A stretch of DNA of 64,000 nucleotides from Stegostoma tigrinum (Eukaryota). The notes below the pieces were generated by a model. That model saw nothing but the letters and a program-made list of their open reading frames with translations, made no database searches and had not been told where the DNA came from. Positions 1-64,000 of the stretch are shown in pieces. The translations under genes were made by a program, and so were the position numbers. The first letter of the stretch is position 1. Each line of letters begins with the position of its first letter. Where the stretch lies: contig NC_081355.1 of NCBI RefSeq assembly GCF_030684315.1, positions 25,259,316 through 25,323,315 of the forward strand, given 5' to 3'.

Positions 1-828
1 ATGCAGGGCTGGACAAAGAAGAGACAAATGGAATTCAACCCAGAAAAGTGTGAAGTGATTCATTTTGGAAGGTTGAATTTGAATGCAGAATACAGGGTTA
101 ATGGCAGGATTCTCGGCAGTGTGGAGGAATAGAGGGATCTTGGGGTTCATGTCCGTAGATCCCTCAAAGTTGCTACCCAAGTTGGTAGTGTTGTAAAGAA
201 GGCACATGGTGTGCTGGCTTTCATTGGCAGGGGAACTGAGTTTAAGAGCCGTGAGGTTATGCTGCAGCTCTATAAAATTCTGGTCAGACCATGCTTGGAA
301 TATTGTGTTCAGTTCTGGTCACCTCATTATAGGAAAGATGTGGAAGCTTTAGAGAGTGCAGAGGAAATTTACCAGGATGCTGCCTGGACTGGAGGGAGGG
401 TCTTTTGAGGAAAGGTTTAAGTGGCTAGGGTTTTTTTTTCAATGGAGTGAAGAAGAGTAAGAGGTGACTTGATAGAGGTTCATAACATGATGACAGGCAT
501 AGATAGAGTGGATAGTCAGATACTTTTGCCTAGGGCGGAAATGACTATTACAAGGGGACAGAATTTTAAGGTGATTGGAGAAAGGTATAGGGGAAATGTC
601 AGAGGTACGTTCTTCACACAAAGAGTGGTGAGCATGTGGAATGCGCTGAAGGCGGTGGTAGTGGAGTCAGACACTCTAGAGACTTTTAAGCGACTCTTGG
701 ATAGGCACATGAAGGATAGTAAAATGTATGGTATGCAGGGTAGATTGATCTTAGTAGGATAACAGGTCAGCACAACAACATTGGCTGAAAGGCCTGTACT
801 GTGCTGTAGTGTTCTATGTTCTATGTTC
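1..828 (+). mobile_element. CR1 LINE, 3' fragment (ORF2 C-terminus and 3' UTR)
   Basis: Translations LYKILVRPCLEYCVQFWSPHYRKD and FFTQRVVSMWNAL are typical of the CR1 ORF2 C-terminus. Ends in a (GTTCTAT)n tail at about 810-828; frameshifted. Confidence 0.9.
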
Positions 829-1510
829 AATGATATTACCATCACTGAATCCTCCAATATCAACATCTTGAGGGCTACCATTGATCAGAAACTCAACTGG
901 GCTCACCACATATACACAGTGACTACAAGATCAGGTCAGAGACGAGGAACATTGTGCTGAGTAACTCACCTTCTGACTTTCCAAAGACTGTCCACCATCC
1001 ACAAGGCACAAGTCTGCAGTGTGATGGAATACTCTCTACTTGCCCCCCAAAAAAACTCAAGAAGCTTGACAGCATCCAGGACAAAACAGTCCGTTTAATT
1101 GACTTTACACCCATGAGCATGTTCTCCCTTCACCACTGACGCTCGATATCAGCAGTTTATACCATCAACAAGATGCAGTGCAGAAATTCAGCAAATATCC
1201 TCAGATAGCAGCTTCCAAACCATGACCACCTCCATCTATAAGTACAAGGGCAGCAAATATATGAGAACACCACCACTTTCAAGTTCCCCTCCAAGCCACT
1301 TACATCCTGACTTGGAAATATATCACCATTCCTTTACTGCCACTGGGTCAAAATCCTGGAATTCCCTCCCTAATGGCATTGTGGGTCAATCCACAGTGGG
1401 TGGACTGCAGTGGTTCGAGAAGACAGCTCACTACCATCTTCTCAAGGGCAACTAGGGACAGGAAATAAATGCGGGCCAACTATGAATAAATAACAAATGA
1501 ATAAATAAAA
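829..1510 (+). mobile_element. CR1-clade LINE, second family, 3' fragment
   Basis: Homologous to 7060-7478 and 42640-43305 (KKLDSIQDK, GSKSWNSLPNGIVG). 3' end CAAGGGCAACTAGGG...AATAAA(TG) repeats. Confidence 0.75.
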
Positions 1511-1778
1511 ACAGTGATCCCGATTTTCCTACCAAAATAATTAATGGAGAACGCCATTAAATTGCGATGTGCTTATGCCCACAATAGGAAAATTATGCCA
1601 AAAAGAAAAACCTCCTGAGTTGAGAATCTCTACGAATTGCTGAATAAATTGTGCTGCATTTCCACTGTAAGGCTCCCTGATTTACGAATGTCTGACTTAT
1701 GAATACTTGTACTTACGAATGCAATCAGGTACAGTGGTGTAATTTTAAAGACCTGACATACAAACATTTCCTACACTG

Positions 1779-1852
1779 GAAATCTGAAAAAAAGAAATGC
1801 TGGAGAAACTCAGGAAACCTGGCAGCATCTGTGGAGAAACAAAGTTAACATT
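1779..1852 (-). repeat. Remnant of an older PLE terminal repeat
   Basis: GAAATGCTGGAGAAACTCAGG...GGCAGCATCTGTGGAGA resembles the arms at 12520-12680 and 18411-18510. Confidence 0.5.
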
Positions 1853-4059
1853 AGATCTGCTATGACTGTTTTTTTTTCAGACTGAAGTAACCTGAAAATA
1901 ATGTTTTCATGTTGTTGACACACGGGGAGAATAAGTGGCCGGAATGAACAGAGCCCCATTCTTACAACTCAACAAAGTGTCATTCTTCTATCCATTCATC
2001 AGAGAATGTCTTAACTAATCACAGCCAACTGTTTTTCCTTTACTTTAGTATTTCTCATGGATTATCCTGACAAGTGCAAGATGAGAAGTTTCTACAAAAT
2101 GACATTTTTCAGCAAATCTCTAGTTCAGTGCAGCCAAATGACCCAATGGCATTTATGTACCTCTACGGTTATTTACCCTCACCAGCTCAAAAAGAGAATA
2201 ATTTAAACGACTAGGTTTTATTCCAACAGCAGAAAATTTGTTAAAGTCTTTTTTGAACTTGATTATTTTTATTATGTCGCTTTTGTTTTTCTTTCTCAAT
2301 TTAATTTCCCATTCCATTCCAATTTTTTCCTGTTTGAAGTATCTTTAATTCAGCTTCTCATTATTCATGTTCTTATTCTTCAATCATCAAAATCACATTG
2401 GTTAAGCAGATAGACAATTGGCCCTATTTTTAACCAAGGTCTCACGTGTGCCATTGTCCTTTTCACTCCATTTTTAGTTCAAAACACCAGCAATTACAAG
2501 ACAACAGATTTAAAATCTGAAGATTAAGGAAAAAAAAATCTAACAGTTGCAGAACGAGATGTCCCAACCCTACAAGATCTGGACTTTTTGTGCCTCTATT
2601 GTCATGAATTTAGTAACCAATGCCCCTCAGCATTTTTATTTCAATAAATTGCAGATTTTCTACCTATAATTTTCTTTTGCTCATAAGCCACTGTGGGGCT
2701 CACTGCTCCATTGAAATGCCAAATTTACTACACAACGACACAACCTGTGTTACAAAGTTCTCTCAAATCCAGTCTAGGTACCTCAGGCCTTATTCTTGAC
2801 AGATCATATCATCCAACCAATATCATCCCAAACAAAAGATGATGGCAAATTAAAAAGCAAAATGATACAGAGAAGTAAATGTTACAAGTTAGCACAGGTC
2901 ATCAACCAACAGGTCCCAGTTCAGAATTCAAAGTCTATGTGCCAGATTTGTGGTTCAAACAAGTTCCCCAATTATTTTAACTGAGGTCCCCAAATTCCCA
3001 TAAACAATTCTATTGCATGAATCTTATGTGCCGGGGGGAGTTCACAGTTCCAAAGCATACAAGTTTAGAAAGAGAAATTAGACTTATTTTTGTTTATTAA
3101 TTAAGAAATGCAAATTGGGGCCACAGACATATGGTCATTTATCTGATTAGTAGTGACTTCACGCAAGGGTCAAAGAGAGTAACATAGACTTAAAAAATAA
3201 TAATGGTGCAGGTATTGTGAACAAGTTTGGGAACCCTATTGCCGAACCTGATCAGATTAATAAGTATTCACATAATTAAAGGTGTGTTCTGTGCTGGAGA
3301 GTCAAGGACTGGCCTCCGGTTACAAACATAATCAGAAATCCACTAATCCAGCAGCAAAGAAATTCTGCAGAAACAATCTTTCCCTCTTTTTTAGTCATCA
3401 ATGTGCCATGTTCTTATGATTTAAATGTCCAGCGGAGCTGGCAGGCCCTACAATTGGAGCTGTCAAAGTTAACGTGTGGGCTTCAGATGGACGAGGAAGG
3501 ATACTGTGCCAGCTGGATAAGGTCAGATAATCTCCAGGTAGCTGGAGTGCTGGGTGGGTAGATTGCTAGGCAATTGAAAAAGTGACTGAGGCAGGTCACG
3601 GGGTGGAGGATTGCTGGGTCCGAAAAATGGGAGGGGGTTGTCAGTTCTGGACACCACCAGCCTAGTTGGCAGGTCACAGGGGTTGTCAGATTAGGAGTTT
3701 ACGTCAAGACCAGCAGGGTTGGGTCAAGAATTGGTTGTCAGTAGTCTGGGGAATATGTGCAGGTAGCTAGGCAGAAAGGACAATACAGTCTTCGGGGGCA
3801 GACACTTTATGTAGAAAATAGCTGCTGGTTCGAGCAGATCATATGATATCAGGTCTTGAGGGGATCTGGCCAGAGGATGACCATAAAGTTTCTGGGGGGG
3901 AGGTAAGGTGATGTAAGAGGTCAGTTTTAAACTCATGGAGTTAGACGTTTAGGGAATTGTGCATAATTCCACGTTCACCTTTAATGCATGCTGCTCCAAC
4001 TACTAGCTCACTGGCCATTAGAGTACCTGGACCATTCTGTTAATAGGGAGACAATCAGG

Positions 4060-4270
4060 CTTCAGTGCTCATTGAAGTCAGGACACATGCCCTGCTTTGT
4101 AATAGTGGCTGGAGATCTCTTATATCTACTTGACAGACAGGGTTTTGGCTTCTTGTAGCATCTTATAAGACTGCTCGGGAGTGTCAGCTTGGATCACATG
4201 CTGGAATTTGTATTTCAAATCATGAACCCACCAATATGTGATTCAAATAAGAATGCTAGCAAGTGAACCA
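4060..4270 (-). mobile_element. Degenerate DeuSINE (SacSINE1/AmnSINE1-like) fragment
   Basis: Recalled similarity to the Deu-domain SINE 5' half (GGAGTGTCAGC...CATGAACCCAC...GAATGCTA); heavily decayed. Confidence 0.4.
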
Positions 4271-5854
4271 TACATGGCAGTTTTGGAAGATCTAACCCAA
4301 TACGTCTTCACAAACTGATTATTCAATTTAGTGCAACTGTTACATGCATTTGTTCAGAGTTTATTCATTTGAAAAGATTTGGCAAAAAATGTAGGATGCC
4401 TTATTGATTATATTCCAGCATTGGTTCTTAGTCTTACATTAAGTAAACCCATTAGAGGTCTTATATTTACAAAATATCTTCTTGGTCAACTTATCAGTCA
4501 ACTATTAAGATGTCACACTTTCTTAGAAAAGACATTATTTACTGCACTGGAGCCTCAAAAGAATTGAAGTGACCCAACAGCAATTAAATTCAACATCTCA
4601 CATCAGTTTACTTGATTAGAATTAAGCAGATAGGCAATTAGAAAATACATTACACACTACTTTTTCCAAAACATCCAGAGCATCTTTTAATTTACTGTAG
4701 ACAATGTTGCAGTTGGAATTCTGATAGAAAGCCAATAGAATGTATTGTTATCCATGTTCTCCCAAGCACAGTCAAAACAAAAACACAAAGTAAACAAGAG
4801 CAATCATTTTAACAGAGAAAGTTCCCCAAAATTGGTTAATAATTAATCCATCCAATAGGCAGAACACACAACATCTAATTATATTTGGTAACATCAACCA
4901 AAAGAAAATAAATGCCCGCATTCTGAATTCATATTATGAAATGGAACTGAAGTCTTAACTCAGCAACCTTCTCAACTTAAGACTACTATTTTGAAAGAAT
5001 AAAACTTGATCCCAGTCATAGAATATTATATTCTACACTATTAAACTGTGCATTAGAATACTGGGAGAAGTCATGATGTTACTTCTACCTAAAATGCTTA
5101 CATTTCAAGCAAAACTTGGAATGTGTTGATATAACCACACCTAAATCATTGAAACACTCAATTTAATGTGTTTGTGCAGCTTTATAATAGGCCCTAGCCC
5201 TTCCAGATGATAGGGTAAAAGAAGGGGAACACTGCTGAGGTAGGACATAAAATTCCTTGAAATAAACGTGCTCCTGGAATTTAACCAAGCACTCAGTCGC
5301 TTGTGCCTCAGTAACAACTGTGATCCTTCCATGACAGAGAAAAGCCTGCATGACTCTAACATCTTACATTCTTAAAGCTTTTCTGCATTAATCAACATTG
5401 TTTTCGTGTTATCACTTCAAGGTACAGAGTTCTGGAACTTTTCCTATAAGTCAAAAGGTTGTCAACATAGCATGTTTTCTTTGGGTGACTTAAGTTTGTT
5501 TAGTCTCTAAGTTTAGTACGAACGCATCCGCGTAAAGTTTTATATTTCGAAATGAAAAGGTAGTATCACTAACATTGGCTAATTAGCTGACTGGCTCCTT
5601 GCCAAGTGTGATTGGTCAGTGTTATAGATTGGGGCAAAGTTACATGTGGAGGATCAAGCTGTTGGATTACATCACAGGTTCCGAAAAGGACCATAGAGAA
5701 GACATTGTACTGCCACTGTATACATTAAAAACTTTACTAGAATGTAGGATAGTTTCAGAGGACTTGAAGACATGTAATCTTACTGCTGTTTAATAATGTG
5801 AATATCCTGTACCACAAATTAGTGAACTATTTTTGCCAACATTACAGTGTCAGA

Positions 5855-6010
5855 GACATAGAGCATAGAAACAAACCCTTCTGACAGACACATCCATGCC
5901 AACCAGATATCCTGAATTTATCATCTAGTCCCATTTGCCAGCTTTTGGCCCACATCCCTCTAAATCCTTCCTATTCAGGTACCCGTCAAGATGCCTGTTC
6001 AACGTTGTAA
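5855..6010 (-). mobile_element. CR1 3' end fragment
   Basis: CATAGAG...CATCCATGCCAACCAGATATCCT...CTAGTCCCATTTGCCAGC; same family as 28550-28780. Confidence 0.7.
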
Positions 6011-6014
6011 TAAC

Positions 6015-7478
6015 TCACTGGGGGAGGAGGCTCCACAAATGACCCCATCCTCAATGTTGGAAGAGCCCAGCACATCAGTCCAAAAGTTGAGGATGAATCA
6101 TTCACAGCATTATTCAAGCAGAAGTGCCAAATGAATTATCCATCTCGGCCTCCTCCAGTGGTCCTCAGCATTACAGATACCAGTCTTCAGCCAATTCGAT
6201 TCACTCTACATGATATCAAGAAATGGTTGGAGACACTGGTTACTGCAAAGGCTCCAGACTCTGACAACATTCTGGCAATAGTACTGAAGATTTGTGCTCC
6301 AGAACTTGCCACTCCCTTAGCCAAGCTGTTCCAGTACAGTTACAACACTGGTATCTACCCAACAAAGTGGAAAGTTGCCCATGAATGTCCTGCACACAAA
6401 AAGCAGGCCAAATCCAACCTGATCAATTATTACCCCATCAGTCTACTCTCAATCATCAGTCAAGTGATGGAAGGTGTTCTCTACAGTGCAATCAAGCAGC
6501 ACCTGCTCAGAAATAACCTGCTCAGTGATGCACAATTTGTGTTCCGCCAGGGCCACTCAGCTCCTGATCTAATTACAGCCGTGGTTCAAACAAGGACAAA
6601 GAAGCTGAATTCCAGAGGGGAGGTGAATGTAATAGCCCTTGACTTCAAGGCTGCATTCCACCAAGTGTGGTGTCAAGGAGCCCCAGCAAAACTGAGCATC
6701 AGAGGCAAGCTCTCCAGTAGTTGGAGTCGTACCTGGCATGAAGGAAGATGGCTGAAGTTGCAGGAGGTCAGACATCTCAGCTCCAAGACATCTCTGCAGG
6801 AGTTCCTCAGGGTAGTGTCCTAGGCTCAACCATCTTCAGCTGCTTCATCAATGACCTTCCCTCTACCATAAGGTCATAGTGGGGATGTTTGTTGACGATT
6901 GCACAATGTTCAGCACCGTTCATGACTCCTCAGATACTGAAGCATTCCATGTTCAAATGCAATGAGATCTGGCCAACATCCAGGCTTGGGCTGTCAAGTG
7001 GCAAGTGGCATTCGTGCTACCCAAATGCCAGGCAATGACCATCACAAATAAGAGGCAATTTAACCATCACTATTCGATGGTATTACAATCCCCCAATTCG
7101 ACATCCTCGGGGTTATCACTGACCAAAAGTTCAACTGGACTCAGCATATAAACACAGTGGCTTTAACAGCAGGCCAGAAGTGAGGAATACTGCAGCGAGT
7201 AACTCACTTCTTGGCTCCTCAAAGCCTGTCTACCATTTACAAGGCACAAGTCAGGAGTGTGTTGGAATACTCCGCATTTGCCTGGATGATTGCAGCCCCA
7301 ACAACACTCAAGACGCTTGATACCATCCATGACAAGGCAGGCTGCTTGACTGGCACTACATCCACAAGTATCCTTTCACTTCAGTACTATCTACAAGATG
7401 CACTGCAGAAATTCACCAAAGATCCTCAGACAGCACCTTCCAAACCCACTACCACTTCCATCTAGAAAGACAAGGGCC
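6015..7478 (+). mobile_element. CR1-clade LINE ORF2 reverse transcriptase remnant (second family)
   Basis: ORF 6131-6823 contains NYYPISLLSIISQVME, QFVFRQGHS and ALDFKAAF. GVPQGSVLG and FVDD motifs follow after frameshifts and stops. Confidence 0.9.
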
Positions 7479-7479
7479 T

Positions 7480-8145
7480 ATACAGCTGTAACATCACATC
7501 CGAACTCCTTAATGCACTCACCAATATAGGCAAGCATACCATATGCCTCTTCACTACACTACCTGTGACTCCACCTTCGAGGAACAAGAACCTACACCCC
7601 CAGTGTGTCTTCATTTGGCAACACCCCCAAGGACCCTACCATTAAGTTTATAAGTCCTGCCTTGATCAGCCTTACCAAAATGCAACATCTCATACTCATC
7701 TAAATTAAACTCCATCTGCTACTCTTTGGCACATTAATCCATCTGATCAAGGTCCTGCTGTACTCTCAGGTAACCTTCTTCACTGTCCACTACACCAACA
7801 ATTTTGGTGCCATCCACAAACTTACTAAACATACCTCCTATATTTACATCCAAATCATTTATGGAAATGACAAAAAGCAGTAGACTCCAGCACCGATCCT
7901 TGCAGCACACTACTGATCACAGGCCTTCAGTCTGAAAATCAACCCTCCAACACCACCTTCTTTCTCATACCTTCAAGCCGATTTAGTATCCAAATGGCTA
8001 GCTCTCTCTGGATTTCAAGTGATCTAACCTAGCTAACCAGTCTACCATGCACAGCCTCAAACAGTTTGCTGAAGTCCATATAGACAATGTCCAACGTCCA
8101 CCATCTGCCTTCCATTTTCTGTCACTGCTTCAAAAAAACTCAATC
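7480..8145 (-). mobile_element. CR1 LINE RT fragment
   Basis: Reverse complement encodes YMDFSK, GSVL and VSKFVDGTKIVGVVDSEEG-like CR1 motifs. Confidence 0.8.
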
Positions 8146-8239
8146 AATTTATAGAAAAAAAAGGTAACAGAATCAAAGTAAAAGATAAGTGGGGAAGCAT
8201 TCGGAATTGAAAATGTAAAGCAAATACAAAGATTTCATA

Positions 8240-9330
8240 ACAAAAATTTATGCTTCACCAACCTTGTTGAAATCTTCAAAGTTTAACTGTAAACATGAAT
8301 AACACAGACAATTTGATACACTTGAATATCCAAAGTGCAAGATAAAAGTACCCGAATGAAAACCAATTACTGAGATCTGACCATGTGGCGTTAGAAAACA
8401 AGTAGCAGAAATAAATAGCTGGTGTCAAAGCAGAGCATTAGATTTAGTCATTCAGGCTAACACAAGGTGAAAAACGGTACTCAGCACATATCAATGTTGT
8501 GAACATTGCTGTTCATCACTAAAGTGATTCAAACTGGGGAATCTGAAGTGTAATTTCAAATGTGAAAATAACAATTTGGGGCTCAGGATAAAGCTGACCA
8601 TGAGGAAGACTGCAATAAAATAAATTAATAAGCTTGCATGCAAATGGAAAGTGAATTTCAATTTAGACAGAAGAAAGACAGCACACTATGGGAGGAGGAA
8701 TAATGAGACCATATATTCTATGAAAATCAAGTTCAAATGGGACAGAAGAGCAAAGAGATCTGGTGTGCACATTCACTTATTGAAAGTAGCAACACAAAAT
8801 AGAGCATTTTAAAAAACTGTAAACAAGTCATGGAAATTCATTTTCAACAAGACTGAATTGAAAGGAGAAATGTGGAATTTTGGTTTGAATATAAATGAAG
8901 AATTAGAATTAGGTTTACTTTCATGCGCACTCAAGTACAGAAATACAGTGAAAAGTTTACAATGCTGCCCCTCGTGGCGCCTTACCTCGGAACAAATCTT
9001 AGATACAAAATAGAGAAATGAAGAAGAAAAAAAGTTACATTACCTTACAGTGATTGTATAGGTTACATAAAGGATACAGTCAAACTACTGGGGGACAAAA
9101 AGACTTTACAAGGATGGTACAAGTAGAGAGGTCATTCCTGCCAGTAAAGGTGGAGTACAGTAGGATTCTTCCACTAAAAGAAAAGACTTAGATGATCTAA
9201 TAGATGTCTTTAAAGTTATTAAAAAGTTTGATAGGGTAAGCAAAGATGTTACCATTTTTGGTGCAGTCCAAAACTAAGTGCCATACATACAGGGAAGTCA
9301 AATAAGGTATTTAGGAGAAGCCTCTCTCCA
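8240..9330 (+). mobile_element. Highly decayed CR1 LINE
   Basis: Scattered collinear matches to CR1 ORF2 (CFTNLVEIF, KWKVNFNLD, DLIDVFKVIKKFDRV). Confidence 0.55.
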
Positions 9331-12300
9331 TACAAAGAACAAAGAACAATACAGAACAGGAAAATGCCCTTTGGCCAACTATTAATTAAAACTGGAATGA
9401 GCTACAACATGGAGAAATTACAGGAACTTTTAAGAAGGAAGTTTTAAAGAAGGGAAACAAAACAGAAATGCTGGTTGTGAAGTAAGATAGAAACAGGCTA
9501 TTGTACAGCATAAGTATGAGATTTGATAGGCCAATTAAGAAAAACAGCCCATTTCTGTGGTATAAATTCGGCATAATCCTACATATAGAACTTTCTTAGA
9601 CTTTTTTTTGTTTTACAGTATAGCTGCAGTATCTAGAACATTAATCTCTTGTTACTTAAATTCAACATCTTTGATTAGTTCCATGATGTCTAATCAGAAT
9701 GTTAACAGCATAGTTAAATGCAAAATTAAATCTAATGGATGATTTTAGTCTCGGAAACCTTTCACAAATCACTCTTCTGATTTGTCCCACTCATCTGTGA
9801 CTATAAAGTAAGTGTTTGAGAAAACCATTATACATATACACGCTCTCTCAGACAGAACTGTAATGGGAAGAGGAAGAACCAGTCTAAGGTTTCCCCCACC
9901 AACACCATGCAGTTTCTTCAAACTAACCAGACTCTTTCATTCCATTCCCAACCATTATGGAGCTAATCTACCTTCCAATCTCTTTCACTCAACCAGATTA
10001 AGGCTGACAAGGAACACAAGGTAGCAAGAGGATAGGGGCTCTATATTCCAAACTCACCATTGTGAAATGTATCCAAAATGTCACTCAGCAATGACATCAG
10101 ACAGGCAGGAACTTCTACGGTTAGCAATCACACAATGCATGATACACATTTCACTGATAACACATCAAAATCTATAGGCCATTGTGGTCAGCCTGAGTTA
10201 GGTTTTAAATTCCATTTTCTAAGGATTTCTTGGGAGCTGCAATGAATGACAGCCTTCATCCTACATATCTCAGGACTCCTGACCTCGCATTGCCTTTCTC
10301 TCTCAGCAATGACACCCTTAAGGAACACTTTTCACTCTCCCTGCCATTCTAACATTATCCTGAGAATTATCCAGCTTTTCAGCACAGATGTATTTACTGC
10401 TCATGCCCGCAAGCACTCCTCCCATGCCCCAACCACCGCCTCCCCGTAAAAAGAAAGCACATATGCTGGTTTCAGCCAAGGTAGTATCATCAGTTATTTA
10501 AAAAGGCCATGGGGGCTTAGACAAATTCTCCATGGCACATTTCCTTAGGCCTCTCCAGCACAGCAACACAAGCACACTACAACTGAAAATTGACCGCAAT
10601 GTAATGTGTTTAAAATCATATTTCACATTAGGAATATATTACAGGAAATTTTCATTTAATGGATGCAATGAAGAAACACACCCATGATGCTGCCCACAAG
10701 TAAAGGTGTGGTGGGGAGAAGGGATAAGGAGGGAGATGATCTTCTCCTAGTGGAGATAGCTTTAGACATTGTTCTGAAGGACCCAGGGTGAGAAGCAGAA
10801 GGTCTTTCAGGAGGGCATTTCAAGGAGTGCAATTTCAAGGCAGATTGTCTGTCATTGAAGGTAGAAAATTAAAATAAATTATATTCAGAGCAGCTTAAAA
10901 TTGATTAATGGAAAAATCTATCAGATACAAAAGTGGAGGGTGACAAGGATGGTGTAATACTACTGAGAAATCTGTAGGCAATGATTTTGAAATTAACATA
11001 TTGAAGAAAAGGAGAATCAGTTTTGAACTGAAAGAGTTAACTTTATGGGTGTGGACACGATGAAAGACAGGACATAAATGGCAGTATTATGGTTCAGTTG
11101 GATGTTATGGGGAGAGCGAAGCAAGATAGCAATTAAGAAACTGAGTCTAGAAGTACAAATGAAGTCTGGAGACTAAAGGAAGAGCATAAATTAACCCTGA
11201 TAAAGTCCAAAGTGTTAGGTGCTTTCTAATCAAATTGCTCAGATGTTATTACATACCACGGGTGCAGGTAGGTCTTGAACTGGTATCTCCTGGATGAGAG
11301 GTAGGGACACTACCACCACACCAGAACAGCACCAGGTTGAAGGAATTGGATATGAAAATCAGCTCCAGGTCAAAACTGCACACTGTTCTTCCCAATTTGC
11401 AACTGGAGGAACCTTTGACAATGAGCAGAAAATGAAGAGTTCAAGGAAGTAGAAACATAAAGCTTGCATGTCAGTTATCAGCATTCATATGGAAATCAAT
11501 CCAATGAGTATGTAACTTTGAAAACAAAACCAGGAATCACTGATGAAATATTAACAAAGTCGATGTGAACAGACAAGCCCAAATACCCACTGTGATAACG
11601 GTAAAACTGTGGTATCCCATAAATTGCTAAATTATTACATGACTTCTACTCAAACTATTAATGTGCTGCAGATTGAGAGTTAGATTAATTTGGACTGAAC
11701 AAGACCTGCAGACAGGATGTTTTACAATTAGTTATTATGAAGAGAGTTCAAGATTTCTACTGAAATTTTATTGCATAGATGAAACATGTAATAGAGTTTT
11801 CATGTTTAAAACAAATCTAACCTGCATTATGATTCATTGATGGAACATTTAACTTGCAAATAACAATCTGATCAGCAGACTCTAATTTTCAGCACTTCTG
11901 CCGAAGCTCAAAATACAGAGAGTGGCATCAAATTGGGTGGTGAGTGTAAGGAGGATACCACAAAACACACACTGCATCCAAGAGCATTGAATGGGAAGTT
12001 ATTCCTTTGACACCTATTTCCATGAGGATAGAAATAAAGCGAGTATTAATTCTCCATCTTCCATTTGGCAACTGAGTTCCGCTGATGGCTAAGCTATTTG
12101 GAGTGGTGAACCACATGAAAAGTAAAATTTATCTCCAGCCACAATGATGTTAATAATTAGTAAATCAGAGTTAGGCCATCTGATAGGGGCAGTATAAAAT
12201 GGCCTCTGCATCACTGTATTTGCGATTACAATTTTTTAAAAAATCAGCGAGGTTCCCACATCTTTCATGCCCACCTCCAGGTCAATTGCTTGCTGACAGC

Positions 12301-12484
12301 TATTTGTCCAGATTCACTTGTAATTAACAGACATTTGACTAAGATCCTCGAGGTTAACTAGGTCAATCATTTTCGGAATAGGAGAGAACAAAATCATTAA
12401 TCGGATTTGTACTGTTAGAAACATGGTGTATTAACTATTTAGATTGATAATTTACCATTAACCAATAGTAAACTGCAACTTAAA

Positions 12485-12682
12485 TAAAAACAAAACAAAA
12501 GAACTGTAAATACTGGACATCAGAAACAAAAACAGAAATTGCTGGGAGAAGTCTGCAGATCTGCCAATATCTGTGGACAGAAATCTGAAGAAGGGTCATT
12601 AGATCCGAAACGTTCATTTTAATTTCTGTCAACAAATACTGCCAGATCTGCCGACTTTTTTCCAGCAATTTCCGCGTTTGTT
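12485..12682. mobile_element. Older-family PLE-derived fold-back element
   Basis: Inverted arms (GAAATTGCTGG..GCAGATCTG..ATCTGTGGACAGAAAT vs ATTTCTGTCAACAAATACTGCCAGATCTG..CCAGCAATTTC) surround a hammerhead core. Degenerate flanking repeat TAAACTGCAAC / TAAATTACAAC. Confidence 0.65.
12583..12616 (+). ncRNA. Minimal hammerhead ribozyme motif, older family
   Basis: CTGAAGA-A-GGGTC-ATTA-GATCC-GAAA-CGTT: CUGANGA box, 5-bp stem II with one G-U pair, GAAA box, ACGU palindrome, GUU site. Confidence 0.6.
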
Positions 12683-13149
12683 TAAATTACAACCTGTTCT
12701 GTTTCTCGTCCAGCATGAAAACTTCAAATTGTGAAACGGGCATTTGCAACAGCAAACAATCACTGGTAAACTAAATTAATCACAACTTTCAGAATGTAAC
12801 CTTCTCTCACAGTGCGACCCCCCAAAAAAGAGGTTTGCAATGCTGAAATTATAGTGACAAGTGGATAAACAGCGCTTCAGGAAGAAACACTCATGGGTTT
12901 TGAACGACACTTCAGAAGCGCTGTTTAAGTACCGCTAGACCCCCTTCATTCTCTTGAAGCTGAATCTTGCTATTTGGTCCCCAGATGTAATCAGAGCATC
13001 AGCCTCGGCAAAGCATACGGAACACTTCCCTGTTAATCACCCACCACTTGATGCTGAGAGAAATGCCAACAGTGCATTCTATTCCCTGTTGCTTTATTGG
13101 GGTCAGGCTTAAGAGATTCCCTATCCTTATCCGATACAAAAAAAAAGCT

Positions 13150-15050
13150 TTAATTACATTACGAGTAGATGGCATGTTTTGGACGCGGCTGAGCGAACCA
13201 GTTTCTTCCCCCTCCACTCGAGAACCAGCGTTTGAAGATTTCTCATTGGATTAATCAGACCTGACTTTTCCCTTTATTATTTCTGCTCGATCCACACGCT
13301 GGTAGACAAGATCGATAACAACCTCCCATCGAGAGAGGGGGTGGGGGCAGGAACGCATAGAGGGAAAAAAAACCCACAGGTTTTCTAACTCTCGACGCAC
13401 AGTAATGCTCTAAGCAGCAAAATCGCATTCATTCATATTCTAATAACTATGTTAACGCCGGAGCGCCCTTGATAACGTCGCGCCCAAATGATGGCGAACT
13501 TAAAAAAAACAGCATCAGCATCTTAAAATGCTAGAATTCTGAATTCTTGATTAGAAAGAAACAGGAACTGCGAACTTGCCTGAAGGCTTAATAAAATAAA
13601 TGGGGTTAAGTTAATATTTTGTGTTGTAATCTTTTTGTCCAAGCATAAAATTGAAGCCATCACGGTAAAATGATATCCGGTAAATACAGCCCGATACTTT
13701 TTTTCCTCCCTCTCCAATGTTATACAGTAGTTTTTTTTCATACAATATACATGAAATACAATGTAATGTCTCCATCCCACCTCAGACAGGGCTCCTGTTC
13801 CCGTCTTCCGCCGGTCGCGCACACACTGATGCAAGACGTCAGCAGCATTTAAGAAGCCGCATGATTAAAAAAAAGTATGATGTACTCTCTTCCTTTGATT
13901 AAATAAAAACGATCTTAAAACATAAACACACCGAAGAACTGTCCGGATCTGAGGCAATTACAGCAGCCCCATTCGACAATGGAGGGACGAGGCTGGAGGA
14001 CAGTCAGAACAGAGCCATTAAATATTCAAAATATCACATTTCCATTAGCGTTGTCGTTCAGTGGCAAAGCTAATTTTAATTTCTGGCTGTTTGTGTGCGC
14101 AAAAAGAGAGCGTGAATTGTACTGCCAGACCCCGTTTAAATTTTAGATCGAAACATCATGCCCTCTCTCCCTCTCATCCCCCTCTCCCAAATACAAGGAG
14201 GATCACTTCTGTTTCAATCTCTTCCTAAACCCTACAAAAAAAATTCTAATGACAAGAAACCAGCAGAGAGAGATTTACCGTCTTTGTGTGTGTGTGTGTG
14301 GCCGTCTTGTTTAACTCTGACGATTTAAACAAAAACAACCCCAAACTGGATGCTTGACGAGAAAGAGGAAGGCAAGAAAAGATGTCGTTTCATTTGGACT
14401 TACCGAGTCCGCGTGCCTCCAGGTAACGCCGGGGTGGACTGAGGTGGAGGAGTGGTGGAAGGAAAAAATAAAGTGTGCTTTTTTTGTTGAAAATAAAATA
14501 ATAAAAGAAACACAAAAAAAATCCTAGAGAGGGTGCACACGAATCATCCTATCAGGGCAGAGCTGAGAGGGAGGCACGAGCTGTAGCAACATCAGCAGCA
14601 TCCGGCAAACCAGTGTTAAGAAGCTCCCACTCTCAAGTGGTAACAGTGTAGTGGAGCTAGCCCAGACGCTGCTAGAAACTCCCCCACCTCCTCCCTCCGT
14701 CTCTCGCGCTACCTCCAGACTCCAACAAGAGAAGCGGGAGAATTTCTCTCCGTCTCTGCGCAAACGCGATACCTCCCTCCTTCCCGCCCTGTCTCCATAT
14801 GGATCGCCCAATCTGAGTAGCAGGCAGCGGCGGCAAGGCCCGTCTCGCCCCCAATCTTGAGTCCAACAGCCTGCTCAAGGACCGACTGGTGGTCAGTGGA
14901 CAGTTAGAGTTCAAGCGCTTCTTCCAGCAGCTCACCCCCCCCCCCCGCCCCATTAGGCTCTGAGGAAGGGTCGCTAGACCGGAAACGTTAACTCAGATTT
15001 GTCTCCACACATGGTGCCAGACTGCTAAGCTTGTCGATAATAATTTAATT
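13150..15050 (-). promoter_or_regulatory. CpG-rich promoter region of an unidentified host gene
   Basis: Only long non-repeat CpG-rich stretch in the window. GC boxes (CCCGCCC at about 14783 and 14944), CCAAT motifs (about 14808, 14852) and an ETS-like ACCGGAAA (about 14978). Confidence 0.7.
14404..14800 (-). other. Probable non-coding first exon (5' end approximate)
   Basis: Consensus donor on the minus strand, CTCG|GTAAGT (plus strand ACTTAC at 14398-14403), directly downstream of the promoter motifs. No recognisable coding frame. Confidence 0.55.
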
Positions 15051-15360
15051 GTTCCCCTCTCCTTCGGTCTTTGCTTCTGCGACTTTCTTGCTTATTGAAG
15101 GGGAGTTCTGCCAAACTACTTATTCCCCACCCCAACCCCCAGCAAGATTTGAATGATTTTGTTTGAATGTGTCTGACTGCATCCTGTTGCACTTTTGTAT
15201 CATGGTTGTGGAAAGATCTGAACGCCCCAAGACTTTCCTGGGTTAGAGGGAAAGGGGGAGTTGGGGTTTGGGAATTAAAGCAGGGGTCAAGATTGACAAC
15301 TGAAAGCCGAGGCAAAGTGTGTGGCTTTCAAGCAGTTTGGATGAGAAAATGGTATTAAGA

Positions 15361-15395
15361 CGGGGGCGGGGGGGGGGGGGGGGGGGGTTGGGGGG
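15361..15395 (+). repeat. Poly-G tract (G-quadruplex-prone)
   Basis: Long G runs seen directly; a poly-C run lies at about 14935-14946. Confidence 0.8.
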
Positions 15396-15458
15396 CTTTG
15401 CAGAAAAACCGGGTAGACTTTTGAAATTGCAGAGGTAGTGCCCCTACTGCTGAACCAG

Positions 15459-15581
15459 GAGGGTCTAGGCCCGAAACGTCAGCTTTTGTGCTCCTGAGAT
15501 GCTGCTTGGCCTGCTGTGTTCATCCAGCCTCACATTTTATTATCTTGGAATTCTCCAGCATCTGCAGTTCCCATTATCTCT
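15459..15581 (+). mobile_element. PLE terminal repeat, solo, 5'-truncated within the hammerhead
   Basis: Nearly identical to 40917-41000 plus the tail; lacks the CTGATGA box; appears to interrupt a short SINE-like repeat. Confidence 0.85.
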
Positions 15582-16094
15582 GGTCCAAGTTCCAACTGCT
15601 TCAGAGGTGTGCAATAATACCATTGAGCAGGCAGTTTAGAGGTTCACTGCAGGATTGGAGGGCAAATGGCCTGTTTCTGTGCTTTATTGTTCTTCGTTCT
15701 TTTGTATGAAATTAAAAAAAAGCACTGGCATATTCAAATAAAATAATTGCCGATGGTATGTTGAAAATGGAACCAAATTTGCTGGACATGCAAGTGTGTT
15801 AATACTCTTCGTTAACAGCTCATCTTTTAGCACACTTTCACCCCTCACCATGCTCCCACCCCCACCAAGAATTAATACTATTTTCCTAATCACCATAGTA
15901 AATAGAAAAAATGTAACTAGAGTTCAGGTGGAGTAGCTTCTGTAATTCAGCTGTAGAACTAGCAATCCAATACTCATTAGAAAATTCAAAATCAGTTTCA
16001 CGCAAAAAGAGTTTTCACACTAGTCAATGAAGTTAAAATTGACACATTTAAATTACTTCATAAGTGTCTAATTTTAGTTCTGTTACCAAATTGG

Positions 16095-16500
16095 GAAAAT
16101 AGGAACCGCTTCAGCCCCTTGGATCTGTTCCACCATTCACTAAGATTATGATTCAATGTATCCTAACTCTATCCATCCATTGCGGTTCCATGTATCGTAA
16201 TGACCCTTAGCTGCCAGTAATCTATCAATGGCAGAGTTCAAATTATTATTAAACAAGTTTGTATTTCTGTGTAAGACAGTTTCAAAGTCTACCATCATTT
16301 GCATGAAGAACCATTTCCTACCTTTTCTGAATCGCCTGGCTCTACTTTTAAGGTTATGCCCATTTGCCCTAGACTCTGTAACTATTGAATTTTTTTTCTC
16401 TACCTACCTTGTCAATTTCTTGCATAAGCCAAAAAAACTTGATCAAGTGAACCTTCAGCCTTTACAGCCAAAAAAATACAAGCAGTCTTCTCATCATTTT
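16095..16500 (-). mobile_element. CR1 3' fragment (old)
   Basis: ATAGGAACCGCTTCAGCCCCTTGGATCTGTTCCACCATTCA...; related to 22530-22800 and 49085-49720. Confidence 0.6.
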
Positions 16501-16836
16501 GCCCTTGGAGCATGGGTAACATTCTGTCATAGAATCTATTATCAAGAACATGATGGAAGGACACATTTAAAACCCAATATAATTGGGCAGAGTCAACAGG
16601 TGTCCGTGAGGGAAATCATGTTTGAGGGTAACAAGCAGTGTCTGATAATGTAACCTATTTGGATTTTCAGAACAGTGTTGAAAAAGTGCTACACAGGACA
16701 TTGGTACACACGATTTGGATTTATGGGAAGAGGATTATTTATTATTATTATCCTGATCAACAAACAGAAAACATTGTATTGGAATAAGGCAGAATGTTAG
16801 GGACTAAATTGTGAATTGTGACAAGGATCAGTATTA

Positions 16837-16930
16837 GAGATAACAAGGTGTAGAGCTGGATGAACACAGCAGGCCATGCAACATCATAGGAGCAGGAGAG
16901 CTGATGTTTCGGGCCTAGACCTTTCTTCAG
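16837..16930 (-). mobile_element. PLE terminal repeat, solo, tail-less
   Basis: Reverse complement reads CTGAAGAAAGGTCTAGGCCCGAAACATCAGC...TTGTTATCTC. Confidence 0.8.
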
Positions 16931-17235
16931 TACTTGGGTCTCAGCTACTGAGAGCACATCTTGACTTGGAGAAAGGAGACAGGTGTAATATGTTTAAATT
17001 TACTGGTGATGCAAAGCTAGATGGAAACATCGTGAGATATAAAGAGGATTAAACAATGAAGAAGGGGACAGATAAGGAACCATTTATGGAAATGTTTCAT
17101 GATCCAATTTGATGGATAGATTTAAAACCAGATTATTTTTATAAAATGAGAAAATCTTGGTGTTGTGAGGATCCTTTTTCTAAGCTCTCACAAAGATACC
17201 ACTCATGTATAGCAAGTAGTTAGAATGGAAATGCG

Positions 17236-17530
17236 AGTGGCTCAGTGGTTAGCACTGCTGCCTCACAGCATCAGGGATTGGGGTCCAATTCCACCTTTGG
17301 ATGACTGTCAGTAGGGATTTTGTGCTTTCTTCCCATTTGTGTGTGAATTCCCTCTGGGTCCTCTGGTTTCTTCCCACAGTCCAAAGGCGTACAGGTTGGT
17401 TGGATTGGTGATGGGAAATGCAGGGTTATAGGGGATGGTGTGGGGCAATGGGTCCAGAAGGAATGCTCTTCAGAGGTTGGTGTGGACTTAATTGGCAGAA
17501 GGTCCTACTTCCACACAGCAGGAATTCTAT
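17236..17530 (+). mobile_element. HE1-like V-SINE (tRNA-derived)
   Basis: A box GTGGCTCAGTGGTTAGCACTGCTGCCTCACAGC, V-domain CTGGTTTCTTCCCACAGTCCAAAG and a CR1-like tail. Confidence 0.85.
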
Positions 17531-18410
17531 AATTGAAATGGTAAGTTAGCCTTGATTATAAGGGAGTTTAAATATCATCGTAAGAAAGCATTACTGAAAT
17601 AAAATGACTTTGGAGAGAACCGGAATATTATATGATTTTGTCTCCTTCCCAAAGAAGAATGTACTGCCTTGGAAGAAGTGCCACTAAAGTTTATTGGATT
17701 ATTACTTGGAAAAAGAGGATGAGCCCATGATAGAAAATTGATAGCTTGATCTTTAGATAAGAAGACTTTTAATCTTCTGCATTCGGAAGAAAAGGGGATG
17801 ATCTGTTTGAAATCCATAAAATTCTAAAGAGGACTTAATATAGTAAATGCTGAGAGGCTGACTGCCCTGTACTGAAAGTCTTAGGATAACTCATTTAGAA
17901 CTGAGGTGAGAAGAAATTTCTTCACTCAAAATGTTGTGAATCATTGAAATTATCTATACAAGAAAACTGTAAATGTTTGCTCATATTTCTTATGTTTTGA
18001 ATTTGTCCTGAATTTGTTGAAAAGGGCAATTATGCTCATTCTAAGACACAGTGCTCAGAACTACATTGCACTCCAGATGAAATGTCACCAGGGTTTTATG
18101 TTGCTGTAGCAAAACGTTACATTCTAGCTGCTGGTTATAAAGCATAATATTTCATTAGCTGTTTAGATTTTTTTTGTGACTGATGACTATAGTTTAGCGA
18201 TCTTTGTATGAGGTTCACTAAATCTCATCCAAATTTTTGTTAACAATGGTATTTTATATTCTAAATGGCATAATTGGGGGTTTTGATGCCCTTTTGTATC
18301 TGCATGTTGCCCCTTGATTATATCATACAAAAATGCATTGTAAGGTTCCATGTGCACACTAATTGTACCTTCCTTGACCCATTTGTGGTGTCTAAATTAT
18401 TGATCTGAGA

Positions 18411-18510
18411 TCTGACAAAGAGTTTCTGGACTTGAAATGTTAACTCTGCTTTCTTCCCAAACATACTGCCAAGCCTGCTGAGTTTTGCCAGCAATTTCTG
18501 TTTTTGTTGT
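18411..18510 (+). repeat. Older PLE terminal repeat remnant with decayed hammerhead
   Basis: CTGACAAAGAGTTTCTGGACTTGAAATGTT (CpG-decayed core) followed by CTGCTGAGTTTTGCCAGCAATTTCTG. A similar relic lies at about 34740-34790. Confidence 0.55.
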
Positions 18511-18554
18511 TGGTCTGTTCACGTGACAAAACATTTTTTCTCACAAAATTCTAA

Positions 18555-19310
18555 GAAGCCCAAAGCCATTGTCTTCAGTCACAGCTGCAAGTTCTATTTC
18601 CAAGCAATCTACCTTAATGGTAACTCTAAACCAAGCTGCTTGCAACTTTAGTGTTACATTGACCTCAAGAGGACTTTATGATCATGTATTCAAGCTTTCA
18701 TAACCATCTATTTCACCTTTGTAACATTGCCCAGCACTGCCTCTGTCTTAGCCCATATGCTACGGAAACCCTGATTCATTACTTCTCGATTTCACAACTT
18801 CAATGCAAGCATATCTGGTCTCCCGTATTCTACCTTTTGTAGCCTTGAGTTCACCCAAAGTGCTGCTGCTCGTGTCCTAACTATCAACAAGTCCCATTAT
18901 TTCTTTGCTTCCTGACTAGCTCCCAGTTTAGCCACCCCGTGATTTTAAAACCCTTATCCTTGTTTTCAAAATCCTTCTTCACCACCTTCTCATTACCTTT
19001 CTCATTTCTAAAATCCTACAATCCTCTGAAATACCTTTGCTTCTCCAATTCTGTCCTCTTGAGTATTATAGATTTTAATTATGACATCATTGGTGTTCAT
19101 TCCTTCAGTTGCCCTAGCCTTTAAATTCCTACATCTAAACCTCTCAGGGTCTCTTCCTCTCCAAGATATTCTGTAAAATAAGGACTTTGACTCAATGTCT
19201 GATCATCTTCCTTCCCAGTTGTTTTGGTGTCAAGTTTTGTTTGATTAGTCACCTATCCAAAGCCTTTGAACATTTCACTGCATTAAGTAAGCCATATAAA
19301 TGTAAGTTGT
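18555..19310 (+). mobile_element. L2 LINE 3' fragment
   Basis: Remnants NFSVTFD, YFHLCNIA, ETLIH and QSAAARVL; L2-type end ATATAAATGTAAGTTGTT. Confidence 0.75.
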
Positions 19311-19344
19311 TAGATATCTAAAAAAAAGAGCGCTTGGATGGAAC

Positions 19345-19850
19345 ATGGGGCAGAATTTCCCCATTTGCTATTAATGTTTTATCAAGTGAGATTCATAGCT
19401 TCCAATCTACCACGGCTTAGAGCAAATTTTTCATGCAATCTCCTGTTCTTCACCTCATTCATTGTACAACTGGGTTCACAGCTGGCTTTTTTACAGAATT
19501 GTGCACCCATAGAAGTGTAAGCACTTGCCATCATCAGGACCTTCTGGATTTTATGCCGATGGTTCCATTTTTAAAGGCGAGCTGCATATCACTTAAAACA
19601 CTGCAAGCTAGGAACTAGCTGTTATAATATGGTACTCAACTTTTATTACCTAGTACATGACTGGAGAAAGGAAAACCTTACTGTCCACTTTGCAAACAGG
19701 GACTTTGTGTTGGTAAGTGGAGTGGTTGAGAGGAGAACTAGTCCTTTTGCTGCAGACCACAATAGAGGCCAAGCCATTTTGTTCCTCCCAGACTATTCAC
19801 CTTTTCTGCCTTTTGCAATTTCTACACACGTCAATACTTTTCCAGCTTGT
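19345..19850 (+). mobile_element. Possible Harbinger-derived element with Myb/SANT-like remnant
   Basis: HFANRDFVLVSGVVERR resembles the N-terminus of the Myb-like remnants at 46.6-47.0 kb and 57.6 kb. GGGGCAGAATTTCCC is a possible terminus. Confidence 0.35.
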
Positions 19851-22529
19851 GCATGACCACCATCTGCCCGCCCATACACCTGTCTCACTCAACCCCTTCC
19901 CTTGTTTACTGCTGGAAAATTGTCCTACTCCATGGACTAATGTCTCCACAGGAGCCCAACTGACACACCCACAATCTCTGAAAGATTGCACGTGATCTGC
20001 TGCACTTGACATCCCTAAACTGGAATAGGACTAGCTTCTGGACTGACTGTGGTGGTACCCCTGACTATCTGTAGTCACCCTTTAGCCATTAAGGACTATT
20101 CTCTTTTAACTTGCACACATGCTAATGCTAGAAACACATACAATGTGTTTCCTATGGAAACTGTTGTCAAATGCTGTAGGTGTGAGGTGATGTAGCATAC
20201 TACAACATAGCAAATGTCTACCCTGTTGACTGTTCAGTGCTCTCCACTGTGACAAACTGCTCGCCTTTCCCAATGCAAACCACAGAGGCTGGCAGCCTCC
20301 AACGAAGCACTAAGGACCTTGTGCACTAAGAAAGCTGTGTGACCCACTCAAACGTTGGTAGCCTATAAATCAGTGCTGAAGTCAGCAAGTGTGTGCTAGA
20401 AAACAAATTATAAGTAGAGAGAGAAGTTAATAGCCTTCAAATTAAAGCAAAGTGTCAGAGAGCTAAGAAATCAATGTATGGTCTTTAGAGGTAACCTGTG
20501 TAGGTGCATGAGATTCTGTATGTCCCTGCATACAAAATGACTTGGCAGAAGCATGCAATCATAGCTGTCCTGAGTTCAAAGTAAAATGTTGGAAGAGTTG
20601 AAGCAGTATGTGTGTTATTCGAGAAGGAGGCATGCTGTTTTGGTGAGGCTGGAGGTTTGCTGTTGTTGATGTGATGAAGGGTTGAAGACAATGGTAGCAG
20701 TAGAACCTCCAGGGATGCTGTTGTGAAGAAGCATTTGCGTTTTGGTTGGGACAGAAGTGTTCGGTGAGCTGCAGCCCTGCTGTAAACTACATGTTGTAAA
20801 TTTGCACAGTCTAGTTTTTTTAGGGAAGGAAAAGAAACTTGAAAGAAGCATAGAAATAAGATGATTTGGCACATAAATGAGATGCACAGTCTTGAGAATA
20901 AAGTAGTTGGTGCTCAATGGTGAGATTCTGAAGTTGCCATTTAAGATTTGAGAGAAAAATCAGAGATCTTTCTTGACATTGAGATTCCAATTCTTAAAAT
21001 CAAAATCACTGTATTTTCTCATCAAAGCTCAGTTCACATTAGGAAAGCAAATTCCATCCGTGGCCCTGATAGTTGGCTTACTATCATGAAAATGCAATAT
21101 TATTTGATTGATTGGTACTGTTTTCCTTTGGGTGGGTTGAGCAAGAGTGAGAATTACTTGTCCAGACAAAGGAAAGTTATTTTTTTGTGTTCCATTTAGT
21201 GCTGATGTTTCTCTTACTCACTAAAAAGATCCAAAAAAAATTAAAAATAGGGCCTGAGAGAGGTCACAATGTTTTAATGGCATTTCCCAAACTAATGATT
21301 CCTACCACCCAGAAAGAAAAGGGTATGAGAGTATAATTACTCCCAAATTATTTTCCAAATCACATTCTGATGCAACTTATCTCTTCATCATTTTGTCAAA
21401 ATCCTGGAACACCTTATGAAATGGCATTGTGGGAGTGCTGTCACCACATGGGTCACAAATTTTCAAAGAAAAAGGTCACTGCCATCTTTAGGGCAATTGG
21501 GTGTAGATAGCAAATGGACAGTAAAAGTTAGGCTTGCTTATAATCCTCCAATCAGAGAATGAACTTTAAAAGTCCTGAATTTGCGCTCGTACCTGCACAA
21601 GAAGTTGTGAAGTTTAGTACTGTATTTACAGAGGCCAGGACTTTGCACCATGAACAAGAATTCCAAACGTTATTCCTCCTGTCTTGGGTATCTGAGATAT
21701 GAAGAGGTAGGGTTGCAAAAAGGGGCTTCAATAAAAGTCAGCAGAAATTCTCAAAAGTAGGAAGGGCGAGGGAATTTGCAGATCCTCAAAAAAATTCACG
21801 TTAACAAAAGAAGTTAAAATCTGCTTGGAAAAGTACTTTGAAAGTCAAAACATTTACAACGAATTGAAACAAAACTATTTTCACTCAGAGGTCAGTGGAC
21901 ATAAGGTCTTTTATATTTCCTAGCTAGTGAAGGCCTCTGATGTATATAGGATAAAGAGACCCATAGATATTCTTTCTAGAGAAGGAAAGGAGTGTTAAAA
22001 AATCAAAAGATACAGGTGAGATCAATTAATGAGAAATAAGGTGCTCATTATAAATTGGTCTTCCCTTTAATTTTTAAAATTTCCAATATGGATTTGAAAC
22101 TATAGGTCCTGCAAATATTAGCACCACCATGTGGCCTGTCTTGGATTGTTCAAACAAATATAATTATGTAAAGTGAAACTTTATAGTTTTTTTTCCTTTG
22201 GATCGGTAACCTAGATCTCAGCAAAATTGACATTAAAATTTGTGTTCACCCATCTTGCTACTACCCAGAACTTGAGGCTAGCAATGATCACTGTTATTTC
22301 TGTGCGCACTGGATAGTAAGAGCCAGTGATTGCACATGCAGTTAAACATGGAAATCCTGATGTTGCTTTCTGTGATGCTCAGCTTTCCCAATGCTGTGCA
22401 ACAACTGCAAATCACTTACTGTCCAAATATGTTGAACACCATGAAGTTCCTATGCTAACCTCGCAAATAAACTCATTTTAAAAAGTTAGAGCTTATCCGT
22501 TCTAAGTGTCCTTTTAGACTAAAAGGCTA

Positions 22530-22800
22530 TTAGACAGAGGAGCAGAAGTAGGCCATTCAGCCCATTGTGCCTTTTCCATCATTTAATGAGATCATAGCTG
22601 ATCTGATAACCCTCAACTCCACTTTCCTTCCTTTTTCCCTTGATTCCCTTGCTGATTAAAAATCTGTCTGTTTCAGCCTTGAAGTTACTTAAATGGCTCT
22701 GCCTCCACAGCCCTCTGCAGTAAAGAGTTCCACAGATTCACTACCCTCTGAGAAAGGAAATTCATGCTCAATTGTCTTAAAGGTGCAACTATTATTCTAA
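22530..22800 (-). mobile_element. CR1 3' fragment
   Basis: GGAGCAGAAGTAGGCCATTCAGCCCA...GAGTTCCACAGATTCACTACCCTCTGAGA is the reverse of QRVVNLWNSL. Confidence 0.8.
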
Positions 22801-23520
22801 GATTATTTTAGCAGTTTGCTAAATTTCAGTCATTGTCAGATGACCTTTCTATCACTGAAAATTAATTTTACAAATGTGGAGTCACATTCCTTCAACTTCT
22901 AATGGTTGAAACTTGTACTTATTTCATATTTTTTTACTTCTTAATCAAACTTCTGTTTCACATTCTCAGTTTGAAATGCGACTTTGAATTTAAATTGGAT
23001 CAAACTCTACAATACTAACTCATGATTATTCAGTTTGAGTGGTGAAGGAGATGCATAGTTCATTCAGGCCCCTGATTCACTGGATGGTTGTCTGAAATCA
23101 AATTGTACCGCAGACGCCCATAAGGGACTTGTAGGCAAATACAAGTCTAATAAGGCACTACCATTGTCCATTCACCACTTGGAACAATATCCAGCCCAAA
23201 ATTCACTCAGATCTACAAGTGTAGAGGGAATAACTGCCAGATATCTGCTATTTTAGAGTGCTGAATGGGAAGGGTCGCTCTATACTTAGGTCATCCCCCT
23301 GGCAACATACACATGTAGTGAATAAATATATTTTCAGTGGTTTCCGTATTTTCTGGCTGTGATGACTGTGAAGTGTAAATAATGCAGGAATTGCACGTCT
23401 CTATGGCTACAGAAAAAGATGATTTTTCCATGTGGATTTAGAGAGATGGTTGAGCATGGGTATGGTGCTTTGGTAACAGGTCAACAAGCTAGCTATATTG
23501 AAAAGTAGGTCAGAAGAGTG

Positions 23521-23688
23521 AGACAACAAGGTGTAGAGCTGGATGAACACAGCAGGCCAAGCAGCATCAGAGGAGCAGGATAGCTGACATTTTGGGTCTA
23601 GAAGGGTGTAGACCCAAAATGACAGATTTCCTGCTCCTCCGATGCTTCTTGGCCTGCTGTGTTCATCCATCTCTACACCTTGTTATCT
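23521..23688. mobile_element. Non-autonomous PLE fold-back element
   Basis: Two inverted terminal-repeat arms; TSD TAGGTCAGAAGAGTG at 23506-23520 and 23689-23703. Confidence 0.9.
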
Positions 23689-24017
23689 TAGGTCAGAAGA
23701 GTGACATTTTGTGGAGGAAAGATCAGGCAGGAGGTGGTTGAAACTGTCACAAACAGCAACAATGGTGCTCAAGTCAAACATGCATGCAATGTCCAAAAGA
23801 GTTGTATGAGTTGACTATGAGGAAGAAAGCGTGACCATTTCATATTGAATTAAAAATGTTTGTGTGCCTTATGCCAACTACTTACTGTTTCCTCTCACTT
23901 AATTTGACTCGCCAATGATATTTGTCCTGGGCAGGTCTGAAATCAAGTCTTGCACAAGATCCTTAAGCCACATGCAGTGCACAAAAGTAGGAGAGATAGT
24001 GCCATTGTGTACGTCAA

Positions 24018-24295
24018 AGAACAAAGAAAGTTACAGCACAGGAACAGGCCCTTCGGACCTCCAAGCCTGCGCCGATCCAGATCCTCTATCTAAACCTGTT
24101 GCCTATTTTCCAAGGATCTGTATCCCTCTGCTCCCTGCCCATTCATGTATCTGTTTAGATACATCTTAAATGACGCTATCATGCCCACCTCTACCATCTT
24201 TGCTGGCAACGCGTCCCAGGCTCCCACCAACCTCCATGTAAAGAACTTTCCACACATATCTCCCTTCCACTTTCGCCTTGAAACCGTGACCCCTA
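24018..24295 (-). mobile_element. CR1 3' fragment
   Basis: Minus-strand ORF GKFFTWRLVGAWDALP; tail AAGAACAAAGAA. Confidence 0.8.
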
Positions 24296-24355
24296 GTAAC
24301 GTCATGGAAGTTATCTTTGAAATACATACGTTTGCCCATGTAAGCTGAAACTAGT

Positions 24356-24494
24356 TGACGTTTCGGGCCTAGACCCTTTCTAGGCCCAAAACATCAGCTT
24401 TTGTGCTCCCAAGATGATGCTCGGCCTGCTGTGTTCATCCAGCTCCACACTTTGTGATCTCGGATTCTCCAGCATCTGCAGTTCCCATTATCTC
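24356..24494. mobile_element. Non-autonomous PLE fold-back element (short left arm)
   Basis: Inverted hammerhead halves followed by a full arm with tail; TSD TAAGCTGAAA(C/G)TAGT at 24341-24355 and 24495-24509. Confidence 0.85.
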
Positions 24495-26149
24495 TAAGCT
24501 GAAAGTAGTGTTCGGATTCATTCATGTAATGTTCATTTATGTAATGAAATGACAAAATAAGAGGATATCCGGACCTCTTCCAGCAGCCAACAAAGCTCTA
24601 AGATGACTTCCCTGCTAACCATACCTTCCAGAGCCATTGTTTTATGTTCAAAACTGTCTTTTGGACTCTCTGAACATAATAGGTGGGTACCATTTCTTTG
24701 TTAGGACAGTTAGCAACTGGGAAAGGAAATCTTGATGCAAACTTGAGAAACACATTTGGACAGTTGTGCTTCTGACAATTGCAGTTAGGAGGGACTTGTC
24801 AGATGAGGACAGGGATTTTTGGTTAGTCCATTTGAAACAAAGATGTTTGTTTTGTATCTGCCCTTTGGTGAGTATTGATCAAGTATTAGCAGCCTGTGAA
24901 TGGGGCCTAAAACTGGAACTTCTGGCTTAGAGGTACGGACACAACCCATTGAGCCACTAGACATCCATTGAAGGAGAGGTTACTCTAATTTCTACTCATG
25001 ATTGTGGGTTTTTAAATTTTTCATAGGGTTTTATAACCATGAAAAACTTCCATGCCAAGTAAATGCCAGTAATACCCAGTAAAATCTGAAGCAGTGTAAC
25101 CAGTTAGCAATTTGCAGTCCATTGTCATCCTAGTTGATTGAGATTAGGTTGGAAATTTACCATCAGTCTATAGCTATCAGAAATTCATCTTAATTGGCAG
25201 AACATTCAGCAGACATGAAAAGTTATCACTTTATGTCCTCTGTTTCCAGACAATTGATCCACGAGTTGTTTTTCCCCTTTCTCCTTTACTTTGAAAAACA
25301 TAATTTTTGCAGAGATTTGTCTTTTTTGTCTGTGTGTAAGCAAGTGTAATATTAGGGGGTGTCGTTTTAATTACAGATCACTTTTTAAGAGATACCCAGC
25401 ATTTTTCATTTACTTTAAGAGTAAGTTTTGTAATGAATGGATTATTTTGATTTTATCAAAGAATCCTAATAGACAGTTATTTTTGATTGTGGCACTAAAG
25501 TGAAGCAATAGGCTATTTTGGCAGTTGAATCAACAAATGCTGATAATATTGCTGGTGGAGCAATAGATCTTGATTGTAAGATATAGAAGTAGATTTAGGC
25601 CATTTGGTCGATCAAGCTTTCTCCATTATTCGATATGTTTCTCAATCCCATTCTCCTGTCTGCTACCCATAACCTTTGATCCCCTTATTAATTATCAGCG
25701 CATTGCTCCCTTCTGAATCATGACAAATGTTATTCCTTCATGTCATTAGAAATTTCTGGGTTTTCAATATAATTCACTCTTAAGATGTGCCGTGTTATTT
25801 TACATTACCGAGTTAACAAATGCCATACCACAGCATTCATCAAGTACAAGTTAGAATACAACTCCAGTTGGAGAAGCATACCCAATTATTTTCCAACTAG
25901 CTAGCATTTGTATACAAGGTGTCTTTGAGATATTTTTGTACCCACTTGGTCAGAAATGTTATTATACTGGAACAGGTGGGACTTGAACCTGGGCCCCCTG
26001 GTTCAGAGTTAGAAACATCACCCAAGCACCATGACAGCTCTTCAAGGTGGCTTTGACTATTGTTTCTCCATAGCAGGCAAATTTTAGGAAACTATATCGA
26101 ACAAACACTGTAGAAACCTGGTGATCTTTGAGAGTAATGTAACAAGTAG

Positions 26150-26400
26150 AATTAATTTGCTTTCATCTAGCATCTTTCACAATCTCAAGACATTTCAAAG
26201 TGCTTCACAGCCAATGAAGTACCTTTGAAGTGTAGCCAATGCTATAATATAGGAATTGTGGCAGCCAATTTATTCATATTGAGATACTGAGTCAAGTATT
26301 AATGAGGCAAATCACCAGATAATCTATTTTGTGATGCTGATGAAGGGCTAAACAGTGATCACAATACTGGGGAGAGTCCCTCTGAGTCAAGAATGCCACA
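26150..26400 (-). mobile_element. DeuSINE (SacSINE1/AmnSINE1-like) fragment
   Basis: CAAAGTGCTTCACAGCCAATGAAGTAC..TGAAGTGTAG...GGCAGCCAATTT...CCAGATAATCT matches the recalled consensus. Confidence 0.7.
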
Positions 26401-27054
26401 GAATATAAAATGTAAGTCAAAAACATAAATTGAAATTACATTAATTGAAAGAATAGGAGAGGCAGGTGAAAGTTCAAACTTGAGAAAGGCAAGCTTACTG
26501 ATTTGAGGAATTGAATGGTCACATGTGGAGGGATCAATGTCAGGACTTCTGGGGTTGATGTTGGAGGTAAATTGTGCAAATCATTTAAAAAAATTAAAAG
26601 CTGCAGATTTTTTTCCGGGTAGGTGTGCTGAGATCAGCTAAATTACTCAACAAAGAAATTGTGTGAAAGATTTCAATAGGCAATTGTCCAGTTACAAGTT
26701 GGAAATATTGAATATAACAAGAGAAATTCATTGTGGCAATGCCACTGATACATTTTACGTGCAAGCCGGTAAATACTAAGTCATGATGTAAGCTTCCCTT
26801 GAACTCCAGCAAGTGTGAAAGGGAAGCGGAGTATAAAAGATCTGCACGTGTGAAAAAGAAAAGTTTACAATAGAAGTACAAGAAATCTTTTAGCTTTTAT
26901 AGACAGAAGTAAAAAGTACAAAAGCATGAATGCTGAATCTTTAAAAATCACCAGCTAGACTAAATTTTTAGCATGTGGTAGGAACGATCTAGGAAGCACC
27001 CTTGAAGAGGATGTATGAAAGATTTATCAAAAAGATACAAGGGAAGAGGGACTG

Positions 27055-27285
27055 AGAGAGATAATGGGAACTGCAGATGCTGGAGAATCCAAGACAACAA
27101 AATGTGAGGCTGGATGAACACAGCAGGCCAAGCAGCATCCCAGGAGCACAAAAGCTGACGCCTCGGGCCTAGACCCTTCATCAGAGAGCCTCTCTGATGA
27201 AGGGTCTAGGCCCGAGGCGTCAGCTTTTGTGCTCCTGGGATGCTGCTTGGCCTGCTGTGTTCATCCAGCCTCACATTTTGTTGTC
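27055..27285. mobile_element. Non-autonomous PLE fold-back element with mirrored A-to-G changes
   Basis: Perfect inverted arms centred at about 27189; exact TSD AGGGAAGAGGGACTG at 27040-27054 and 27286-27300. Confidence 0.95.
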
Positions 27286-28362
27286 AGGGAAGAGGGACTG
27301 GTTGGTTTTCATTTAAGGAGAGTTAGTGAGCTTCGGAGCTAACCAATGTACAAAACATCCCTTAATATACAATAATTCCCTGAATTGTTTAATGAATCTG
27401 TTTCTGCTCTTTGTTTTCTATCTATCAGTAAATATGCATAAATTGTAAGAATGCACTGCCCTGGCATTCACATTATGTTTACTTCTTTGTAGCAATTAAG
27501 GAAAACTGAACAAAAATATTCAGGATTTAGTTGATTTATAAATGATGATAATTGTAGATAATTGTGTTTGGTATTAAAGCATTAGATCAAGCCAGCAGAG
27601 CTTCGAAGGAATGAACAGAGTAGAAGATGATGTGTGAAACCAATCAGAGAGGATTCTTGTGGCAAACACAACATTGTAACTGTAATGACAGATCCTTTTG
27701 TTAGACGATGAATTGGCAGGAGCAAGAGGACATCACAGTCACAGGGTGCTGCTGAAATTTATTGGAACGATACCAAGGATGATGGGTTTCAATTGTGCAG
27801 AGAGTCAAAAGCTGATGAGTTTGTTCTTGTTAGAACAGAGAAATTAAAATAGAGATTTTACAGGAATCTTCACAATGTGTTTTGATAGAATGATGAAATC
27901 AAAACTATTTTCATTGATAGGATGCTCAATAACTATAAAAACACAGAATTAACGCTATTGGTTCAAGAACCAGAGGAAAGTGAGAAACATTCTTCTTTTA
28001 GACAATGAGTTATTGTGATCTGAAGTGCAATGCAGATGGAATCAGATTCATCAGTAATTTCAAGAAAAGGATGATCAAATTCATTATATTTTACTGTATA
28101 CTTCAAAATGAAAAAGAAAGTAGGAATGTGAGGAAAGAATAAACATGTCTTACCAATTACATAATTCCCATGTTGTCAACTTTTACTGTTACACAATTTG
28201 GCTTTGTAGCTGGATAAGTTTTAGAAGGGTGCTGAAAGTTGTTGGGCAGCTGTTCCTGATGACTTCCAGCGTGTCCAAGGCTGACCATTATGTAGTGAAG
28301 GATAATATTTTGGGCATGTCTTGTACGTGCTGGAAACATGTACACTGGCCAGATCATAATGT

Positions 28363-28451
28363 CATAGAACATAGAACAGTACAGCACAGAACAGGCCCTT
28401 CTGCCCACAATGTTGTGCCGACCATTGATCCTCATGTATGCACCCTCAAAT
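28363..28451 (-). mobile_element. Very short young CR1 3' end
   Basis: Near-identical reverse complement of the 3' UTR starting at about 40583; flanked by AATGTCA repeats. Confidence 0.85.
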
Positions 28452-28549
28452 GTCAGTGGATGAAATGCAGATTCTATCCATTAGATCACATCAATCACTT
28501 TAATGCTCACAGCATTTCTTAAACCTGTATACCTGACTGGAGTTACTTA

Positions 28550-28780
28550 TAGAGTCACAGCAAGGAAATAGACCTTTCAGTCCAACTCATCCAAGTTGAC
28601 CAGATATCCTAAATTAATCTAATACCATTTGCCAGCATTCACCTATATCCCTCTAAAGCCTTCCTATTCACATACCCGTCCAGATGCCTTTTAAATGTTA
28701 TAGTTGAACCATCTCTACCACTTCCTATGGCAGCTCATTCCATTCACACATCACCCTCTGTGTGAAACAAGTTGCCTCAA
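28550..28780 (-). mobile_element. CR1 3' fragment
   Basis: Same family as 5855-6010; reverse strand encodes FHTEGDV/QRV-type end of ORF2. Confidence 0.7.
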
Positions 28781-28939
28781 ATTGTCATTTCAATCAAAAT
28801 GGAGTGGTGCTGGAACTTTGAAAGGACTTACATGATTTGGAAAGACTTCTAATAGCAAATTGCATGCAGTCAAGGGTGCTATTGATGTAGTTACCTTTAG
28901 ACTGAAGAATAAAAACTGGAGCAGAAAGGAGAAACTATT

Positions 28940-29690
28940 CAAGGATGCAAAAGGGGGCCTCTTCTCAGAAGGAGACCACACTCACTTAGCAATCTGAGAG
29001 AAGACTTTGCCATCTTAACCTCAGCCAGGAACAATGCCTATGATGGTTGCTTTCCACCAAAAAGATGGTCATAGATGAGATACTTGAGCAACATGTATCT
29101 TCTCCAAGCAAGACAAGGGTGATACTGCCAGTGGCTGGCAAAGTCATCATGACTTTCACTTTCAACCATCACTATTGTCCCCAGGTTGGTGCCAGAAGCG
29201 TTATCAATGGAATGCTTCTGCGAAATCTCTGAGGCCTCGTGTGTCAGAAAAGGGGACATCACTGTTTTTTCTCTATGCAGAGAAGGGGAGTTAGTTGGGG
29301 TCTTCCCCATTGAGTTGGCAGCCAACCTTCCACGACACTGGGGTAATGCATCTACACGGGGAGACAAACCAGGACCAGAAGGGCTTCCATTCCCTGATAA
29401 TGAGGTTGATGTGTGACTACGCATTCTAGTAGTGGCAACAATACTTTCATCTTCGAGTAATGATACCAGCACCCATTTCTAGCTACCCCACACATGCTTG
29501 CTAGCCCAGTAAACTCCTTGCATATTGACAGTGTATCTACAATGACAACCATGGTGTAACTAGAAACATTGTGCAGTTCACTGATAGAGGACCATTTTGG
29601 AGCCCTTCATGGCATATTATCTGATTTACCCATGTTCTGTTCTGTACTGCAGAACATTGCCATCACGAGGTTGGCACCAGGGCATCAGTG
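28940..29690 (+). pseudogene. Harbinger/PIF DDE transposase (HARBI1-like) remnant
   Basis: Collinear motifs LPVAGKVIMTFTF (about 29124), KGFHSLIMRLMCD (about 29379) and CSVLQNIAITR (about 29638); deletions and frameshifts. Confidence 0.75.
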
Positions 29691-31039
29691 ACCATCTCTG
29701 GGAAAGAAGAAAAAGAACAGGAGGCATTCAGAACAACAGCAACTGAGATGTGTTGTCCATAATCATCTAATAAGACTTATGTTCCTGTATGAAAAGGATT
29801 TCCATTGTTGCTTCACATTTCCCCATCCTTATGTTGCAAATCATTTCAGCATTGTCTGTCTTAAAACTCTGATATAAAACTACAAAAAAACACAAAACAA
29901 CCATTCCGCGTCAATTTTGTACCAGCAGCATTTCTAATAATACAAACAATGCTCAAGTATTTACCCTTGTACTTTTCTCTTTCTAGAAGTGCATTTGCCT
30001 GGCTTGATGCTCTTATGCAGTGCTAGACTAGGACTGTAGCACGGCTGCTTTTTCTCTTTATCAGGAAGACTACTTTTGGCCTTGAAGGATGGTTTTGAAC
30101 CACTCTGAGCCCTGAGGAAGAATATTTGAAATACAGTATCTCTGCTTGGGTGACAGCAGTCTGGGCTGGTCTGCAACAGAAGGGACAGTGGTGGAATAGC
30201 TGTGAATGCTGTCACAGAGAGAGAGGACACTAGGTTCTTGCATCATGGAGACTGTGTCACTTCCCTGGGCAGCTAGATCGAGTAATCTGCTAAAGCACAG
30301 ATTGAGTGCAGTTAAGTCTCCTCTAGCTTTTTAAAACACAAAGGCAATAAGCTAGGTTTGCATGGATCTCATGATCTTACTCTGAGCTTGGCCCACTATA
30401 GTCTTCAGATGTTCGGTTGATTCTACATGTCCTGAAATGGAATCTGAGATGCTGGCCATCTGATGGTTTGTGACGCCTTGACCTTTGAACATTCTCTTGG
30501 AGTTAGCTATCATTAGAATCAGAGAATAGTTGGACAGCACAGAAGGAGGACCATTTGACTTGTTGTATCTGTGCCATGTTTCCACAGCAATTCTGGGTGG
30601 ATGGACACCCATCTCTGCACTTTCAATTTCCTTTCAATAATCAAGAAACTCAACAGCGTAAAAAGTCAACTGATAAAACATAGTCAAACTAGTAAGTATC
30701 CATTATGGCCCATGGAATGGCTGTATCATCCATCAAGCTTCTCTCCACATGCAAACACTTCTTCCACAGAAGGTCCCTCCATGGTCAATGGCTACACTCT
30801 TCTTGAGGTCACCACTCAAGCAACTTGGCATCAGCAAAGCATCAGCCTCAAAATAATATCATGCTTGCTCTTTGCTCAGCTCAGGCAACATTTCAGGTCT
30901 CGAAATATGTATTTTAGAAGCTGAGGGACAGTTAGGAGTTGAGTTTCTGGAAGATCCATTTTTGCTGATAGTAATGCATCTTACATTTCTTTACAGGCTT
31001 TTTAACACTGACATAGAACCAGGCATCGTCTGGGTCTTT

Positions 31040-31937
31040 AATACAGTGTGAAGCTGGAGTACCACCACAGGCCAGGCAGCATCAGAGGAGCAGGAAGGTT
31101 GACGTTTCGGGTCTGGACCTTCTTCAGATATGGGGAGGGGAAAGGGAGCTCTGAAATAAGTAGAGAGAGGATGGGTGGGGCTGGAGAAACTAGGTGGGAT
31201 GGCAATAGGTGAGTGCAGGTAGGCAGTGATGGGGATTGGTCAGTGAAGTGAGCGGAGCGGATAGGTGCTAGAGAAGACGGACAGGTTAAGGAAATGGGGA
31301 TGAGAGGGAGGTAAATAGGAGAGAAGACGCACAGGTCAAGGAGGCGGAGATGAGAGGGAGGCTTGGTCATGGGATGAGGCTGGGCTGGGGAGATTTTGAA
31401 TCTAATAAAAGCCACACTGAGACCATTGGACTGTAGGTTCCCCAGGTGGAATATAAGGTGCTGCTTCTTCAGTTTCCGGGTGGCGTCGTTGTGACACTGG
31501 AGGAGGCCCAGAATGGACATGTCATTCAGGGAGCGGGAGGGGGAATGGAAGTGGTTTGCGACTGGATGGTGTTGTCGTTTGTTGCGAACTGAGCGCAGGT
31601 GCTCTACAAAGCAGTCTCTGAGCCTCTGCTTGGTCTCAGTGATGTAGAGATCCCATCCTTGACCTGTCCATCTTCTCTCCCACCTATCTGCACCTCCAAC
31701 CTCACTGACCAATCCCCACCATTCCTACCTGCACTCACCCATCACCATCCCACCTACCTTCCCCAGCCCCACCCCTCCTCTCCATTTATTTCATAACTCC
31801 TTTCCCCCTCCCTCATTTCGGAAGAAGGCACCTGAACCTAAATGTCAACATCCCTGCCCCTCTGATGCTGCCTGGCCTGTTGTGTTCCTCCAGCTGCACA
31901 CTGTATTACCTCTGACTCAAGCATCAGTAGTTCTTAC
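31040..31937 (-). mobile_element. Older PLE copy with inversion (GIY-YIG fragment and two opposed terminal repeats)
   Basis: Minus strand LYITETKQRLRDCFVEHLRSV...PVANHF; inversion junction at about 31650; TSD CATC(G/T)TCTGGGTCTTT at 31024-31039 and 31938-31953. Confidence 0.9.
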
Positions 31938-32050
31938 CATCTTCTGGGTCTTTGCTGTTTTTAGTGCACAGGATTTTTAGCACTACTTTACTGGTAGGCG
32001 GCTTCTGCATTTTAGCATCCTTTTTAGTTCAGAAAAGCAATGAATCTTTG

Positions 32051-32390
32051 GGGAGGAGATGGTCAAGTGGTATTATTGCTGGACTGTTAATCCCGAGACC
32101 CAGATAATGTCTTGGGGATCTGGGTTTGAATCCCACCATGGCAGATGGTGGAATTTGAATTCAAACTCAATTTTTAAAAAAAATCTAGAATTAAGAGTCT
32201 AACGATGACCATGAAGCAATTGTCAGGAAAAGCCCATCTGGCTCACTGATGTCCTTTAGGGTAGGAAACAGCCATCCTCACCTGATCTGCCCTGCATGTA
32301 GCTCCAAACGCACAATGTGGTTGACTCTTAACTGCCCTCTGGGCAATAAATACTGGTCTAGCCAGTAAAGCCCTCAGACTATGAGTGAAC
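32051..32390 (+). mobile_element. tRNA-derived SINE with CR1-like 3' tail
   Basis: A/B-box-like TGGTCAAGTGG and GGTTTGAATCCC; tail GGGCAATAAATACTGG shared with the second CR1-clade family. Confidence 0.75.
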
Positions 32391-32653
32391 ATAGAAAAGT
32401 CCTTTAGGACTGCTTTTGAGCACAAGGTCTTTTGTTATGCTTGACAGGCAGGCAGTCTCTGTGCCTTCGTTTGTGTTTTTTTCAGCATAGAAAGAGGGAC
32501 AGGGAGCTTGTGGTGGCGGTGAGCACTGCAGTGTAAATGTGACAGTGACAGGGGATGTTTACAGGTGGTAAGATGGGACTTCATGGCTAAAAGGACGGAA
32601 TTGGGAGCTCTTCCAGATGTGGTAAAAGTCAAGCAGGCCCTGGTTACTCTGGT

Positions 32654-32788
32654 ATAACAAAGTGTGGAGCTGGATGAACACAGCAGGCTAAGCAGCATCT
32701 TAGGAGCACAATGTTGCTTGGCCTGCTGTGTTCATCCAGCTCCACAATTTGTTATCCCGGATTCTAAAGCATTTGCAGTTCCCGTTAT
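32654..32788. mobile_element. Non-autonomous PLE fold-back element lacking the hammerhead
   Basis: Inverted arms; TSD CCCTGGTTACTCTGGT at 32638-32653 and 32789-32804. Confidence 0.9.
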
Positions 32789-34003
32789 CCCTGGTTACTC
32801 TGGTCTCTAGATGGGAGAGTTGTAGTGATAGCAAGGTCTTAGAAACCTCCAGGGTAATGGACCTCGGGGAAGAGCATGCATTTAATACTGATGTGAACTG
32901 AGATAAGGGAAGCAGAAGAATCATCAAAGTCATCAGGACCTCAAAACAAAAAAAGGGAATGTGAAGGAGAGTGAAGTTAGTGGGTTACAATTGGAGCCTG
33001 CAATGAACACTCATTAACAAAAGGTTGGAACCTCAACTTTTCAGATCAAACGTCAATTGCAGAATGCGTTAACAAAATAGTTGGGGCCACATGTAAAATG
33101 CAAGGACTAAGTTTACTTTGTGGGGGTAGAATTAGCAACATTCTTTTTGAGCCCTGAAAAAAACAGTTGCAGTAATCATGCCTTTACTGATTGAGGAGTG
33201 CTACCCATTGGCCTTCTGATCTCACTCCATAAAATCGCTTCAGAATCATACAGTCCCAACAGTGTGGAAACAGACTATTTGTCCCAATACGCCCACAATG
33301 AAAACCATTATCACTGTGACATGAAGAGTCCACCTTCACTCAAGCTCCAGTACTCCAAGGGACAACACATAATCCGTTGATATATTTTCCAGTTATGAAG
33401 ATGTGCAACTAAATTCTGTACCTATATTAAACAACAAAATCCATCAACTATGTTGTTTTAATAAACACATTTTTGGTTTACTATCAACGCAAAACATATT
33501 CCATAAGGATGTAATAATTGGTTAACAAGCAGAGTCAGCAACATAGAAACACAAATGTCTAGTCCTCTAAAAATCCCTAAAATATACATGCAAACAAACA
33601 CATACTTCAGGAAAAGATAAAACAAAAATTCGCTGTAGCAATTGGCATTCTGACGAAAATTTGACCAATGGGTTATTCTTGAAAGCAAGGAGATCAGCAT
33701 AAAATGCTCCAGAATCTTTCACTTTGATGTTCTGTTTGGTGTGATCTAGTCACAAGTCATGCACAATTGTCTTTGAAGTTTTGCAGCCACGGCTTGCTAA
33801 GGAAATACAGTATTGATGTTTCTTCAATTACTCTTTCAAGAGTATAAATAAGCTTCACCCTGAACTCAACAAAAGGATTTTCTTTTCAGAAATGAGTGAT
33901 CAACCGGGCAGCTTGTTTTTAGCATGCTTTTCTATAAAACATCTTATTCTAGCCATGTTTTTCTCCAGGTCAGCTAAACAAAACAAGCCCCTTTCCCAGC
34001 TAA

Positions 34004-34219
34004 CAAAGTGTGGAGCTGGATGAACACAGCAGGCCAAGCAGCATCTTAGGAGCACAAAAGCTGATGTTTCGGGCCGAGACCCTTCATCCGAAAAGCTTTA
34101 CCCAAAACATCAGCTTTTGTGCTCCTGAGATGCTGCTTGGCCTGCTGTGTTCATCCAGCTCCGCACTTTGTTATCTCGGACTCTCCAGCATCTGCAGTTC
34201 CCATTATCTCTGATACAAT
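34004..34219. mobile_element. Non-autonomous PLE fold-back element
   Basis: Inverted arms, right arm with extended tail (...ATCTCTGATACAAT); TSD CCCCTTTCC(C/A)AGCTAA at 33988-34003 and 34220-34235. Confidence 0.9.
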
Positions 34220-34994
34220 CCCCTTTCCAAGCTAATCACTTTTCAAACCTGCCCCAACAAGAGGCCTACTACAAAGCAAGCTGTTAACACTAGTCAAGTT
34301 ATTAGTAGGAAGCCTTGTTAAAAGAAGTACCACAGGTATCTCCACAAAACTTGAAATAAGTCAATTTGCCACAATTTTTAATCCTTAAGTCCTCAATGCA
34401 ATATTAATCTTTGTAACACTTGTACCTGTGGAGAAATAAAAGACCACTTTTAAACTTGTCTCGGGGTAAAATATGAACACAGCAAAAATACTTTTAAAAA
34501 TACTCATTCACAATCATTTTCATACTCTCTGTACATGTAACCTATACAAGTATCTCTGATAACTACTTAGTATGTCGACAATTCAAGCAAGGTTACATAG
34601 TTGACAAAACATCCATGATGACATTGTTCACCTGGTGGGAAAACAAATTTTATTAGATATTGCTGTAATAGAAATGCCCACCAAAACGGTGTGGCATTTT
34701 TGCTTTTAAAATTTTCACACACAAAGGCTGATGGGGTTCTGATGAAGAGTCACTGAACTTAAACTGTTACTTTTGCTTTCTCCTCACAAGCATTATTAGT
34801 TCTTATAAATAATTAGACCATTGCTCATGTAATTAGATATAAACCATTGCCACACATTGCTGCTAAGTAAAACTCTAATCCCCTACGTACAAATAGAGAA
34901 AATAGGGTATTGACAAAGGTATAAAAGAACTGCAAAGTCAATTCAGTAACTTTTGCTTCCCAGTTCTGATGTTAATATGATCCTGTCTCACCTA

Positions 34995-36185
34995 GCTTGG
35001 TTGATTGGTTTATTATCACATGTACCAAAATATGGTGGAGAGCTTCGTTTACGAGTGATACGGGTAGATCATAGTAAAGGTGTACAGATCAAAAAGACTT
35101 ATTCAGAGGCATACAGGTTACATTGCACAGGGTGTGCGCTTGGTGAGATCAATATTAGCAAGATCAATGTGATTTGAGGCTAGAGAGTCCATTCATCAGT
35201 CTGATAATGGCTGGGAAGAAGCTGTTCCTGAACCTGCTCATGCGTGTGTTCAGGCTTCTGTATCTTCTGCCTATGGAATAGGTTGTAGGAGATCATTACT
35301 GGGGTGTGATGGATCTTTGATGATGATGGTAGCTTTTCCACAGCAGCGAGAAGTGTAAATGGAGTCCATGGATAGAAGGTTGGCTTCTGTGACGGTCTGG
35401 GCTTTGCACGCTACCTCCTATAGTTCCTCACAGACCTGGGCAGAGCAGTCACGGTACCAGGCCATTACTGGACAGTATGTTTTCAATGGTGCATCTGTAG
35501 AAGTTGGTGAGGAACCTATTTGATGGGTCAAACTTCCCGAGCTGCCTGAGGAAGGAGAGACGTTGTTGTGCCTTCTTGACTGTTGCTGCGGGGAAGTCCT
35601 GAACAGGTTGTCAGTTGCCATCACTCCAAGGAACTTGATGTTTTTCACCCTCTCGACCTCAGTTCCATTGATGTAGATGGGGGCGTGTTCACCTTTTTTC
35701 TGAAGTTGATGATCTGTTCTTTAGTTTTGCTAATGTTGAGAGACAGATTGTTTTTATTGCACCACGTCACCAAGCCTTCTGTCTCCCTTCTGTGTTTTGA
35801 CTTGTCATTGTTAGATATCCATCCCTTTATGGTGGTGTTGTCAGTGAACTTGTAGATGCCGTTCATTTGGAATTTGGAAACACAGTTGTAGATGTTCAGG
35901 GAGTACAGCACAGGGCTGAGGATACATCCTTGGAAGACACCCAGTATTGAAAGTTATTGTGGAGGAGGCGCAGTTACCTATCCTCATTGATTGTCGTCTG
36001 TGGGTCAGAAAGCTAAGGATCCAGTTGCAGAGGTCAGAGCTGAGACCAAGGTCACAGAGTTTTGAGATCAGTCTGGAGGGGATAATAGTGTTGAAAGCAG
36101 CGTTGTAGTCAATGAACAGGAGTCTGAAATAGGTGTCCAGATGTTCCAGGGATGAGTGCAGGGTTAGGGATTTGGCATCCTCTGT
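34995..36185 (-). mobile_element. Rex1/Babar LINE 3' fragment
   Basis: [10 protein letters not shown]...[18 protein letters not shown]...WCNKNNLSLNISKTKEQIINFRK is typical of Rex-Babar RT; tail AATAAACCAATCAACCAA. Confidence 0.85.
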
Positions 36186-36844
36186 ACTAGCCCTTGATGT
36201 TCAGTTGTCCATCTATGGAAGCTTTCATTTGTTTCTAAGAAGTACAGAACAACTGATCCATTTGAAAAATGTCACTGCTGTATCAATTCAAAAGTTACAG
36301 CTTTCAGCAACTACTGCAGGAGAGGTAATTGATTTTCTTCAAGTTGAAAGTATTTTTATTGCATAGAACAGCCAGCTTCTGCTGGAGGGAAAAACAATAC
36401 ACATCTTTGTGACTCTGTCTCTTTGAACCTGCCTCTATAATTTTCGCCTTGTTGAAACTTGCTCAATTAGCTGAAAACCAGTTAGTTTCATTTGTAAATC
36501 ACTCCTTGCTCCTAACTTTTTGTTCATTGAAGGAACCAATAGCCGCAAAAATTTTAGGTTCAATAGGCATCATATTCCTCACTTTGAAAATATGTCACTA
36601 TCATGGCAAAACCTTGTTTCTTAGACAGTTATTTTTCCTTACATTCCACAGATTTAAAGACACAAAAACAAAAACACACAGTTCTTACATGTCTCCATCC
36701 TCAAGGGAAAAGAAACGCCATTTCAAAAATGTGTTTTATTATAAACATTTAAAGCACTACCTCGATACATGATTTTCATCCAATAATTCTTTCTCCCCCT
36801 CTTTTATACAAACTTAAACAGTCTTAGAATTTTGAAAATTTTAA

Positions 36845-37190
36845 CCAATCTAACATTTTACACTTGGGCTAATGCATCCACAATATTATCTTTTCCATTA
36901 ATATGAACACTTTTTATGTTTAATAGTTGAAAGCAAAGGGCCTCATGAATAATCTTGCAACCAATTTGGGAAGTTTTCAATGAAAGCTTTGATTATGATC
37001 AGTGTGTCTTAACATTTTCTTGTTTCCATGTTCGATATAGACCGCAAAGTGCTGAAGAGCTAACAACAATCCCAAAGCCTATTTTGCTATTGTGAAAAAC
37101 TTCTTTGGATACTGTTTCTTAGAGAAGCACCCCATTAACTTCTCTTCCGGACTCATCATTATGTGACAAGACTGCACCCACCTTGGGAAT
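36845..37190 (-). pseudogene. Gypsy RNase H domain remnant (end of pol)
   Basis: Minus strand VGAVL..., ALGLLLALQHFAVYIEHG, HTDHN and GKDNIVDALA. Confidence 0.8.
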
Positions 37191-37571
37191 TGTCTAAGTC
37201 TGCTTCTGCCTCATCGTCATTATCTCTTTCATCCTCCACTGTCCTTACCATGCAACAAACATGCACTTCCTTATCATCCTCCTTATTGTATTCATGCTTC
37301 AATGTATTGAAGTAACATTCAATTCTTCTTCCCATGATCTGGGCATCAATTAGATAATTTTGATAATATACATTACTAATTATTTTGGCTGTCATATGTT
37401 GACCACTGAGCTGTGCCTTTCATGCTTTACCTTGTAAAGATAATAATACGAACACTTCATCCCCAGTTTGACATGTTTGGGATTTGGTATTTTTGTTAGC
37501 CCGTTGTTTCACAATTGTTTGTGGTGCCCTTAGGTGTTCTTGAGATATTTTGCAGGCTCCTGTGAGTAGCA

Positions 37572-37862
37572 GTCAGAACACAGATGCCTTCTTCACTATC
37601 CTATCTACCTGTGACTCCACTTTTGAGGAACTATGAACCTGCACTCTCAGCCCTCTTTGTTCAGCAACACTCTCCAGGACCTTACCGTTAAGTCCTGTCT
37701 TGATTTGCCTTTCCAAAATGCAGCACCTCACATTTATCCAAATTAAATTCCACCTGCCAGCCTTCGGCCCATTGGCCCATCTGATCAAGATCCTGTTGTA
37801 TTCTGAGGTAACCCTCTTGGCTGACCAGTACGCCTCCAATTTTGCTGTTATTTGCAAACTTG
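37572..37862 (-). mobile_element. CR1 internal fragment
   Basis: GKVLESVAEQRGLRVQVHSSSKVESQVDRIVKKA. Confidence 0.8.
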
Positions 37863-38079
37863 CAATTGCTCTGTCTCTTTCAAATCACCGAGCCTTTCTG
37901 TGAATACCAGAGAAGCTACAAGTTTTGCTCTTCCAAATCATTCTCGAGGGCTAAATCAACTATTCCTATAAGCTCGTAGAGAGAGATAATGGGAACTGCA
38001 GATGCTGGAGATTCCAAGATAATAAAATGTGAGGCTGGATGAACACAGCAGGCCAAGCAGCATCTCAGGAGCACAAAAG

Positions 38080-38111
38080 CTGACGTTTCGGGCCTAGACC
38101 CTTCATCAGAG
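38080..38111 (-). ncRNA. Minimal hammerhead ribozyme motif
   Basis: Reverse complement CTCTGATGAAGGGTCTAGGCCCGAAACGTCAG; intact core. Confidence 0.75.
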
Positions 38112-38277
38112 AGGGGGATGGGGGGAGGGAACTGGAATAAATAGGGAGAGAGGGGGAGGCGGACCGAAGATGGAGAGCAAAGAAGATAGGTGGAGAGGGT
38201 GTAGGTGGGGAGGTAGGGAGGAGATAGGTCAGTCCAGGGAAGACGGACAGGTCAAGGAGGTGGGATGAGGTTAGTAC

Positions 38278-39096
38278 GCCCTTGACCGCGTCTCCCGCAT
38301 TTCCCGCGACACATCCCTCACACCCCGCCCCCGCCACAACCGCCCCAAGAGGATCCCCCTCGTTCTCACACACCACCCTACCAACCTCCGGATACAACGC
38401 ATTATCCTCCGACACTTCCGCCATTTACAATCCGACCCCACCACCCAAGACATTTTTCCATCCCCACCCCTGTCTGCTTTCCGGAGAGACCACTCTCTCC
38501 GTGACTCCCTTGTTCGCTCCACACTGCCCTCCAACCCCACCACACCCGGCACCTTCCCCTGCAACCGCAGGAAATGCTACACTTGTCCCCACACCTCCTC
38601 CCTCACCCCCATCCCAGGCCCCAAGATGACATTCCACATTAAGCAGAGGTTCACCTGCACATCTGCCAATGTGGTATACTGCATCCACTGTACCCGGTGC
38701 GGCTTTCTCTACATTGGGGAAACCAAGCGGAGGCTTGGGGACCGCTTTGCAGAACACCTCCGCTCAGTTCGCAACAAACAACTGCACCTCCCAGTCGCAA
38801 ACCATTTCCACTCCCCCTCCCATTCTCTTGATGACATGTCCATCATGGGCCTCCTGCACTGCCACAATGATGCCACCCGAAGGTTGCAGGAACAGCAACT
38901 CATATTCCGCCTGGGAACCCTGCAGCCATATGGTATCAATGTGGACTTCACCAGTTTCAAAATCTCCCCTTCCCCCACTGCATCCCTAAACCAGCCCAGT
39001 TCATCCCCTCCCCCCACTGCACCACACAACCAGCCCAGCTCTTCCCCCCCACCCACTGCATCCCAAAACCAGTCCAACCTGTCTCTGCCTCCCTAA
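38278..39096 (+). CDS. PLE ORF C-terminus, 5'-truncated: Cys linker and GIY-YIG endonuclease
   Basis: Open frame with CNRRKCYTCPH and NVVYCIHCTRCGFLYIGETKRRLGDRFAEH; matches the 43794-44765 copy. Confidence 0.9.
   Translation, partial: ALDRVSRISRDTSLTPRPRHNRPKRIPLVLTHHPTNLRIQRIILRHFRHLQSDPTTQDIFPSPPLSAFRRDHSLRDSLVRSTLPSNPTTPGTFPCNRRKCYTCPHTSSLTPIPGPKMTFHIKQRFTCTSANVVYCIHCTRCGFLYIGETKRRLGDRFAEHLRSVRNKQLHLPVANHFHSPSHSLDDMSIMGLLHCHNDATRRLQEQQLIFRLGTLQPYGINVDFTSFKISPSPTASLNQPSSSPPPTAPHNQPSSSPPPTASQNQSNLSLPP
38966..39080 (+). repeat. Three imperfect ~39-bp tandem units at the PLE ORF end
   Basis: CCCACTGCA..AACCAGCCCAG repeated, encoding PTASLNQPSSS / PTAPHNQPSSS / PTASQNQSN. Confidence 0.8.
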
Positions 39097-39097
39097 C

Positions 39098-40681
39098 TGA
39101 TGTACTGAAAATTTTGTCAAACATTAAGATTGACAAGTCGCCAGGCCCGGATCAGATTTGTCCTCGGCTGCTTTGGGAAGCGAGAAATGCAATTGCTTCG
39201 CCACTTGCGAAGATCTTTGCATCCTCGCTCTCCACTGGAGTCGTACCTGAGGACTGGAGAGAGGCAAATGTAATTCCTCTCTTCAAGAAAGGAAATAGGG
39301 AAATCCCCGGCAATTATAGACCGGTAAGTCTCACGTCTGTCGTCTGCAAGGTGTTAGAAAGGATTCTGAGGGATAAGATTTATGACCATCTGGAAGAGCA
39401 TGGCTTGATCAAATACAGTCAACACGGCTTTGTGAGGGGTAGGTCATGCCTTACAAACCTTATCGAGTTTTTTGAGGATGTGACTAGTAAGGTTGATGAG
39501 GGTCAAGCTGTGGATGTGGTGTATATGGACTTCAGTAAGGCATTTGATAAGGTTCCCCATGGAAGGCTCATTCAGAAGGTCAGGAGGAATGGGATACAGG
39601 GGAACTTAGCTGCTTGGATACAGAATTGGCTGGCCAACAGAAGACAGCGAGTGGTAGTAGAAGGAAAATATTCTGCCTGGAAGTCAGTGGTGAGTGGGGT
39701 TCCACAGGGCTCTGTCCTTGGGCCTCTACTGTTTGTAATTTTTATTAATGACTTGGACGAGGGAATTGAAGGATGGGTCAGCAAGTTTGCAGACGACACA
39801 AAGGTCGGAGGTGTCGTTGACAGTGTAGAGGGCTGTTGTAGGCTGCAGCGGGACATTGACAGGATGCAGAGATGGGCTGAGAGGTGGCAGATGGAGTTCA
39901 ACCTGGATAAATGCGAGGTGATGCATTTTGGAAGGTCGAATTTGAAAGCTGAGTACAGGATTAAGGATAGGATTCTTGGCAGCGTGGAGGAACAGAGGGA
40001 TCTTGGTGTGCAGATACATAGATCCCTTAAAATGGCCACCCAAGTGGACAGGGTTGTTAAGAAAGCATATGGTGTTTTGGCTTTCATTAACAGGGGGATT
40101 GAGTTTAAGAGTCGTGAGATCTTGTTGCAGCTCTATAAAACTTTGGTTAGACCGCACTTGGAATACTGCGTCCAGTTCTGGGCGCCCTATTATAGGAAAG
40201 ATGTGGATGCTTTGGAGAGGGTTCAGAGGAGGTTTACCAGGATGCTGCCTGGACTGGAGGGCTTATCTTATGAAGAGAGGTTGACTGAGCTCGGTCTCTT
40301 TTCATTGGAGAAAAGGAGGAGGAGAGGGGACCTAATTGAGGTATACAAGATAATGAGAGGCATAGATAGAGTCGATAGCCAGAGACTATTTCCCAGGGCA
40401 GAAATGGCTAGCACGAGGGGTCATAGTTTTAAGCTGGTTGGTGGAAAGTATAGAGGGGATGTCAGAGGCAGGTTCTTTACGCAGAGAGTTGTGAGAGCAT
40501 GGAATGCGTTGCCAGCAGCAGTTGTGGAAGCAAGGTCATTGGGGTCATTTAAGAGACTGCTGGACATGCATATGGTCACAGAAATTTGAGGGTGCATCCA
40601 TGAGGATCAATGGTCGGCACAACATTGTGGGCTGAAGGGCCTGTTCTGTGCTGTACTGTTCTATGTTCTATGTTCTATGTT
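39098..40681 (+). mobile_element. Young 5'-truncated CR1 LINE inserted in the PLE
   Basis: Uninterrupted ORF2 half, (GTTCTAT)n tail and flanking CTAAC duplication; the empty site is visible in the 43441-44768 copy. Confidence 0.95.
39114..40589 (+). CDS. CR1 ORF2 reverse transcriptase domain (endonuclease missing)
   Basis: 491-aa open frame with KSPGPD, NYRPVSLTS, YMDFSKAFDKVPH, GVPQGSVLGP and KFADD. Confidence 0.95.
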   Translation: MSNIKIDKSPGPDQICPRLLWEARNAIASPLAKIFASSLSTGVVPEDWREANVIPLFKKGNREIPGNYRPVSLTSVVCKVLERILRDKIYDHLEEHGLIKYSQHGFVRGRSCLTNLIEFFEDVTSKVDEGQAVDVVYMDFSKAFDKVPHGRLIQKVRRNGIQGNLAAWIQNWLANRRQRVVVEGKYSAWKSVVSGVPQGSVLGPLLFVIFINDLDEGIEGWVSKFADDTKVGGVVDSVEGCCRLQRDIDRMQRWAERWQMEFNLDKCEVMHFGRSNLKAEYRIKDRILGSVEEQRDLGVQIHRSLKMATQVDRVVKKAYGVLAFINRGIEFKSREILLQLYKTLVRPHLEYCVQFWAPYYRKDVDALERVQRRFTRMLPGLEGLSYEERLTELGLFSLEKRRRRGDLIEVYKIMRGIDRVDSQRLFPRAEMASTRGHSFKLVGGKYRGDVRGRFFTQRVVRAWNALPAAVVEARSLGSFKRLLDMHMVTEI

Positions 40682-40907
40682 CTAACCGGTTCTTCCTCTC
40701 ACCCATCCCTTCCTCCCACCCCCAGCCGCACCCCCAGCTACCTACTAACCTCATCCCACCTCCTTGACCTGTCCGTCTTCCCTGGACTGACCTATCCCCT
40801 CCCTACCTCCCCACCTACACCCTCTCCACCTATCTTCTTTGCTCTCCATCTTCGGTCCGCCTCCCCCTCTCTCCCTATTTATTCCAGTTCCCTCCCCCCA
40901 TCCCCCT

Positions 40908-40939
40908 CTCTGATGAAGGGTCTAGGCCCGAAACGTCAG
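40908..40939 (+). ncRNA. Minimal hammerhead ribozyme motif
   Basis: CTGATGA (40910-40916), A, stem II GGGT-CTAG-GCCC, GAAA (40930-40933), CGTC; predicted cleavage after C40937. Confidence 0.75.
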
Positions 40940-41899
40940 CTTTTGTGCTCCTGAGATGCTGCTTGGCCTGCTGTGTTCATCCAGCCTCACATTTTATTAT
41001 TCCTATAAGCTACCTATTGACTACGCCAACAGTTACCATTCCAGCCATTAGGTCACCCTCTAGGTGTATCTAAAATAAAAGCATTTACTCCCTGCTAACA
41101 CCATGTACTAAAACTTTGGCAATCAAGTTGCTCACATGAGGATAATTAGTTTGAGTGGCTCCTGTAATTTTGTGCATGACTATAGAATTACTTGTCATTT
41201 GAGGAATATCTTGTTGACAAGAATTCCCTTTGGTTCTCATGTACCTTGTTTACTTGCCTTGCACACACAACAGTTTATATTTGATCTCACTGCTGTTGTC
41301 AGAGGCACAGCTTAGTATGTGGTACTGCTGGCTGGTTGTACTTCTTTCTCTGCACTGCCTTTACGTATGCCTATACCTCACAACTTCCAGAAATTTGTAC
41401 AAACATGTCCCACCTTATGACAATGGTAAAACTTCAGACATCTCTTCCACCCTTAGCACTCTCGTTTCATGCCTGAGGAAGTCTTTCGGGAATCTTCACA
41501 ACTGTCCCTTCTTGTCCCTGGTTATTTTTCTTATTTCTTGTATTTGTGATTGTGATGAGAAACGGATTGGGTTTGTGGACCAGGTTACAATTGTCAAACA
41601 CTTCAGCTGCCTTTCTCGTTGTTGCAAGCTCTTGGTTTTCTTTATGAGATTCTATCAATTTATACAATGAAGTCTTAAATTCTTCTCGGAAAAGGATCTC
41701 ATGTGCAGTCTCTACCGTCAATGCCTTCACCCAATTAGCAATGTTATTTTACTTTACCCTCTCAAATTCTATATAAGTCTGCTCTAGCTACTTAAGGGTA
41801 TACAACATTCCTGCCTGCCAGTCACAGGGAGAAACTTGTATGCACTAAGAATAACCTTAATTGCCACTTTGTAATCTATACCCAAACCAAGCTATTCCA

Positions 41900-43305
41900 C
41901 TTCGGTTACATCACAGGCATCTACATGACAATGTGGAAAATTGTCCAGATATGTCCTGTACACAAAAGCATCCAATACGGCCAATTACTGCCTCATCAAT
42001 CTACTCTACTGGTTATCAGTAAAGTGATTGAAGTTGTTAGCAATAATGCTATCATGTAGCGTCCGTTCAGCAATAATCAGCTCAGTGACTCCCACTTTGG
42101 GTTCTGCCAGGGCCACACTAATGCTTTGGTTCAAAAATAGACAAAAGAACTGAATTCCAGAGGTGAGGTGAGAGTGATAACCCTCAAAATCAAGGCTGCA
42201 TTTGACTTTGTATGGGTTTGAGGATTCCTAGCAAAACTGGAATCAATGGGAAAGAGGGAGCAGAATCTCCACTGGTTGCACTCATACCTGGCGCATAGGA
42301 AAATGGTTGTGGTTTTGGAAGGTCAGTCATCTCACCTCAAGACATTCCTGCATGAGTTCCTCTGGATAGTGTCCTAGGACCAATCATTTTCAGCTGCTTC
42401 ATCAATGACCTTCCATCCATCATAAGGTCAGAAGTGGGAATGTTTGCTGATGATTGCACAGTGCTCAACACCATTCACAACTCCTCAGACACTGAAGCAG
42501 ACCATGTTCAATTGCAACAATATCTGGACAAGATTCAGGTTCGGTCTTACAAGTGGCAAGTAACATTCATGCTACACAAATGCCAGGCAATGACCGTCTC
42601 TGAAAAGAGACAATCTAACCACAGCCTCTTGACATTCAATGGCGTTACCATCACTGAATCTTCAATTGTCAACACCCTGGGGGTTCCCATTGACTGGAAA
42701 CTCAATAGGACTCACCACATAAACATAGTGGCTACAAGAATAGCTCAGAGGCTTGGAATACTGCTGCAAGTAACTCCTCCAAGCCTGCCCACCATCTGCA
42801 AGGTATAAGAAAGGAGTGTGGTGGAACTTGCTTGAAAGAGGCAGACCTATCAACACAGAAGAAACTTGACACCATCCAGGACCAAGGAGCCCACTTCATT
42901 GGCACCACAGCCACAAACATCCAGTCCCTCCACCACCAACTCTCAGTTTAAGCAGGATGTACTATTTACTAGATGCACAGCAGAAATTCACCAAATATCC
43001 TTAAATTGTGCCTTCCAATCCTGCAACAACTTCTATCTAGAAGGGCAAGAGTAGCAGAAAAATGGAAATACCACCTACAGGCTACATGCTAAGTTATTCA
43101 ATATCCTTACTTGGAAATATATTGTTGTGCTTTCACTTTTGCCTTGATAAGATCCTGGCATGCCATTCCTAAGGGTGTTGAGCTAATCTACAGCAGTTAA
43201 GGACTGCAGCAATTGAAGAAGACAGCTCACCACCACTGTTTCAAGGACAACTTAGAATAAATGCTGGCTTACTTGTGACACTCACCTCCTACACATGAAA
43301 AAAGA
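41900..43305 (+). mobile_element. CR1-clade LINE (second family), decayed RT and 3' end
   Basis: MFADDCTVLNTIHNSSDTEA...KWQVTF; homologous to 6015-7478. Confidence 0.85.
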
Positions 43306-43539
43306 TGAAACCTCCTCAGAAAGCAAGCCATTACTTCATCAGCCATGTCTGACAGCCTGCTGTACATGAGTAGTGCTCAGCCTCCTCTTGCCATCTTGCA
43401 TACTAAGCTATCTTTGAAAAGAAATCAGAAATACCTCTGCGAGAGATGATGGGAACTGCAGATGCTGGAGATTCCAAGATAATAAAATGTGAGGCTGGAT
43501 GAACACAGCAGGCCAAGCAGCATCTCAGGAGCACAAAAG

Positions 43540-43571
43540 CTGACGTTTCGGGCCTAGACCCTTCATCAGAG
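43540..43571 (-). ncRNA. Minimal hammerhead ribozyme motif
   Basis: Same intact core as 40908-40939. Confidence 0.75.
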
Positions 43572-43793
43572 AGGGGGATGGGGGGAGGGAACTGGAATAA
43601 ATAGGGAGAGAGGGGGAGGCGGACCGAAGATGGAGAGTAAAGAAGATAGGTGGAGAGGGTGTAGGTGGGGAGGTAGGGAGGGGATAGGTCAGTCCAGGGA
43701 AGACGGACAGGTCAAGGAGGTGGGATGAGGTTAGTAGGTAGCTGGGGGTGCGGCTTGGGGTGGGAGGAAGGGATGGGTGAGAGGAAGAACCGG

Positions 43794-44765
43794 TTAGGGA
43801 GGCAGAGACAGGTTGGACTGGTTTTGGGATGCAGTGGGTGGGGGGGAAGAGCTGGGCTGGTTGTGTGGTGCAGTGGGGGGAGGGGATGAACTGGGCTGGT
43901 TTAGGGATGCAGTGGGGGAAGGGGAGATTTTGAAACTGGTGAAGTCCACATTGATACCATATGGCTGCAGGGTTCCCAGGCGGAATATGAGTTGCTGTTC
44001 CTGCAACCTTCGGGTGGCATCATTGTGGCAGTGCAGGAGGCCCATGATGGACATGTCATCAAGAGAATGGGAGGGGGAGTGGAAATGGTTTGCGACTGGG
44101 AGGTGCAGTTGTTTGTTGCGAACTGAGCGGAGGTGTTCTGCAAAGCGGTCCCCAAGCCTCCGCTTGGTTTCCCCAATGTAGAGAAAGCCGCACCGGGTAC
44201 AGTGGATGCAGTATACCACATTGGCAGATGTGCAGGTGAACCTCTGCTTAATGTGGAATGTCATCTTGGGGCCTGGGATGGGGGTGAGGGAGGAGGTGTG
44301 GGGACAAGTGTAGCATTTCCTGCGGTTGCAGGGGAAGGTGCCGGGTGTGGTGGGGTTGGAGGGCAGTGTGGAGCGAACAAGGGAGTCACGGAGAGAGTGG
44401 TCTCTCCGGAAAGCAGACAGGGGTGGGGATGGAAAAATGTCTTGGGTGGTGGGGTCGGATTGTAAATGGCGGAAGTGTCGGAGGATAATGCGTTGTATCC
44501 GGAGGTTGGTAGGGTGGTGTGTGAGAACGAGGGGGATCCTCTTGGGGCGGTTGTGGCGGGGGCGGGGTGTGAGGGATGTGTCGCGGGAAATGCGGGAGAC
44601 GCGGTCAAGGGCGTTCTCAATCACCGTGGGGGGGAAGTTGCGGTCCTTAAAGAACTTGGACATCTGGGATGTGCGGGAGTGGAATGTCTTATCGTGGGAG
44701 CAGATGCGGCGGAGGCGGAGGAATTGGGAATAGGGGATGGAATTTTTGCAGGAGGGTGGGTGGGA
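43794..44765 (-). CDS. PLE ORF C-terminal 323 aa: RT thumb, Cys linker, GIY-YIG
   Basis: SHPPSCKNSIPYSQFLRLRRICS (PLE RT thumb) is in frame with RIPLVLTHHP, CNRRKCYTC and VY..YIGET; no stops. Confidence 0.92.
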   Translation of the reverse strand, partial: SHPPSCKNSIPYSQFLRLRRICSHDKTFHSRTSQMSKFFKDRNFPPTVIENALDRVSRISRDTSLTPRPRHNRPKRIPLVLTHHPTNLRIQRIILRHFRHLQSDPTTQDIFPSPPLSAFRRDHSLRDSLVRSTLPSNPTTPGTFPCNRRKCYTCPHTSSLTPIPGPKMTFHIKQRFTCTSANVVYCIHCTRCGFLYIGETKRRLGDRFAEHLRSVRNKQLHLPVANHFHSPSHSLDDMSIMGLLHCHNDATRRLQEQQLIFRLGTLQPYGINVDFTSFKISPSPTASLNQPSSSPPPTAPHNQPSSSPPPTASQNQSNLSLPP

Positions 44766-45572
44766 GCACAGAAATACCTCTGCACCATTTTGGCCAAATT
44801 TTCAGAGGCATGCATAAATTTCAGCAGCTCCCCATTGGGTCTTGGTTTAGACTCAGATATTTACTTGTCAGAATGCTTCTTGGTCTCAGAGGCCTTTTAT
44901 TTATTTCCAGCTATTTAAACTGATATTCTCTCTCGCTACTCTTTCCCTCAACTTAATTTCTAGATCTAAATTCTTAAATTCTCTTTATTTTTTACTTCTC
45001 GCTCTGAAGTGCTATGTCTTTTTCTTCCCCCTCCCCCTGCAGTGCTGTTTATCCTCCTTTTTCTGCTCTGTGCAATTCTTCTCTTTGAAGTCTAAGTTTT
45101 TAATTCCCATTTATTTTTCCCATTTAACCAGCTTTGCAATTGAATTCTTTCAATCTCTATTAACTCACCATCTGACTGGATTCACCATTCTTCCAATTCA
45201 AAAGTTGTGCTATTGCCTCAGTTACATTGCTGTCCTAGCCTTTATTTTTAGCTCTCATTCCGAATTCTCGGCCAAACCTTGGTTATTCTTGCAAGTCATT
45301 CAGGAATAAATTTCTGTGCAGAAAATTCTTAGTGTTTGCCAAAGCCATTTTGGTATAATACTGCTCAATAAACCTAACGTATTTCCTACAACCCTTCCAA
45401 ATATTGACACCCAGCTTTCAATTAAAGTTTGCATGAGGTATCCTATTGTGAGCACCAGTTATGTTCTGACCAATATTGAGGAGTGCGCTATTGCTCTAGT
45501 CCTACAACTTCACAGGTCACAACTTAGAATACTTTTTCTGTTTATCAAGAAAACCAATTAGGTAACTTATCC

Positions 45573-45706
45573 AAGGTAACAAGGCCTAGAGCTGGATGAA
45601 CACGGCAGGCCAGGCAGCATCAGAGGAGCAGGAAAGCTGAGTTTCGGGCCTCGACCCTCTACACCTTGTTATCTCAGATTCTCCAGCATCTATAGTTCCT
45701 ACTATC
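45573..45706. mobile_element. Non-autonomous PLE fold-back element
   Basis: Minus arm joined to a short plus arm with tail; flanking repeat TAGGTAACTTA at 45559-45569 and 45707-45717. Confidence 0.85.
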
Positions 45707-46569
45707 TAGGTAACTTACCTATTTCCTTTTTTAAACAAGATCTATTAGCTGAGCTTCTTAATAAATACTATTTTATCAAAACAAAACTTATTCAGTAAAT
45801 ATGCAAGAATCAGTCAAGATTGGTTTCCTGAAGAAAAATATACATTTTTCTCAGTGGGTATTCTTGAAGACAAAACAATCAAGTGTAGAATATTCTGGAG
45901 TTTATTGCTGCAAGGTTGTGGCTAATGTGATCAAGCCACTGAAAATGCAGGGTGGTCTATGCAGTTTGCCCTGACACCACCTTGTTTCCCTGAGTGAAAT
46001 CAATGGAGTGAGGTCCAATCACATATGTGGTAGCTATTGAATGTTCTGCTGGACCTGTATCTTCAAGGCAGTTGTGACTCTTTCCACAGAGATAATCAGG
46101 TGCTCACATGCCAGAGCCATGGTTGTAATGGAAACTGTTTGAAGGACTTGTCCATCTTTTATTTCAAAATCTACTAAATGCCTCTGGAACACCATCCTCA
46201 TGTTCTTTCACCACATCTTACAGGTTCAGCACTCCAATTATATTCAAGAACACCACTTTTCTTGGAGCTCTCAGTCTGGTTGTTAGTAGGCTTTTCCAAA
46301 AATGAAACAGAGGGAAGGACTGATTATGATGGAAACATCCGAGATCAGTTAGTTTTCATGCAGGAGTAGGAGAGGTGGTCCTCAATAAGGAGTACAAAGC
46401 TTAGAGAAAAGGAAGGGCTCATAGTTCCTGAAAATGAGGGGGATGTCAGACCCTGAATTGACACATGGTGGGTGATGCTGAGGGCTGTAGTCCATCATCC
46501 TCGGTGAGATGGATATTCAGTGGCAGAGTTAGAGTCAATGATATCTGTCTGAGTGTGAGTAGCAGAGAA

Positions 46570-47045
46570 AAGATGGAGACACTTATCTTTGTGGAATGTA
46601 GGATATCATTGACTTTCTTTCTGCACTGCTGGGTGTCCCTTTCCAGAGTGGGCACAACACTGACCTCTGCTGTTATCTCTGTCCAGGATGGCTGAGTCTG
46701 TTGGTGTAGCCTCTTGCTGCAGTCATTAGGTAAAAAGGCTGAGAGAGAGAAAATGGGAGCTGCAGATGCTGGAGAATCCAAGATAACAAAGTATGAAGCT
46801 GGATGAACACAGCAGGCCAAGCAGCATCTTAGGAGCACAGAAACTGACATTTTGGGCCTCTCTGATGAAGGGTCTAGGCCCGAAACGTCAGCTTTTGTGT
46901 ACCTAAGATGCTGCTTGGCCTGCTGTGTTCATCCAGCTTCATACTTTGTTATCTAGGTAAAAAAACTGACCCCTCATTACCCCATCTACCAGTAACTCAT
47001 CACTTTACTCTAGGAAGTGTGAAGCAAATTTCTTTTGCGCCACAT
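46570..47045 (-). pseudogene. Myb/SANT-like DNA-binding gene remnant of a Harbinger transposon
   Basis: WTEITAEVSVVPTLERDTQQCRKKVNDILHSTK is a trihelix/MSANTD-type pattern; interrupted by a PLE fold-back. Confidence 0.7.
46743..46953. mobile_element. Non-autonomous PLE fold-back element with intact hammerhead (46862-46889)
   Basis: Inverted arms share the variant CTTCATAC; TSD TAGGTAAAAA(GG/AA)CTGA at 46727-46742 and 46954-46969. Confidence 0.9.
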
Positions 47046-49084
47046 AGTGAGAGTGAGGAGGCGAGCACTAGACCATGAGGGATGGAAAATCATTTGCGGC
47101 ATCAGAATGGTGCCTGCCAGAGACTTGGAAGCCAGATAATCTGGGCAGCTCATAGAATTTCTATCTCACTGAGTAAAGTACCTAATAGCTTGCTTGCATT
47201 AATAAAGCCTTACACCAGGCCAGAGCAGAAATAAACCCATGAAAGTTCCTCTCCAACACTCTTTAACTTCGCATGGTTAAATCATAAGTGATAGGAGAAA
47301 GAGTGAGAAAGAGCGAGAGCTATAAATTTAGAAGCTGCTAGTTCTGTGCCTCATGCAGAGAAAATACACCATGCAAAATCCTGGTGGCAGCTCACATTCA
47401 GGTTGATGAGACAGATTATATGCAGATTGAAATTAGACTGGAAGCTCCACCTAGCTTGGCTAGAGGGAAGAACCCCCAATTCGCCCTTCACCATGAAAAT
47501 TAGTGTTGGGCTAGAAGTTTTCCACTGGCAAAAGGAAAGGAAATAAACAAGCATGTAGGCACAAATAATCTCTCTAGGCTCTTCCTGGATAATGAAGTGT
47601 CCACTTAACATGGAATTTCAACAGTGTGAACAGTTCAGTAGGAGAAGTTATTTGCTGTAGCTTATAACTACTGTAGTTTTGTACAGTGAAAATCTTAAGA
47701 ATTAAAGACTTGTCACATGCCTGTCACTGGAGTTCAGACTTCTTTTCAAAAGTTAGCAGTCTCCCTGGGAGTTACTGCAAAATTTACAGCCCTGCTTTAA
47801 GAATCTATAATTGGTACCAATCTCACATGAGCCTGGTTCCTCTGCTGAGCTTGCAACTATTCGGCCTCACATTTGCACAAGGTAGAACACTACTCATGAA
47901 GCTGATTAGGCAGCACAATGTGTGCATGCTGCCTGCCCACTTCAGGAATGGGATATTTGCAAATCATAATCTCTGCATCCACTAAGAGGCCTTAAGAATT
48001 TTTTAGATCTCTAATTCCATTGAACTGCATACATCTGTGTGAACATCTTTTCATTTAGAACTGGAAGAATGATACACAAGCAATGCAAATGCTGCAATAA
48101 AACTCAATCACTTAAAATAACGTGGATTTGCTACATTCATGTGGCTGAATCTCCATGTGTTAATCTAGGACTAACGACTATTGTTTTGGATTGTTTGAAT
48201 GAATGTCCGTATAACTGACTGCCTTGCTGCTGACCGTCCTGAGATCACTTCGGGCAGGACGTTAGCTCTGTAACAGATTGCATGCAATTGAAATTTTGCT
48301 GCCAGGTTTAAAGAAATGATTATTCACAATCAGTTTGGATGATATTCATATTGGTTCCTTAGTGATGACTTATGGTGTGATTTGTAGCTGATTACAGGAA
48401 TTGATCTTAGATCAATGGTGATGAGAATAATTCCTAAAAAAAAGATTTAATTCTAAATGCACAAACCAATTTCGCCATTGTGGGTCAGATTGCCAAGACA
48501 TGGCATTACAATCTTTGAATCTCCCATCACCACCAGGCTGGAGCTTTTGTACAGGGTTGTACGTGACTAGAAGCTTAATTGATCAGCCCTATAATATGTA
48601 AGTGCAAAAGAAGGCCCAAACTGGTTACCCAAAGACAAATGATTTAACTGCCAGCACCATAAATCTTCTCCATAAAAATCAGAAATCAATTAATATGATA
48701 AAGTCTATACTATTTGCCTAACGAGTGCAGTGCAAAGGCACTCAAGAAGTTCATTGCCATTCTGATAAAGCAATCATGTTGGGTGTCAGCCCATTTACTG
48801 TCTTCAACATCCACTCCCTCCACCACCATCTTAAAATGCTGCAGGGTGTAACATCCACAACAAGTCCCAACTTTCAATTACCTAGAAGATTGGGAACAGC
48901 AAATGCATGAAAACACCGTCGCTTCTGAAACAAAAATAAAGGTATTTTTACAGATGACCATGTTCCTCAGTTTCACATTGTTTGTAAGTTGGATGATGTA
49001 TTTTTATTCCAAAATCCACATTATGTATAGTGTCAGGGAGAGTAGAATACCCAATACTGATTTTTGAGGACACCATACAAACAC

Positions 49085-49720
49085 GTGAATATGGAACAAG
49101 GGTAGGCCACTCAGCCCTTCCACCCTGCTCTGTCATTCAATAAGATCATAGCTGGTCTGATTTGAACCTCAACTCTATATTCCTTCATACCCCTGATAAT
49201 TTTTCATCCCCTTGGTAATCAAGATTTTTTCTGTGCCTGCCTTAAAAATATTTCAAGGTTCTATATTGACTGTCTTTTGAGGAAGGGAATTTCAAAAACT
49301 CACAATCCTCTGATAGAAAAGATGTTTTCCCATCTCTGTTTTAAATGGGTGCCTCCTTATTTTTAACCAATGGCCTTGAGTTCTAGATCTTCCTATAAGG
49401 GGAAGCATTCTTTCTCTGTTGACCACTTTCAAGTCCCCTCAGGGTCTTATGTGTTTAAATTTAGTCAACTCTGATTTTTCTAAACTTTGAAGGGTTTTGG
49501 CCTACACTGTACTACATACAGAACTTCAAATGTACATTTTAGATCCAATACTCTGTGTAGCTGTTTAGCCTTCTAACTCGTGCATTCAAACCACCTTGCG
49601 ATAAACTATTAAGTTCTATTAGCTTTCTTGATTACTTGCTGTACCTGCATACAGACCTTTCGTGATTCAGGCACTAGGATACCCGGAGTGCTGCATCTCA
49701 GAGCTCAGCAACTTCTAGTA
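49085..49720 (-). mobile_element. CR1 3' fragment
   Basis: Reverse strand encodes DLNT.DPEGT, HPFKTEMGK..FYQRIVSF.NSLPQK. Confidence 0.75.
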
Positions 49721-50195
49721 AATACTTTACATCTATATAGTCCAAAAGCTATTCATTACTGCTACATTATTTTATATCTTTTTTAAACAACTCCCTCTTA
49801 TTTCTGTCACATTTTCTTTCATATTCTGTGCCTAAATTTTATCTTAGTCTCAAAGCACCATTTGAAAACCTAGAGTGATAACATTGATTGATCTCCTTTG
49901 CCTGAATATTCTGTGATTTGCTCCAAGGACTTCATGAAACTTCTCAAATATGACTTTTTTTTCACATCTGCATTGATCATCATCAGCCAAAGTTCTCCTA
50001 TTTCATTTCATATTTGAAGCTCATCTCTTACATGACAAAAGTTGCTCATGTTATTCCTTCTTTCTTGGTATTGACAATTCTTTATTCTTCTGGCACAAGT
50101 TTCATTCAAAGAAGTTTGAAAAACTGGGACAAGAAGATATGGCATTTCCTCTCTCACTTTCCACAGTGTTCTTGATTCAACTTCTTTTCTCACAC

Positions 50196-50580
50196 ATCCG
50201 TTCAGGTGTACAAGATGATGAGAGGCGTAGATAGAGTGGATAGTCAGAGACTTCTTCCCAGCATCGAAATGACTATTACAGGGGAGCATAATTTTAAGGT
50301 GATTGGAGGGAGGTATAGGGGAGATGTCAGAGGTAGGTTCGTCACGCAGGGAGTGGTGGTTGTGTGTGGAATGTGCTGCCGGCAGTGGTAGTGGAGTTAG
50401 ATACTTTAGAGACTTTTAAGCGACTCTTGGATAGTAGCGGAGGATAAGACAAGGATAGGTACATGGAGGATAGTAAAATGTAGGGTATGCAGGGTAGATT
50501 GATCTTAGTAGGATAATAGGTTGGCACAACATCATGGGTCGAAGGGCCTGTACTGCGCTGTACTGTTCTATGTTCCATGT
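50196..50580 (+). mobile_element. CR1 3' fragment
   Basis: VYKMMRGVDRVDSQRLLP; 3' UTR matches 700-828. Confidence 0.85.
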
Positions 50581-52072
50581 GCTGGCACAGTAGGTAGTGT
50601 TCGGGATTGTCAAAGCTCCACACTGGCAACATTATTGTCCCTGTCCACTTTTTGCCTTTTTTCTTTATTTCTTCCTTTCTTCTTTGTCTCCAAGACCACA
50701 GCAGTGTTGGTGAGGCAGTGGCTGCAATGCCAGAGGCATGGACTGGTACTCCTGGCCGTGATGGCGGTGCCTGGAGCCTGGAGTTTAATGTGGAAAAGTG
50801 TGAGGTGATTCACTTTGGAAGGAGTAACAGGAATACAGAGTACTGGGCTGATGGTAATATTCTTGGTGGTGTGGATGAGCAGAGAGATCTTGGTGTCCAT
50901 GTACATTGATCACTGAAAGTTCCCACCCAGGTTGATAGGGTTGTTGGAAAGGAGTATGGTGTGTTAGGTTTTATTGGTAGAGGGATTAAGGTTCACAGCC
51001 ATGAGGTCATGTTGTAGCTAGACAAAACTCTGGTGTGGCCACACTTGGAGTGTTGCGCACAGTTCTGGTCACCGCATTATGGGAAGGATGTGGAAGCATT
51101 GGAAAGAGTGCCGAGGAGATTTACCAGGATGTTGCCTGGTATGGAGGGAAGGTCTTATGTGGAAAGGCTGAGGGACTTGAGGCTGTTTTCGATCGAGAGA
51201 ACAAGGTTAAGAGGTGACTTTAATAGAGACATACAAGATGACCAGAGGATTAGATTGGGTGGAGAGTGAGAGCCGTTTTCCTCGGATGGTGATGGCTAGC
51301 ACGAGGGGACATAGGTTGAAATTGAGGGGTGATAGATATAGGACAGATGTCAGAGGGAGGCTCTTTACTCAGAGTGTAGTAAGGGCGTGGAATGCCCTGC
51401 CTGCAACAGTATTAGACTTGCCAAGTTTAAGGGCATTTAAATGATCATTAGATAAACATATGGATGATAATGGAATACTGTAGGTGAGATGGGTTTCACA
51501 GTTTGGCGCAACATAGAGGGCCAAAGGGCCTGTACTGTGCTGTAATGTTCTATGTTCCATGTTCTATGACTCTTAATAGCGGTAAGCCCGGAGAGGGGAT
51601 TCCTGGCAGTGGCAGGCCTGGAGCCTGTACTCTTGCCAGTGGCGGTGTCTGGCCTGAAGACCCCTGGAAGCAATAGGCCCAGAGCCTTGACTTTTAGTGG
51701 TGAAAGTGCCCAGAGCGGGGACTCCTGACAACAGTAGACCCAAAGCGTGGACTATTACTGATGGCAGTGCCCAAAGTGGTAGCTCTTGGTGGCTGTAGCC
51801 TGGAGCCTGAATTCCTGGTGGTGTCGGCAAGGTGGCGGTGACAGCAAAACTGGGGTCTCCTGGAGCATCGAGTGTCATCGTTGTTGTTCCTGAAATTGGG
51901 ACTCCTTGAGGACTGGAACACCTTGCAGAAGCTATGAACCGAAAATGAACTCTTATCTAAGTAATTTCTTTTTATCCTCATTGTACTCAAAATGGTGCCA
52001 GATAGTGGTGACAAAACAGTTTTCACTGTATCATCAAGATACATATGACAATAAATAATTCATTCATTCATG
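50581..52072 (+). mobile_element. Non-autonomous element with Rex-like 3' tail, split by a CR1
   Basis: GGCAGTGG/CCTGGAGCC-rich body on both sides of the CR1; ends TTTCACTGTA...GACAATAAA(TTCA)n. Confidence 0.5.
50779..51568 (+). mobile_element. CR1 3' fragment
   Basis: EFNVEKCEVIHFGRSN and PHLECCAQFWSPHYGKD; GTTCTAT tail. Confidence 0.9.
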
Positions 52073-53429
52073 TTATATTGTTTCATCAAATTCACTGTGA
52101 AACTGATGGGCAAAGTTACTATTTTGGTTACATGACTGCAGTTTCTGATGGCATTGAATGTTCAAAGCTGGGCTTTAAATCATGCCTGACCCGTGAGCAG
52201 TGCTGTTGGAGACCTAATGGTATTGTTTTATTAAGAATTCACAATTTTTGACAAAGAACCACTTTAGTACATTGTAACACCACCAATTACAGACTATAGA
52301 TTTTCATTGGTAAATTCTATTTCACAGCTTTTGCACTTGCTACCTTTTTCCACAGAAATTGCCTTCTCAACAGCTGAATTGCTCCAAAATAAGCGTTGTT
52401 CTCCTTCTTTCCCCCGAGAAATTAATTAGCTTTTGACAAATGACAATTGTATTTCATTTGGTCATTCAATTTTGTGTAAGTTCTAATATATCACAACTAC
52501 CCAATTTTCCAAGAAGCTCAGAAAATGAGGGTTTATGTTCTTGTAAAACCAGGAAAATAGTTTCAATGTGCTCTTGCCACATTGTTTGTGTGCATCGGAA
52601 GGGATCGTAATTCCCATCTGCCTATTTCTCTTTTGCAGTTACATCTGTGCCTGGTTGTCCCGAGAGAGGGAACACACACTGTTGACCAATACTGTTGAAG
52701 CGTTAAGGGATAGGTGGATATTGGAGAAGACGGAGTGCATTATTTACCTCACCAACATTATTTTGATTTATCACATCCCCCCTAAAAGTGTTTTGACACT
52801 TCTAGGTATTTTTTTTTGTTCTTGTAACACCGACCTTTTTGGGCAGTGTTTGTGACATGTCAACTGGCAAATATCTATTAACACAATAGTTCCACTCTTA
52901 CAGCAGGACATTCTCTGCAGGTTTTAGGGTGCTGTCATTGTGGTTCATTATAGATCAGATGACCGTCATGTAGGGGAAGCAGTCACTGTGTGACTTTTTC
53001 TGAATTGTCAACATAGTCGCCTGAGGGTAAGCAGGGCAGGGTTTCAAATCTGAAGAAGCAGTTGCTCCCTTTGCAAATAAGTGTGAGAGAGGGTGCTCCA
53101 AAATAGAGGCTTTATGTAAACGTTTAATTTAAAATTTGGCCAAAGCAAACAGCCCCATTTGTGGAGGGGATTCCTTTAAGAAGATTAAAGCCAGGTAGGC
53201 AAGGAGGGTCTCCAACTCTACCTGGAGTGCTGCCCCAATTCCTCACTCTTAGTCTGCCTTATGGCAGCCTTGTCCAGGAAGCTGTATCTTCCCTGATGCC
53301 CAGAGCGTGCCAGGGTGCCAATTGAAAAATTCCATTTGACAATTGACCTTAATAATTATTAGCTAAGTTGGCTGTCACTGCTTGCCTGTCTTTTGGGACC
53401 TATAAGTTCAGCCCTTTGTATGTCCCTTT

Positions 53430-53760
53430 GCTTTTTTTTTCTTTATTTGTGGGGCATGGACATCACTGCCTGGCCAGCATTTATCCACTGCCCCTAGTTG
53501 ACCTTCAGAAGGTGGTGGTGGGCTGCATTCTTGAACAGCTGCGATCCATGGGCTGTAGATAGACTCACAATGCCCTTGGGGAGGGAATTCCAGAACATGA
53601 CCCTGCAACAGTGAAGGGACGGTGATATACTTCCAAGTCGAAATTCTGAGTGGCTTGGAGGGGAAATTATAGGGGGTGGTGTTCCCATATGTCTGCTGCC
53701 CTTGTTGTTCTAGATGGAAGCGATCATGAATTTGGAGGGTGCTATCTGAGGATCTTTGGT
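53430..53760 (-). mobile_element. CR1-clade (second family) 3' end
   Basis: Reverse complement of the 1260-1510-type 3' end (FWNSLPKGIV...AHHHLLK). Confidence 0.75.
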
Positions 53761-54000
53761 GTTAGATCTCATTGTTTCTACTGAGAGTCCAAGTCACGGG
53801 AGGTGTTAGGTAATCTTTATTGCAGCTTTATTTTCCAGTACAGCTTCATTTCTCCAGACCAATAAGGCACACAAAAAGCTTCAGAAAATCTTAATTTATA
53901 CAGTTTAAACTTAGAGCACACACGCCTCCCTTTGATTACTGTTGGTTGATGGTGCCAAGTTAACCCTTTATAATTGGTCGTCTGGTACAGCATCTTAAAG

Positions 54001-54355
54001 GGTGGTACGGTGGCTCAGTGGCTAGCACTGTTGCCTTACAGAGCCAGGGACCTGGGTTTGATTCCACCCTCAGGCAACTGTCTGTGTGGAGTTTGCACGT
54101 TCTCTTTGTATCTGCATGGGTTTCTCCTGGTAGCTCCGGTTTCCTCCCACGCACCACCTTCTGAAGGTCAAGATTTTCAGGTTGGGTGGATTGGCCATGC
54201 TAAATTGCCCATTGTGTTTAGGGATGTGTAGATTAGGTGTGTTATCCATGGGAAATATAGGATTACAGGGATGAGTCTAGGTGGGATGATCTTCAGAGGG
54301 TCAGTGTGGACTTGTTGGGCTGTATGGCCTGTTTCCACACTCTGGAATTCTGTGA
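54001..54355 (+). mobile_element. HE1-like V-SINE
   Basis: GGTACGGTGGCTCAGTGGCTAGCACTG...GTGTGGAGTTTGCACGTTCTC...GGATTGGCCATGCTAAATTGCCC. Confidence 0.9.
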
Positions 54356-54649
54356 TCTTATACAGTTCAAGCTTGCCTCAGCAATTTCAATATATTTTCA
54401 ATTAAGCTAATCATATCGCAAAGAGATAGACAGGCTTGTGATCACCCCCAAGTCACCTACCAAACACACTTATCTCCCTACTTGAAGCTTTTCACAATAG
54501 ATACTGCATTCAAGTACCTTTTGCCAGGTGCTGCATGTTAATTGCCAATTAATTGGATATTTGCCTATCACTTTAAGAACTTTTAAATTCCTCATTGCAG
54601 GAAATACAAAAGAATATTGATTTTTGATCAGTTCCAACAAAGTTGTGTG

Positions 54650-55830
54650 GTTTCACCTTGTGAGAGCTGCACTCATCTGGGCAAGTGGAGAATATTCCAT
54701 AACATTGTTGCCTTGCAATTTCTAGATGCTGGAATGTCTTTGGGAAATCAGGAAGGAAATCAATTGTCATAGAACGTTCAGTCCCTGATCAGCTCTTGTA
54801 GCTACCATGTGGCTCAACCAATGGTGACCATCAGGAGGTTTAAGAGCAATTCAATGTCTTTGAATGCCAAGCAGGTGGTTAGATGCCGTCTGTTGAAGGA
54901 ATCATTGACACGTGTTTGTGTGGACTGGCTATTACTTGCCATGTAGCAGGTCAAACCTGAAAATTTTTGAAAACTTGCTGTGTGTGGTTGCAGATTATTT
55001 CATTACCTTCAGTTTTACTGAGCAACACAACCACAAGCAAATAGTGACACTTTTGACATTAAGGTGGAATGCAAGTTATTAAAGCAGCTGAGCTGTTTGT
55101 TTTCCAACAACCACAATCCTCTTCCTTTAAATTAGACCCTAAATGGAATATTTAATGCCATTCTCTGCAAAATGCTGTTTTCATGTCAATGGTAGCCACT
55201 CTCACCTCACCTCCTTAATTTAGCTCTTTTGTCCAGGTTTAGACAAATTTTGTGATGAGATCAGGAACCATGTTCTCTTGGTGAAACTTGACAACACTTC
55301 TTGTTGTCTAAGTGCCATGTGATAGCATTGTCGATGATATCTTCCATTATTTTGCTGAGTGGAGATCAACGGAGTAATAATTGACCAGATTAGCTTTATC
55401 CTACTTTCTTTAACCAGGATTGCTGGGCAATTTTCCACATTGTTGGGTACATAACAATGTTGAGGTTGCATTGGAACAGTTTGATTATAGGTGCATAGGT
55501 TGTCAGCACTACAGCTGAGATTTTGTTGTGGTCCGTTGCCTTTTCAGTGTCTGTGGGCTCAGTTATTTCTTGATAACATGTGAAGTGAATAACATTACCT
55601 GAAATCTGGACTCTGAGATCCTGGCTGAAGATGGTTACAACTGCATCTGCCGTGCCTTTTGCACTCACACACTGGTGTCTGCTATCATTTAGGATGAGGA
55701 TATTTATGGAGCTTTCTTCTCCTGTTGGTGACTTAATTATTTGTCATCATACACAAATGGATGTGGTAGGATGGATAGATGTGCAAAGTGAAGACTGCAA
55801 CGATAATGGACAGCTCACTGGAGCCTGATT
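54650..55830 (-). mobile_element. Decayed CR1-clade LINE (second family)
   Basis: KLFQCNLNIVMYPTMWKIAQ and SAKGTADAVVTIFSQ match 6070-6400. Confidence 0.65.
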
Positions 55831-57619
55831 GCTTCTGCAAAAAATATTGTACAAAGGGTTTTTTTTGTAGGAAGCCTATTTCCTCAATAATTGGGACTGA
55901 CTGGCATCAGTAATTAGGATCACATCTGCATTAATAATCACAACACTCTTCCATTAATAGTTGGAATCCTATTGCATCAATAATCCAGATCCTATTTCAT
56001 TCCCTAATTCCTATTTCATCAATGCTCAATGTTCTATTACATTAATAATCAGCAAATTCAGGATACTGCACACTAGTAATCAGGATACTAATACATTAAT
56101 TGTACTTTATGCTTTTTGTTGCATCAGGAGTTTATTGCATAAATAATTAGTGTCATATCACATTAAGATCTAATTTTAAACAGAATAATTTCAGTCAGAG
56201 GCCCGTTACATCAGACCTAATTATATCAAAGGCATCTATGTCAACTATTATGATCCTCTAAGATTATCAATCAGGATGCATTAATAGAGTTCACTAGCTG
56301 AAATCTCCAACCTCTCTCAAATATGCTTGAACATCTCAAATTTCAGACTAGGTTCATACTAAGTCTGAGGTATAAAAATGCGGACACACTGGGTAAAGAT
56401 TTGGGAAGCTTAGGTCTATGACATACCTCTACCTCTGTTTAACTTGTATGTAATCTTGTGTTGTTAATTTACAATGTTGCAACCTCATTTTTAGATATAC
56501 CCACTGCTACTTCTGAGATCCGCTATTGCTGTCTTCTTTGAGCCAGAATTGATCCTCTGGCTTGATAGTAATGGTTAAGCATGGTATATGCCAGGCCATG
56601 AAGTTACAGACTGTAGGGAAGTACAATAGTACTGCTGATGACCCACAGTGCAGCATGAATGCACAGTTATGAACTGCTAGATCTTTTCTGAATCTATTCT
56701 ATTTGGCATGAAAATCGTTCCACACATGGCAGAGAGTATCCCTGGTGTGAAGTTGATATATCATTCCTGAAATGACTTAGTTCTGGTCATCTTTATCAAT
56801 ATTATTATGGATAGCACATTTATAACAGATTGATTAGTGAGGACGAGTTCAAATATGCTTTTCATTAACTTGATAGTTACCTATACAGGCTTGACAGATT
56901 GCTCTTCAATAGAATCAGGACTACGGTCCTCCCAGGGTGGTTTGTTAGTGCTATTCAGGTAGATTTAAACCAACGGCAGGGCATTGGGAACCAGGATGCA
57001 GCATTGGAAAGGTGAAATAATCTGAACAAACCATTAGGAGATAAATAACATTAGCCTAAGGAATACATATTAAGTAAGGATATGCAGTGAAATCTGAATT
57101 AAGTTTGCAATTCACGCATGTAAATGCACACAGTGTAGTAAATAATGTTGGTGAACTGCAGGCAAATTGTCACATGGGAGCATGGTGCTGTGACTACAAA
57201 GGAGACCAGTTTAAAAACAGCAGGAATGAGTAATAAATATTCCTGAATGCAGACTGTTCAGGAGCGATAGGAGGGAAGAGAAAAGGATAATTAGGGTGAT
57301 CAGTATTGATTAAGGGTAATATTACAATACTGGAGACAGAGGATGTCTTGGAAGGGTCAAGGGAAGAAGCTATTAGGTATTCGGGATTATGGACTTAATA
57401 AATAGAGGCATCAGGCTGAAATTGGCTAAGTGTCAATCTAGGCGAGTTTCATTTACTTCATTAGTAATGCAGCACACCTCCATGGCACCTTGTTCGTTTT
57501 GTACGGTGTTCCACTTGCGAGTGATGGAAGTACTCTCCACTGCCAGGACTTCCTGGGATTCCTGGAACCAGCACCATATGTAAGATGTAGTTGTGCACAA
57601 GTGCTGTCAGTCTGGAACT

Positions 57620-59130
57620 GCCCACATGGCTCCTGTCAATTGCCCCAATGATAGCTACAAAGGCAAGTTAGTTCCACACTTGGTCAATAGGAACCCGGAG
57701 GTGGTGCAAAGGAGGTCTGATTCTTTCCCCAGGTCTCCCAGAGGAGACCTCTTACCAGATCCTGCCAAAATTGCTACCCAGGTCAGTGTGGTGTCCACAG
57801 TCCAGAGGAATACCCAACTGTCTTGCAAGAAGATCGTTGACCTTCTCCACTCTACCAGGGTAAGTATCACCATCTTCTCACTGTGATCTCACACTCATCC
57901 TAATTTTGTGTCTGCTACCCCCATCAAGGTTCATGGTCTATTGCTCTCACTATTGCCTAAAATATCATCCCTACTCACTCATCCAACCCCAACTCCAGCA
58001 TGGCAACTGCGCCATCTACTGATTCACTCGGGCCACCGCAACTGATTTCCCCCATGTAAACCAGCACTAACACTAGCAGCTGTGCCAGCCACTTCCATCT
58101 CACTCAATCTCTCCTTTTTGTCTCATTCCAGGAAAAAATGGCCCACAGTAGGGTTGACAAAAGGGTTGATGAAGCGTCTAGGCCCGAAACGTCAGCTTTT
58201 GTGCTCCTAAGATGCTGCTTGGCCTGCTGTGTTCATCCAGCTTCACACTTTGTTATCTTGGATTCTGCAGCATCTGCAGTTCCCATCATCTCTGACAAAA
58301 GCAAGGTAGGTGGTGCGGTGCCCAACATTTGTCTCCTCACCCCCTTTCGAGGAGAGGATCTTTGCCTTGTCTGGAGAGTACCAGCTGATGATGATACCAT
58401 GTAATGATACCAAAACCTCAATGTCCCACAATCAAGTAAAATTCACTAAAAAAGCCTTCCCGCATTGTTTGGCTAATGATGATCTCCAATTATCGCTATT
58501 GTCAATGTAGCCTTAACTTGTCCAAACCTCTGACCCCATTTTGGAACTAATTCCCTTTTTTGTCCACTGCAAGCCCAAGTTACATCAGCACAACCTCTGT
58601 CACCAAAACACTTCCTCTGCCACTTCTGAGGAATACACTACAGGTTCCTCAAAGGATGCTGTTGCAATGCTTTTACACACACCACTTCAACCAGCTCAGA
58701 TACTGGCACCTCAAAGGCTACTTTTAGCTAGCATAGAATTGGCAAAACATGCCGGTGAGCATCTCATGGCAATGTCTCCCTAGTTGGGTTAAGGAATAAA
58801 AGCCCCAGATCACTGGCATTTGGAAGACTGCCAGAGGCCATGCAATGCTCATCTCCAGGCTGGAGAGGACCCAAGGTACCAACAGTGTAAAACTTCATTC
58901 AAATGCACAGGTAGGTACAGGAGCAGTGCTCAGGTTTCATGGAGACAGTGTACAAACTGACTAGAAGTTTGGAGGACTGCATCAATGCTGGCCTGCACGT
59001 GTCTGAGTGCCGCTATGGGCAGGTTGACAGCTGCCATGGAGAGCCAGATGCAGCGCCCTCAGTGTCTGCTGGATGTACACACAGACCTGTACTTGATTGT
59101 TCTCACTGTTGGAGCTCTGCACTTGCACTG
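57620..59130 (+). pseudogene. Intron-containing Myb/SANT-like Harbinger gene remnant
   Basis: KIATQVSVVSTVQRNTQLSCKKIVDLLHSTR, then an intron GTAAGT...TTCCAG (57860-58131), then EKMAHSR..KVGGAVPNICLLTPFEER. Confidence 0.7.
58164..58292 (+). mobile_element. PLE terminal repeat, solo with tail
   Basis: TGATGAAGCGTCTAGGCCCGAAACGTCAGC...CCCATCATCTC; flanking TGACAAAAG at 58155-58163 and 58293-58301. Confidence 0.85.
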
Positions 59131-59660
59131 AGAACGCTGACAAAAGTATCGAAATGTTTGCATCCAGTGAAAGATGACTTCACAGACTTCAGTTCCATTG
59201 AACAACGTTCACTAAAAAAGCCTTCTCGCATTGTTTGGCTAATGCTATAGGATGCTGAAGGTACTGTTTCACCTGAGGAACGTCCTCATCATCTCAATGC
59301 TGCAGCTGTCTCAGAGTTCTATCAACTGTCCCATTACATCGATGCACTCTCTATTTATTTGGAGCAGAGATTCTGAGAAGCGAGTGATGTACTATGTCTG
59401 AATGTTACTGGTGTACAAAGCTCCAGAAATGGCCTGCATGGAAACCTGATGTCAAGAGGCCATGTTGGGTCTCTCAATGGTCCCGGTGTAACAATATATA
59501 ACATTGCAAAGACACCAGACAGCATTACTCATCTCCACCTTCGGACAGGATATGGTGCCAATAGCCCTGCCATATCTGCATGGTATTCCACAGAAGATGA
59601 GCAATTGTGGCTATCCTGCATCCTTGCTTCAATATGAGAGCAAATATGGCTACAAAAGTG

Positions 59661-60847
59661 TACTACCCTTTAGTACACTTTCTCTTATTTTGTCATATAT
59701 TATGTAATTTGAATAACCGTGGTATTTTCACTTCAATTTCCACATTTTTTAATGATAGTTGAGGTTTCAAAAGGTAAATGGTATTTACATAGCAAATTAA
59801 AAGTCAACACTATATCCACTGTAGGTTGATACTAGTCCTGAACTTGCAGGTATATTCCCCCTCATATGGTAGCACCTGAACTTCTGCAGCATTAAACAAA
59901 AAGCACCACATTTATTTGCTAGGAATCCAATACTTCAGTGAACTCAAGTATTTCTGGTTCTTAGTTAGCTGAGTACTTCATTGTTGAAAGGTTAAACCTG
60001 CATTCACTCCTTTGCGGATCCTCTCCCCACTTTTTAAATCCCCTCCATCCTTTGCCTACCCTCATCAGATTCTGAACTCTCTGGCCCAGCAAGCCTCACT
60101 CTGTCTCACCACTCCCCAATCCCATGGCTCTGCCATGTATTCCCTCAGCCTCTGTTTCCTCAGTCCACTTCCTTGACCTTAGCATTGTTACTCACAGCCT
60201 CTCAGATTCTTTTTGTTGTTCCAATCTATTTTTCTACTGATTTTGCTGCTGATTATATAATAACAAGCCTATCAGCACCAAATGTGCAAAAGAACTGCCT
60301 TCTGATCTGAGAAGCACTTCCTCACTGATTTGCAACATTCTAGCTGTATTATATTTACATTTTCTGGGAGTTTAAGGGACAAATTCATCTGCCATCTTCG
60401 TGCATTTGAAGCATTCCTTGCATCCTCTGCATCTATCCTGTTTTCCACAATGACCTGGTAATGGCAATTTTTCCACATTCTCTGAGTAAACAACTGTCTC
60501 CTGAATTCCCTGTTGGATTTATTATTGACATTCAATATAACAATTGTCTGTCTCATTGTTAACTTTTTTCAGGCTTAATGCAAATCAAATCCTGATTAAA
60601 CTCACTGTTTCATTTTTCAGTGGCACCTTGAAATCTTGATCCAACACCTTCGTGCTTTTCTGTGTGCAAGTTTTGGCTTTGAGATGGTGATTACAGGTAT
60701 TGGAAATTACTACCCTTTAGTACACTTTCTCTTATTTTGTCATATATTATGCAGTTTGAATAACCCTGGTATTTTCACTTCAATTTCCACATTTTTAATG
60801 ATAGTTGAGGTTTCAAAAGGTAAATGGTATTTACATAGCAAATTAAA
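59661..60847 (+). repeat. ~140-bp direct duplication (59661-59801 and 60708-60847)
   Basis: TACTACCCTTTAGTACAC...CATAGCAAATTAAA occurs twice with only a few differences. Confidence 0.95.
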
Positions 60848-63189
60848 TGTACATGGATCAAAATAGGTTGGAATACTGTGAGAGAAAAATGTGAAGTTAG
60901 AAGTTTTGCAAGCAGTAAATGTCATCTGGAATGTCTACACTGTATGAAAACCTCTTTGTATGTTGGTAGATATATCTTTTTATCAACTGCAATATTCCTT
61001 CATATTTGGACATGTGCTTTAGAGTGGCACATTTCACAGCACATCTCCTGATGCCTGCTGTTAGCTTTAATTTCTCCTACACTTTCTAGCTCAAAAATGA
61101 TTGGCACCATAGCCTGCCAAAAGAGCAAGGATAATAAGACGTTTGGTACCTTAGTGAACAAAGGAACTACCAATTTTCTCATTAACCAGTAGCGAAACAG
61201 AAGTAACCGAGGAGGAAATCAAATACATTAGAAGCAAATCATGCATAGAAAGAAAAGGAGAGGAAAAATTGAATTAAGAGAAAGAAATGATACAGAAAGA
61301 GAGAATAAGTATATTTCAAATTCAATCTCCATGAAAAAGTTATTACGTAAGAAATGAGACCCAACAGTTTATTATTGTTATTAAGGTTTTTATTACCACA
61401 TTGTTAAAAGGATATTAATACTACTCACTATGAACCCTAATGTTCTGGGTCAAATTTAATGTGCAACTTATGTGCAAATCCAGTGAGTTCTTGAAACTAC
61501 TGGAAAGGTAGATGGCATACTGCCATTTGTATGAGGAAATTGGCATAAGTTAACTACTAAAGCAACAAGTCACACCATACCGTGTCTTATCCTGAACCGA
61601 GTGGTCAATTTGCATTTGAATGTGGATTGTGTACTTTGAGACCTGGATACTCTCCAAAAGCCAGGTATACTCCAAATGATACATGTAAGAGTCTCCCAGA
61701 GTTCCTGATGCAATGGCTAACTAGGAATTGCCTGACGAGTTTAAATTCCAAAAGCCAATGACTCTGTGTCTGGAACCCTGCAAAAACGTCTCCAGCTCAG
61801 AGTTAGAGTCAAAGAATTCAGAAAGCTCTAATATATGTCTCTGGATGTTTGCACATGAAAGGTGCCACTATTACCTTCTGATACTGCAATGATCACCTCC
61901 CCCTCCCTTTACTTATTTTCCAACTCCAATCAACTTTCCAATCCCTCTCCAACCTGTTCAATTTCACCCCAAACGTAGCTGACACAACCTAAACTGACCA
62001 CACCACCAGCCAACCTACCCGTCCTGTCACACTACTCATCTGTCACCAGCCTCACCTTCCCACTTAGTCATTCCTATTTGCTCACATTCATTCGCTGGAA
62101 TACAGAAAGACTATTTAAATGCCCCCACAGCTTTCTGGATATTTGTGAATGAATGAAGACTTACCAGTAACTGGTACTGTAAATGGGGCATGGCTTGGAT
62201 TGCCCAAAATTTGGAAAGCCTATCTAAGTATAATAAGAACAGGATCAGGGTAGGAATTTGTACCTGATTCATGCTTTCTGGCAGTGCATGATGTGGAGGA
62301 ACGTAATATTCTGAAATCCTTAATGTGCCCTTAGGGGGAGTCACAAAAAAGTGTTGATGGCCCAATGATATACAAAGTCAGGTAGTACACCCTTCTGGGG
62401 GAGCTCATCTCCCCTAACAAGAAAACTTGCTTACATCTCTTCCTGACAATGCTTACTAGCATTAGCAATGTCTCATTATTACAATTGGCTAAGATTGACT
62501 ACTCATTTTGAGCCACTTTAAATAACAGGTTCACATTTGCCTTTGTCTATTGATAACATTTTTGGAATAAGAGGAACATTGCTGAGGCTGTATTCCGATA
62601 GCCTGAAACTTTTCATTGTTACCGATTAATTGTATCACATGCAATCAACAATTGGGAAATTCCATGGTTTGATGAGCCTTTGTGGAAAAGAAACAGAATT
62701 TCAGAGAGATTTTTTGCAACCTAAAGGATAACATGATGTGTGCAAGAGGTAGAAAATGCAACAGAGTTGTAGGAAAAATGCCCTGAAAAAAGCTTGAAAT
62801 TTGTCTTAACTTAAAAGTGACTATGCAAAATGGATACAATCCTGGAAAATTGCTGGGTAATCAAAACCACTGCAAACCATGACAATATTTATTGATACAC
62901 AACATTTCATTCCTGTACTATGATGCTAGTATTAAGTATTGAGCTCTGGAATAGCTCCTCAGTGGGACGTAAATATGTCAGACCTTATCTGGTGCTATAC
63001 AAGACTCTTTACTTAAAGGAAGGTTGAGAAGTTAGGGGACTAAAAGTGAATTTGGTCTTACTAGTAGACATGGTTAATCAATTTTAACATCTTCCATGGA
63101 CCTGTGTTAATGTCAGAAATAATTTACACTGAAAACTAGAAATACTTCAGGTACAAATGACAACTAAATGCAAAGGAGATTTTAAGAGC

Positions 63190-64000
63190 ATAATAAATCA
63201 GAAGAAATAAGTTATATGCCATTCAATAAAACCATGATAGGACTTTTACATAATCTGCATTTTTAAAATCTCTACTCACCCATATCTCTTAATGCCCATA
63301 ATGACCAGAAATCTATTAATTTCCATCTTGAATATAATTGTTGACTGAACATTCATAATCCTGGTCAAAGGTTCACAGGCTTTCAATTGAAGAAATTTCT
63401 CCTTATCTCAGTTCTAACTGACTGATTCCCTGTCATGAGATTAATGCTTAGTTCGACGTTCCCTTGCCAGAAGAAACAAGTTTTCAAAACCCACCCTTTC
63501 AAGTCTCCAACAAATGTATATATTTCAATAAGGCCTCTCTCATTCTTTTAAAGTCCAAAAACATTTAGGCGCTTCTGTTCAATCTGTCACCTTTGGACAA
63601 CATGTGCATTCCAAAAATCAATTCAGTGAACCTTAATTACAGCCCTTCCAGGGAAGGTAAGGGACCAAATCAATGCACAGTACTGCAGGCCTCTTCCAAT
63701 CCCTATACAACTGCAACCTCATTTCATGAGAGCCATATTCAGTCACATCGCAAGAAAAGCTAGCACATTTACCTTCTTTACAGAGTAATGGGGGACCAGT
63801 AAAGTAAATAATTAGATTTTCACAAACATGAAATCTTAAGAAATGGGAGCAGGAGTAGGCCTTTCAGTCCATGAAACTTTTCCTGCTAATCTATAAGATT
63901 GTAGCTAGTCTGCCTCAGACTTCAATTATTCTTTCATGCCAGCTCCTCATAGCCCTCTTGTTAGTCTATTTTCCCAACACATTTAGACAATTCTTTCTTC
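63190..64000 (-). mobile_element. Decayed CR1 3' fragments
   Basis: GAAGAAATTTCTCCTTATCTCAGT and GGAGCAGGAGTAGGCCTTTCAG are CR1 3' signatures on the minus strand. Confidence 0.6.

Follow-up and report, generated by a model that had tools for sequence, protein, structure and literature searches.

Penelope-like element (PLE) insertions of the EN+ type, in the passages of Craig et al. (2021; PMC8557442) compared here, are 5'-truncated and bear, at the 5' end, a further 5'-truncated copy in inverted orientation, with a tail of 30-40 bp that is often at one end only, a hammerhead in the pLTR and, in Neptune and Nematis, a CX2-5CXXC linker; the formation of inverted and tandem PLE insertions is said there to be undefined. 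The Pen2, Pen2a and Pen3a elements of Adineta vaga (Arkhipova et al., 2013; PMC3846280) likewise have head-to-head inverted pLTRs, an optional tail (31 bp) and a target-site duplication (TSD), with one empty-site check. The purified enzyme of PAc, a Poseidon element of Anolis, cleaves and extends both strands; it is a predicted dimer, reverse transcription begins at two sites that bound the tail, and the pLTR carries a hammerhead (Frangieh et al., 2024; PMC11167929). A word search of the main text of that paper finds neither 'duplication' nor 'stagger', and inverted arms are not discussed in it.

We analyzed a 64-kb stretch of shark DNA (the window), 8% of which belongs to one family of PLE insertions. 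All of the features listed by Craig et al. are common to this family; the inverted copy, the one-sided tail and the TSD are already published PLE features and the layout is known. The shark insertions differ from that account in that both arms are often shorter than 140 nt, leaving a pure hairpin; the passages compared do not state which arm should carry the tail. TSD length is described there as variable and the linker is hypothetically tied to microsatellite targeting, a tendency and not a strict criterion, whereas nine of ten shark TSDs measure 14-16 bp and none of the nine listed target sites is a microsatellite. The TSDs of the Adineta elements are shorter (8-10 bp). PAc resembles the shark element in its two tail-delimiting start sites and its pLTR hammerhead, but belongs to the Poseidon clade and has no linker motif. 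The narrow TSD length may be new relative to PMC8557442; our literature search, which missed most subscription papers and Repbase and Dfam entries, found no publication that describes how PLE insertions are built in sharks or that reports a PLE TSD of 14-16 bp.

The source element

The source element is a Neptune/Nematis-type EN+ PLE and not a DNA MITE. Its reference copy is the single-arm insertion at 43441-44768 on the minus strand (span 43426-44783), which is young, 5'-truncated and flanked by a 15-bp TSD without mismatches. This copy retains an open C-terminal ORF remnant (43794-44765, minus strand) with a thumb-region motif, a CX4CXXC linker and a GIY-YIG endonuclease. The linker, CNRRKCYTC, agrees with the Neptune and Nematis pattern. 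The GIY-YIG Pfam match has an E-value of 8e-4 and lies below the curated cut-off (20.2 versus 22.6); VVYCIHCTRC..YIGET aligns with the conserved GIY-YIG columns, with two cysteines inside the core. Every copy in the window is truncated before the reverse transcriptase (RT) core, and longer homologues (33-65% identity) mostly have RVT_1 N-terminal to the matched part. The optional tail (43441-43476, minus strand) separates two 3' end classes and, at 36 nt, falls within the described range of 30-40 nt.

A minimal hammerhead-like core (CUGAUGA...GAAACGUC; 43542-43569, minus strand) lies 129-102 nt from the tail end and is found in most arms; the hammerhead is assigned by this core motif alone. 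Like the minimal type-I hammerheads described in PLEs by Cervera and de la Pena (2014; PMC4209133), it has one additional base ahead of helix II and a very short, palindromic helix III, but it differs from them in being putative only, with a helix I that looks just 2 bp long and no match at the Rfam gathering threshold, at which the whole window gave none. The hammerhead fold is absent from the MFE fold, shuffled sequences fold as well as the 150-nt element end (z = -0.03), and the -214 kcal/mol fold of the 27055 hairpin simply reflects its inverted repeat. We considered and rejected a general rule that arms start or stop at the hammerhead cleavage site (102/101), as no 5' end lies there; the left arm of 24356 alone has a 3' end close to it (98-101). 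The 64-kb window holds no full-length copy and no tandem copy with direct pLTRs, and an exact 21-nt repeat pattern gave no matches in the metagenome, viral and prokaryote collections. A non-LTR retrozyme, made of tandem direct hammerhead units (bioRxiv 10.64898/2026.07.22.740005), was also considered and set aside, the arms here being inverted and single.

Architecture of the insertions

An earlier note had described seven hairpins of 130-230 bp and three longer copies, all of which we recover at the positions it gave, with hairpin inserts of 135-231 bp. Three further copies, at 15460, 16838 and 58167, lie outside the span it covered. In each hairpin two 5'-truncated copies of the PLE end stand head to head, and the two-arm layout, in which an inverted 5'-truncated copy adjoins the 5' end, is seen in nine of the thirteen window copies. 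The insertion 23521 (span 23506-23704; insert 23522-23688, 167 bp; TSD 16 bp without mismatches, 23506-23521 and 23689-23704) belongs to an older subfamily, occurs in the related species as well and lacks a tail on both arms. The tail is on the right arm in 24356 (span 24341-24509; insert 24356-24494, 139 bp; TSD 15 bp, one mismatch), 32654 (span 32638-32804; insert 32654-32788, 135 bp; TSD 16 bp, no mismatches), 34004 (span 33988-34235; insert 34004-34219, 216 bp; TSD 16 bp, one mismatch) and the old insertion 45573 (span 45559-45717; insert 45570-45706, 137 bp; TSD 11 bp exact), where the tailed arm is only about 54 nt. It is on the left arm in 27055 (span 27040-27300; insert 27055-27285, 231 bp; TSD 15 bp, no mismatches) and 46743 (span 46727-46969; insert 46743-46953, 211 bp; TSD 16 bp, two mismatches). 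The view that hairpins are made only of two opposed terminal-repeat copies holds in general; the exceptions are the left arm of 24356, about 23 nt from the hammerhead region and not from the element end, and some 9 nt of filler at the center of 34004.

The longer copies do have TSDs of 14-16 bp, as had been claimed, with the correction that 31040 and 37975 are themselves two-armed and inverted and 43441 is one-armed. The longer, older 31040 (span 31024-31953; insert 31040-31937; TSD 16 bp, one mismatch) has an untailed left arm that reaches 744 and is internally deleted, a tailed right arm that reaches 286, and a GIY-YIG remnant on the minus strand. The long, young 37975 (span 37961-41011; insert 37975-40997; TSD 14 bp, no mismatches) joins an inverted tailed arm of 296 nt to a sense untailed arm of about 1175 nt. 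It is split by a LINE-type RT fragment (39098-40681, plus strand; RVT_1 E 2.7e-35), a later insertion and an unrelated passenger outside the Penelope-like family. The remaining copies are single arms: 15460-15581 (plus strand, tailed, no TSD found), 16838-16930 (minus strand, untailed, no convincing TSD) and 58167 (plus strand, tailed; span 58155-58301, insert 58167-58293), whose exact duplication measures 9 bp (15 columns if a 3-nt gap is allowed). For 15460 and 16838 neither a flanking duplication nor a distant partner copy of the flanks was found.

Exactly one tail is present in eight of the nine two-arm insertions and two tails in none (P ~0.02 against independent choice). In all eight tailed pairs the tail is borne by the arm that extends less far in the 5' direction (post hoc sign test, 0.008; 0.016 if the near-tie 27055 is dropped); 34004 fits only if its center is filler, since the aligner can stretch its tailed arm to 136. 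This pattern, with one ambiguous pair and one counter-example elsewhere, may be new, as may the stopping of arms at the hammerhead, where 14 of 22 arms end. Truncations cluster at 110-136 nt, and single-arm copies stop at 122, 128 and 129.

All nine two-arm junctions are distinct, in agreement with the claim of a different center in each hairpin; the arms overlap by 0-3 nt or are joined by filler, and many junctions lie in or beside the near-palindromic stem II of the hammerhead (121-110). About four sequence subfamilies contribute hairpins. Where diagnostic positions overlap, the arms of one hairpin match the same subfamily, and sister arms rank nearest or near each other in similarity. The arms of 27055 do not differ at any of 96 columns and share private changes, which are the same sense-strand changes and not opposite-strand ones. 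In a same-species run, nine decoded fold-back-like contig joints were all different; the contigs that carry them had depths of about 700-1600, as compared with about 18 for unique ones, and summed contig depth was 1e5-4e6 over element bins against tens over unique bins. Depth is not copy number in either case, but some of these junctions may be present in several copies. Joints connecting element ends across kilobases were left out, as these were read as contigs running between neighboring copies.

Target-site duplications and an empty site

Each TSD was scored as its length minus 3 per mismatch. Scores of at least 9 were obtained for 11 of the 13 window copies, while mismatched pairs of left and right flanks never scored above 7 (0 of 156) and random position pairs scored 9 or more in 2 of 1000. 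The long flanking duplications reported for the seven hairpins (15-16 bp, and 11 bp at 45573) were measured in all seven and exceed these controls. Together with the three longer copies, nine of ten insertions have a TSD of 14-16 bp, the exception being 45573, which matches at 13 of 14 columns if one gap is allowed; across the window two of thirteen copies have no TSD, and two more have exact duplications of 9-11 bp. Since the duplications overlap element-end bases, the limits of the TSDs can be placed only to within 1-4 nt; for 34004 the top match of the script was 21 bp with two mismatches, extending into element-like bases.

A check for empty orthologous sites was run for 27055, where the site is empty in three of three related-species runs from three separate studies. 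One related-species contig passes from 27041 directly to 27288 at consecutive record positions and holds the 15-bp target once, so that exactly 246 bp are missing, equal to the 231-bp insert and one 15-bp copy. The related-species pieces listed end at 30885, and this result covers one insertion of ten.

Distant relatives were collected as 80 metagenome loci, which gave 18 inverted matches and six complete two-arm pairs after exclusion of loci truncated at a contig end (among them L006, L027, L062, L063 and L073) and of those unrelated to the element end. Three of the six pairs, from another host and at 37-54% protein identity, have TSDs of 13-16 bp; in these, L036, L056 and L076, the inverted arm is tailed and the TSDs are 14, 13 and 15/16 bp, respectively. 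The 9-bp TSD of L044 is within the control range (of 180 control pairs in the wide search, 4 reached scores of 10-12), and L029 and L030 have no TSD. In L030 the long arm bears the tail, contrary to the window pairs.

Formation of the hairpins

We propose that the hairpins are likely products of single integrations in which both cut ends of the target prime reverse transcription of element RNA. The enzyme of the element would make staggered cuts, some 14-16 bases from each other, in the two strands of the target, and each resulting end would serve as a primer; the activity of purified PAc on both strands speaks for this scheme. The cut would leave 3' overhangs, because the arm 3' ends face outward and the duplication is direct. 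The two primers would begin at different RT start sites, one at each; synthesis would often halt early at the hammerhead, after 110-136 nt, and the two cDNA ends would be joined through 0-3 nt of microhomology or filler. A fixed nick stagger, as the earlier note suggested, may fairly be inferred from the nine TSDs here and the three in distant relatives. Formation de novo at integration is supported, because the nine junctions differ, about four subfamilies contribute, the arms are subfamily-matched and the empty site is single-copy. Counting against dual priming are 23521, which is tailless on both arms, the left arm of 24356, which starts at neither start site, 43441, a long tailed arm without a partner, the TSDs of at least 13 bp in only three of the six complete distant-relative pairs, the window copies with a short TSD or none, and the high contig depth of the nine fold-back-like joints; the evidence base is one 64-kb window and one empty site. 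In L1 twin priming, too, the second target strand primes a second cDNA, with microhomology at the inversion junction. In that case annealing of the second primer is internal and there is hardly any overlap between the parts, whereas both shark arms copy the same terminal region.

More speculatively, both primers might follow each other in convoy along a single RNA, the untailed start ahead and the tailed start behind, a reading that we hold as possible but rather less probable than its opposite. Still more doubtful is a specific form of it, in which a rigid Neptune-type dimer would nick the strands ~15 nt apart and run two RTs in convoy 36-50 nt apart on one RNA, with this spacing conserved from the shark to an invertebrate-host family at <55% protein identity. 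If true, a single enzyme geometry would lie behind the length of the TSD, the restriction of the tail to one side, the shorter reach of the tailed arm and the private variants shared by the arms, and it would explain the inverted structure of PLE insertions. The PAc in vitro system offers a direct test of nick spacing, of the start site used on each strand and of the number of RNAs, and this very abundant shark family, with its long and easily scored TSDs, forms a large natural record of PLE integration.

The alternative that survives best, although improbable, is that a single strand, folded back at a palindrome, served as its own template for a second arm, akin to the self-priming on an antisense template put forward for the Adineta Penelopes (PMC3846280). 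The nearly symmetric 27055 (133/134), with identical arms and shared private changes, and the many junctions at or near stem II fit such fold-back copying. In 24356, 31040, 32654, 37975, 45573 and 46743, however, the tail is on the shorter arm and absent from the longer one, so the tailed arm could have arisen from the untailed one by fold-back copying only if an extra trimming step occurred; most junctions are also asymmetric, with only 0-3 nt of overlap, and PAc extends both strands in vitro (PMC11167929).

It is similarly improbable that long two-armed copies lost an unstable inverted center after insertion, with the variety of junctions arising later. Long inverted repeats are prone to deletion, two-armed copies of the required kind are present (31040 and 37975) and the left arm of 31040 is internally deleted; on the other hand, the species-specific 27055 is already short with no difference between its arms, and the single-arm copies, which have no hairpin, end at the same place.

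Spread of the hairpins as mobile units from a few founders, either as DNA MITEs or as whole retrotransposed hairpin RNAs, is very unlikely. The hairpins share with DNA MITEs (PMC8969392) short length, inverted repeats, a flanking duplication and high copy number, and some fold-back-like joints lie on high-depth same-species contigs. The label 'MITE-like' thus stands for the shape and nothing further: no link to a transposase is seen in the window, the one-sided 36-nt tail leaves the ends non-flush, no structure is common to the window copies, and the hairpin ends are homologous to a GIY-YIG retroelement. The junctions in the window and the decoded contig joints are distinct throughout, several subfamilies are involved, one-armed and 3-kb copies share the TSD length of the hairpins, and the changes shared by the arms of 27055 are on the sense strand. 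Shared junctions would be weak evidence for amplification as a unit, because the family is very abundant and truncations cluster at 110-136 nt, so that identical junctions would recur without it. That the duplications pre-existed, or arose by chance or assembly artefact, is extremely improbable: an empty allele was examined at one site of ten, but there the target is single, control scores fall below those observed, and same-species contigs cross from unique flank into six insertions (23521, 24356, 27055, 31040, 32654 and 34004).

In annotation, each hairpin should be treated as a PLE stump and masked accordingly, rather than entered as a MITE or a miRNA-like gene. Perfect hairpins of this family could give rise to double-stranded RNA.

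Insertions, target-site duplications and an empty site

The seven short hairpin insertions of the earlier note (named by window coordinate: 23521, 24356, 27055, 32654, 34004, 45573 and 46743) and its three longer copies (31040 and 37975, two-armed; 43441, one-armed) agree in their coordinates with the window sequence. BLAST mapping used the youngest long copy, 43441 to about 44768 (sense on the minus strand), as reference; the 13 insertions, including the further single arms 15460, 16838 and 58167, make up 8% of the window. In every two-armed insertion an antisense arm precedes a sense arm, so that the element 3′ ends point outward. The long copies code for the C-terminal portion of a Penelope-like element (PLE) protein, with a GIY-YIG domain (E 8e-4, below the Pfam cut-off) whose core contains two cysteines, and a CX4CXXC linker, of a type described in sections of PMC8557442 as a mark of Neptune and Nematis. 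Among named protein relatives the closest belong to Stegostoma tigrinum (93%) and Rhincodon typus (88%), making a carpet shark the likely host, and most of the longer homologues include a reverse transcriptase (RT). The terminal region has two 3′ end classes with a 36-nt tail between them and, 129–102 nt from the end, a minimal hammerhead core, a motif from which we assign it as a putative minimal hammerhead; an Rfam search of the window gave no hit at the gathering threshold.

The claim of long flanking duplications holds at nine insertions, where target-site duplications (TSDs) with 0–2 mismatches measure 16 bp (23521, 31040, 32654, 34004 and 46743), 15 bp (24356, 27055 and 43441) or 14 bp (37975), edges being accurate to ±1–4 nt wherever element end and target have bases in common; 45573 is shorter, at 11 bp exact. 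The single arm 58167 has 9 bp exact, and the same search found no duplication at 15460 or 16838. True flank pairs scored at least 9 in 11 of 13 cases, while under an identical search none of 156 mismatched pairs exceeded 7; of 1000 position pairs drawn at random, 2 reached 9. In the young copies 37975 (37975–37980), 27055 and 46743, extra GA-type bases lie between tail end and TSD, perhaps from initiation slippage or a slightly later start site. A long G run (15367–15398), a possible weak spot in the assembly, lies 60–90 nt upstream of 15460.

A search of sequencing runs picked out four of the same species (share 0.77–0.84) and nine of one related species (0.11–0.13); region 22900–34700 was compared with one of the former and three of the latter, one from each of three studies. 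In all three related-species runs a single contig joins 27041 to 27288 at consecutive record positions (1127/1128, 1130/1131 and 483/484). The 246 bp skipped are the sum of the 231-bp insert and a single 15-bp copy of the target, and the 27055 duplication was therefore created by the insertion: the empty orthologous site suggested as a check by the earlier note exists here, with the target present once and no pre-existing duplication. Insertion 23521 is common to the related species, since its contigs there enter both arms by ~20 nt.

Copies 37975–40997 and 43441–44768, long inverted repeats 2.4 kb apart, are 99.9% identical over 825 nt and are either very recent or homogenised by conversion. 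Inserted within the very young 37975 copy is a LINE-type RT fragment in an uninterrupted frame (39098–40681; RVT_1 E 2.7e-35), with a short tandem 3′ end and a 5-nt overlap with PLE sequence; it may resemble shark CR1-type LINEs. Older relatives occur at 29–840 and 50200–51580, and a different family of LINE-type RTs is present as decayed copies at 6014–6823 (RVT_1 E 7.5e-9) and 42356–43049.

Central junctions and the single tail

Counted in nt from the tail end (left/right arm), 5′ reach is 118/124 at 23521, 123/118 at 24356, 133/134 at 27055, 744/286 at 31040, 96/83 at 32654, 130/112 at 34004, 296/about 1175 at 37975, 122/54 at 45573 and 115/134 at 46743. The different central junctions that had been claimed are thus borne out in the window, with all nine combinations distinct; nine left-to-right joints in same-species contigs, where depth is high and some joints may be multi-copy, give nine further combinations. 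Arms overlap by 0–3 nt at the junction, except at 34004, which has about 9 nt of filler. Diagnostic bases split the arms into about four subfamilies, and in the seven pairs with enough overlap the sister arm ranks 1–5, mostly 1–2, among about 20 arms. A single MITE amplified as DNA would not look like this, as the earlier note had held.

Arms end at 110–136 in 14 of 22 cases, including 15460, 16838 and 58167 (14 of 20 without the two long arms of 31040). This zone spans the hammerhead CUGAUGA and stem II, upstream of the cleavage site; an RT stall, a joining site and the RNA's own 5′ end are candidate causes. The left arm of 24356 (24356–24378) has its 3′ end at 98–101, 1–4 nt from the predicted cleavage site, a single case in which priming may have used the end of an RNA cut by the ribozyme.

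Exactly one tail is present in eight of nine two-armed insertions, none in one and two in none (P about 0.02). The tailed arm is the shorter in 8/8 one-tailed pairs (sign test 0.008, post hoc), being the lower figure at 24356, 27055, 31040, 32654, 34004, 37975, 45573 and 46743, where 34004 belongs only if its centre counts as filler and the 27055 arms are almost tied. The arms of 27055 are identical over 96 columns. Measured against the subfamily's young copy, its tailed arm shows A>G at five sense-strand positions and A>T at one; these A>G changes all fall in the part common to the arms and are present in both, two lie in the hammerhead GAAA core, and at one the wider consensus has the same base. 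These changes fit one template, possibly A-to-I edited, copied twice (n = 1), but also a source locus carrying the variants or a subsequent conversion of one arm by the other.

Distant relatives in metagenomes

Metagenome contigs were searched by alignment, and 80 of 501 loci were retained; selection was for a sense-arm ORF, so that their arm lengths are biased. One family among them, from an invertebrate host, carries a hammerhead like that of the window elements, and its 3′ ends (n = 35) form two classes some 50 nt apart. Both arms are complete at six loci, and none is two-tailed. At three of the six the short inverted arm is the tailed one, and the TSDs are exact, at 14 bp (L036), 13 bp (L056) and 15–16 bp (L076), with proteins 37–54% identical to the window protein; in a wide-search control, none of 180 pairs reached 13 and four reached 10–12. 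L044 is arranged in the same way, its 9-bp match lying within the control range, and L030, which lacks a TSD and whose long arm is the tailed one, is a counter-example to the short-tailed-arm pattern. The TSD overlaps the untailed element end by 4 nt in L036 (2285–2288) and 6 of 8 nt in L076 (4554–4561), a hint of possible primer–template pairing at initiation. L029 (496–619), also one of the six, is a shark-like mini-hairpin without TSD, and at L009 a long degenerate tandem repeat of about 130-nt-multiple units (86–5325 and 7057–8220) flanks the PLE match.

Proposed two-sided priming and its rivals

According to parts of PMC8557442, inverted truncated PLE copies with a one-sided 30–40-bp tail and TSDs are already published, TSD length varies and how the inverted structures arise is undefined; part of PMC3846280 gives TSDs of 8–10 bp, whereas those of the window are mostly 14–16 bp. 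A literature search, with key older papers and repeat databases outside its reach, found no shark PLE insertions and no PLE TSDs of 14–16 bp. That the window hairpins are a real instance of the known insertion type is well supported. The analysis adds proof from an empty site, a long TSD of narrow size range that has an echo in a distant family, and the arm asymmetry, which makes the unsolved step of PLE integration testable.

A staggered break would leave 3′ overhangs, each priming cDNA synthesis, which would yield a direct duplication and outward element 3′ ends on both sides. Purified PAc, the Poseidon-clade PLE enzyme of Anolis, cleaves and extends both strands, is predicted to form a dimer, and has an RT that starts at two sites with the tail between them (PMC11167929, whose main text takes up neither duplications nor inverted arms). 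Each start site probably serves one primer, with the cDNAs terminating early and being united by end joining. Two RTs on one RNA, the untailed one in the lead, would explain why there is one tail, why the tailed arm is shorter and why the arms have variants in common, a version we put forward tentatively and as less likely than not. The identical pattern would come from a tandem transcript whose 5′ repeat is tailed and whose 3′ repeat is not. Fold-back self-priming, proposed in the part of PMC3846280 concerned, agrees with 27055 but is improbable, since in six pairs the short arm has sequence absent from the long arm.

Follow-up and report, generated by a model that had tools for sequence, protein, structure and literature searches.

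Insertions of one Penelope-like family

The window, by which we mean the whole 64-kb stretch of DNA analysed here, holds 13 insertions of one Penelope-like element (PLE) family. Nine of the 13 are inverted, with the arms back-to-back and their 3' ends at the outer edges, and each lies within a TSD of 11-16 bp; across the family, 9 of 11 TSDs measure 14-16 bp. Arm ends are given on a scale on which 0 marks where the tail of the 43441 copy ends; the tail lies between an upstream site B and a downstream site A. The features are as follows.

12482-12683: old inverted copy belonging to a related second family, tail on the left arm only, right arm with the longer 5' reach; limits by eye, TSD uncertain
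15460-15582, + strand: single short copy with tail; no clear TSD
16837-16930, - strand: single short copy lacking the tail; no clear TSD
23522-23689: exceptional inverted copy, both arms running to site B; TSD 16/16
24356-24495: exceptional inverted copy, left arm to -100, 1 nt beyond the predicted ribozyme cut, tail on the right arm; TSD 14/15
27055-27285: inverted copy, tail on the left arm, right arm ending at site B; TSD 15/15
31040-31937: old inverted copy, endonuclease relic in a tail-less left arm, right arm tailed; TSD 15/16
32654-32789: inverted copy, left arm tail-less, right arm tailed; TSD 16/16
34001-34219: inverted copy, left arm tail-less, right arm tailed (+7), with a central 9-nt filler; TSD 15/16
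37975-38276, - strand: tailed arm of a young inverted insertion, site A end at +6, 5' end at -295; TSD 37961-37974 / 40998-41011, 14/14
37981-38017, - strand: 37-nt tail, lying between sites B and A; exact 37-mer
38080-38111, - strand: minimal hammerhead-ribozyme-like motif, from a pattern scan with the features in PMC4209133; predicted cut between 38082 and 38081
38277-39096, + strand: tail-less arm of the young insertion with the 3' part of the ORF (CX4CxxC linker and GIY-YIG endonuclease); truncated at the 5' side and lacking the core RT
39097-40681, + strand: nested LINE with RVT_1, not PLE and presumably CR1-like, inserted at the PLE stop codon; the PLE halves overlap by 5 nt
40682-41000, + strand: 3' end of the tail-less arm of the young insertion, site B end at -38; last 3 nt common with the TSD
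43441-44768, - strand: non-inverted, 5'-truncated, ORF-bearing, tailed copy; TSD 15/15
45570-45706: inverted copy, left arm running 5 nt into the tail, right arm short and tailed; TSD 11/11
46743-46953: inverted copy, tail on the left arm, none on the right; TSD 14/16
58167-58292, + strand: single short tailed copy; TSD 9/9

The window copies are 5'-truncated: tblastn with an 803-aa relative covers residue 530 onward only. The window has no core of the telomerase-like RT that EN+ PLEs encode in the same ORF; PF00078 is listed for 35 of 48 longer relatives. The ORF matches Pfam GIY-YIG at E 7e-4 and 20.2 bits, under the 22.6 cut-off, and its endonuclease aligns at 44-52% with the C-termini of four longer RT-bearing relatives. 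As in other EN+ PLE endonucleases, a C-x2-C sits between VYC and YIG and is followed by two conserved His. A C-x4-C-x2-C linker, of the CX2-5CxxC type that marks Neptune/Nematis and is absent from Penelope/Poseidon, is present in the window ORF and in 4/4 aligned full-length relatives. The window arms, together with contig joints that go back to the tail end, also display the inverted or tandem pseudo-LTRs of EN+ PLEs, which carry a tail of 30-40 nt on one side. Judged by these sequence features, the family is a PLE whose GIY-YIG endonuclease is C-terminal and whose linker is of the Neptune/Nematis type. The linker is common to Neptune and Nematis, and as the window copies carry no RT core we call the family Neptune/Nematis-type.

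Published Neptune and Nematis elements likewise have a C-terminal GIY-YIG domain with CCHH, an upstream CX2-5CxxC, a tail at one end and an inverted 5'-truncated copy, but the microsatellite targeting described for them is not seen in the window family (PMC8557442). Poseidon of Anolis carolinensis (PAc) resembles the family in having two internal start sites that bracket a 30-40 nt tail, target strands that are both nicked and extended, and an upstream hammerhead motif with the same GAAACGUC^AG core (PMC11167929). It differs in the CX4CxxC linker, absent from Penelope/Poseidon, and the window family has targets without a clear AT-rich or microsatellite motif. The family resembles PAc in its working, yet by its linker it lies outside the Penelope/Poseidon clade. 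AG stood within the opening 3 nt of 7 of 22 TSD half-sites, compared with a background of 0.137 (P 0.023, post hoc), but was not accepted as a target motif. Penelope of Adineta vaga (PMC3846280) and of Drosophila virilis (PMC2377424) have inverted pLTRs head-to-head and an optional one-sided tail (31 bp; 34-bp repeat), and the A. vaga element also has a TSD, of 8-10 bp where those in the window are mostly 14-16 bp. The window copies differ in being mostly ORF-less palindromes of 130-230 bp, and the published explanation for the A. vaga and D. virilis copies is self-priming.

By inspection, the hammerhead-like motif has the core boxes, an extra base before stem II, G10.1-C11.1 and a palindromic helix III, which makes it a candidate ribozyme. 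An Rfam search gave no matches, including for this motif. Folding of the 3' 151 nt as RNA was no better than shuffles (z 0.29), a consensus fold of nine tailed arms had a compensatory change in 0 of 24 pairs, and no conserved RNA structure was found at site A or B. An ORF start in the region from ribozyme to tail was set aside, both ATG frames being, by eye, short or stopped in older copies.

Two clusters of arm ends

Of 22 arm ends in the family, 11 lie at the tail end and ten about 35 nt upstream, with none between and one elsewhere, at -100. The 21 clustered ends are separated by an empty gap of 24 nt, which arose in 14 of 200,000 uniform draws in a post hoc test that left out the 22nd end; the window ends are thus bimodal rather than continuously distributed. 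Site A (tail) ends span -8 to +7. Because site B (break) ends span -40 to -32, the break is a 9-nt window and not a single base, and the "fixed breakpoint" proposed by the sequence-only reading was too strong a term. The tail of about 37 nt that this reading had placed on one arm is borne out: besides the exact 37-mer there are in all six window matches at three or fewer mismatches, and none in each of 100 shuffles. Its tail-less ends at 27285 (-37), 32654 (-38), 46953 (-37) and 31040 (-40) agree with the TSDs, as do 34001 (-39) and 41000 (-38), though in these two the last 3 nt may equally be TSD; its end at 45573 was misplaced, the TSD putting the arm end at 45570 (-32).

Pairing of a tailed with a broken arm holds in 7/9 inverted copies of the main family, tail/tail in none. 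The rule as originally put fails for 23522-23689, where both arms break, and for the left arm of 24356-24495. With the second family added, tail/break is found in 8 of 9 scorable copies and tail/tail in 0 of 10 inverted copies; under an independent 50:50 choice, the probability of at least 8/9 tail/break is 10/512. The ORF arm had been described as the tail-less one, which is so at 37975-41000 and 31040-31937, but the non-inverted, ORF-bearing copy at 43441-44768 carries the tail.

Public contigs show the same two positions. In run X3, which may share its source with the window, the two largest 3'-side loose-end sites among the rows listed (at least 664 more exist) are 37982, with 562 contigs, and 38017, with 628; contig number is not insertion number, and the 38017 count may partly reflect older tails failing alignment. 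These loose ends have mixed flanks (agreement 0.39 at 37982 and 0.38 at 38017). Run X9, from another organism, has the same two sites, in 13 and 7 contigs, and in runs X12 and X14 (X14 possibly RNA) neither is among the top rows listed. Tail-to-tail joints between sites A and B occur in 31 contigs as 37985/38017, with three smaller rows among those listed, and several tandem joints begin exactly at the predicted hammerhead cut. A search with a 21-nt pattern found no viral contigs, and its match in one metagenome stretch was set aside as chance, the flanks being unrelated.

Relations between the two arms

The two arms of an insertion resemble each other. C38178 and G40841 are common to both arms of the young insertion, as first noticed and now confirmed against the 43441 copy; this pair differs at 1/258 sites, and C at the equivalent of 38178 makes up about 7% of summed contig depth (run X3, by subtraction). 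Its tail-less ORF arm at 38277-39096 has no differences from the 43441 copy across 821 nt. The arms at 46.8-46.9 kb do share the T of CTTCATAC, which occurs in 0 of 19 other arms, but differ at 6/78 sites. The arms at 27055-27285 are identical (0/96 sites differ), with A>G changes common to both, and old arm pairs differ by 4-19%. Partners tend to be closer to each other than to other arms: leaving aside the 24.4-kb and 45.6-kb pairs, with too little arm overlap, the partner lay below the median distance in 14/14 comparisons and was the nearest arm in 8 (9 counting one tie). These shared variants fit one RNA, two RNAs of one source locus, fold-back or gene conversion equally well.

The tail-less arm extends further 5' in 8/8 asymmetric copies (192/40,320 permutations), a rule formulated post hoc and not significant in the six short copies alone (96/720 permutations); the second-family copy has the same order. 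In six of nine inverted copies the arms' 5' ends are separated by 1-19 nt. In 7/9, neither arm contains the other by at least 5 nt, and the idea that one arm is simply a copy of its partner therefore fails. The central junctions have 0-3 nt microhomology or short filler and differ among all nine copies, so each inversion arose anew. A ready-made palindromic master (MITE-like or a read-through transcript), copied whole and with arm similarity maintained by gene conversion, would suit the 27.1-kb arms, identical to each other but about 5% from other young copies, yet it is highly improbable: it was rejected, with chance repeats and assembly artefact, on the differing junctions, the long and variable TSDs and the same ends in another organism's contigs, and the divergence of old pairs also counts against it.

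Models for the inverted copies

In L1 twin priming, a second nick primes a second cDNA, and the products have junction microhomology, a TSD and non-overlapping arms, one of them from the poly(A) tail. The window family would share the second-nick-primed cDNA, the microhomology and the TSD. It differs in that both arms begin near one 3' region, overlap (9/9 inverted copies) and are without poly(A).

We give about an even chance to a model in which each nicked target strand primes RT on one common RNA, one at the upstream and the other at the downstream site, yielding an inverted copy. First, the endonuclease would make staggered nicks 14-16 bp apart, as the observed TSDs suggest. Second, RT would initiate internally at site B and at site A, where the arm ends are observed. 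For an anole PLE in vitro, each of the two target strands was nicked and extended, and the tail lies between two internal sites of RT initiation (PMC11167929); that study predicted a dimer, found the start sites to be alike on the two strands, did not distinguish one RNA from two and left open the steps after initiation. Third, the B-primed RT would lead and give the tail-less arm, with the A-primed RT trailing, displacing the first cDNA and giving the tailed arm; the tailed arm would never be longer 5' because the A-primed RT trails. Fourth, the cDNA 3' ends would join through the microhomology or filler observed at the junctions, and repair would complete the second strands. Priming from just one of the nicks would give single-arm copies. 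More specifically, and more tentatively, the single RNA may carry two tandem RTs of one PLE complex, 35 nt apart and one per nick, of which the trailing one cannot overtake.

The earlier proposal of two priming sites about 37 nt apart thus stands at about 35 nt, with the bimodal ends, two organisms' contigs and the anole in vitro mapping behind it, though such sites were already published (PMC11167929). Use of opposite nicks would fit the outward 3' ends and the mostly 14-16 bp TSDs. Both the tail/break pairing and the 5' reach favour two rounds of copying from the same RNA, but shared variants do not discriminate. Exceptions to the one-RNA model are the break/break copy, with nested arms, and the arm end at -100. 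The tail-to-tail joints between sites A and B are left unexplained by it.

An alternative, which we consider rather unlikely, is fold-back: the tail-less strand would be made first, turn on itself (or antisense RNA would self-prime) and be copied, and the arms would come to differ in the tail either by endonuclease resolution or because the second nick carries a short site-A cDNA. The literature already has antisense-template self-priming (PMC3846280) and EN-mediated resolution as the origin of a tail (PMC8557442), and fold-back too predicts the 5'-reach order and the common arm variants. The closeness of the arms' 5' ends in 6/9 copies fits it as well, as do the nested 23.6-kb copy and the nearly nested 27.1-kb copy. 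However, the tail-less strand as template cannot yield the tail, so an extra step would be required in 8/9 copies; loops of about 460 and about 877 nt would be required in two, and direct in vitro initiation at both sites makes trimming unnecessary (PMC11167929).

Less probable again is twin priming by a dimer on two RNAs of the same source locus, with site A or B chosen by each subunit. The predicted dimer and the absence of strand bias in start site (PMC11167929) speak for it, and it would account for the overlap without strand displacement, the common variants and the break/break copy. Yet free choice predicts tail/tail copies, of which none was seen, and no 5'-reach order, where all eight asymmetric copies run one way.

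How inverted and tandem PLE copies form is still called undefined (PMC8557442). A one-sided tail is a known PLE hallmark, and two start sites are known from the anole element (PMC11167929); that work did not model how inverted arms form, and its RNA-seq reads had no ends at the ribozyme cut. Our additions are modest: the 5'-reach order, the lack of a two-tailed copy, and tandem joints at the predicted hammerhead cut. The two-site pattern now also covers a Neptune/Nematis-type family, which offers thousands of countable insertions; end pairing, 5'-reach order and ribozyme-cut joints are three statistics able to separate one-RNA twin priming, fold-back and two-RNA models. If the reading with two tandem RTs is true, a single step of overlapping twin priming would account for the tail, the inversion and the TSD; ribozyme-cut RNA would also be a template in vivo, feeding tandem formation.

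The repeat family and its neighbours

Self-comparison of the window recovers one repeat family at 13 places. Its longest copies retain the 3' portion of an ORF that matches GIY-YIG weakly (Pfam, E 7e-4, under the curated cut-off). The ORF fragment has 48 relatives (proteins of 568-2000 aa), the best being ~50% identical over 85% of the fragment, and the RT family PF00078 is listed for 35 of them; among named relatives, identity is highest in Chiloscyllium punctatum, at 65% across 40% of the query, and the host would accordingly be a cartilaginous fish. Alignment with the relatives reveals a CCHH motif and a C-x4-C-x2-C linker; PMC8557442 describes such a linker as a mark of Neptune and Nematis, absent from Penelope/Poseidon. 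The ORF of this Penelope-like element (PLE) extends ~40 codons beyond the end of its relatives, across three imperfect, Pro/Ser-rich 39-nt repeats (38965-39076, 43814-43925).

A pattern scan, using motif features from PMC4209133, finds a minimal hammerhead-like motif ~130 nt upstream of the tail end, which Rfam does not detect. About 30 nt upstream of this motif, a pyrimidine-rich stretch ending in CAG, present in young and old copies (40877-40887, 31142-31153), is a possible splice acceptor.

The 572-aa RT ORF (38871-40589) is part of a LINE and not of the PLE; the LINE was inserted at the PLE stop codon, later than the PLE itself. Older LINE relatives lie near 1-840 and 50200-51570. A 144-bp direct repeat (96.5% identical) occupies 59661-59804 and 60708-60850. 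The nested LINE and a further family are as follows.

39097-40681: young LINE whose RT frame is open and whose 3' tail is short and tandemly repeated
12482-12683, 14960-15030, 18407-18508 and 1787-1852: second, older PLE-like family

Two preferred arm ends

Inverted copies number nine; in each the arms stand head to head, their 3' ends outermost, and a target-site duplication (TSD) is present. TSDs are 14-16 bp long in nine of the 11 found, and none is clear in two of the 13 copies. With the tail end of copy 43441-44768 taken as zero, 11 of 22 arm ends fall at -8 to +7 (site A, tailed), ten at -40 to -32 (site B, tail-less) and one at -100. Arm ends form two clusters separated by an empty 24-nt gap, which was equalled in 14 of 200,000 uniform draws in a post hoc test excluding the -100 end. 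Seven inverted copies pair A with B; of the remaining two, one is B/B and the other A/-100. The 12.6-kb copy of the second family has the same tailed/tail-less asymmetry.

The asymmetry is real and mostly as first described, with some corrections. Of the seven arm ends first given, six are accurate and one lies at 45570 rather than 45573. Both inverted copies with an ORF carry it on the tail-less arm, but the non-inverted ORF copy has a tail. Private variants are indeed shared between arms, though modestly: with two pairs of short overlap left out, the partner is the nearest arm in eight of 14 comparisons (nine with a tie) and lies under the median distance in all 14.

Contigs of four of 21 public runs were aligned to 37930-38276. 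In X3 (178,880 contigs, possibly the window's own source), the largest 3'-side loose-end sites among the top ones listed are 37982 (562 contigs) and 38017 (628), 35 nt apart and with mixed flanks; 664 further sites follow, some are uncounted, and contigs do not equate to insertions. At 38017 the loose consensus closes with six letters similar to the start of an older tail, so that count combines true ends with arms running a few bases on. X9, from another organism, has the same two sites among those listed (13 and 7 contigs). Both are absent from the sites listed for X12, which matches mainly the ribozyme core, and for X14, where those listed are other places. The contigs therefore support two preferred ends, though short of a full end histogram.

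Origin of the inverted copies

No two of the nine central junctions are alike; they show microhomology of 0-3 nt (by eye) or a 9-nt filler, and the inversion was therefore made anew at each insertion. At a threshold of 5 nt, neither arm is contained in its partner in seven of nine copies, and templating one arm simply on the other is thus insufficient; the tail and the 5' extension need two templated events. Pairing is A/B in eight of nine scorable copies and A/A in none (including second-family copy 12482-12683, excluding the -100 copy), a result with probability 10/512 under free 50:50 choice. In all eight asymmetric copies it is the tail-less arm that extends further 5' (sign test 0.008; 192 of 40,320 permutations), an order also seen in the second-family copy; the six short copies alone give 96 of 720 permutations.

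Two RTs may have run in tandem on one RNA, with the B-primed RT leading, an arrangement from which both the A/B pairing and the 5' order would be expected; we consider the chances of this origin evenly balanced. Fold-back of the B strand combined with a short A-primed cDNA is compatible with both patterns as well, and we regard it as rather unlikely. Two free RNAs, one per arm, fit pairing and order worse than either and are improbable. Twin priming is a process known from L1; our literature search found no published proposal of it for PLE inversions, and the 2005-2006 PLE reviews, outside that search, may hold one.

Both arms of the 27.1-kb copy (27055-27285) are identical, and five of their six differences from the young copy (37975-41000) are A>G in the sense strand, against a background of 10 in 86. 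Three of these changes occur in no other arm, two are common variants in X3, and two fall within the ribozyme GAAA box. This one case hints at a single edited RNA behind both arms, possibly an A-to-I template.

Go-back joints in the contigs lead to site A or B, as expected of partial tandems. Tail-to-tail A-B joints (37985/38017) occur in 31 X3 contigs, with 6, 3 and 2 at nearby positions and no host flank between; they do not fit the tandem-RT model and could reflect homing into an older tail, sense-RNA self-priming or a circular intermediate. Among inserted segments in X3, four of the 12 entries listed (143 further) begin at 38081, the first base past the predicted ribozyme cut, and are joined either to site A or to a point close to site B, at a summed depth of about 300. 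This is a lead towards reverse transcription in vivo of RNA cut at the predicted position; for the anole PLE, PMC11167929 reports no read ends at the ribozyme cut.

On the 5' side a third favoured boundary lies at 38110 (701 X3 contigs), where the ribozyme motif starts; six of 22 window arms begin at -127 to -133 (16930, 27188, 27189, 34091, 46857, 58167); an RNA 5' end and an RT stall are candidate readings. A 7-nt direct repeat is common to the ribozyme start (38105-38111) and the site A region (tail end of 34101-34219). In 15 contigs the sequence jumps from 38104 back to 37982, yielding short tandem units.

Earlier papers describe an optional 31-bp tail on one of two inverted pseudo-LTRs, with inversions ascribed to self-priming on an antisense template (PMC3846280), a tail of 30-40 bp, in many cases confined to one end, attributed to endonuclease resolution (PMC8557442), and a 34-bp repeat in D. 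virilis (PMC2377424). With a purified anole PLE, both strands are nicked and extended and synthesis starts at two internal sites, the tail being the sequence between them (PMC11167929). The inferred pair of priming sites ~37 nt apart matches that system and is not new, its core being already in print. Arms ending at either of two sites are a known PLE feature with a published two-site basis, to which the pairing and order rules, drawn from a small sample, are a testable addition.

Follow-up and report, generated by a model that had tools for sequence, protein, structure and literature searches.

The insertion described here lies at positions 27055-27285 of a 64,000-nucleotide stretch of the Stegostoma tigrinum genome, which as a whole is referred to as the window. 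It is composed of two inverted arms that flank a single spacer base (27189) and that are perfectly complementary over 27093-27188 and 27190-27285, giving a predicted fold of -214.2 kcal/mol (z -28). The insertion belongs to a repeat family with about a dozen copies within the window, and the 16-nt core of this family has 154,966 exact matches in the 3.2-Gb genome. The coordinates of the insertion and of two young copies of the same family are collected in Table 1.

The family displays the anatomy of a Penelope-like element (PLE). A pLTR hammerhead motif, an inverted 5′ copy and a tail of 30-40 nt at one end are all present, and in 49 of 63 hairpins one arm ends at alignment columns 90-107 and the other at column 126 or more. 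YIGE and CxxC motifs are found in the translation of the family ORF, and its candidate GIY-YIG region matches PF01541 weakly, with an E-value of 7.7e-4 and 20.2 bits, below the cut-off of 22.6. The family may resemble shark elements. The RNA strand is fixed by the 5′-truncated copy at 43441-44801, whose ORF has the same sense as the hammerhead motif. Inverted 5′ copies, a minimal hammerhead and, at one of the ends, a tail of 30-40 nt have been described for known PLEs (PMC8557442, PMC4209133).

Two further observations concern the family. A LINE fragment (39097-40682) lies inside the 3′ UTR of a young PLE copy and is accompanied by a duplication of about 5 bp; its frame at 38871-40589 is open, with an RT domain (PF00078, E 2.7e-35), and it ends in a short tandem-repeat tail. 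As the PLE parts around the LINE are 99-100% identical to the copy at 43441-44617, this insertion is recent. An 8-nt deletion that lies between short direct repeats, immediately 3′ of the site of hammerhead cleavage, has recurred on several backgrounds (L182, L192, L193, L198, L200, L202, L206, L207 and L211).

Table 1. The insertion at 27055-27285 and two young copies of its family (positions within the window)
Feature	Position	Strand	Remarks
Left target-site duplication, 15 bp	27040-27054	+	Same 15-mer as 27286-27300
Right target-site duplication, 15 bp	27286-27300	+	Same 15-mer as 27040-27054
Long arm, 134 nt, sense copy of the Penelope-like pLTR 3′ end	27055-27188	-	Reaches the usual 3′ end of the family; 134-nt alignment to young copies; same sense as the family ORF
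Tail, 38 nt, on one arm only	27055-27092	-	Without A>G; agrees with the PLE tail of 30-40 bp reported in PMC8557442 and PMC11167929
Short arm, inverted copy, 96 nt	27190-27285	+	0 differences from the long arm in 92 compared columns
Minimal type I hammerhead motif	27194-27221	+	Mirror at 27157-27184 (-); read from the sequence against the descriptor given in PMC4209133
A14G and A15.1G of the hammerhead core, likely edits	27216-27217	+	GAGG 107 vs 3.3 expected; each changed in 13/17 hairpin-edited arms on which nothing was selected
A>G, likely an edit, or else passed down in a small G lineage	27238	+	Changed in 14/17 edited arms on which nothing was selected; 27238 G has only 20 exact matches on the same background
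G at 27280 and G at 27283, subfamily markers, not edits of the 27055-27285 copy	27280-27283	+	4,602 matches; GAGG in 0/30 sampled; 27283 site 0/16 in edited arms
Young unedited inverted copy, the yardstick	37980-41000		Arms 37980-38276 and 38273-41000; second arm interrupted by a LINE
Young 5′-truncated copy with the ORF's putative C-terminal GIY-YIG part (43794-44801)	43441-44801	-	Fixes the RNA strand

An earlier sequence-only reading had proposed that five A>G changes, mirrored in both arms, are a fossil of ADAR editing. In the register used here, in which the young copy 40906-41000 is set against 27190-27284, the sole differences are indeed A>G at 27216, 27217, 27238, 27280 and 27283, and the left arm carries the corresponding C at 27162, 27161, 27140, 27098 and 27095. 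The description given of the surroundings was also accurate, as the target-site duplication (TSD) is a perfect 15 bp on both sides, both core CpGs are unchanged and the six adenosines of the unpaired tail are all unaltered. The number of private sites, put at four or more, has to be lowered to three (27216, 27217 and 27238): G at 27280 occurs together with G at 27283 on the young background in 4,602 matches, none of 30 sampled matches with GAGG, so that these two are subfamily letters. In the edited partner arms described below, on which nothing was selected, the 27283 site is changed in 0/16, and the private three belong to the four most often changed sites (27216 and 27217 in 13/17 each, 27238 in 14/17). 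The exact five-change stretch is present in three insertions, namely 27055-27285, L012 and L022. On the background of 27055-27285, G at 27238 has only 20 exact matches, several of them mirrored, and 16 of the 20 carry no further A>G in the core region, so this letter could be inherited. Of the five sites, four of which had been said to fit a 5′ U/A preference, two are inherited markers, and among the remaining three 27238 has a 5′ G and is yet joint-hottest. The A after G in GAAA, described as spared, is changed in 6 of 17 heavily edited arms.

The two core changes turn GAAA into GAGG. Across the genome GAGG is observed 107 times, where the single changes (375 and 1,357, among 154,966 GAAA) predict 3.3, and all four pyrimidine doubles together have 15 matches. 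A strand-mirror control, TT>CC in a similar context, was found in 1 of 107,908; since it has the disfavoured 5′ G on the antisense strand, it controls for tandem change at the DNA level only and not for antisense editing. From the 107 matches, 99 were fetched, and the removal of 15 duplicates of one insertion and 14 mirror arms left 70 independent insertions. At the other positions of the 38 young GAGG insertions, A>G affects 70 of 492 A and T>C 6 of 1,072 T, compared with 7/472 and 13/1,009 in 35 GAAA control copies, all of these counts including the 27280/27283 columns. The 0/38 at 27215 and 27222 in the GAGG copies is imposed by the search pattern and was not used. This is the genome-wide excess of strand-specific, clustered A>G that would be anticipated from editing.

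A multi-copy GAGG subfamily, which the sequence-only reading had named as a refutation, is not what the copies display. GAGG is carried by all backgrounds, young, middle and old, in a ratio of 38/10/18 against 35/11/12 in the controls (p 0.65), and with the A columns masked its label changes 38 times, compared with 41.2 in shuffles, which rejects a clade. A subfamily origin is ruled out on these grounds for GAGG and is accepted only for 27280/27283; GAGG is a recurrent change and not a lineage. When A>G was sought at 27217 together with 27222, 224 matches were returned, 30 of which were sampled and show A>G at 82/323 and T>C at 4/623. With the GAGG matches added, doubly changed matches number about 331 against 154,966 intact ones, roughly 0.2%, a figure in which mirror arms and duplicates are counted and copies with light editing are missed.

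At the sites corresponding to 27216 and 27217, A>G alone is 3.6 times commoner at the A before CpG (1,357) than at the neighbouring A (375), and samples of 30/375 and 30/1,357 were drawn mostly from one contig (C1), the remainder from another (C2). Because the change at the A before CpG is the commoner one and is unmirrored in 7/7 hairpins, it may reflect a DNA-level hot spot beside a methylated CpG. In addition, one edited insertion is found in 16 copies with common flanks, mostly on small contigs (L023, L104, L105, L107-L113 and L115-L120), which would represent an edited copy amplified by a segmental duplication or a satellite.

Hairpins with A>G clusters on the same strand of both arms constitute a second class, newly recognised here. 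In three GAGG hairpins (L027, L090 and L100) the partner arm is full of T>C, that is, of A>G on the strand of the GAGG arm. A search for arms with T>C clusters returned 76 matches, of which 53 were examined; 13 of these had 8-nt deletions or came from an older CC subfamily, and once a misaligned row, a duplicate and two second arms had also been set aside, 36 were left. Outside the searched columns, these 36 arms show T>C at 324/710 T and A>G at 4/342 A. In 17 adjacent partner arms, on which nothing was selected, A>G is found at 97/240 A and T>C at 1/425 T, 15 of the 17 being edited. A TSD of 12-17 bp flanks 11 of the 15 edited pairs, which indicates that same-strand pairs are single insertions. 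The changes keep to the paired part, with 79/143 there vs 1/65 in the tail and 34/72 vs 0/25 (pooled, 113/215 vs 1/90), and in L217, with arms of 500 bp, A>G reaches 32/87 and T>C 40/128.

The distribution of changes along the duplex can also be compared with what is expected of the enzyme. ADAR editing is asymmetric at the 3′ end of a duplex, and here, on each edited strand, the last 20 nt before the 3′ end of the duplex carry few edits (12/110, vs 83/165 at the 5′ end). The change rate by 5′ neighbour is 0.76 for A, 0.50 for U, 0.42 for C and 0.31 for G, with a site-level p of 0.05 and two very hot 5′-G sites (14/17 and 25/36). It has been reported that duplex ends affect ADAR editing and that its 5′ neighbour preference runs in this same direction (PMC3113232). 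The genome contains 25 matches above cut-off to the ADAR-type deaminase domain PF02137, in about seven places, ADAR1/2 and ADAD/ADAT taken together. An assembly or long-read artefact is unlikely in view of the TSDs and of public contigs tiled across the hyper-edited L090 arm and the adjoining flank without differences, none of them spanning the whole stretch and all possibly stemming from the assembly's own sample.

Some T>C-cluster arms are found in other arrangements. The partner is unedited in L189, L197, L212, L218 and L224. In L189, L197, L186, L210 and L230 the T>C-cluster arm is joined to a longer unedited copy, and joins of the L189 type suggest template switching onto edited antisense RNA. 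At L212 (2586-5458) and L224 (2876-3918) a unit made of an unedited sense arm and a T>C-cluster arm is present twice, inverted and 0.8-2 kb apart, the repeated units having identical or near-identical changes. In L227 and L231, several hairpin-edited units are found within 1-1.5 kb of one another at one locus.

The editing of a hairpin does not in itself produce mirrored arms, which result from one edited arm being copied twice. Mirroring is present in 26 of the 36 GAGG insertions with a close inverted arm, as against 2 of 16 single-change hairpins (0/7 and 2/9 for single changes at the same two bases), and of the 13 in another edited set nine are mirrored, two half and two same-strand. Among 17 young mirrored pairs, the other changes common to both arms comprise 13 A>G and one T>C, one-arm changes being of all kinds, and T>C clusters next to the loop are mirrored in 0/17. 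The A>G bias of the shared changes, together with the unmirrored T>C clusters, gives the mirror an RNA polarity and places its origin at insertion. The sequence-only reading had left the choice between one template segment and later homogenisation of the arms; the former, acting at insertion, is supported by the 26/36 against 2/16, and the latter is disfavoured. GAGG hairpins without mirror amount to 10/36, only three of which are clear same-strand cases, and these, along with the T>C arms that have unedited partners, imply that the two arms do not always come from one RNA. This points to template switching or the use of two RNAs in some events.

How the second arm of mirrored copies arises may be approached through an element of the anole, in which reverse transcription has two start sites bounding the tail, cutting and extension affect both strands of the target, and the protein is predicted to form a dimer (PMC11167929). 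The clustering of arm ends in 49/63 hairpins matches two such start sites. From the two-site start and the extension of both strands we infer that both target ends prime at two sites on one RNA, in which case the two cDNAs would meet across the loop. The second arm would then be another cDNA, begun at the inner start site with the opposite target end as primer, a proposal to which we give an even chance. Fold-back on the first cDNA is a possible but less probable origin, and the repair of a fresh heteroduplex is an unlikely one. In the young copy at 37980-41000, the inverted arm begins in the ORF, far upstream of the stop of the primary arm, and hence cannot result from simple fold-back. The copy has a TSD of about 14 bp, and priming from both ends fits it better. 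Fold-back still fits short copies such as 27055-27285. The mosaic arms of L217 and L219 are predicted by twin priming and fold-back alike, and the G involved is also a variant.

Taken together, the clusters of this family almost certainly originated in ADAR editing, and 27055-27285 was very probably copied, as identical inverted arms, from an RNA with three adenosines converted to inosine by ADAR. That an edited RNA was retrotransposed, as had been proposed from the sequence alone, is borne out by hairpin-wide clusters within TSDs and by the family-wide excess of A>G on one strand. According to this model, existing inverted copies would be transcribed and would fold into hairpins of 95-500 bp, both strands of which would be edited by ADAR. 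The RT of the element, supplied in trans, would start at the 3′ start sites on the sense arm and read inosine as G. One cDNA continuing through the loop and the antisense arm would yield same-strand A>G in both arms (L090, L183, L217), and a second arm taken from the same sense arm would yield mirrored edits, as in 27055-27285. The loss of the hammerhead core would be collateral damage at favoured adenosines.

The alternatives differ in the moment and in the molecule at which the changes are placed. The three changes might already have been fixed in a donor, itself an edit fossil or a mutant, and copied without new editing, as could be argued from the exact five-change stretch in three insertions, from the 20 matches with 27238 G on this background, several of them mirrored, and from the 7 of 38 young GAGG copies that lie on the 27280/27283 background, above its share of about 4%. 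We regard this second-generation origin as quite improbable, given that GAGG is found on all backgrounds and a clade is rejected, that the same set of changes appears on differently marked backgrounds (27055-27285, L012, L069) and that the three sites are those recurring in unselected edited arms. A perfect palindrome can extrude, and gene conversion between its arms is plausible. The 96-bp palindrome of 27055-27285 is of this kind, and a tandem mutation of the DNA after insertion could in principle have been copied from arm to arm by cruciform or hairpin repair. This explanation is largely refuted and retains only the slightest probability: single changes at the same two bases are rarely mirrored (0/7 and 2/9), one-arm changes of every type persist in mirrored pairs, the TT>CC control gave 1 of 107,908, and late conversion would be without polarity, whereas the T>C clusters by the loop are mirrored in 0/17.

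A source of A>G other than RNA editing, either an error-prone RT on structured RNA or deamination of the DNA strand in an RNA:DNA hybrid, deserves consideration because a hairpin is symmetric and same-strand clusters alone cannot separate RNA from cDNA. It has been stated that DNA, too, can be a substrate of ADARs, at A-C mismatches in hybrids (PMC12925331), and the neighbour bias found here is moderate. Against such sources, the polarity of the mirrored changes is that of the coding RNA strand, and up to half of the adenosines are changed in the duplex only, other substitutions staying at background, which makes these sources very improbable.

The consequences for the ribozyme are a separate matter from the origin of the changes. 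The young copy at 40910-40937 has a CUGANGA and GAAA core, an extra base before helix II, a G10.1-C11.1 pair, palindromic 15.2-16.2 and a UH triplet, as compared with the description in PMC4209133. Its helix I is only 2 bp, short of the usual 4-5 bp, a 2-bp helix I having been reported for Drosophila virilis in the same source. Rfam gave no match at gathering scores in the window, nor at E up to 10 on the young copy. In 27055-27285, A14 and A15.1 are G, and the motif there departs from the hammerhead core. A14G is a standard inactivating change that abolishes hammerhead cleavage (PMC4889925). Cleavage by metazoan PLE hammerheads is described as weak (PMC4209133), and ribozyme mutants of the anole element had no effect on insertion in vitro (PMC11167929).

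The sequence-only reading had suggested that host editing can disable the ribozyme, which, extended into a purpose and a defence, would stop further copying. In favour of this, the GAAA core contains G in 15 of 17 unselected hairpin-edited arms, so that edited daughters likely carry dead motifs, and A14G is of the abolishing kind (PMC4889925). We consider a defensive function unlikely nonetheless. The motif is sequestered in the predicted duplex of the hairpin RNA, where it would be unable to fold; edits spread along both arms; the edited RNAs were inserted all the same; intact matches number 154,966 and doubly changed ones about 331; and insertion in vitro is unaffected by ribozyme mutants (PMC11167929). 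With edits along both arms, a sequestered motif, a 2-bp helix I, no Rfam match and unaffected anole mutants, we read the knock-out as collateral, and the purpose attributed to it is not supported.

Overall, we lean slightly towards a loop in which the hairpins are transcribed, hyper-edited by a germline ADAR and re-inserted by the RT, constituting a recurrent heritable mutagen whose arms are primed from the two target ends at two RT start sites on one RNA. If this were true, a reference assembly would hold hundreds of datable editing fossils, providing genomic evidence of A-to-I editing turned into inherited DNA change at scale via a non-LTR retrotransposon, along with a map of germline ADAR site preference for an animal without editing data. 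It would also explain how these elements make inverted ends and, as the edits label template molecules, the formation of PLE inverted ends and tails would become testable from assemblies alone. Moreover, clusters of A>G or T>C would be an added class of mutation that inflates repeat age estimates and lies outside the APOBEC screen. Searches of a mainly open-access literature turned up no account of non-LTR copies edited by ADAR in a reference genome, and a term search of the text available for PMC12599553, PMC11263572, PMC7186786, PMC4365171 and bioRxiv 10.64898/2026.07.22.740005 gave no relevant passage.

In L1 twin priming, the two parts cover neighbouring stretches, unlike the arms of 27055-27285, which cover the same stretch twice. 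Both target ends are described as priming on one RNA in that system, as is proposed here, leaving an inverted 5′ part within one TSD (PMC2837659). The closest precedent for the editing itself is the hypermutation of avian retroviruses, namely Rous-associated virus as well as avian leukosis virus (Felder 1994, and Hajjar and Linial 1995, as cited in the review PMC12925331), in which A>G clusters at near half of the adenosines arose in an inverted-repeat region and were fixed in DNA by reverse transcription. Those viruses are infectious, whereas the present element is an endogenous, inherited non-LTR element with hundreds of independent germline insertions in which both arms can be read. Vertebrate retroelements edited by APOBEC (PMC2873906, PMC4866542) likewise carry genomic clusters of one type on one strand as the fossil of a host deaminase, but these are G>A from the deamination of cDNA, in contrast to the A>G found here, which depends on a duplex and has RNA polarity. 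The vertebrate-wide APOBEC screen deals, in its available text, with LTR elements and a G-to-A filter, and the term 'ADAR' is absent from that text.

Hyper-edited inverted repeats in transcripts (PMC4365171, PMC11263572) share with the present hairpins the editing of both duplex arms and, here as a tendency, the depletion of an upstream G, although there the edits are seen in RNA against unedited DNA, whereas here the edited molecule has been re-inserted. Finally, the Penelope/Poseidon PLEs (PMC8557442, PMC4209133, PMC11167929) resemble this family in a GIY-YIG, putative here, at the ORF end, the minimal hammerhead in the pLTR, the inverted copy and the tail of 30-40 nt bounded by two RT start sites. 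As far as the consulted text of those papers extends, the origin of the inverted structure is left open and editing is unreported, while in the present family the edits act as barcodes of the template.

Follow-up and report, generated by a model that had tools for sequence, protein, structure and literature searches.

A minimal type I hammerhead in the terminal repeats of a Penelope-like element of Stegostoma tigrinum, with a loop palindrome that is likely incidental

We find that the motif at positions 40908-40939(+) of a 64,000-nt stretch of the Stegostoma tigrinum genome (contig NC_081355.1; the whole of this stretch is called the window below) carries the sequence features that securely place it, activity apart, among the minimal type I hammerheads of Penelope-like element (PLE) pLTRs. 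The account that we hold to be probable is that this is the known PLE minimal hammerhead with a classic double hammerhead as its active form, that the element inserts mostly from uncut RNA, and that the palindrome in loop II is incidental. Both the class of motif and the proposal that it works as a dimer were put forward in 2014-2017, and what the window copy mainly adds is a cartilaginous-fish example.

Sequence features and class of the motif

Read 5' to 3' on the plus strand, the helix I 5' strand CU (40908-40909; 2 bp, with positions 1-2 covarying in homologues) leads into CUGAUGA (40910-40916) and an extra A (40917), where the published consensus is CUGANGAH. Helix II follows at 40918-40929, read from sequence and folding, with 4 bp between GGGU and GCCC around the loop CUAG; its opening pair G10.1-C11.1 (G40918-C40929) has a predicted pair probability of 0.999 in a 40-nt context and of 0.06-0.54 in longer contexts, and the entire 12-mer of helix and loop is self-complementary once G-U pairs are allowed. 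Then come GAAA (40930-40933), the loop-less palindrome ACGU (40933-40936) and C17 (40937), in keeping with the published definition of minimal hammerheads, and finally the helix I 3' strand AG (40938-40939), which monomer folding predicts to pair with the core instead. The third position beyond the two pairs of helix I sets U against C, and cleavage is predicted after C40937. CUGAUGA, the extra A, the near-palindromic stem II, GAAA, ACGU, the GUC site and a stem I of about 2 bp had all been pointed out by the first-pass annotation, and all are read at these positions. Its count of four intact copies also holds, the 28-nt core recurring exactly at 38082-38109(-), 43542-43569(-) and 46862-46889(+).

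A strict descriptor allowing up to two mismatches gave 9 matches in the window against 0.02 expected, a number reached by 0 of 100 shuffles, and a loose pattern gave 7 against 2.54 expected; in both cases the matches are copies of one dispersed repeat and not independent conservation. The four intact cores trace to three insertions, those at 38109(-) and 40910(+) being the two arms of one. The copies at 38109(-), 40910(+) and 43569(-) are ~99% identical over ~300 nt, so the agreement of these three of the four intact copies reflects youth, not selection. Rfam returned no match at the gathering threshold across the whole window and none at E<=10 over 40700-41100.

Every published sequence feature of the minimal hammerheads of metazoan PLEs, as described in the available text of Cervera & de la Pena 2014 (PMC4209133), is matched: the CUGANGA...GAAA core with an NUH cut triplet, the extra nucleotide at 9/10.1 (here A40917), the G10.1-C11.1 opening of helix II, the loop-less palindromic 15.2-16.2 with its minimal helix III, a short helix I beside the core, and a location in the pLTR, sense to the PLE ORF. 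The earlier reading of a minimal type I hammerhead in a PLE terminal repeat is thereby borne out. From a canonical type I hammerhead the motif departs in having a helix I of 2 bp rather than the ~6 bp that go with a tertiary contact between loops I and II, in lacking loop III and in matching no Rfam model.

The extra A, the loop-less ACGU helix III, the 2-bp helix I and the dimer hypothesis are already published for minimal PLE hammerheads (PMC4209133). Helix III, without a loop, cannot form in a single copy, and cleavage would therefore need a second one; the first-pass annotation was right to ask for it, and the same point is in print (PMC4209133). The available part of that paper proposes that minimal hammerheads act as dimers with low in vitro activity, monomer constructs staying uncleaved and dimers and trimers being cleaved at a low level. 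A review passage holds that small PLE hammerheads likely cleave as dimers, citing Lunse et al. (PMC6765202); to go by its title and by that citing passage, the work of Lunse, Weinberg & Breaker (RNA Biol 14:1499) concerns a diminished stem III, association with PLEs and cleavage as dimers, all of which recall the window motif.

When the rows of Fig. S3 in PMC4209133 are counted by eye, 56 in all, ACGU is present in 29, an extra nucleotide in 54, a 2-bp helix I in 6 and a loop II that is a Watson-Crick palindrome as printed in 1. The Acropora Neptune row shares with the window motif the 4-bp stem, the 4-nt loop, ACGUC and the following AGC, but has a 3-bp helix I and the non-palindromic loop UAAC. 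Those 56 rows include no cartilaginous fish, and a palindromic loop II goes undescribed as a feature in the available text of the paper. Literature searches on shark PLE hammerheads returned nothing relevant; Lunse et al. or the supplements of a preprint on non-LTR retrozymes (bioRxiv 10.64898/2026.07.22.740005) may already cover sharks. Searches on palindromic loop II together with hammerhead dimers returned no PLE work as judged by titles and the openings of abstracts.

The non-LTR retrozymes of that preprint have type I hammerheads from PLE pLTRs, one chondrichthyan genome being reported in its available text. They are tandem arrays with a hammerhead in consecutive units, whereas the window arms are dispersed singly or inverted. 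Retrozyme identity was considered and rejected on the arm positions in the window, which nowhere place hammerheads in at least two consecutive tandem units.

Two start codons lie near the motif. One AUG within the catalytic core opens a 13-codon frame (40913-40954, +) that begins inside CUGAUGA; the frame of another, at +46, runs without a stop through the tail of the 38109 arm, and this AUG may begin the ORF.

The carrier element and its insertions

The arm that bears the motif is a tail-less pLTR (40682-41000, +), the right arm of an insertion at 37981-41000 that is flanked by a 14-bp target-site duplication (TSD; left copy 37961-37974, right copy 40998-41011). Its partner is an inverted pLTR arm with a tail (37981-38276, -), holding the intact core at 38082-38109. 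The insertion also contains the end of a 5'-truncated PLE ORF with linker and GIY-YIG (38273-39097, +), 99.9% identical to the copy at 43793-44617, and, between this ORF and the pLTR, a 5'-truncated LINE (39098-40681, +) with an RT domain (RVT_1, E 2.7e-35) and a short tandem-repeat 3' end. The LINE, which we take to be HER1/CR1, has an open RT frame and sits at the stop of the PLE ORF, with a 5-nt overlap at both ends. Since the host PLE piece is 99.9% identical to a copy 2.4 kb away, the LINE and PLE insertions look very recent. A separate, one-armed and 5'-truncated PLE insertion (43440-44768, -; 15-bp TSD) comprises ORF end, pLTR, intact core (43542-43569) and tail; there the motif lies 224 nt past the stop of an ORF with a CX4CXXC linker and GIY-YIG, on the same strand. 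A two-armed head-to-head stub (46745-46957) has an intact core in its plus arm (46862-46889) and a minus arm that starts inside helix II.

In all, 20 arms were located in the window by an anchor downstream of the motif, with an intact core in 4 of the 20, and two further short arms lack the anchor. The PLE copies in the window are all 5'-truncated and without the RT core, many of them being hammerhead-only stubs. Exact TSDs of 9-16 bp flank 7 of the 8 insertions tested, and inspection by eye shows a 14-bp duplication, mismatched at one base, around the eighth.

The ORF end is 48% identical over 277 aa to the C-terminal part of protein P0006, which consists of RVT_1 followed by a GIY-YIG that passes the Pfam cut-off; on the ORF fragment itself the GIY-YIG match is weak (E 7.7e-4; 20.2 bits, below the cut-off of 22.6). 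A search with the ORF among longer proteins found 75 homologues, RT plus GIY-YIG polyproteins of which many have PF00078 and two are named from bamboo shark. Inspection of the translation gives the linker CNRRKCYTC and the residues C, C, H and H around GIY-YIG, in agreement with the CX2-5CxxC linker and the CCHH pattern. To judge from the homologues and these residues, the carrier has the EN+ Penelope-like architecture with a linker of the Neptune/Nematis type; the linker and the likeness to the Acropora Neptune hammerhead suggest Neptune rather than Nematis. In the available descriptions, EN+ PLEs of the Neptune/Nematis type have the same C-terminal GIY-YIG and CX2-5CxxC linker (PMC8557442), and EN+ PLEs also have head-to-head inverted arms, a tail on one arm and TSDs (PMC8557442, PMC3846280). 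The window differs from the published elements in holding only 5'-truncated copies.

Arrangement of the two-armed insertions

It had been proposed in the first-pass annotation that dimer-dependent cleavage is coupled to the two-armed insertions, and the arrangement of the arms speaks against this. Sister arms lie on opposite strands, head to head, in all seven two-armed insertions examined; one transcript thus contains one sense and one antisense arm, and for two such insertions fold-backs of -150 and -217 kcal/mol that bury the core are predicted in the read-through RNA. Both cores are intact in only one of the seven, and one pair (27056-27291) shares a broken core, through either a common template or later conversion. 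Intact pairs on the same strand do exist, 5.5 and 6.0 kb apart, but these are separate insertions with a near-perfect antisense arm between or beside them. Tempting as it is to pair the two inverted arms of an insertion as partners for the ribozyme, they cannot play that part.

The sister arm is the nearest or tied-nearest relative for 10 of 12 arms over +46..+88 and for 7 of 10 over +18..+88, and in five of the seven insertions each arm has its start between about -5 and +17 relative to the core. A snap-back at the loop-II axis was tried as the origin of the two arms and was rejected, 0 of the 7 two-armed insertions in the window being symmetric about the loop. The likely origin of the two arms is that priming happens twice where the DNA has a staggered cut and the products are joined via short microhomologies, with ribozyme cleavage likely a minor or regulatory step and not the producer of two arms.

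Homologous motifs and the loop palindrome

Motifs of the same size were found at at least 122 metagenome loci, from 17 of the 64 parts of the collection; left out of these counts are 1 of 127 matches, which has no flanks, and a viral-contig match (L001) with only 2 helix II pairs and no ORF match. The loci presumably represent animal host DNA. Flanks of up to 600 nt give a tblastn match to the window ORF at 19 of the 122 listed loci, with the ORF upstream on the same strand at 16 and solely in inverted position at 3. Two motifs lie close together at L014, L059, L089, L099 and L110, on opposite strands in at least four of these, which repeats the inverted layout of the PLE in other animals.

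Every hairpin has a self-complementary stem, and therefore only the loop is informative about a second palindrome. In 43 families of the listed matches, compared with shuffles that ignore relatedness and found with a search pattern that fixed the core, ACGU and the first two helix II pairs, pairing was observed in 39 families against a shuffled mean of 17.3 at helix I.1, in 38 against 20.7 at I.2, in 38 against 16.6 at II.3 and in 31 against 18.7 at II.4; the two loop pairs gave 22 against 17.7 (P 0.09) and 16 against 14.5 (P 0.32). Helix I pairs 1-2 and helix II pairs 3-4 thus stand far above both shuffled and slid controls, helix I pair 3 modestly so, and the loop pairs do not. Coarser clustering, into 23 and 16 families, gives the same picture, but II.4 loses significance at 16.

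Among the matches listed, a Watson-Crick palindromic loop II occurs in 5 of the 43 families, all singletons (3.3 expected, P 0.23), in none of the 14 multi-copy families and, counted by copy, in 5 of 126. L118, the only listed locus that blastn ties to the window pLTR, agrees with the window motif in its 2-bp helix I, and its loop is non-palindromic. Within the window, 11 of the 15 arms that cover loop II have CUAG, and GUAG, CCAG, CUCG and CGAG occur as variants. In sequencing-run contigs the listed differences inside the core are four CpG-type transitions, at 12-17% in run X9; a narrower query listed none. The palindromic loop II is likely incidental, to judge from these comparisons.

Predicted folds of monomer and dimer

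The minimum-free-energy structure of the 40-nt monomer is a rod of -11.4 kcal/mol in which helix I has a probability of 0.0; CUGAUG pairs with CGUCAG (40910-40915 with 40934-40939), which covers the core and the cut site, and the rod is predicted to be inactive. With nearest-neighbour energies, which omit core stacking, Mg2+ and protein, the classic double hammerhead comes to -5.5 kcal/mol, two monomers to -22.8 and an extended duplex through the 12-nt palindrome to -38.0. The gap by which the active dimer is less stable than the best alternative fold is 32.5 kcal/mol; among the matches listed, only 2 of 93 homologous 40-mers have one as large or larger (median 13.9). The 12-mer self-duplex is worth -22.6 kcal/mol against -3.7 per hairpin, and the 40-nt homodimer gains ~15 kcal/mol over two monomers. 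With its energy so far above those of the monomers and the extended duplex, the hammerhead of this PLE family may hardly cut at all.

The first-pass annotation took the stem II palindrome for a second dimer element suited to cleavage. This did not stand: self-complementarity of the loop is at the chance level in homologues, and in the window motif the second palindrome is predicted to favour the inactive extended duplex and to work against cleavage. Established hammerhead geometry has helix II and helix III coaxially stacked, one on either side of the core; for two strands to exchange both helices with each other in an active fold, a ring of ~24 bp would therefore have to close. The active form would be the classic double hammerhead, with helix II in cis and helices III and I in trans. 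The family is young and very abundant and makes a clean construct, in which mutants of loop II and of ACGU would tell a double hammerhead that activates apart from an extended duplex that inhibits.

State of the template RNA

None of the 20 window arms starts at the base after C17 (+28). Three begin 4-5 nt ahead of the core, and the majority of the rest within it or immediately behind it. Among the groups of 5' loose ends listed for DNA-like runs of one sample, the largest falls at position -1 relative to the core (822 contigs in X9 and 522 in X10). As no window arm starts at the cut site and many genomic copies begin a short way ahead of the core, uncut RNA is the likely template. Of the six listed joints at position -4, five carry a G just ahead, in place of the C of the element; these few junctions fit a capped RNA start there. 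The listed joints that precede a copy start at -4 end at +30 to +38 and not at C17 (+27), and hence give no support for cleavage. In one listed joint (X7, 43541 to 43442) the tail end runs directly into the nucleotide that follows the cut, which hints at occasional copying of cut RNA; the joints that restart at 43484 and 43564 are of similar depth. We consider it likely that the RNA starts a few bases before the ribozyme and is usually copied uncut and occasionally cut, most inserted copies being reverse transcripts of uncut RNA. A cut would strip ~32 capped bases ahead of the +46 frame.

The closest published parallel in these respects is PAc, a Poseidon element of Anolis, as described in the available text of Frangieh et al. 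2024 (PMC11167929). Like the window element, PAc has a hammerhead in the pLTR beside the ORF start, internal RT start sites that define the tail, and, as is likely here, unprocessed RNA as the main template. It differs in belonging to the Poseidon clade and in that its ORF starts at stem II, whereas here there are the 13-codon frame in the core and the +46 frame; protein-assisted cleavage is demonstrated for PAc. The anole hammerhead is cleaved only with protein, core mutants insert anyway in vitro, and 0 RNA-seq reads terminate at the cut (PMC11167929). The in vivo role of the PLE hammerhead is still open according to the available text of PMC8557442.

Alternative readings

A different view of the same data is that the motif is hammerhead-shaped but non-cutting in this PLE family, and is kept as a folded 5' element or as a passenger, with possible roles in protein binding, in translation control through the 13-codon upstream ORF or as an RT stop. 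We think this unlikely. It would make sense of an energy gap that few of the listed homologues match, of a helix I of only 2 bp, of the broken core shared by both arms at 27157-27221, of an upstream ORF starting inside CUGAUGA and of the in vitro insertion of anole hammerhead mutants (PMC11167929). Against it, the youngest copies have an intact core that agrees with the published consensus, covariation in helices I and II is seen among families while the core is fixed, one joint restarts at the cut site, and the energy models do without core stacking, Mg2+ and protein.

We regard as improbable, more so than a non-cutting hammerhead, that the self-complementary helix II and loop are an RNA dimerisation signal like a retroviral dimer-initiation site, by which RNAs pair head to head near their 5' ends, the ribozymes are off and a dimeric RT-endonuclease obtains one template per arm. 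If true, this would account for the head-to-head two-armed insertions, and the stability of the 12-mer self-duplex, the gain of the homodimer, the prevalence of CUAG in window arms, the start of both arms near the core in five of seven insertions and the anole PLE protein, a predicted dimer that cleaves both strands (PMC11167929), are all in its favour. Yet in the available descriptions EN+ PLEs in general have inverted arms and a tail on one side, Naiads without canonical hammerheads among them; the palindromic loop is not conserved among the listed families or copies, L118 having a non-palindromic one beside the same helix I; and the similarity of sister arms is equally explained by one template. 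Least credible, and in our estimate very improbable, is the model of the first-pass annotation in full, with both palindromes cooperating in an active dimer whose partners are insertion arms or window repeats, so that cleavage is coupled to two-armed insertion. Both palindromes exist, as do same-strand intact pairs, but the members of those pairs have TSDs of their own and an antisense arm nearby, sister arms are antisense and predicted to form long fold-back duplexes, swapping helices II and III together would close the ring described above, and the palindromy of the loop is at chance. The preferred account remains the known minimal hammerhead acting as a classic double hammerhead.

Further insertions in the window

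The two-armed stub at 24342-24510 has a short inverted arm (24356-24378) that ends 1-4 nt past the predicted cut, against the usual +73 to +98; its target duplication contains a single mismatch and is similar in sequence to the element at that point, and microhomology may explain the short arm. The insertion at 27056-27291 is a near-perfect fold-back, 98% over 101 nt with 1 nt separating the arms, which have private changes in common, the broken GAAA included; the central base could be a copied cap G. A likely eighth two-armed stub lies at 45573-45710, its plus arm being almost only tail region. An older, diverged PLE copy at 31039-31650(-) and 31772-31942(+), of ~71-79% identity, is decayed and retains an ORF remnant; its core reads CUGAAGA, and AA after the cut site could make a compensatory helix I. 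Other LINE RT fragments, likewise decayed and from two families or more, lie at 6014-7500, 42356-43050, 29-840 and 50200-51580.
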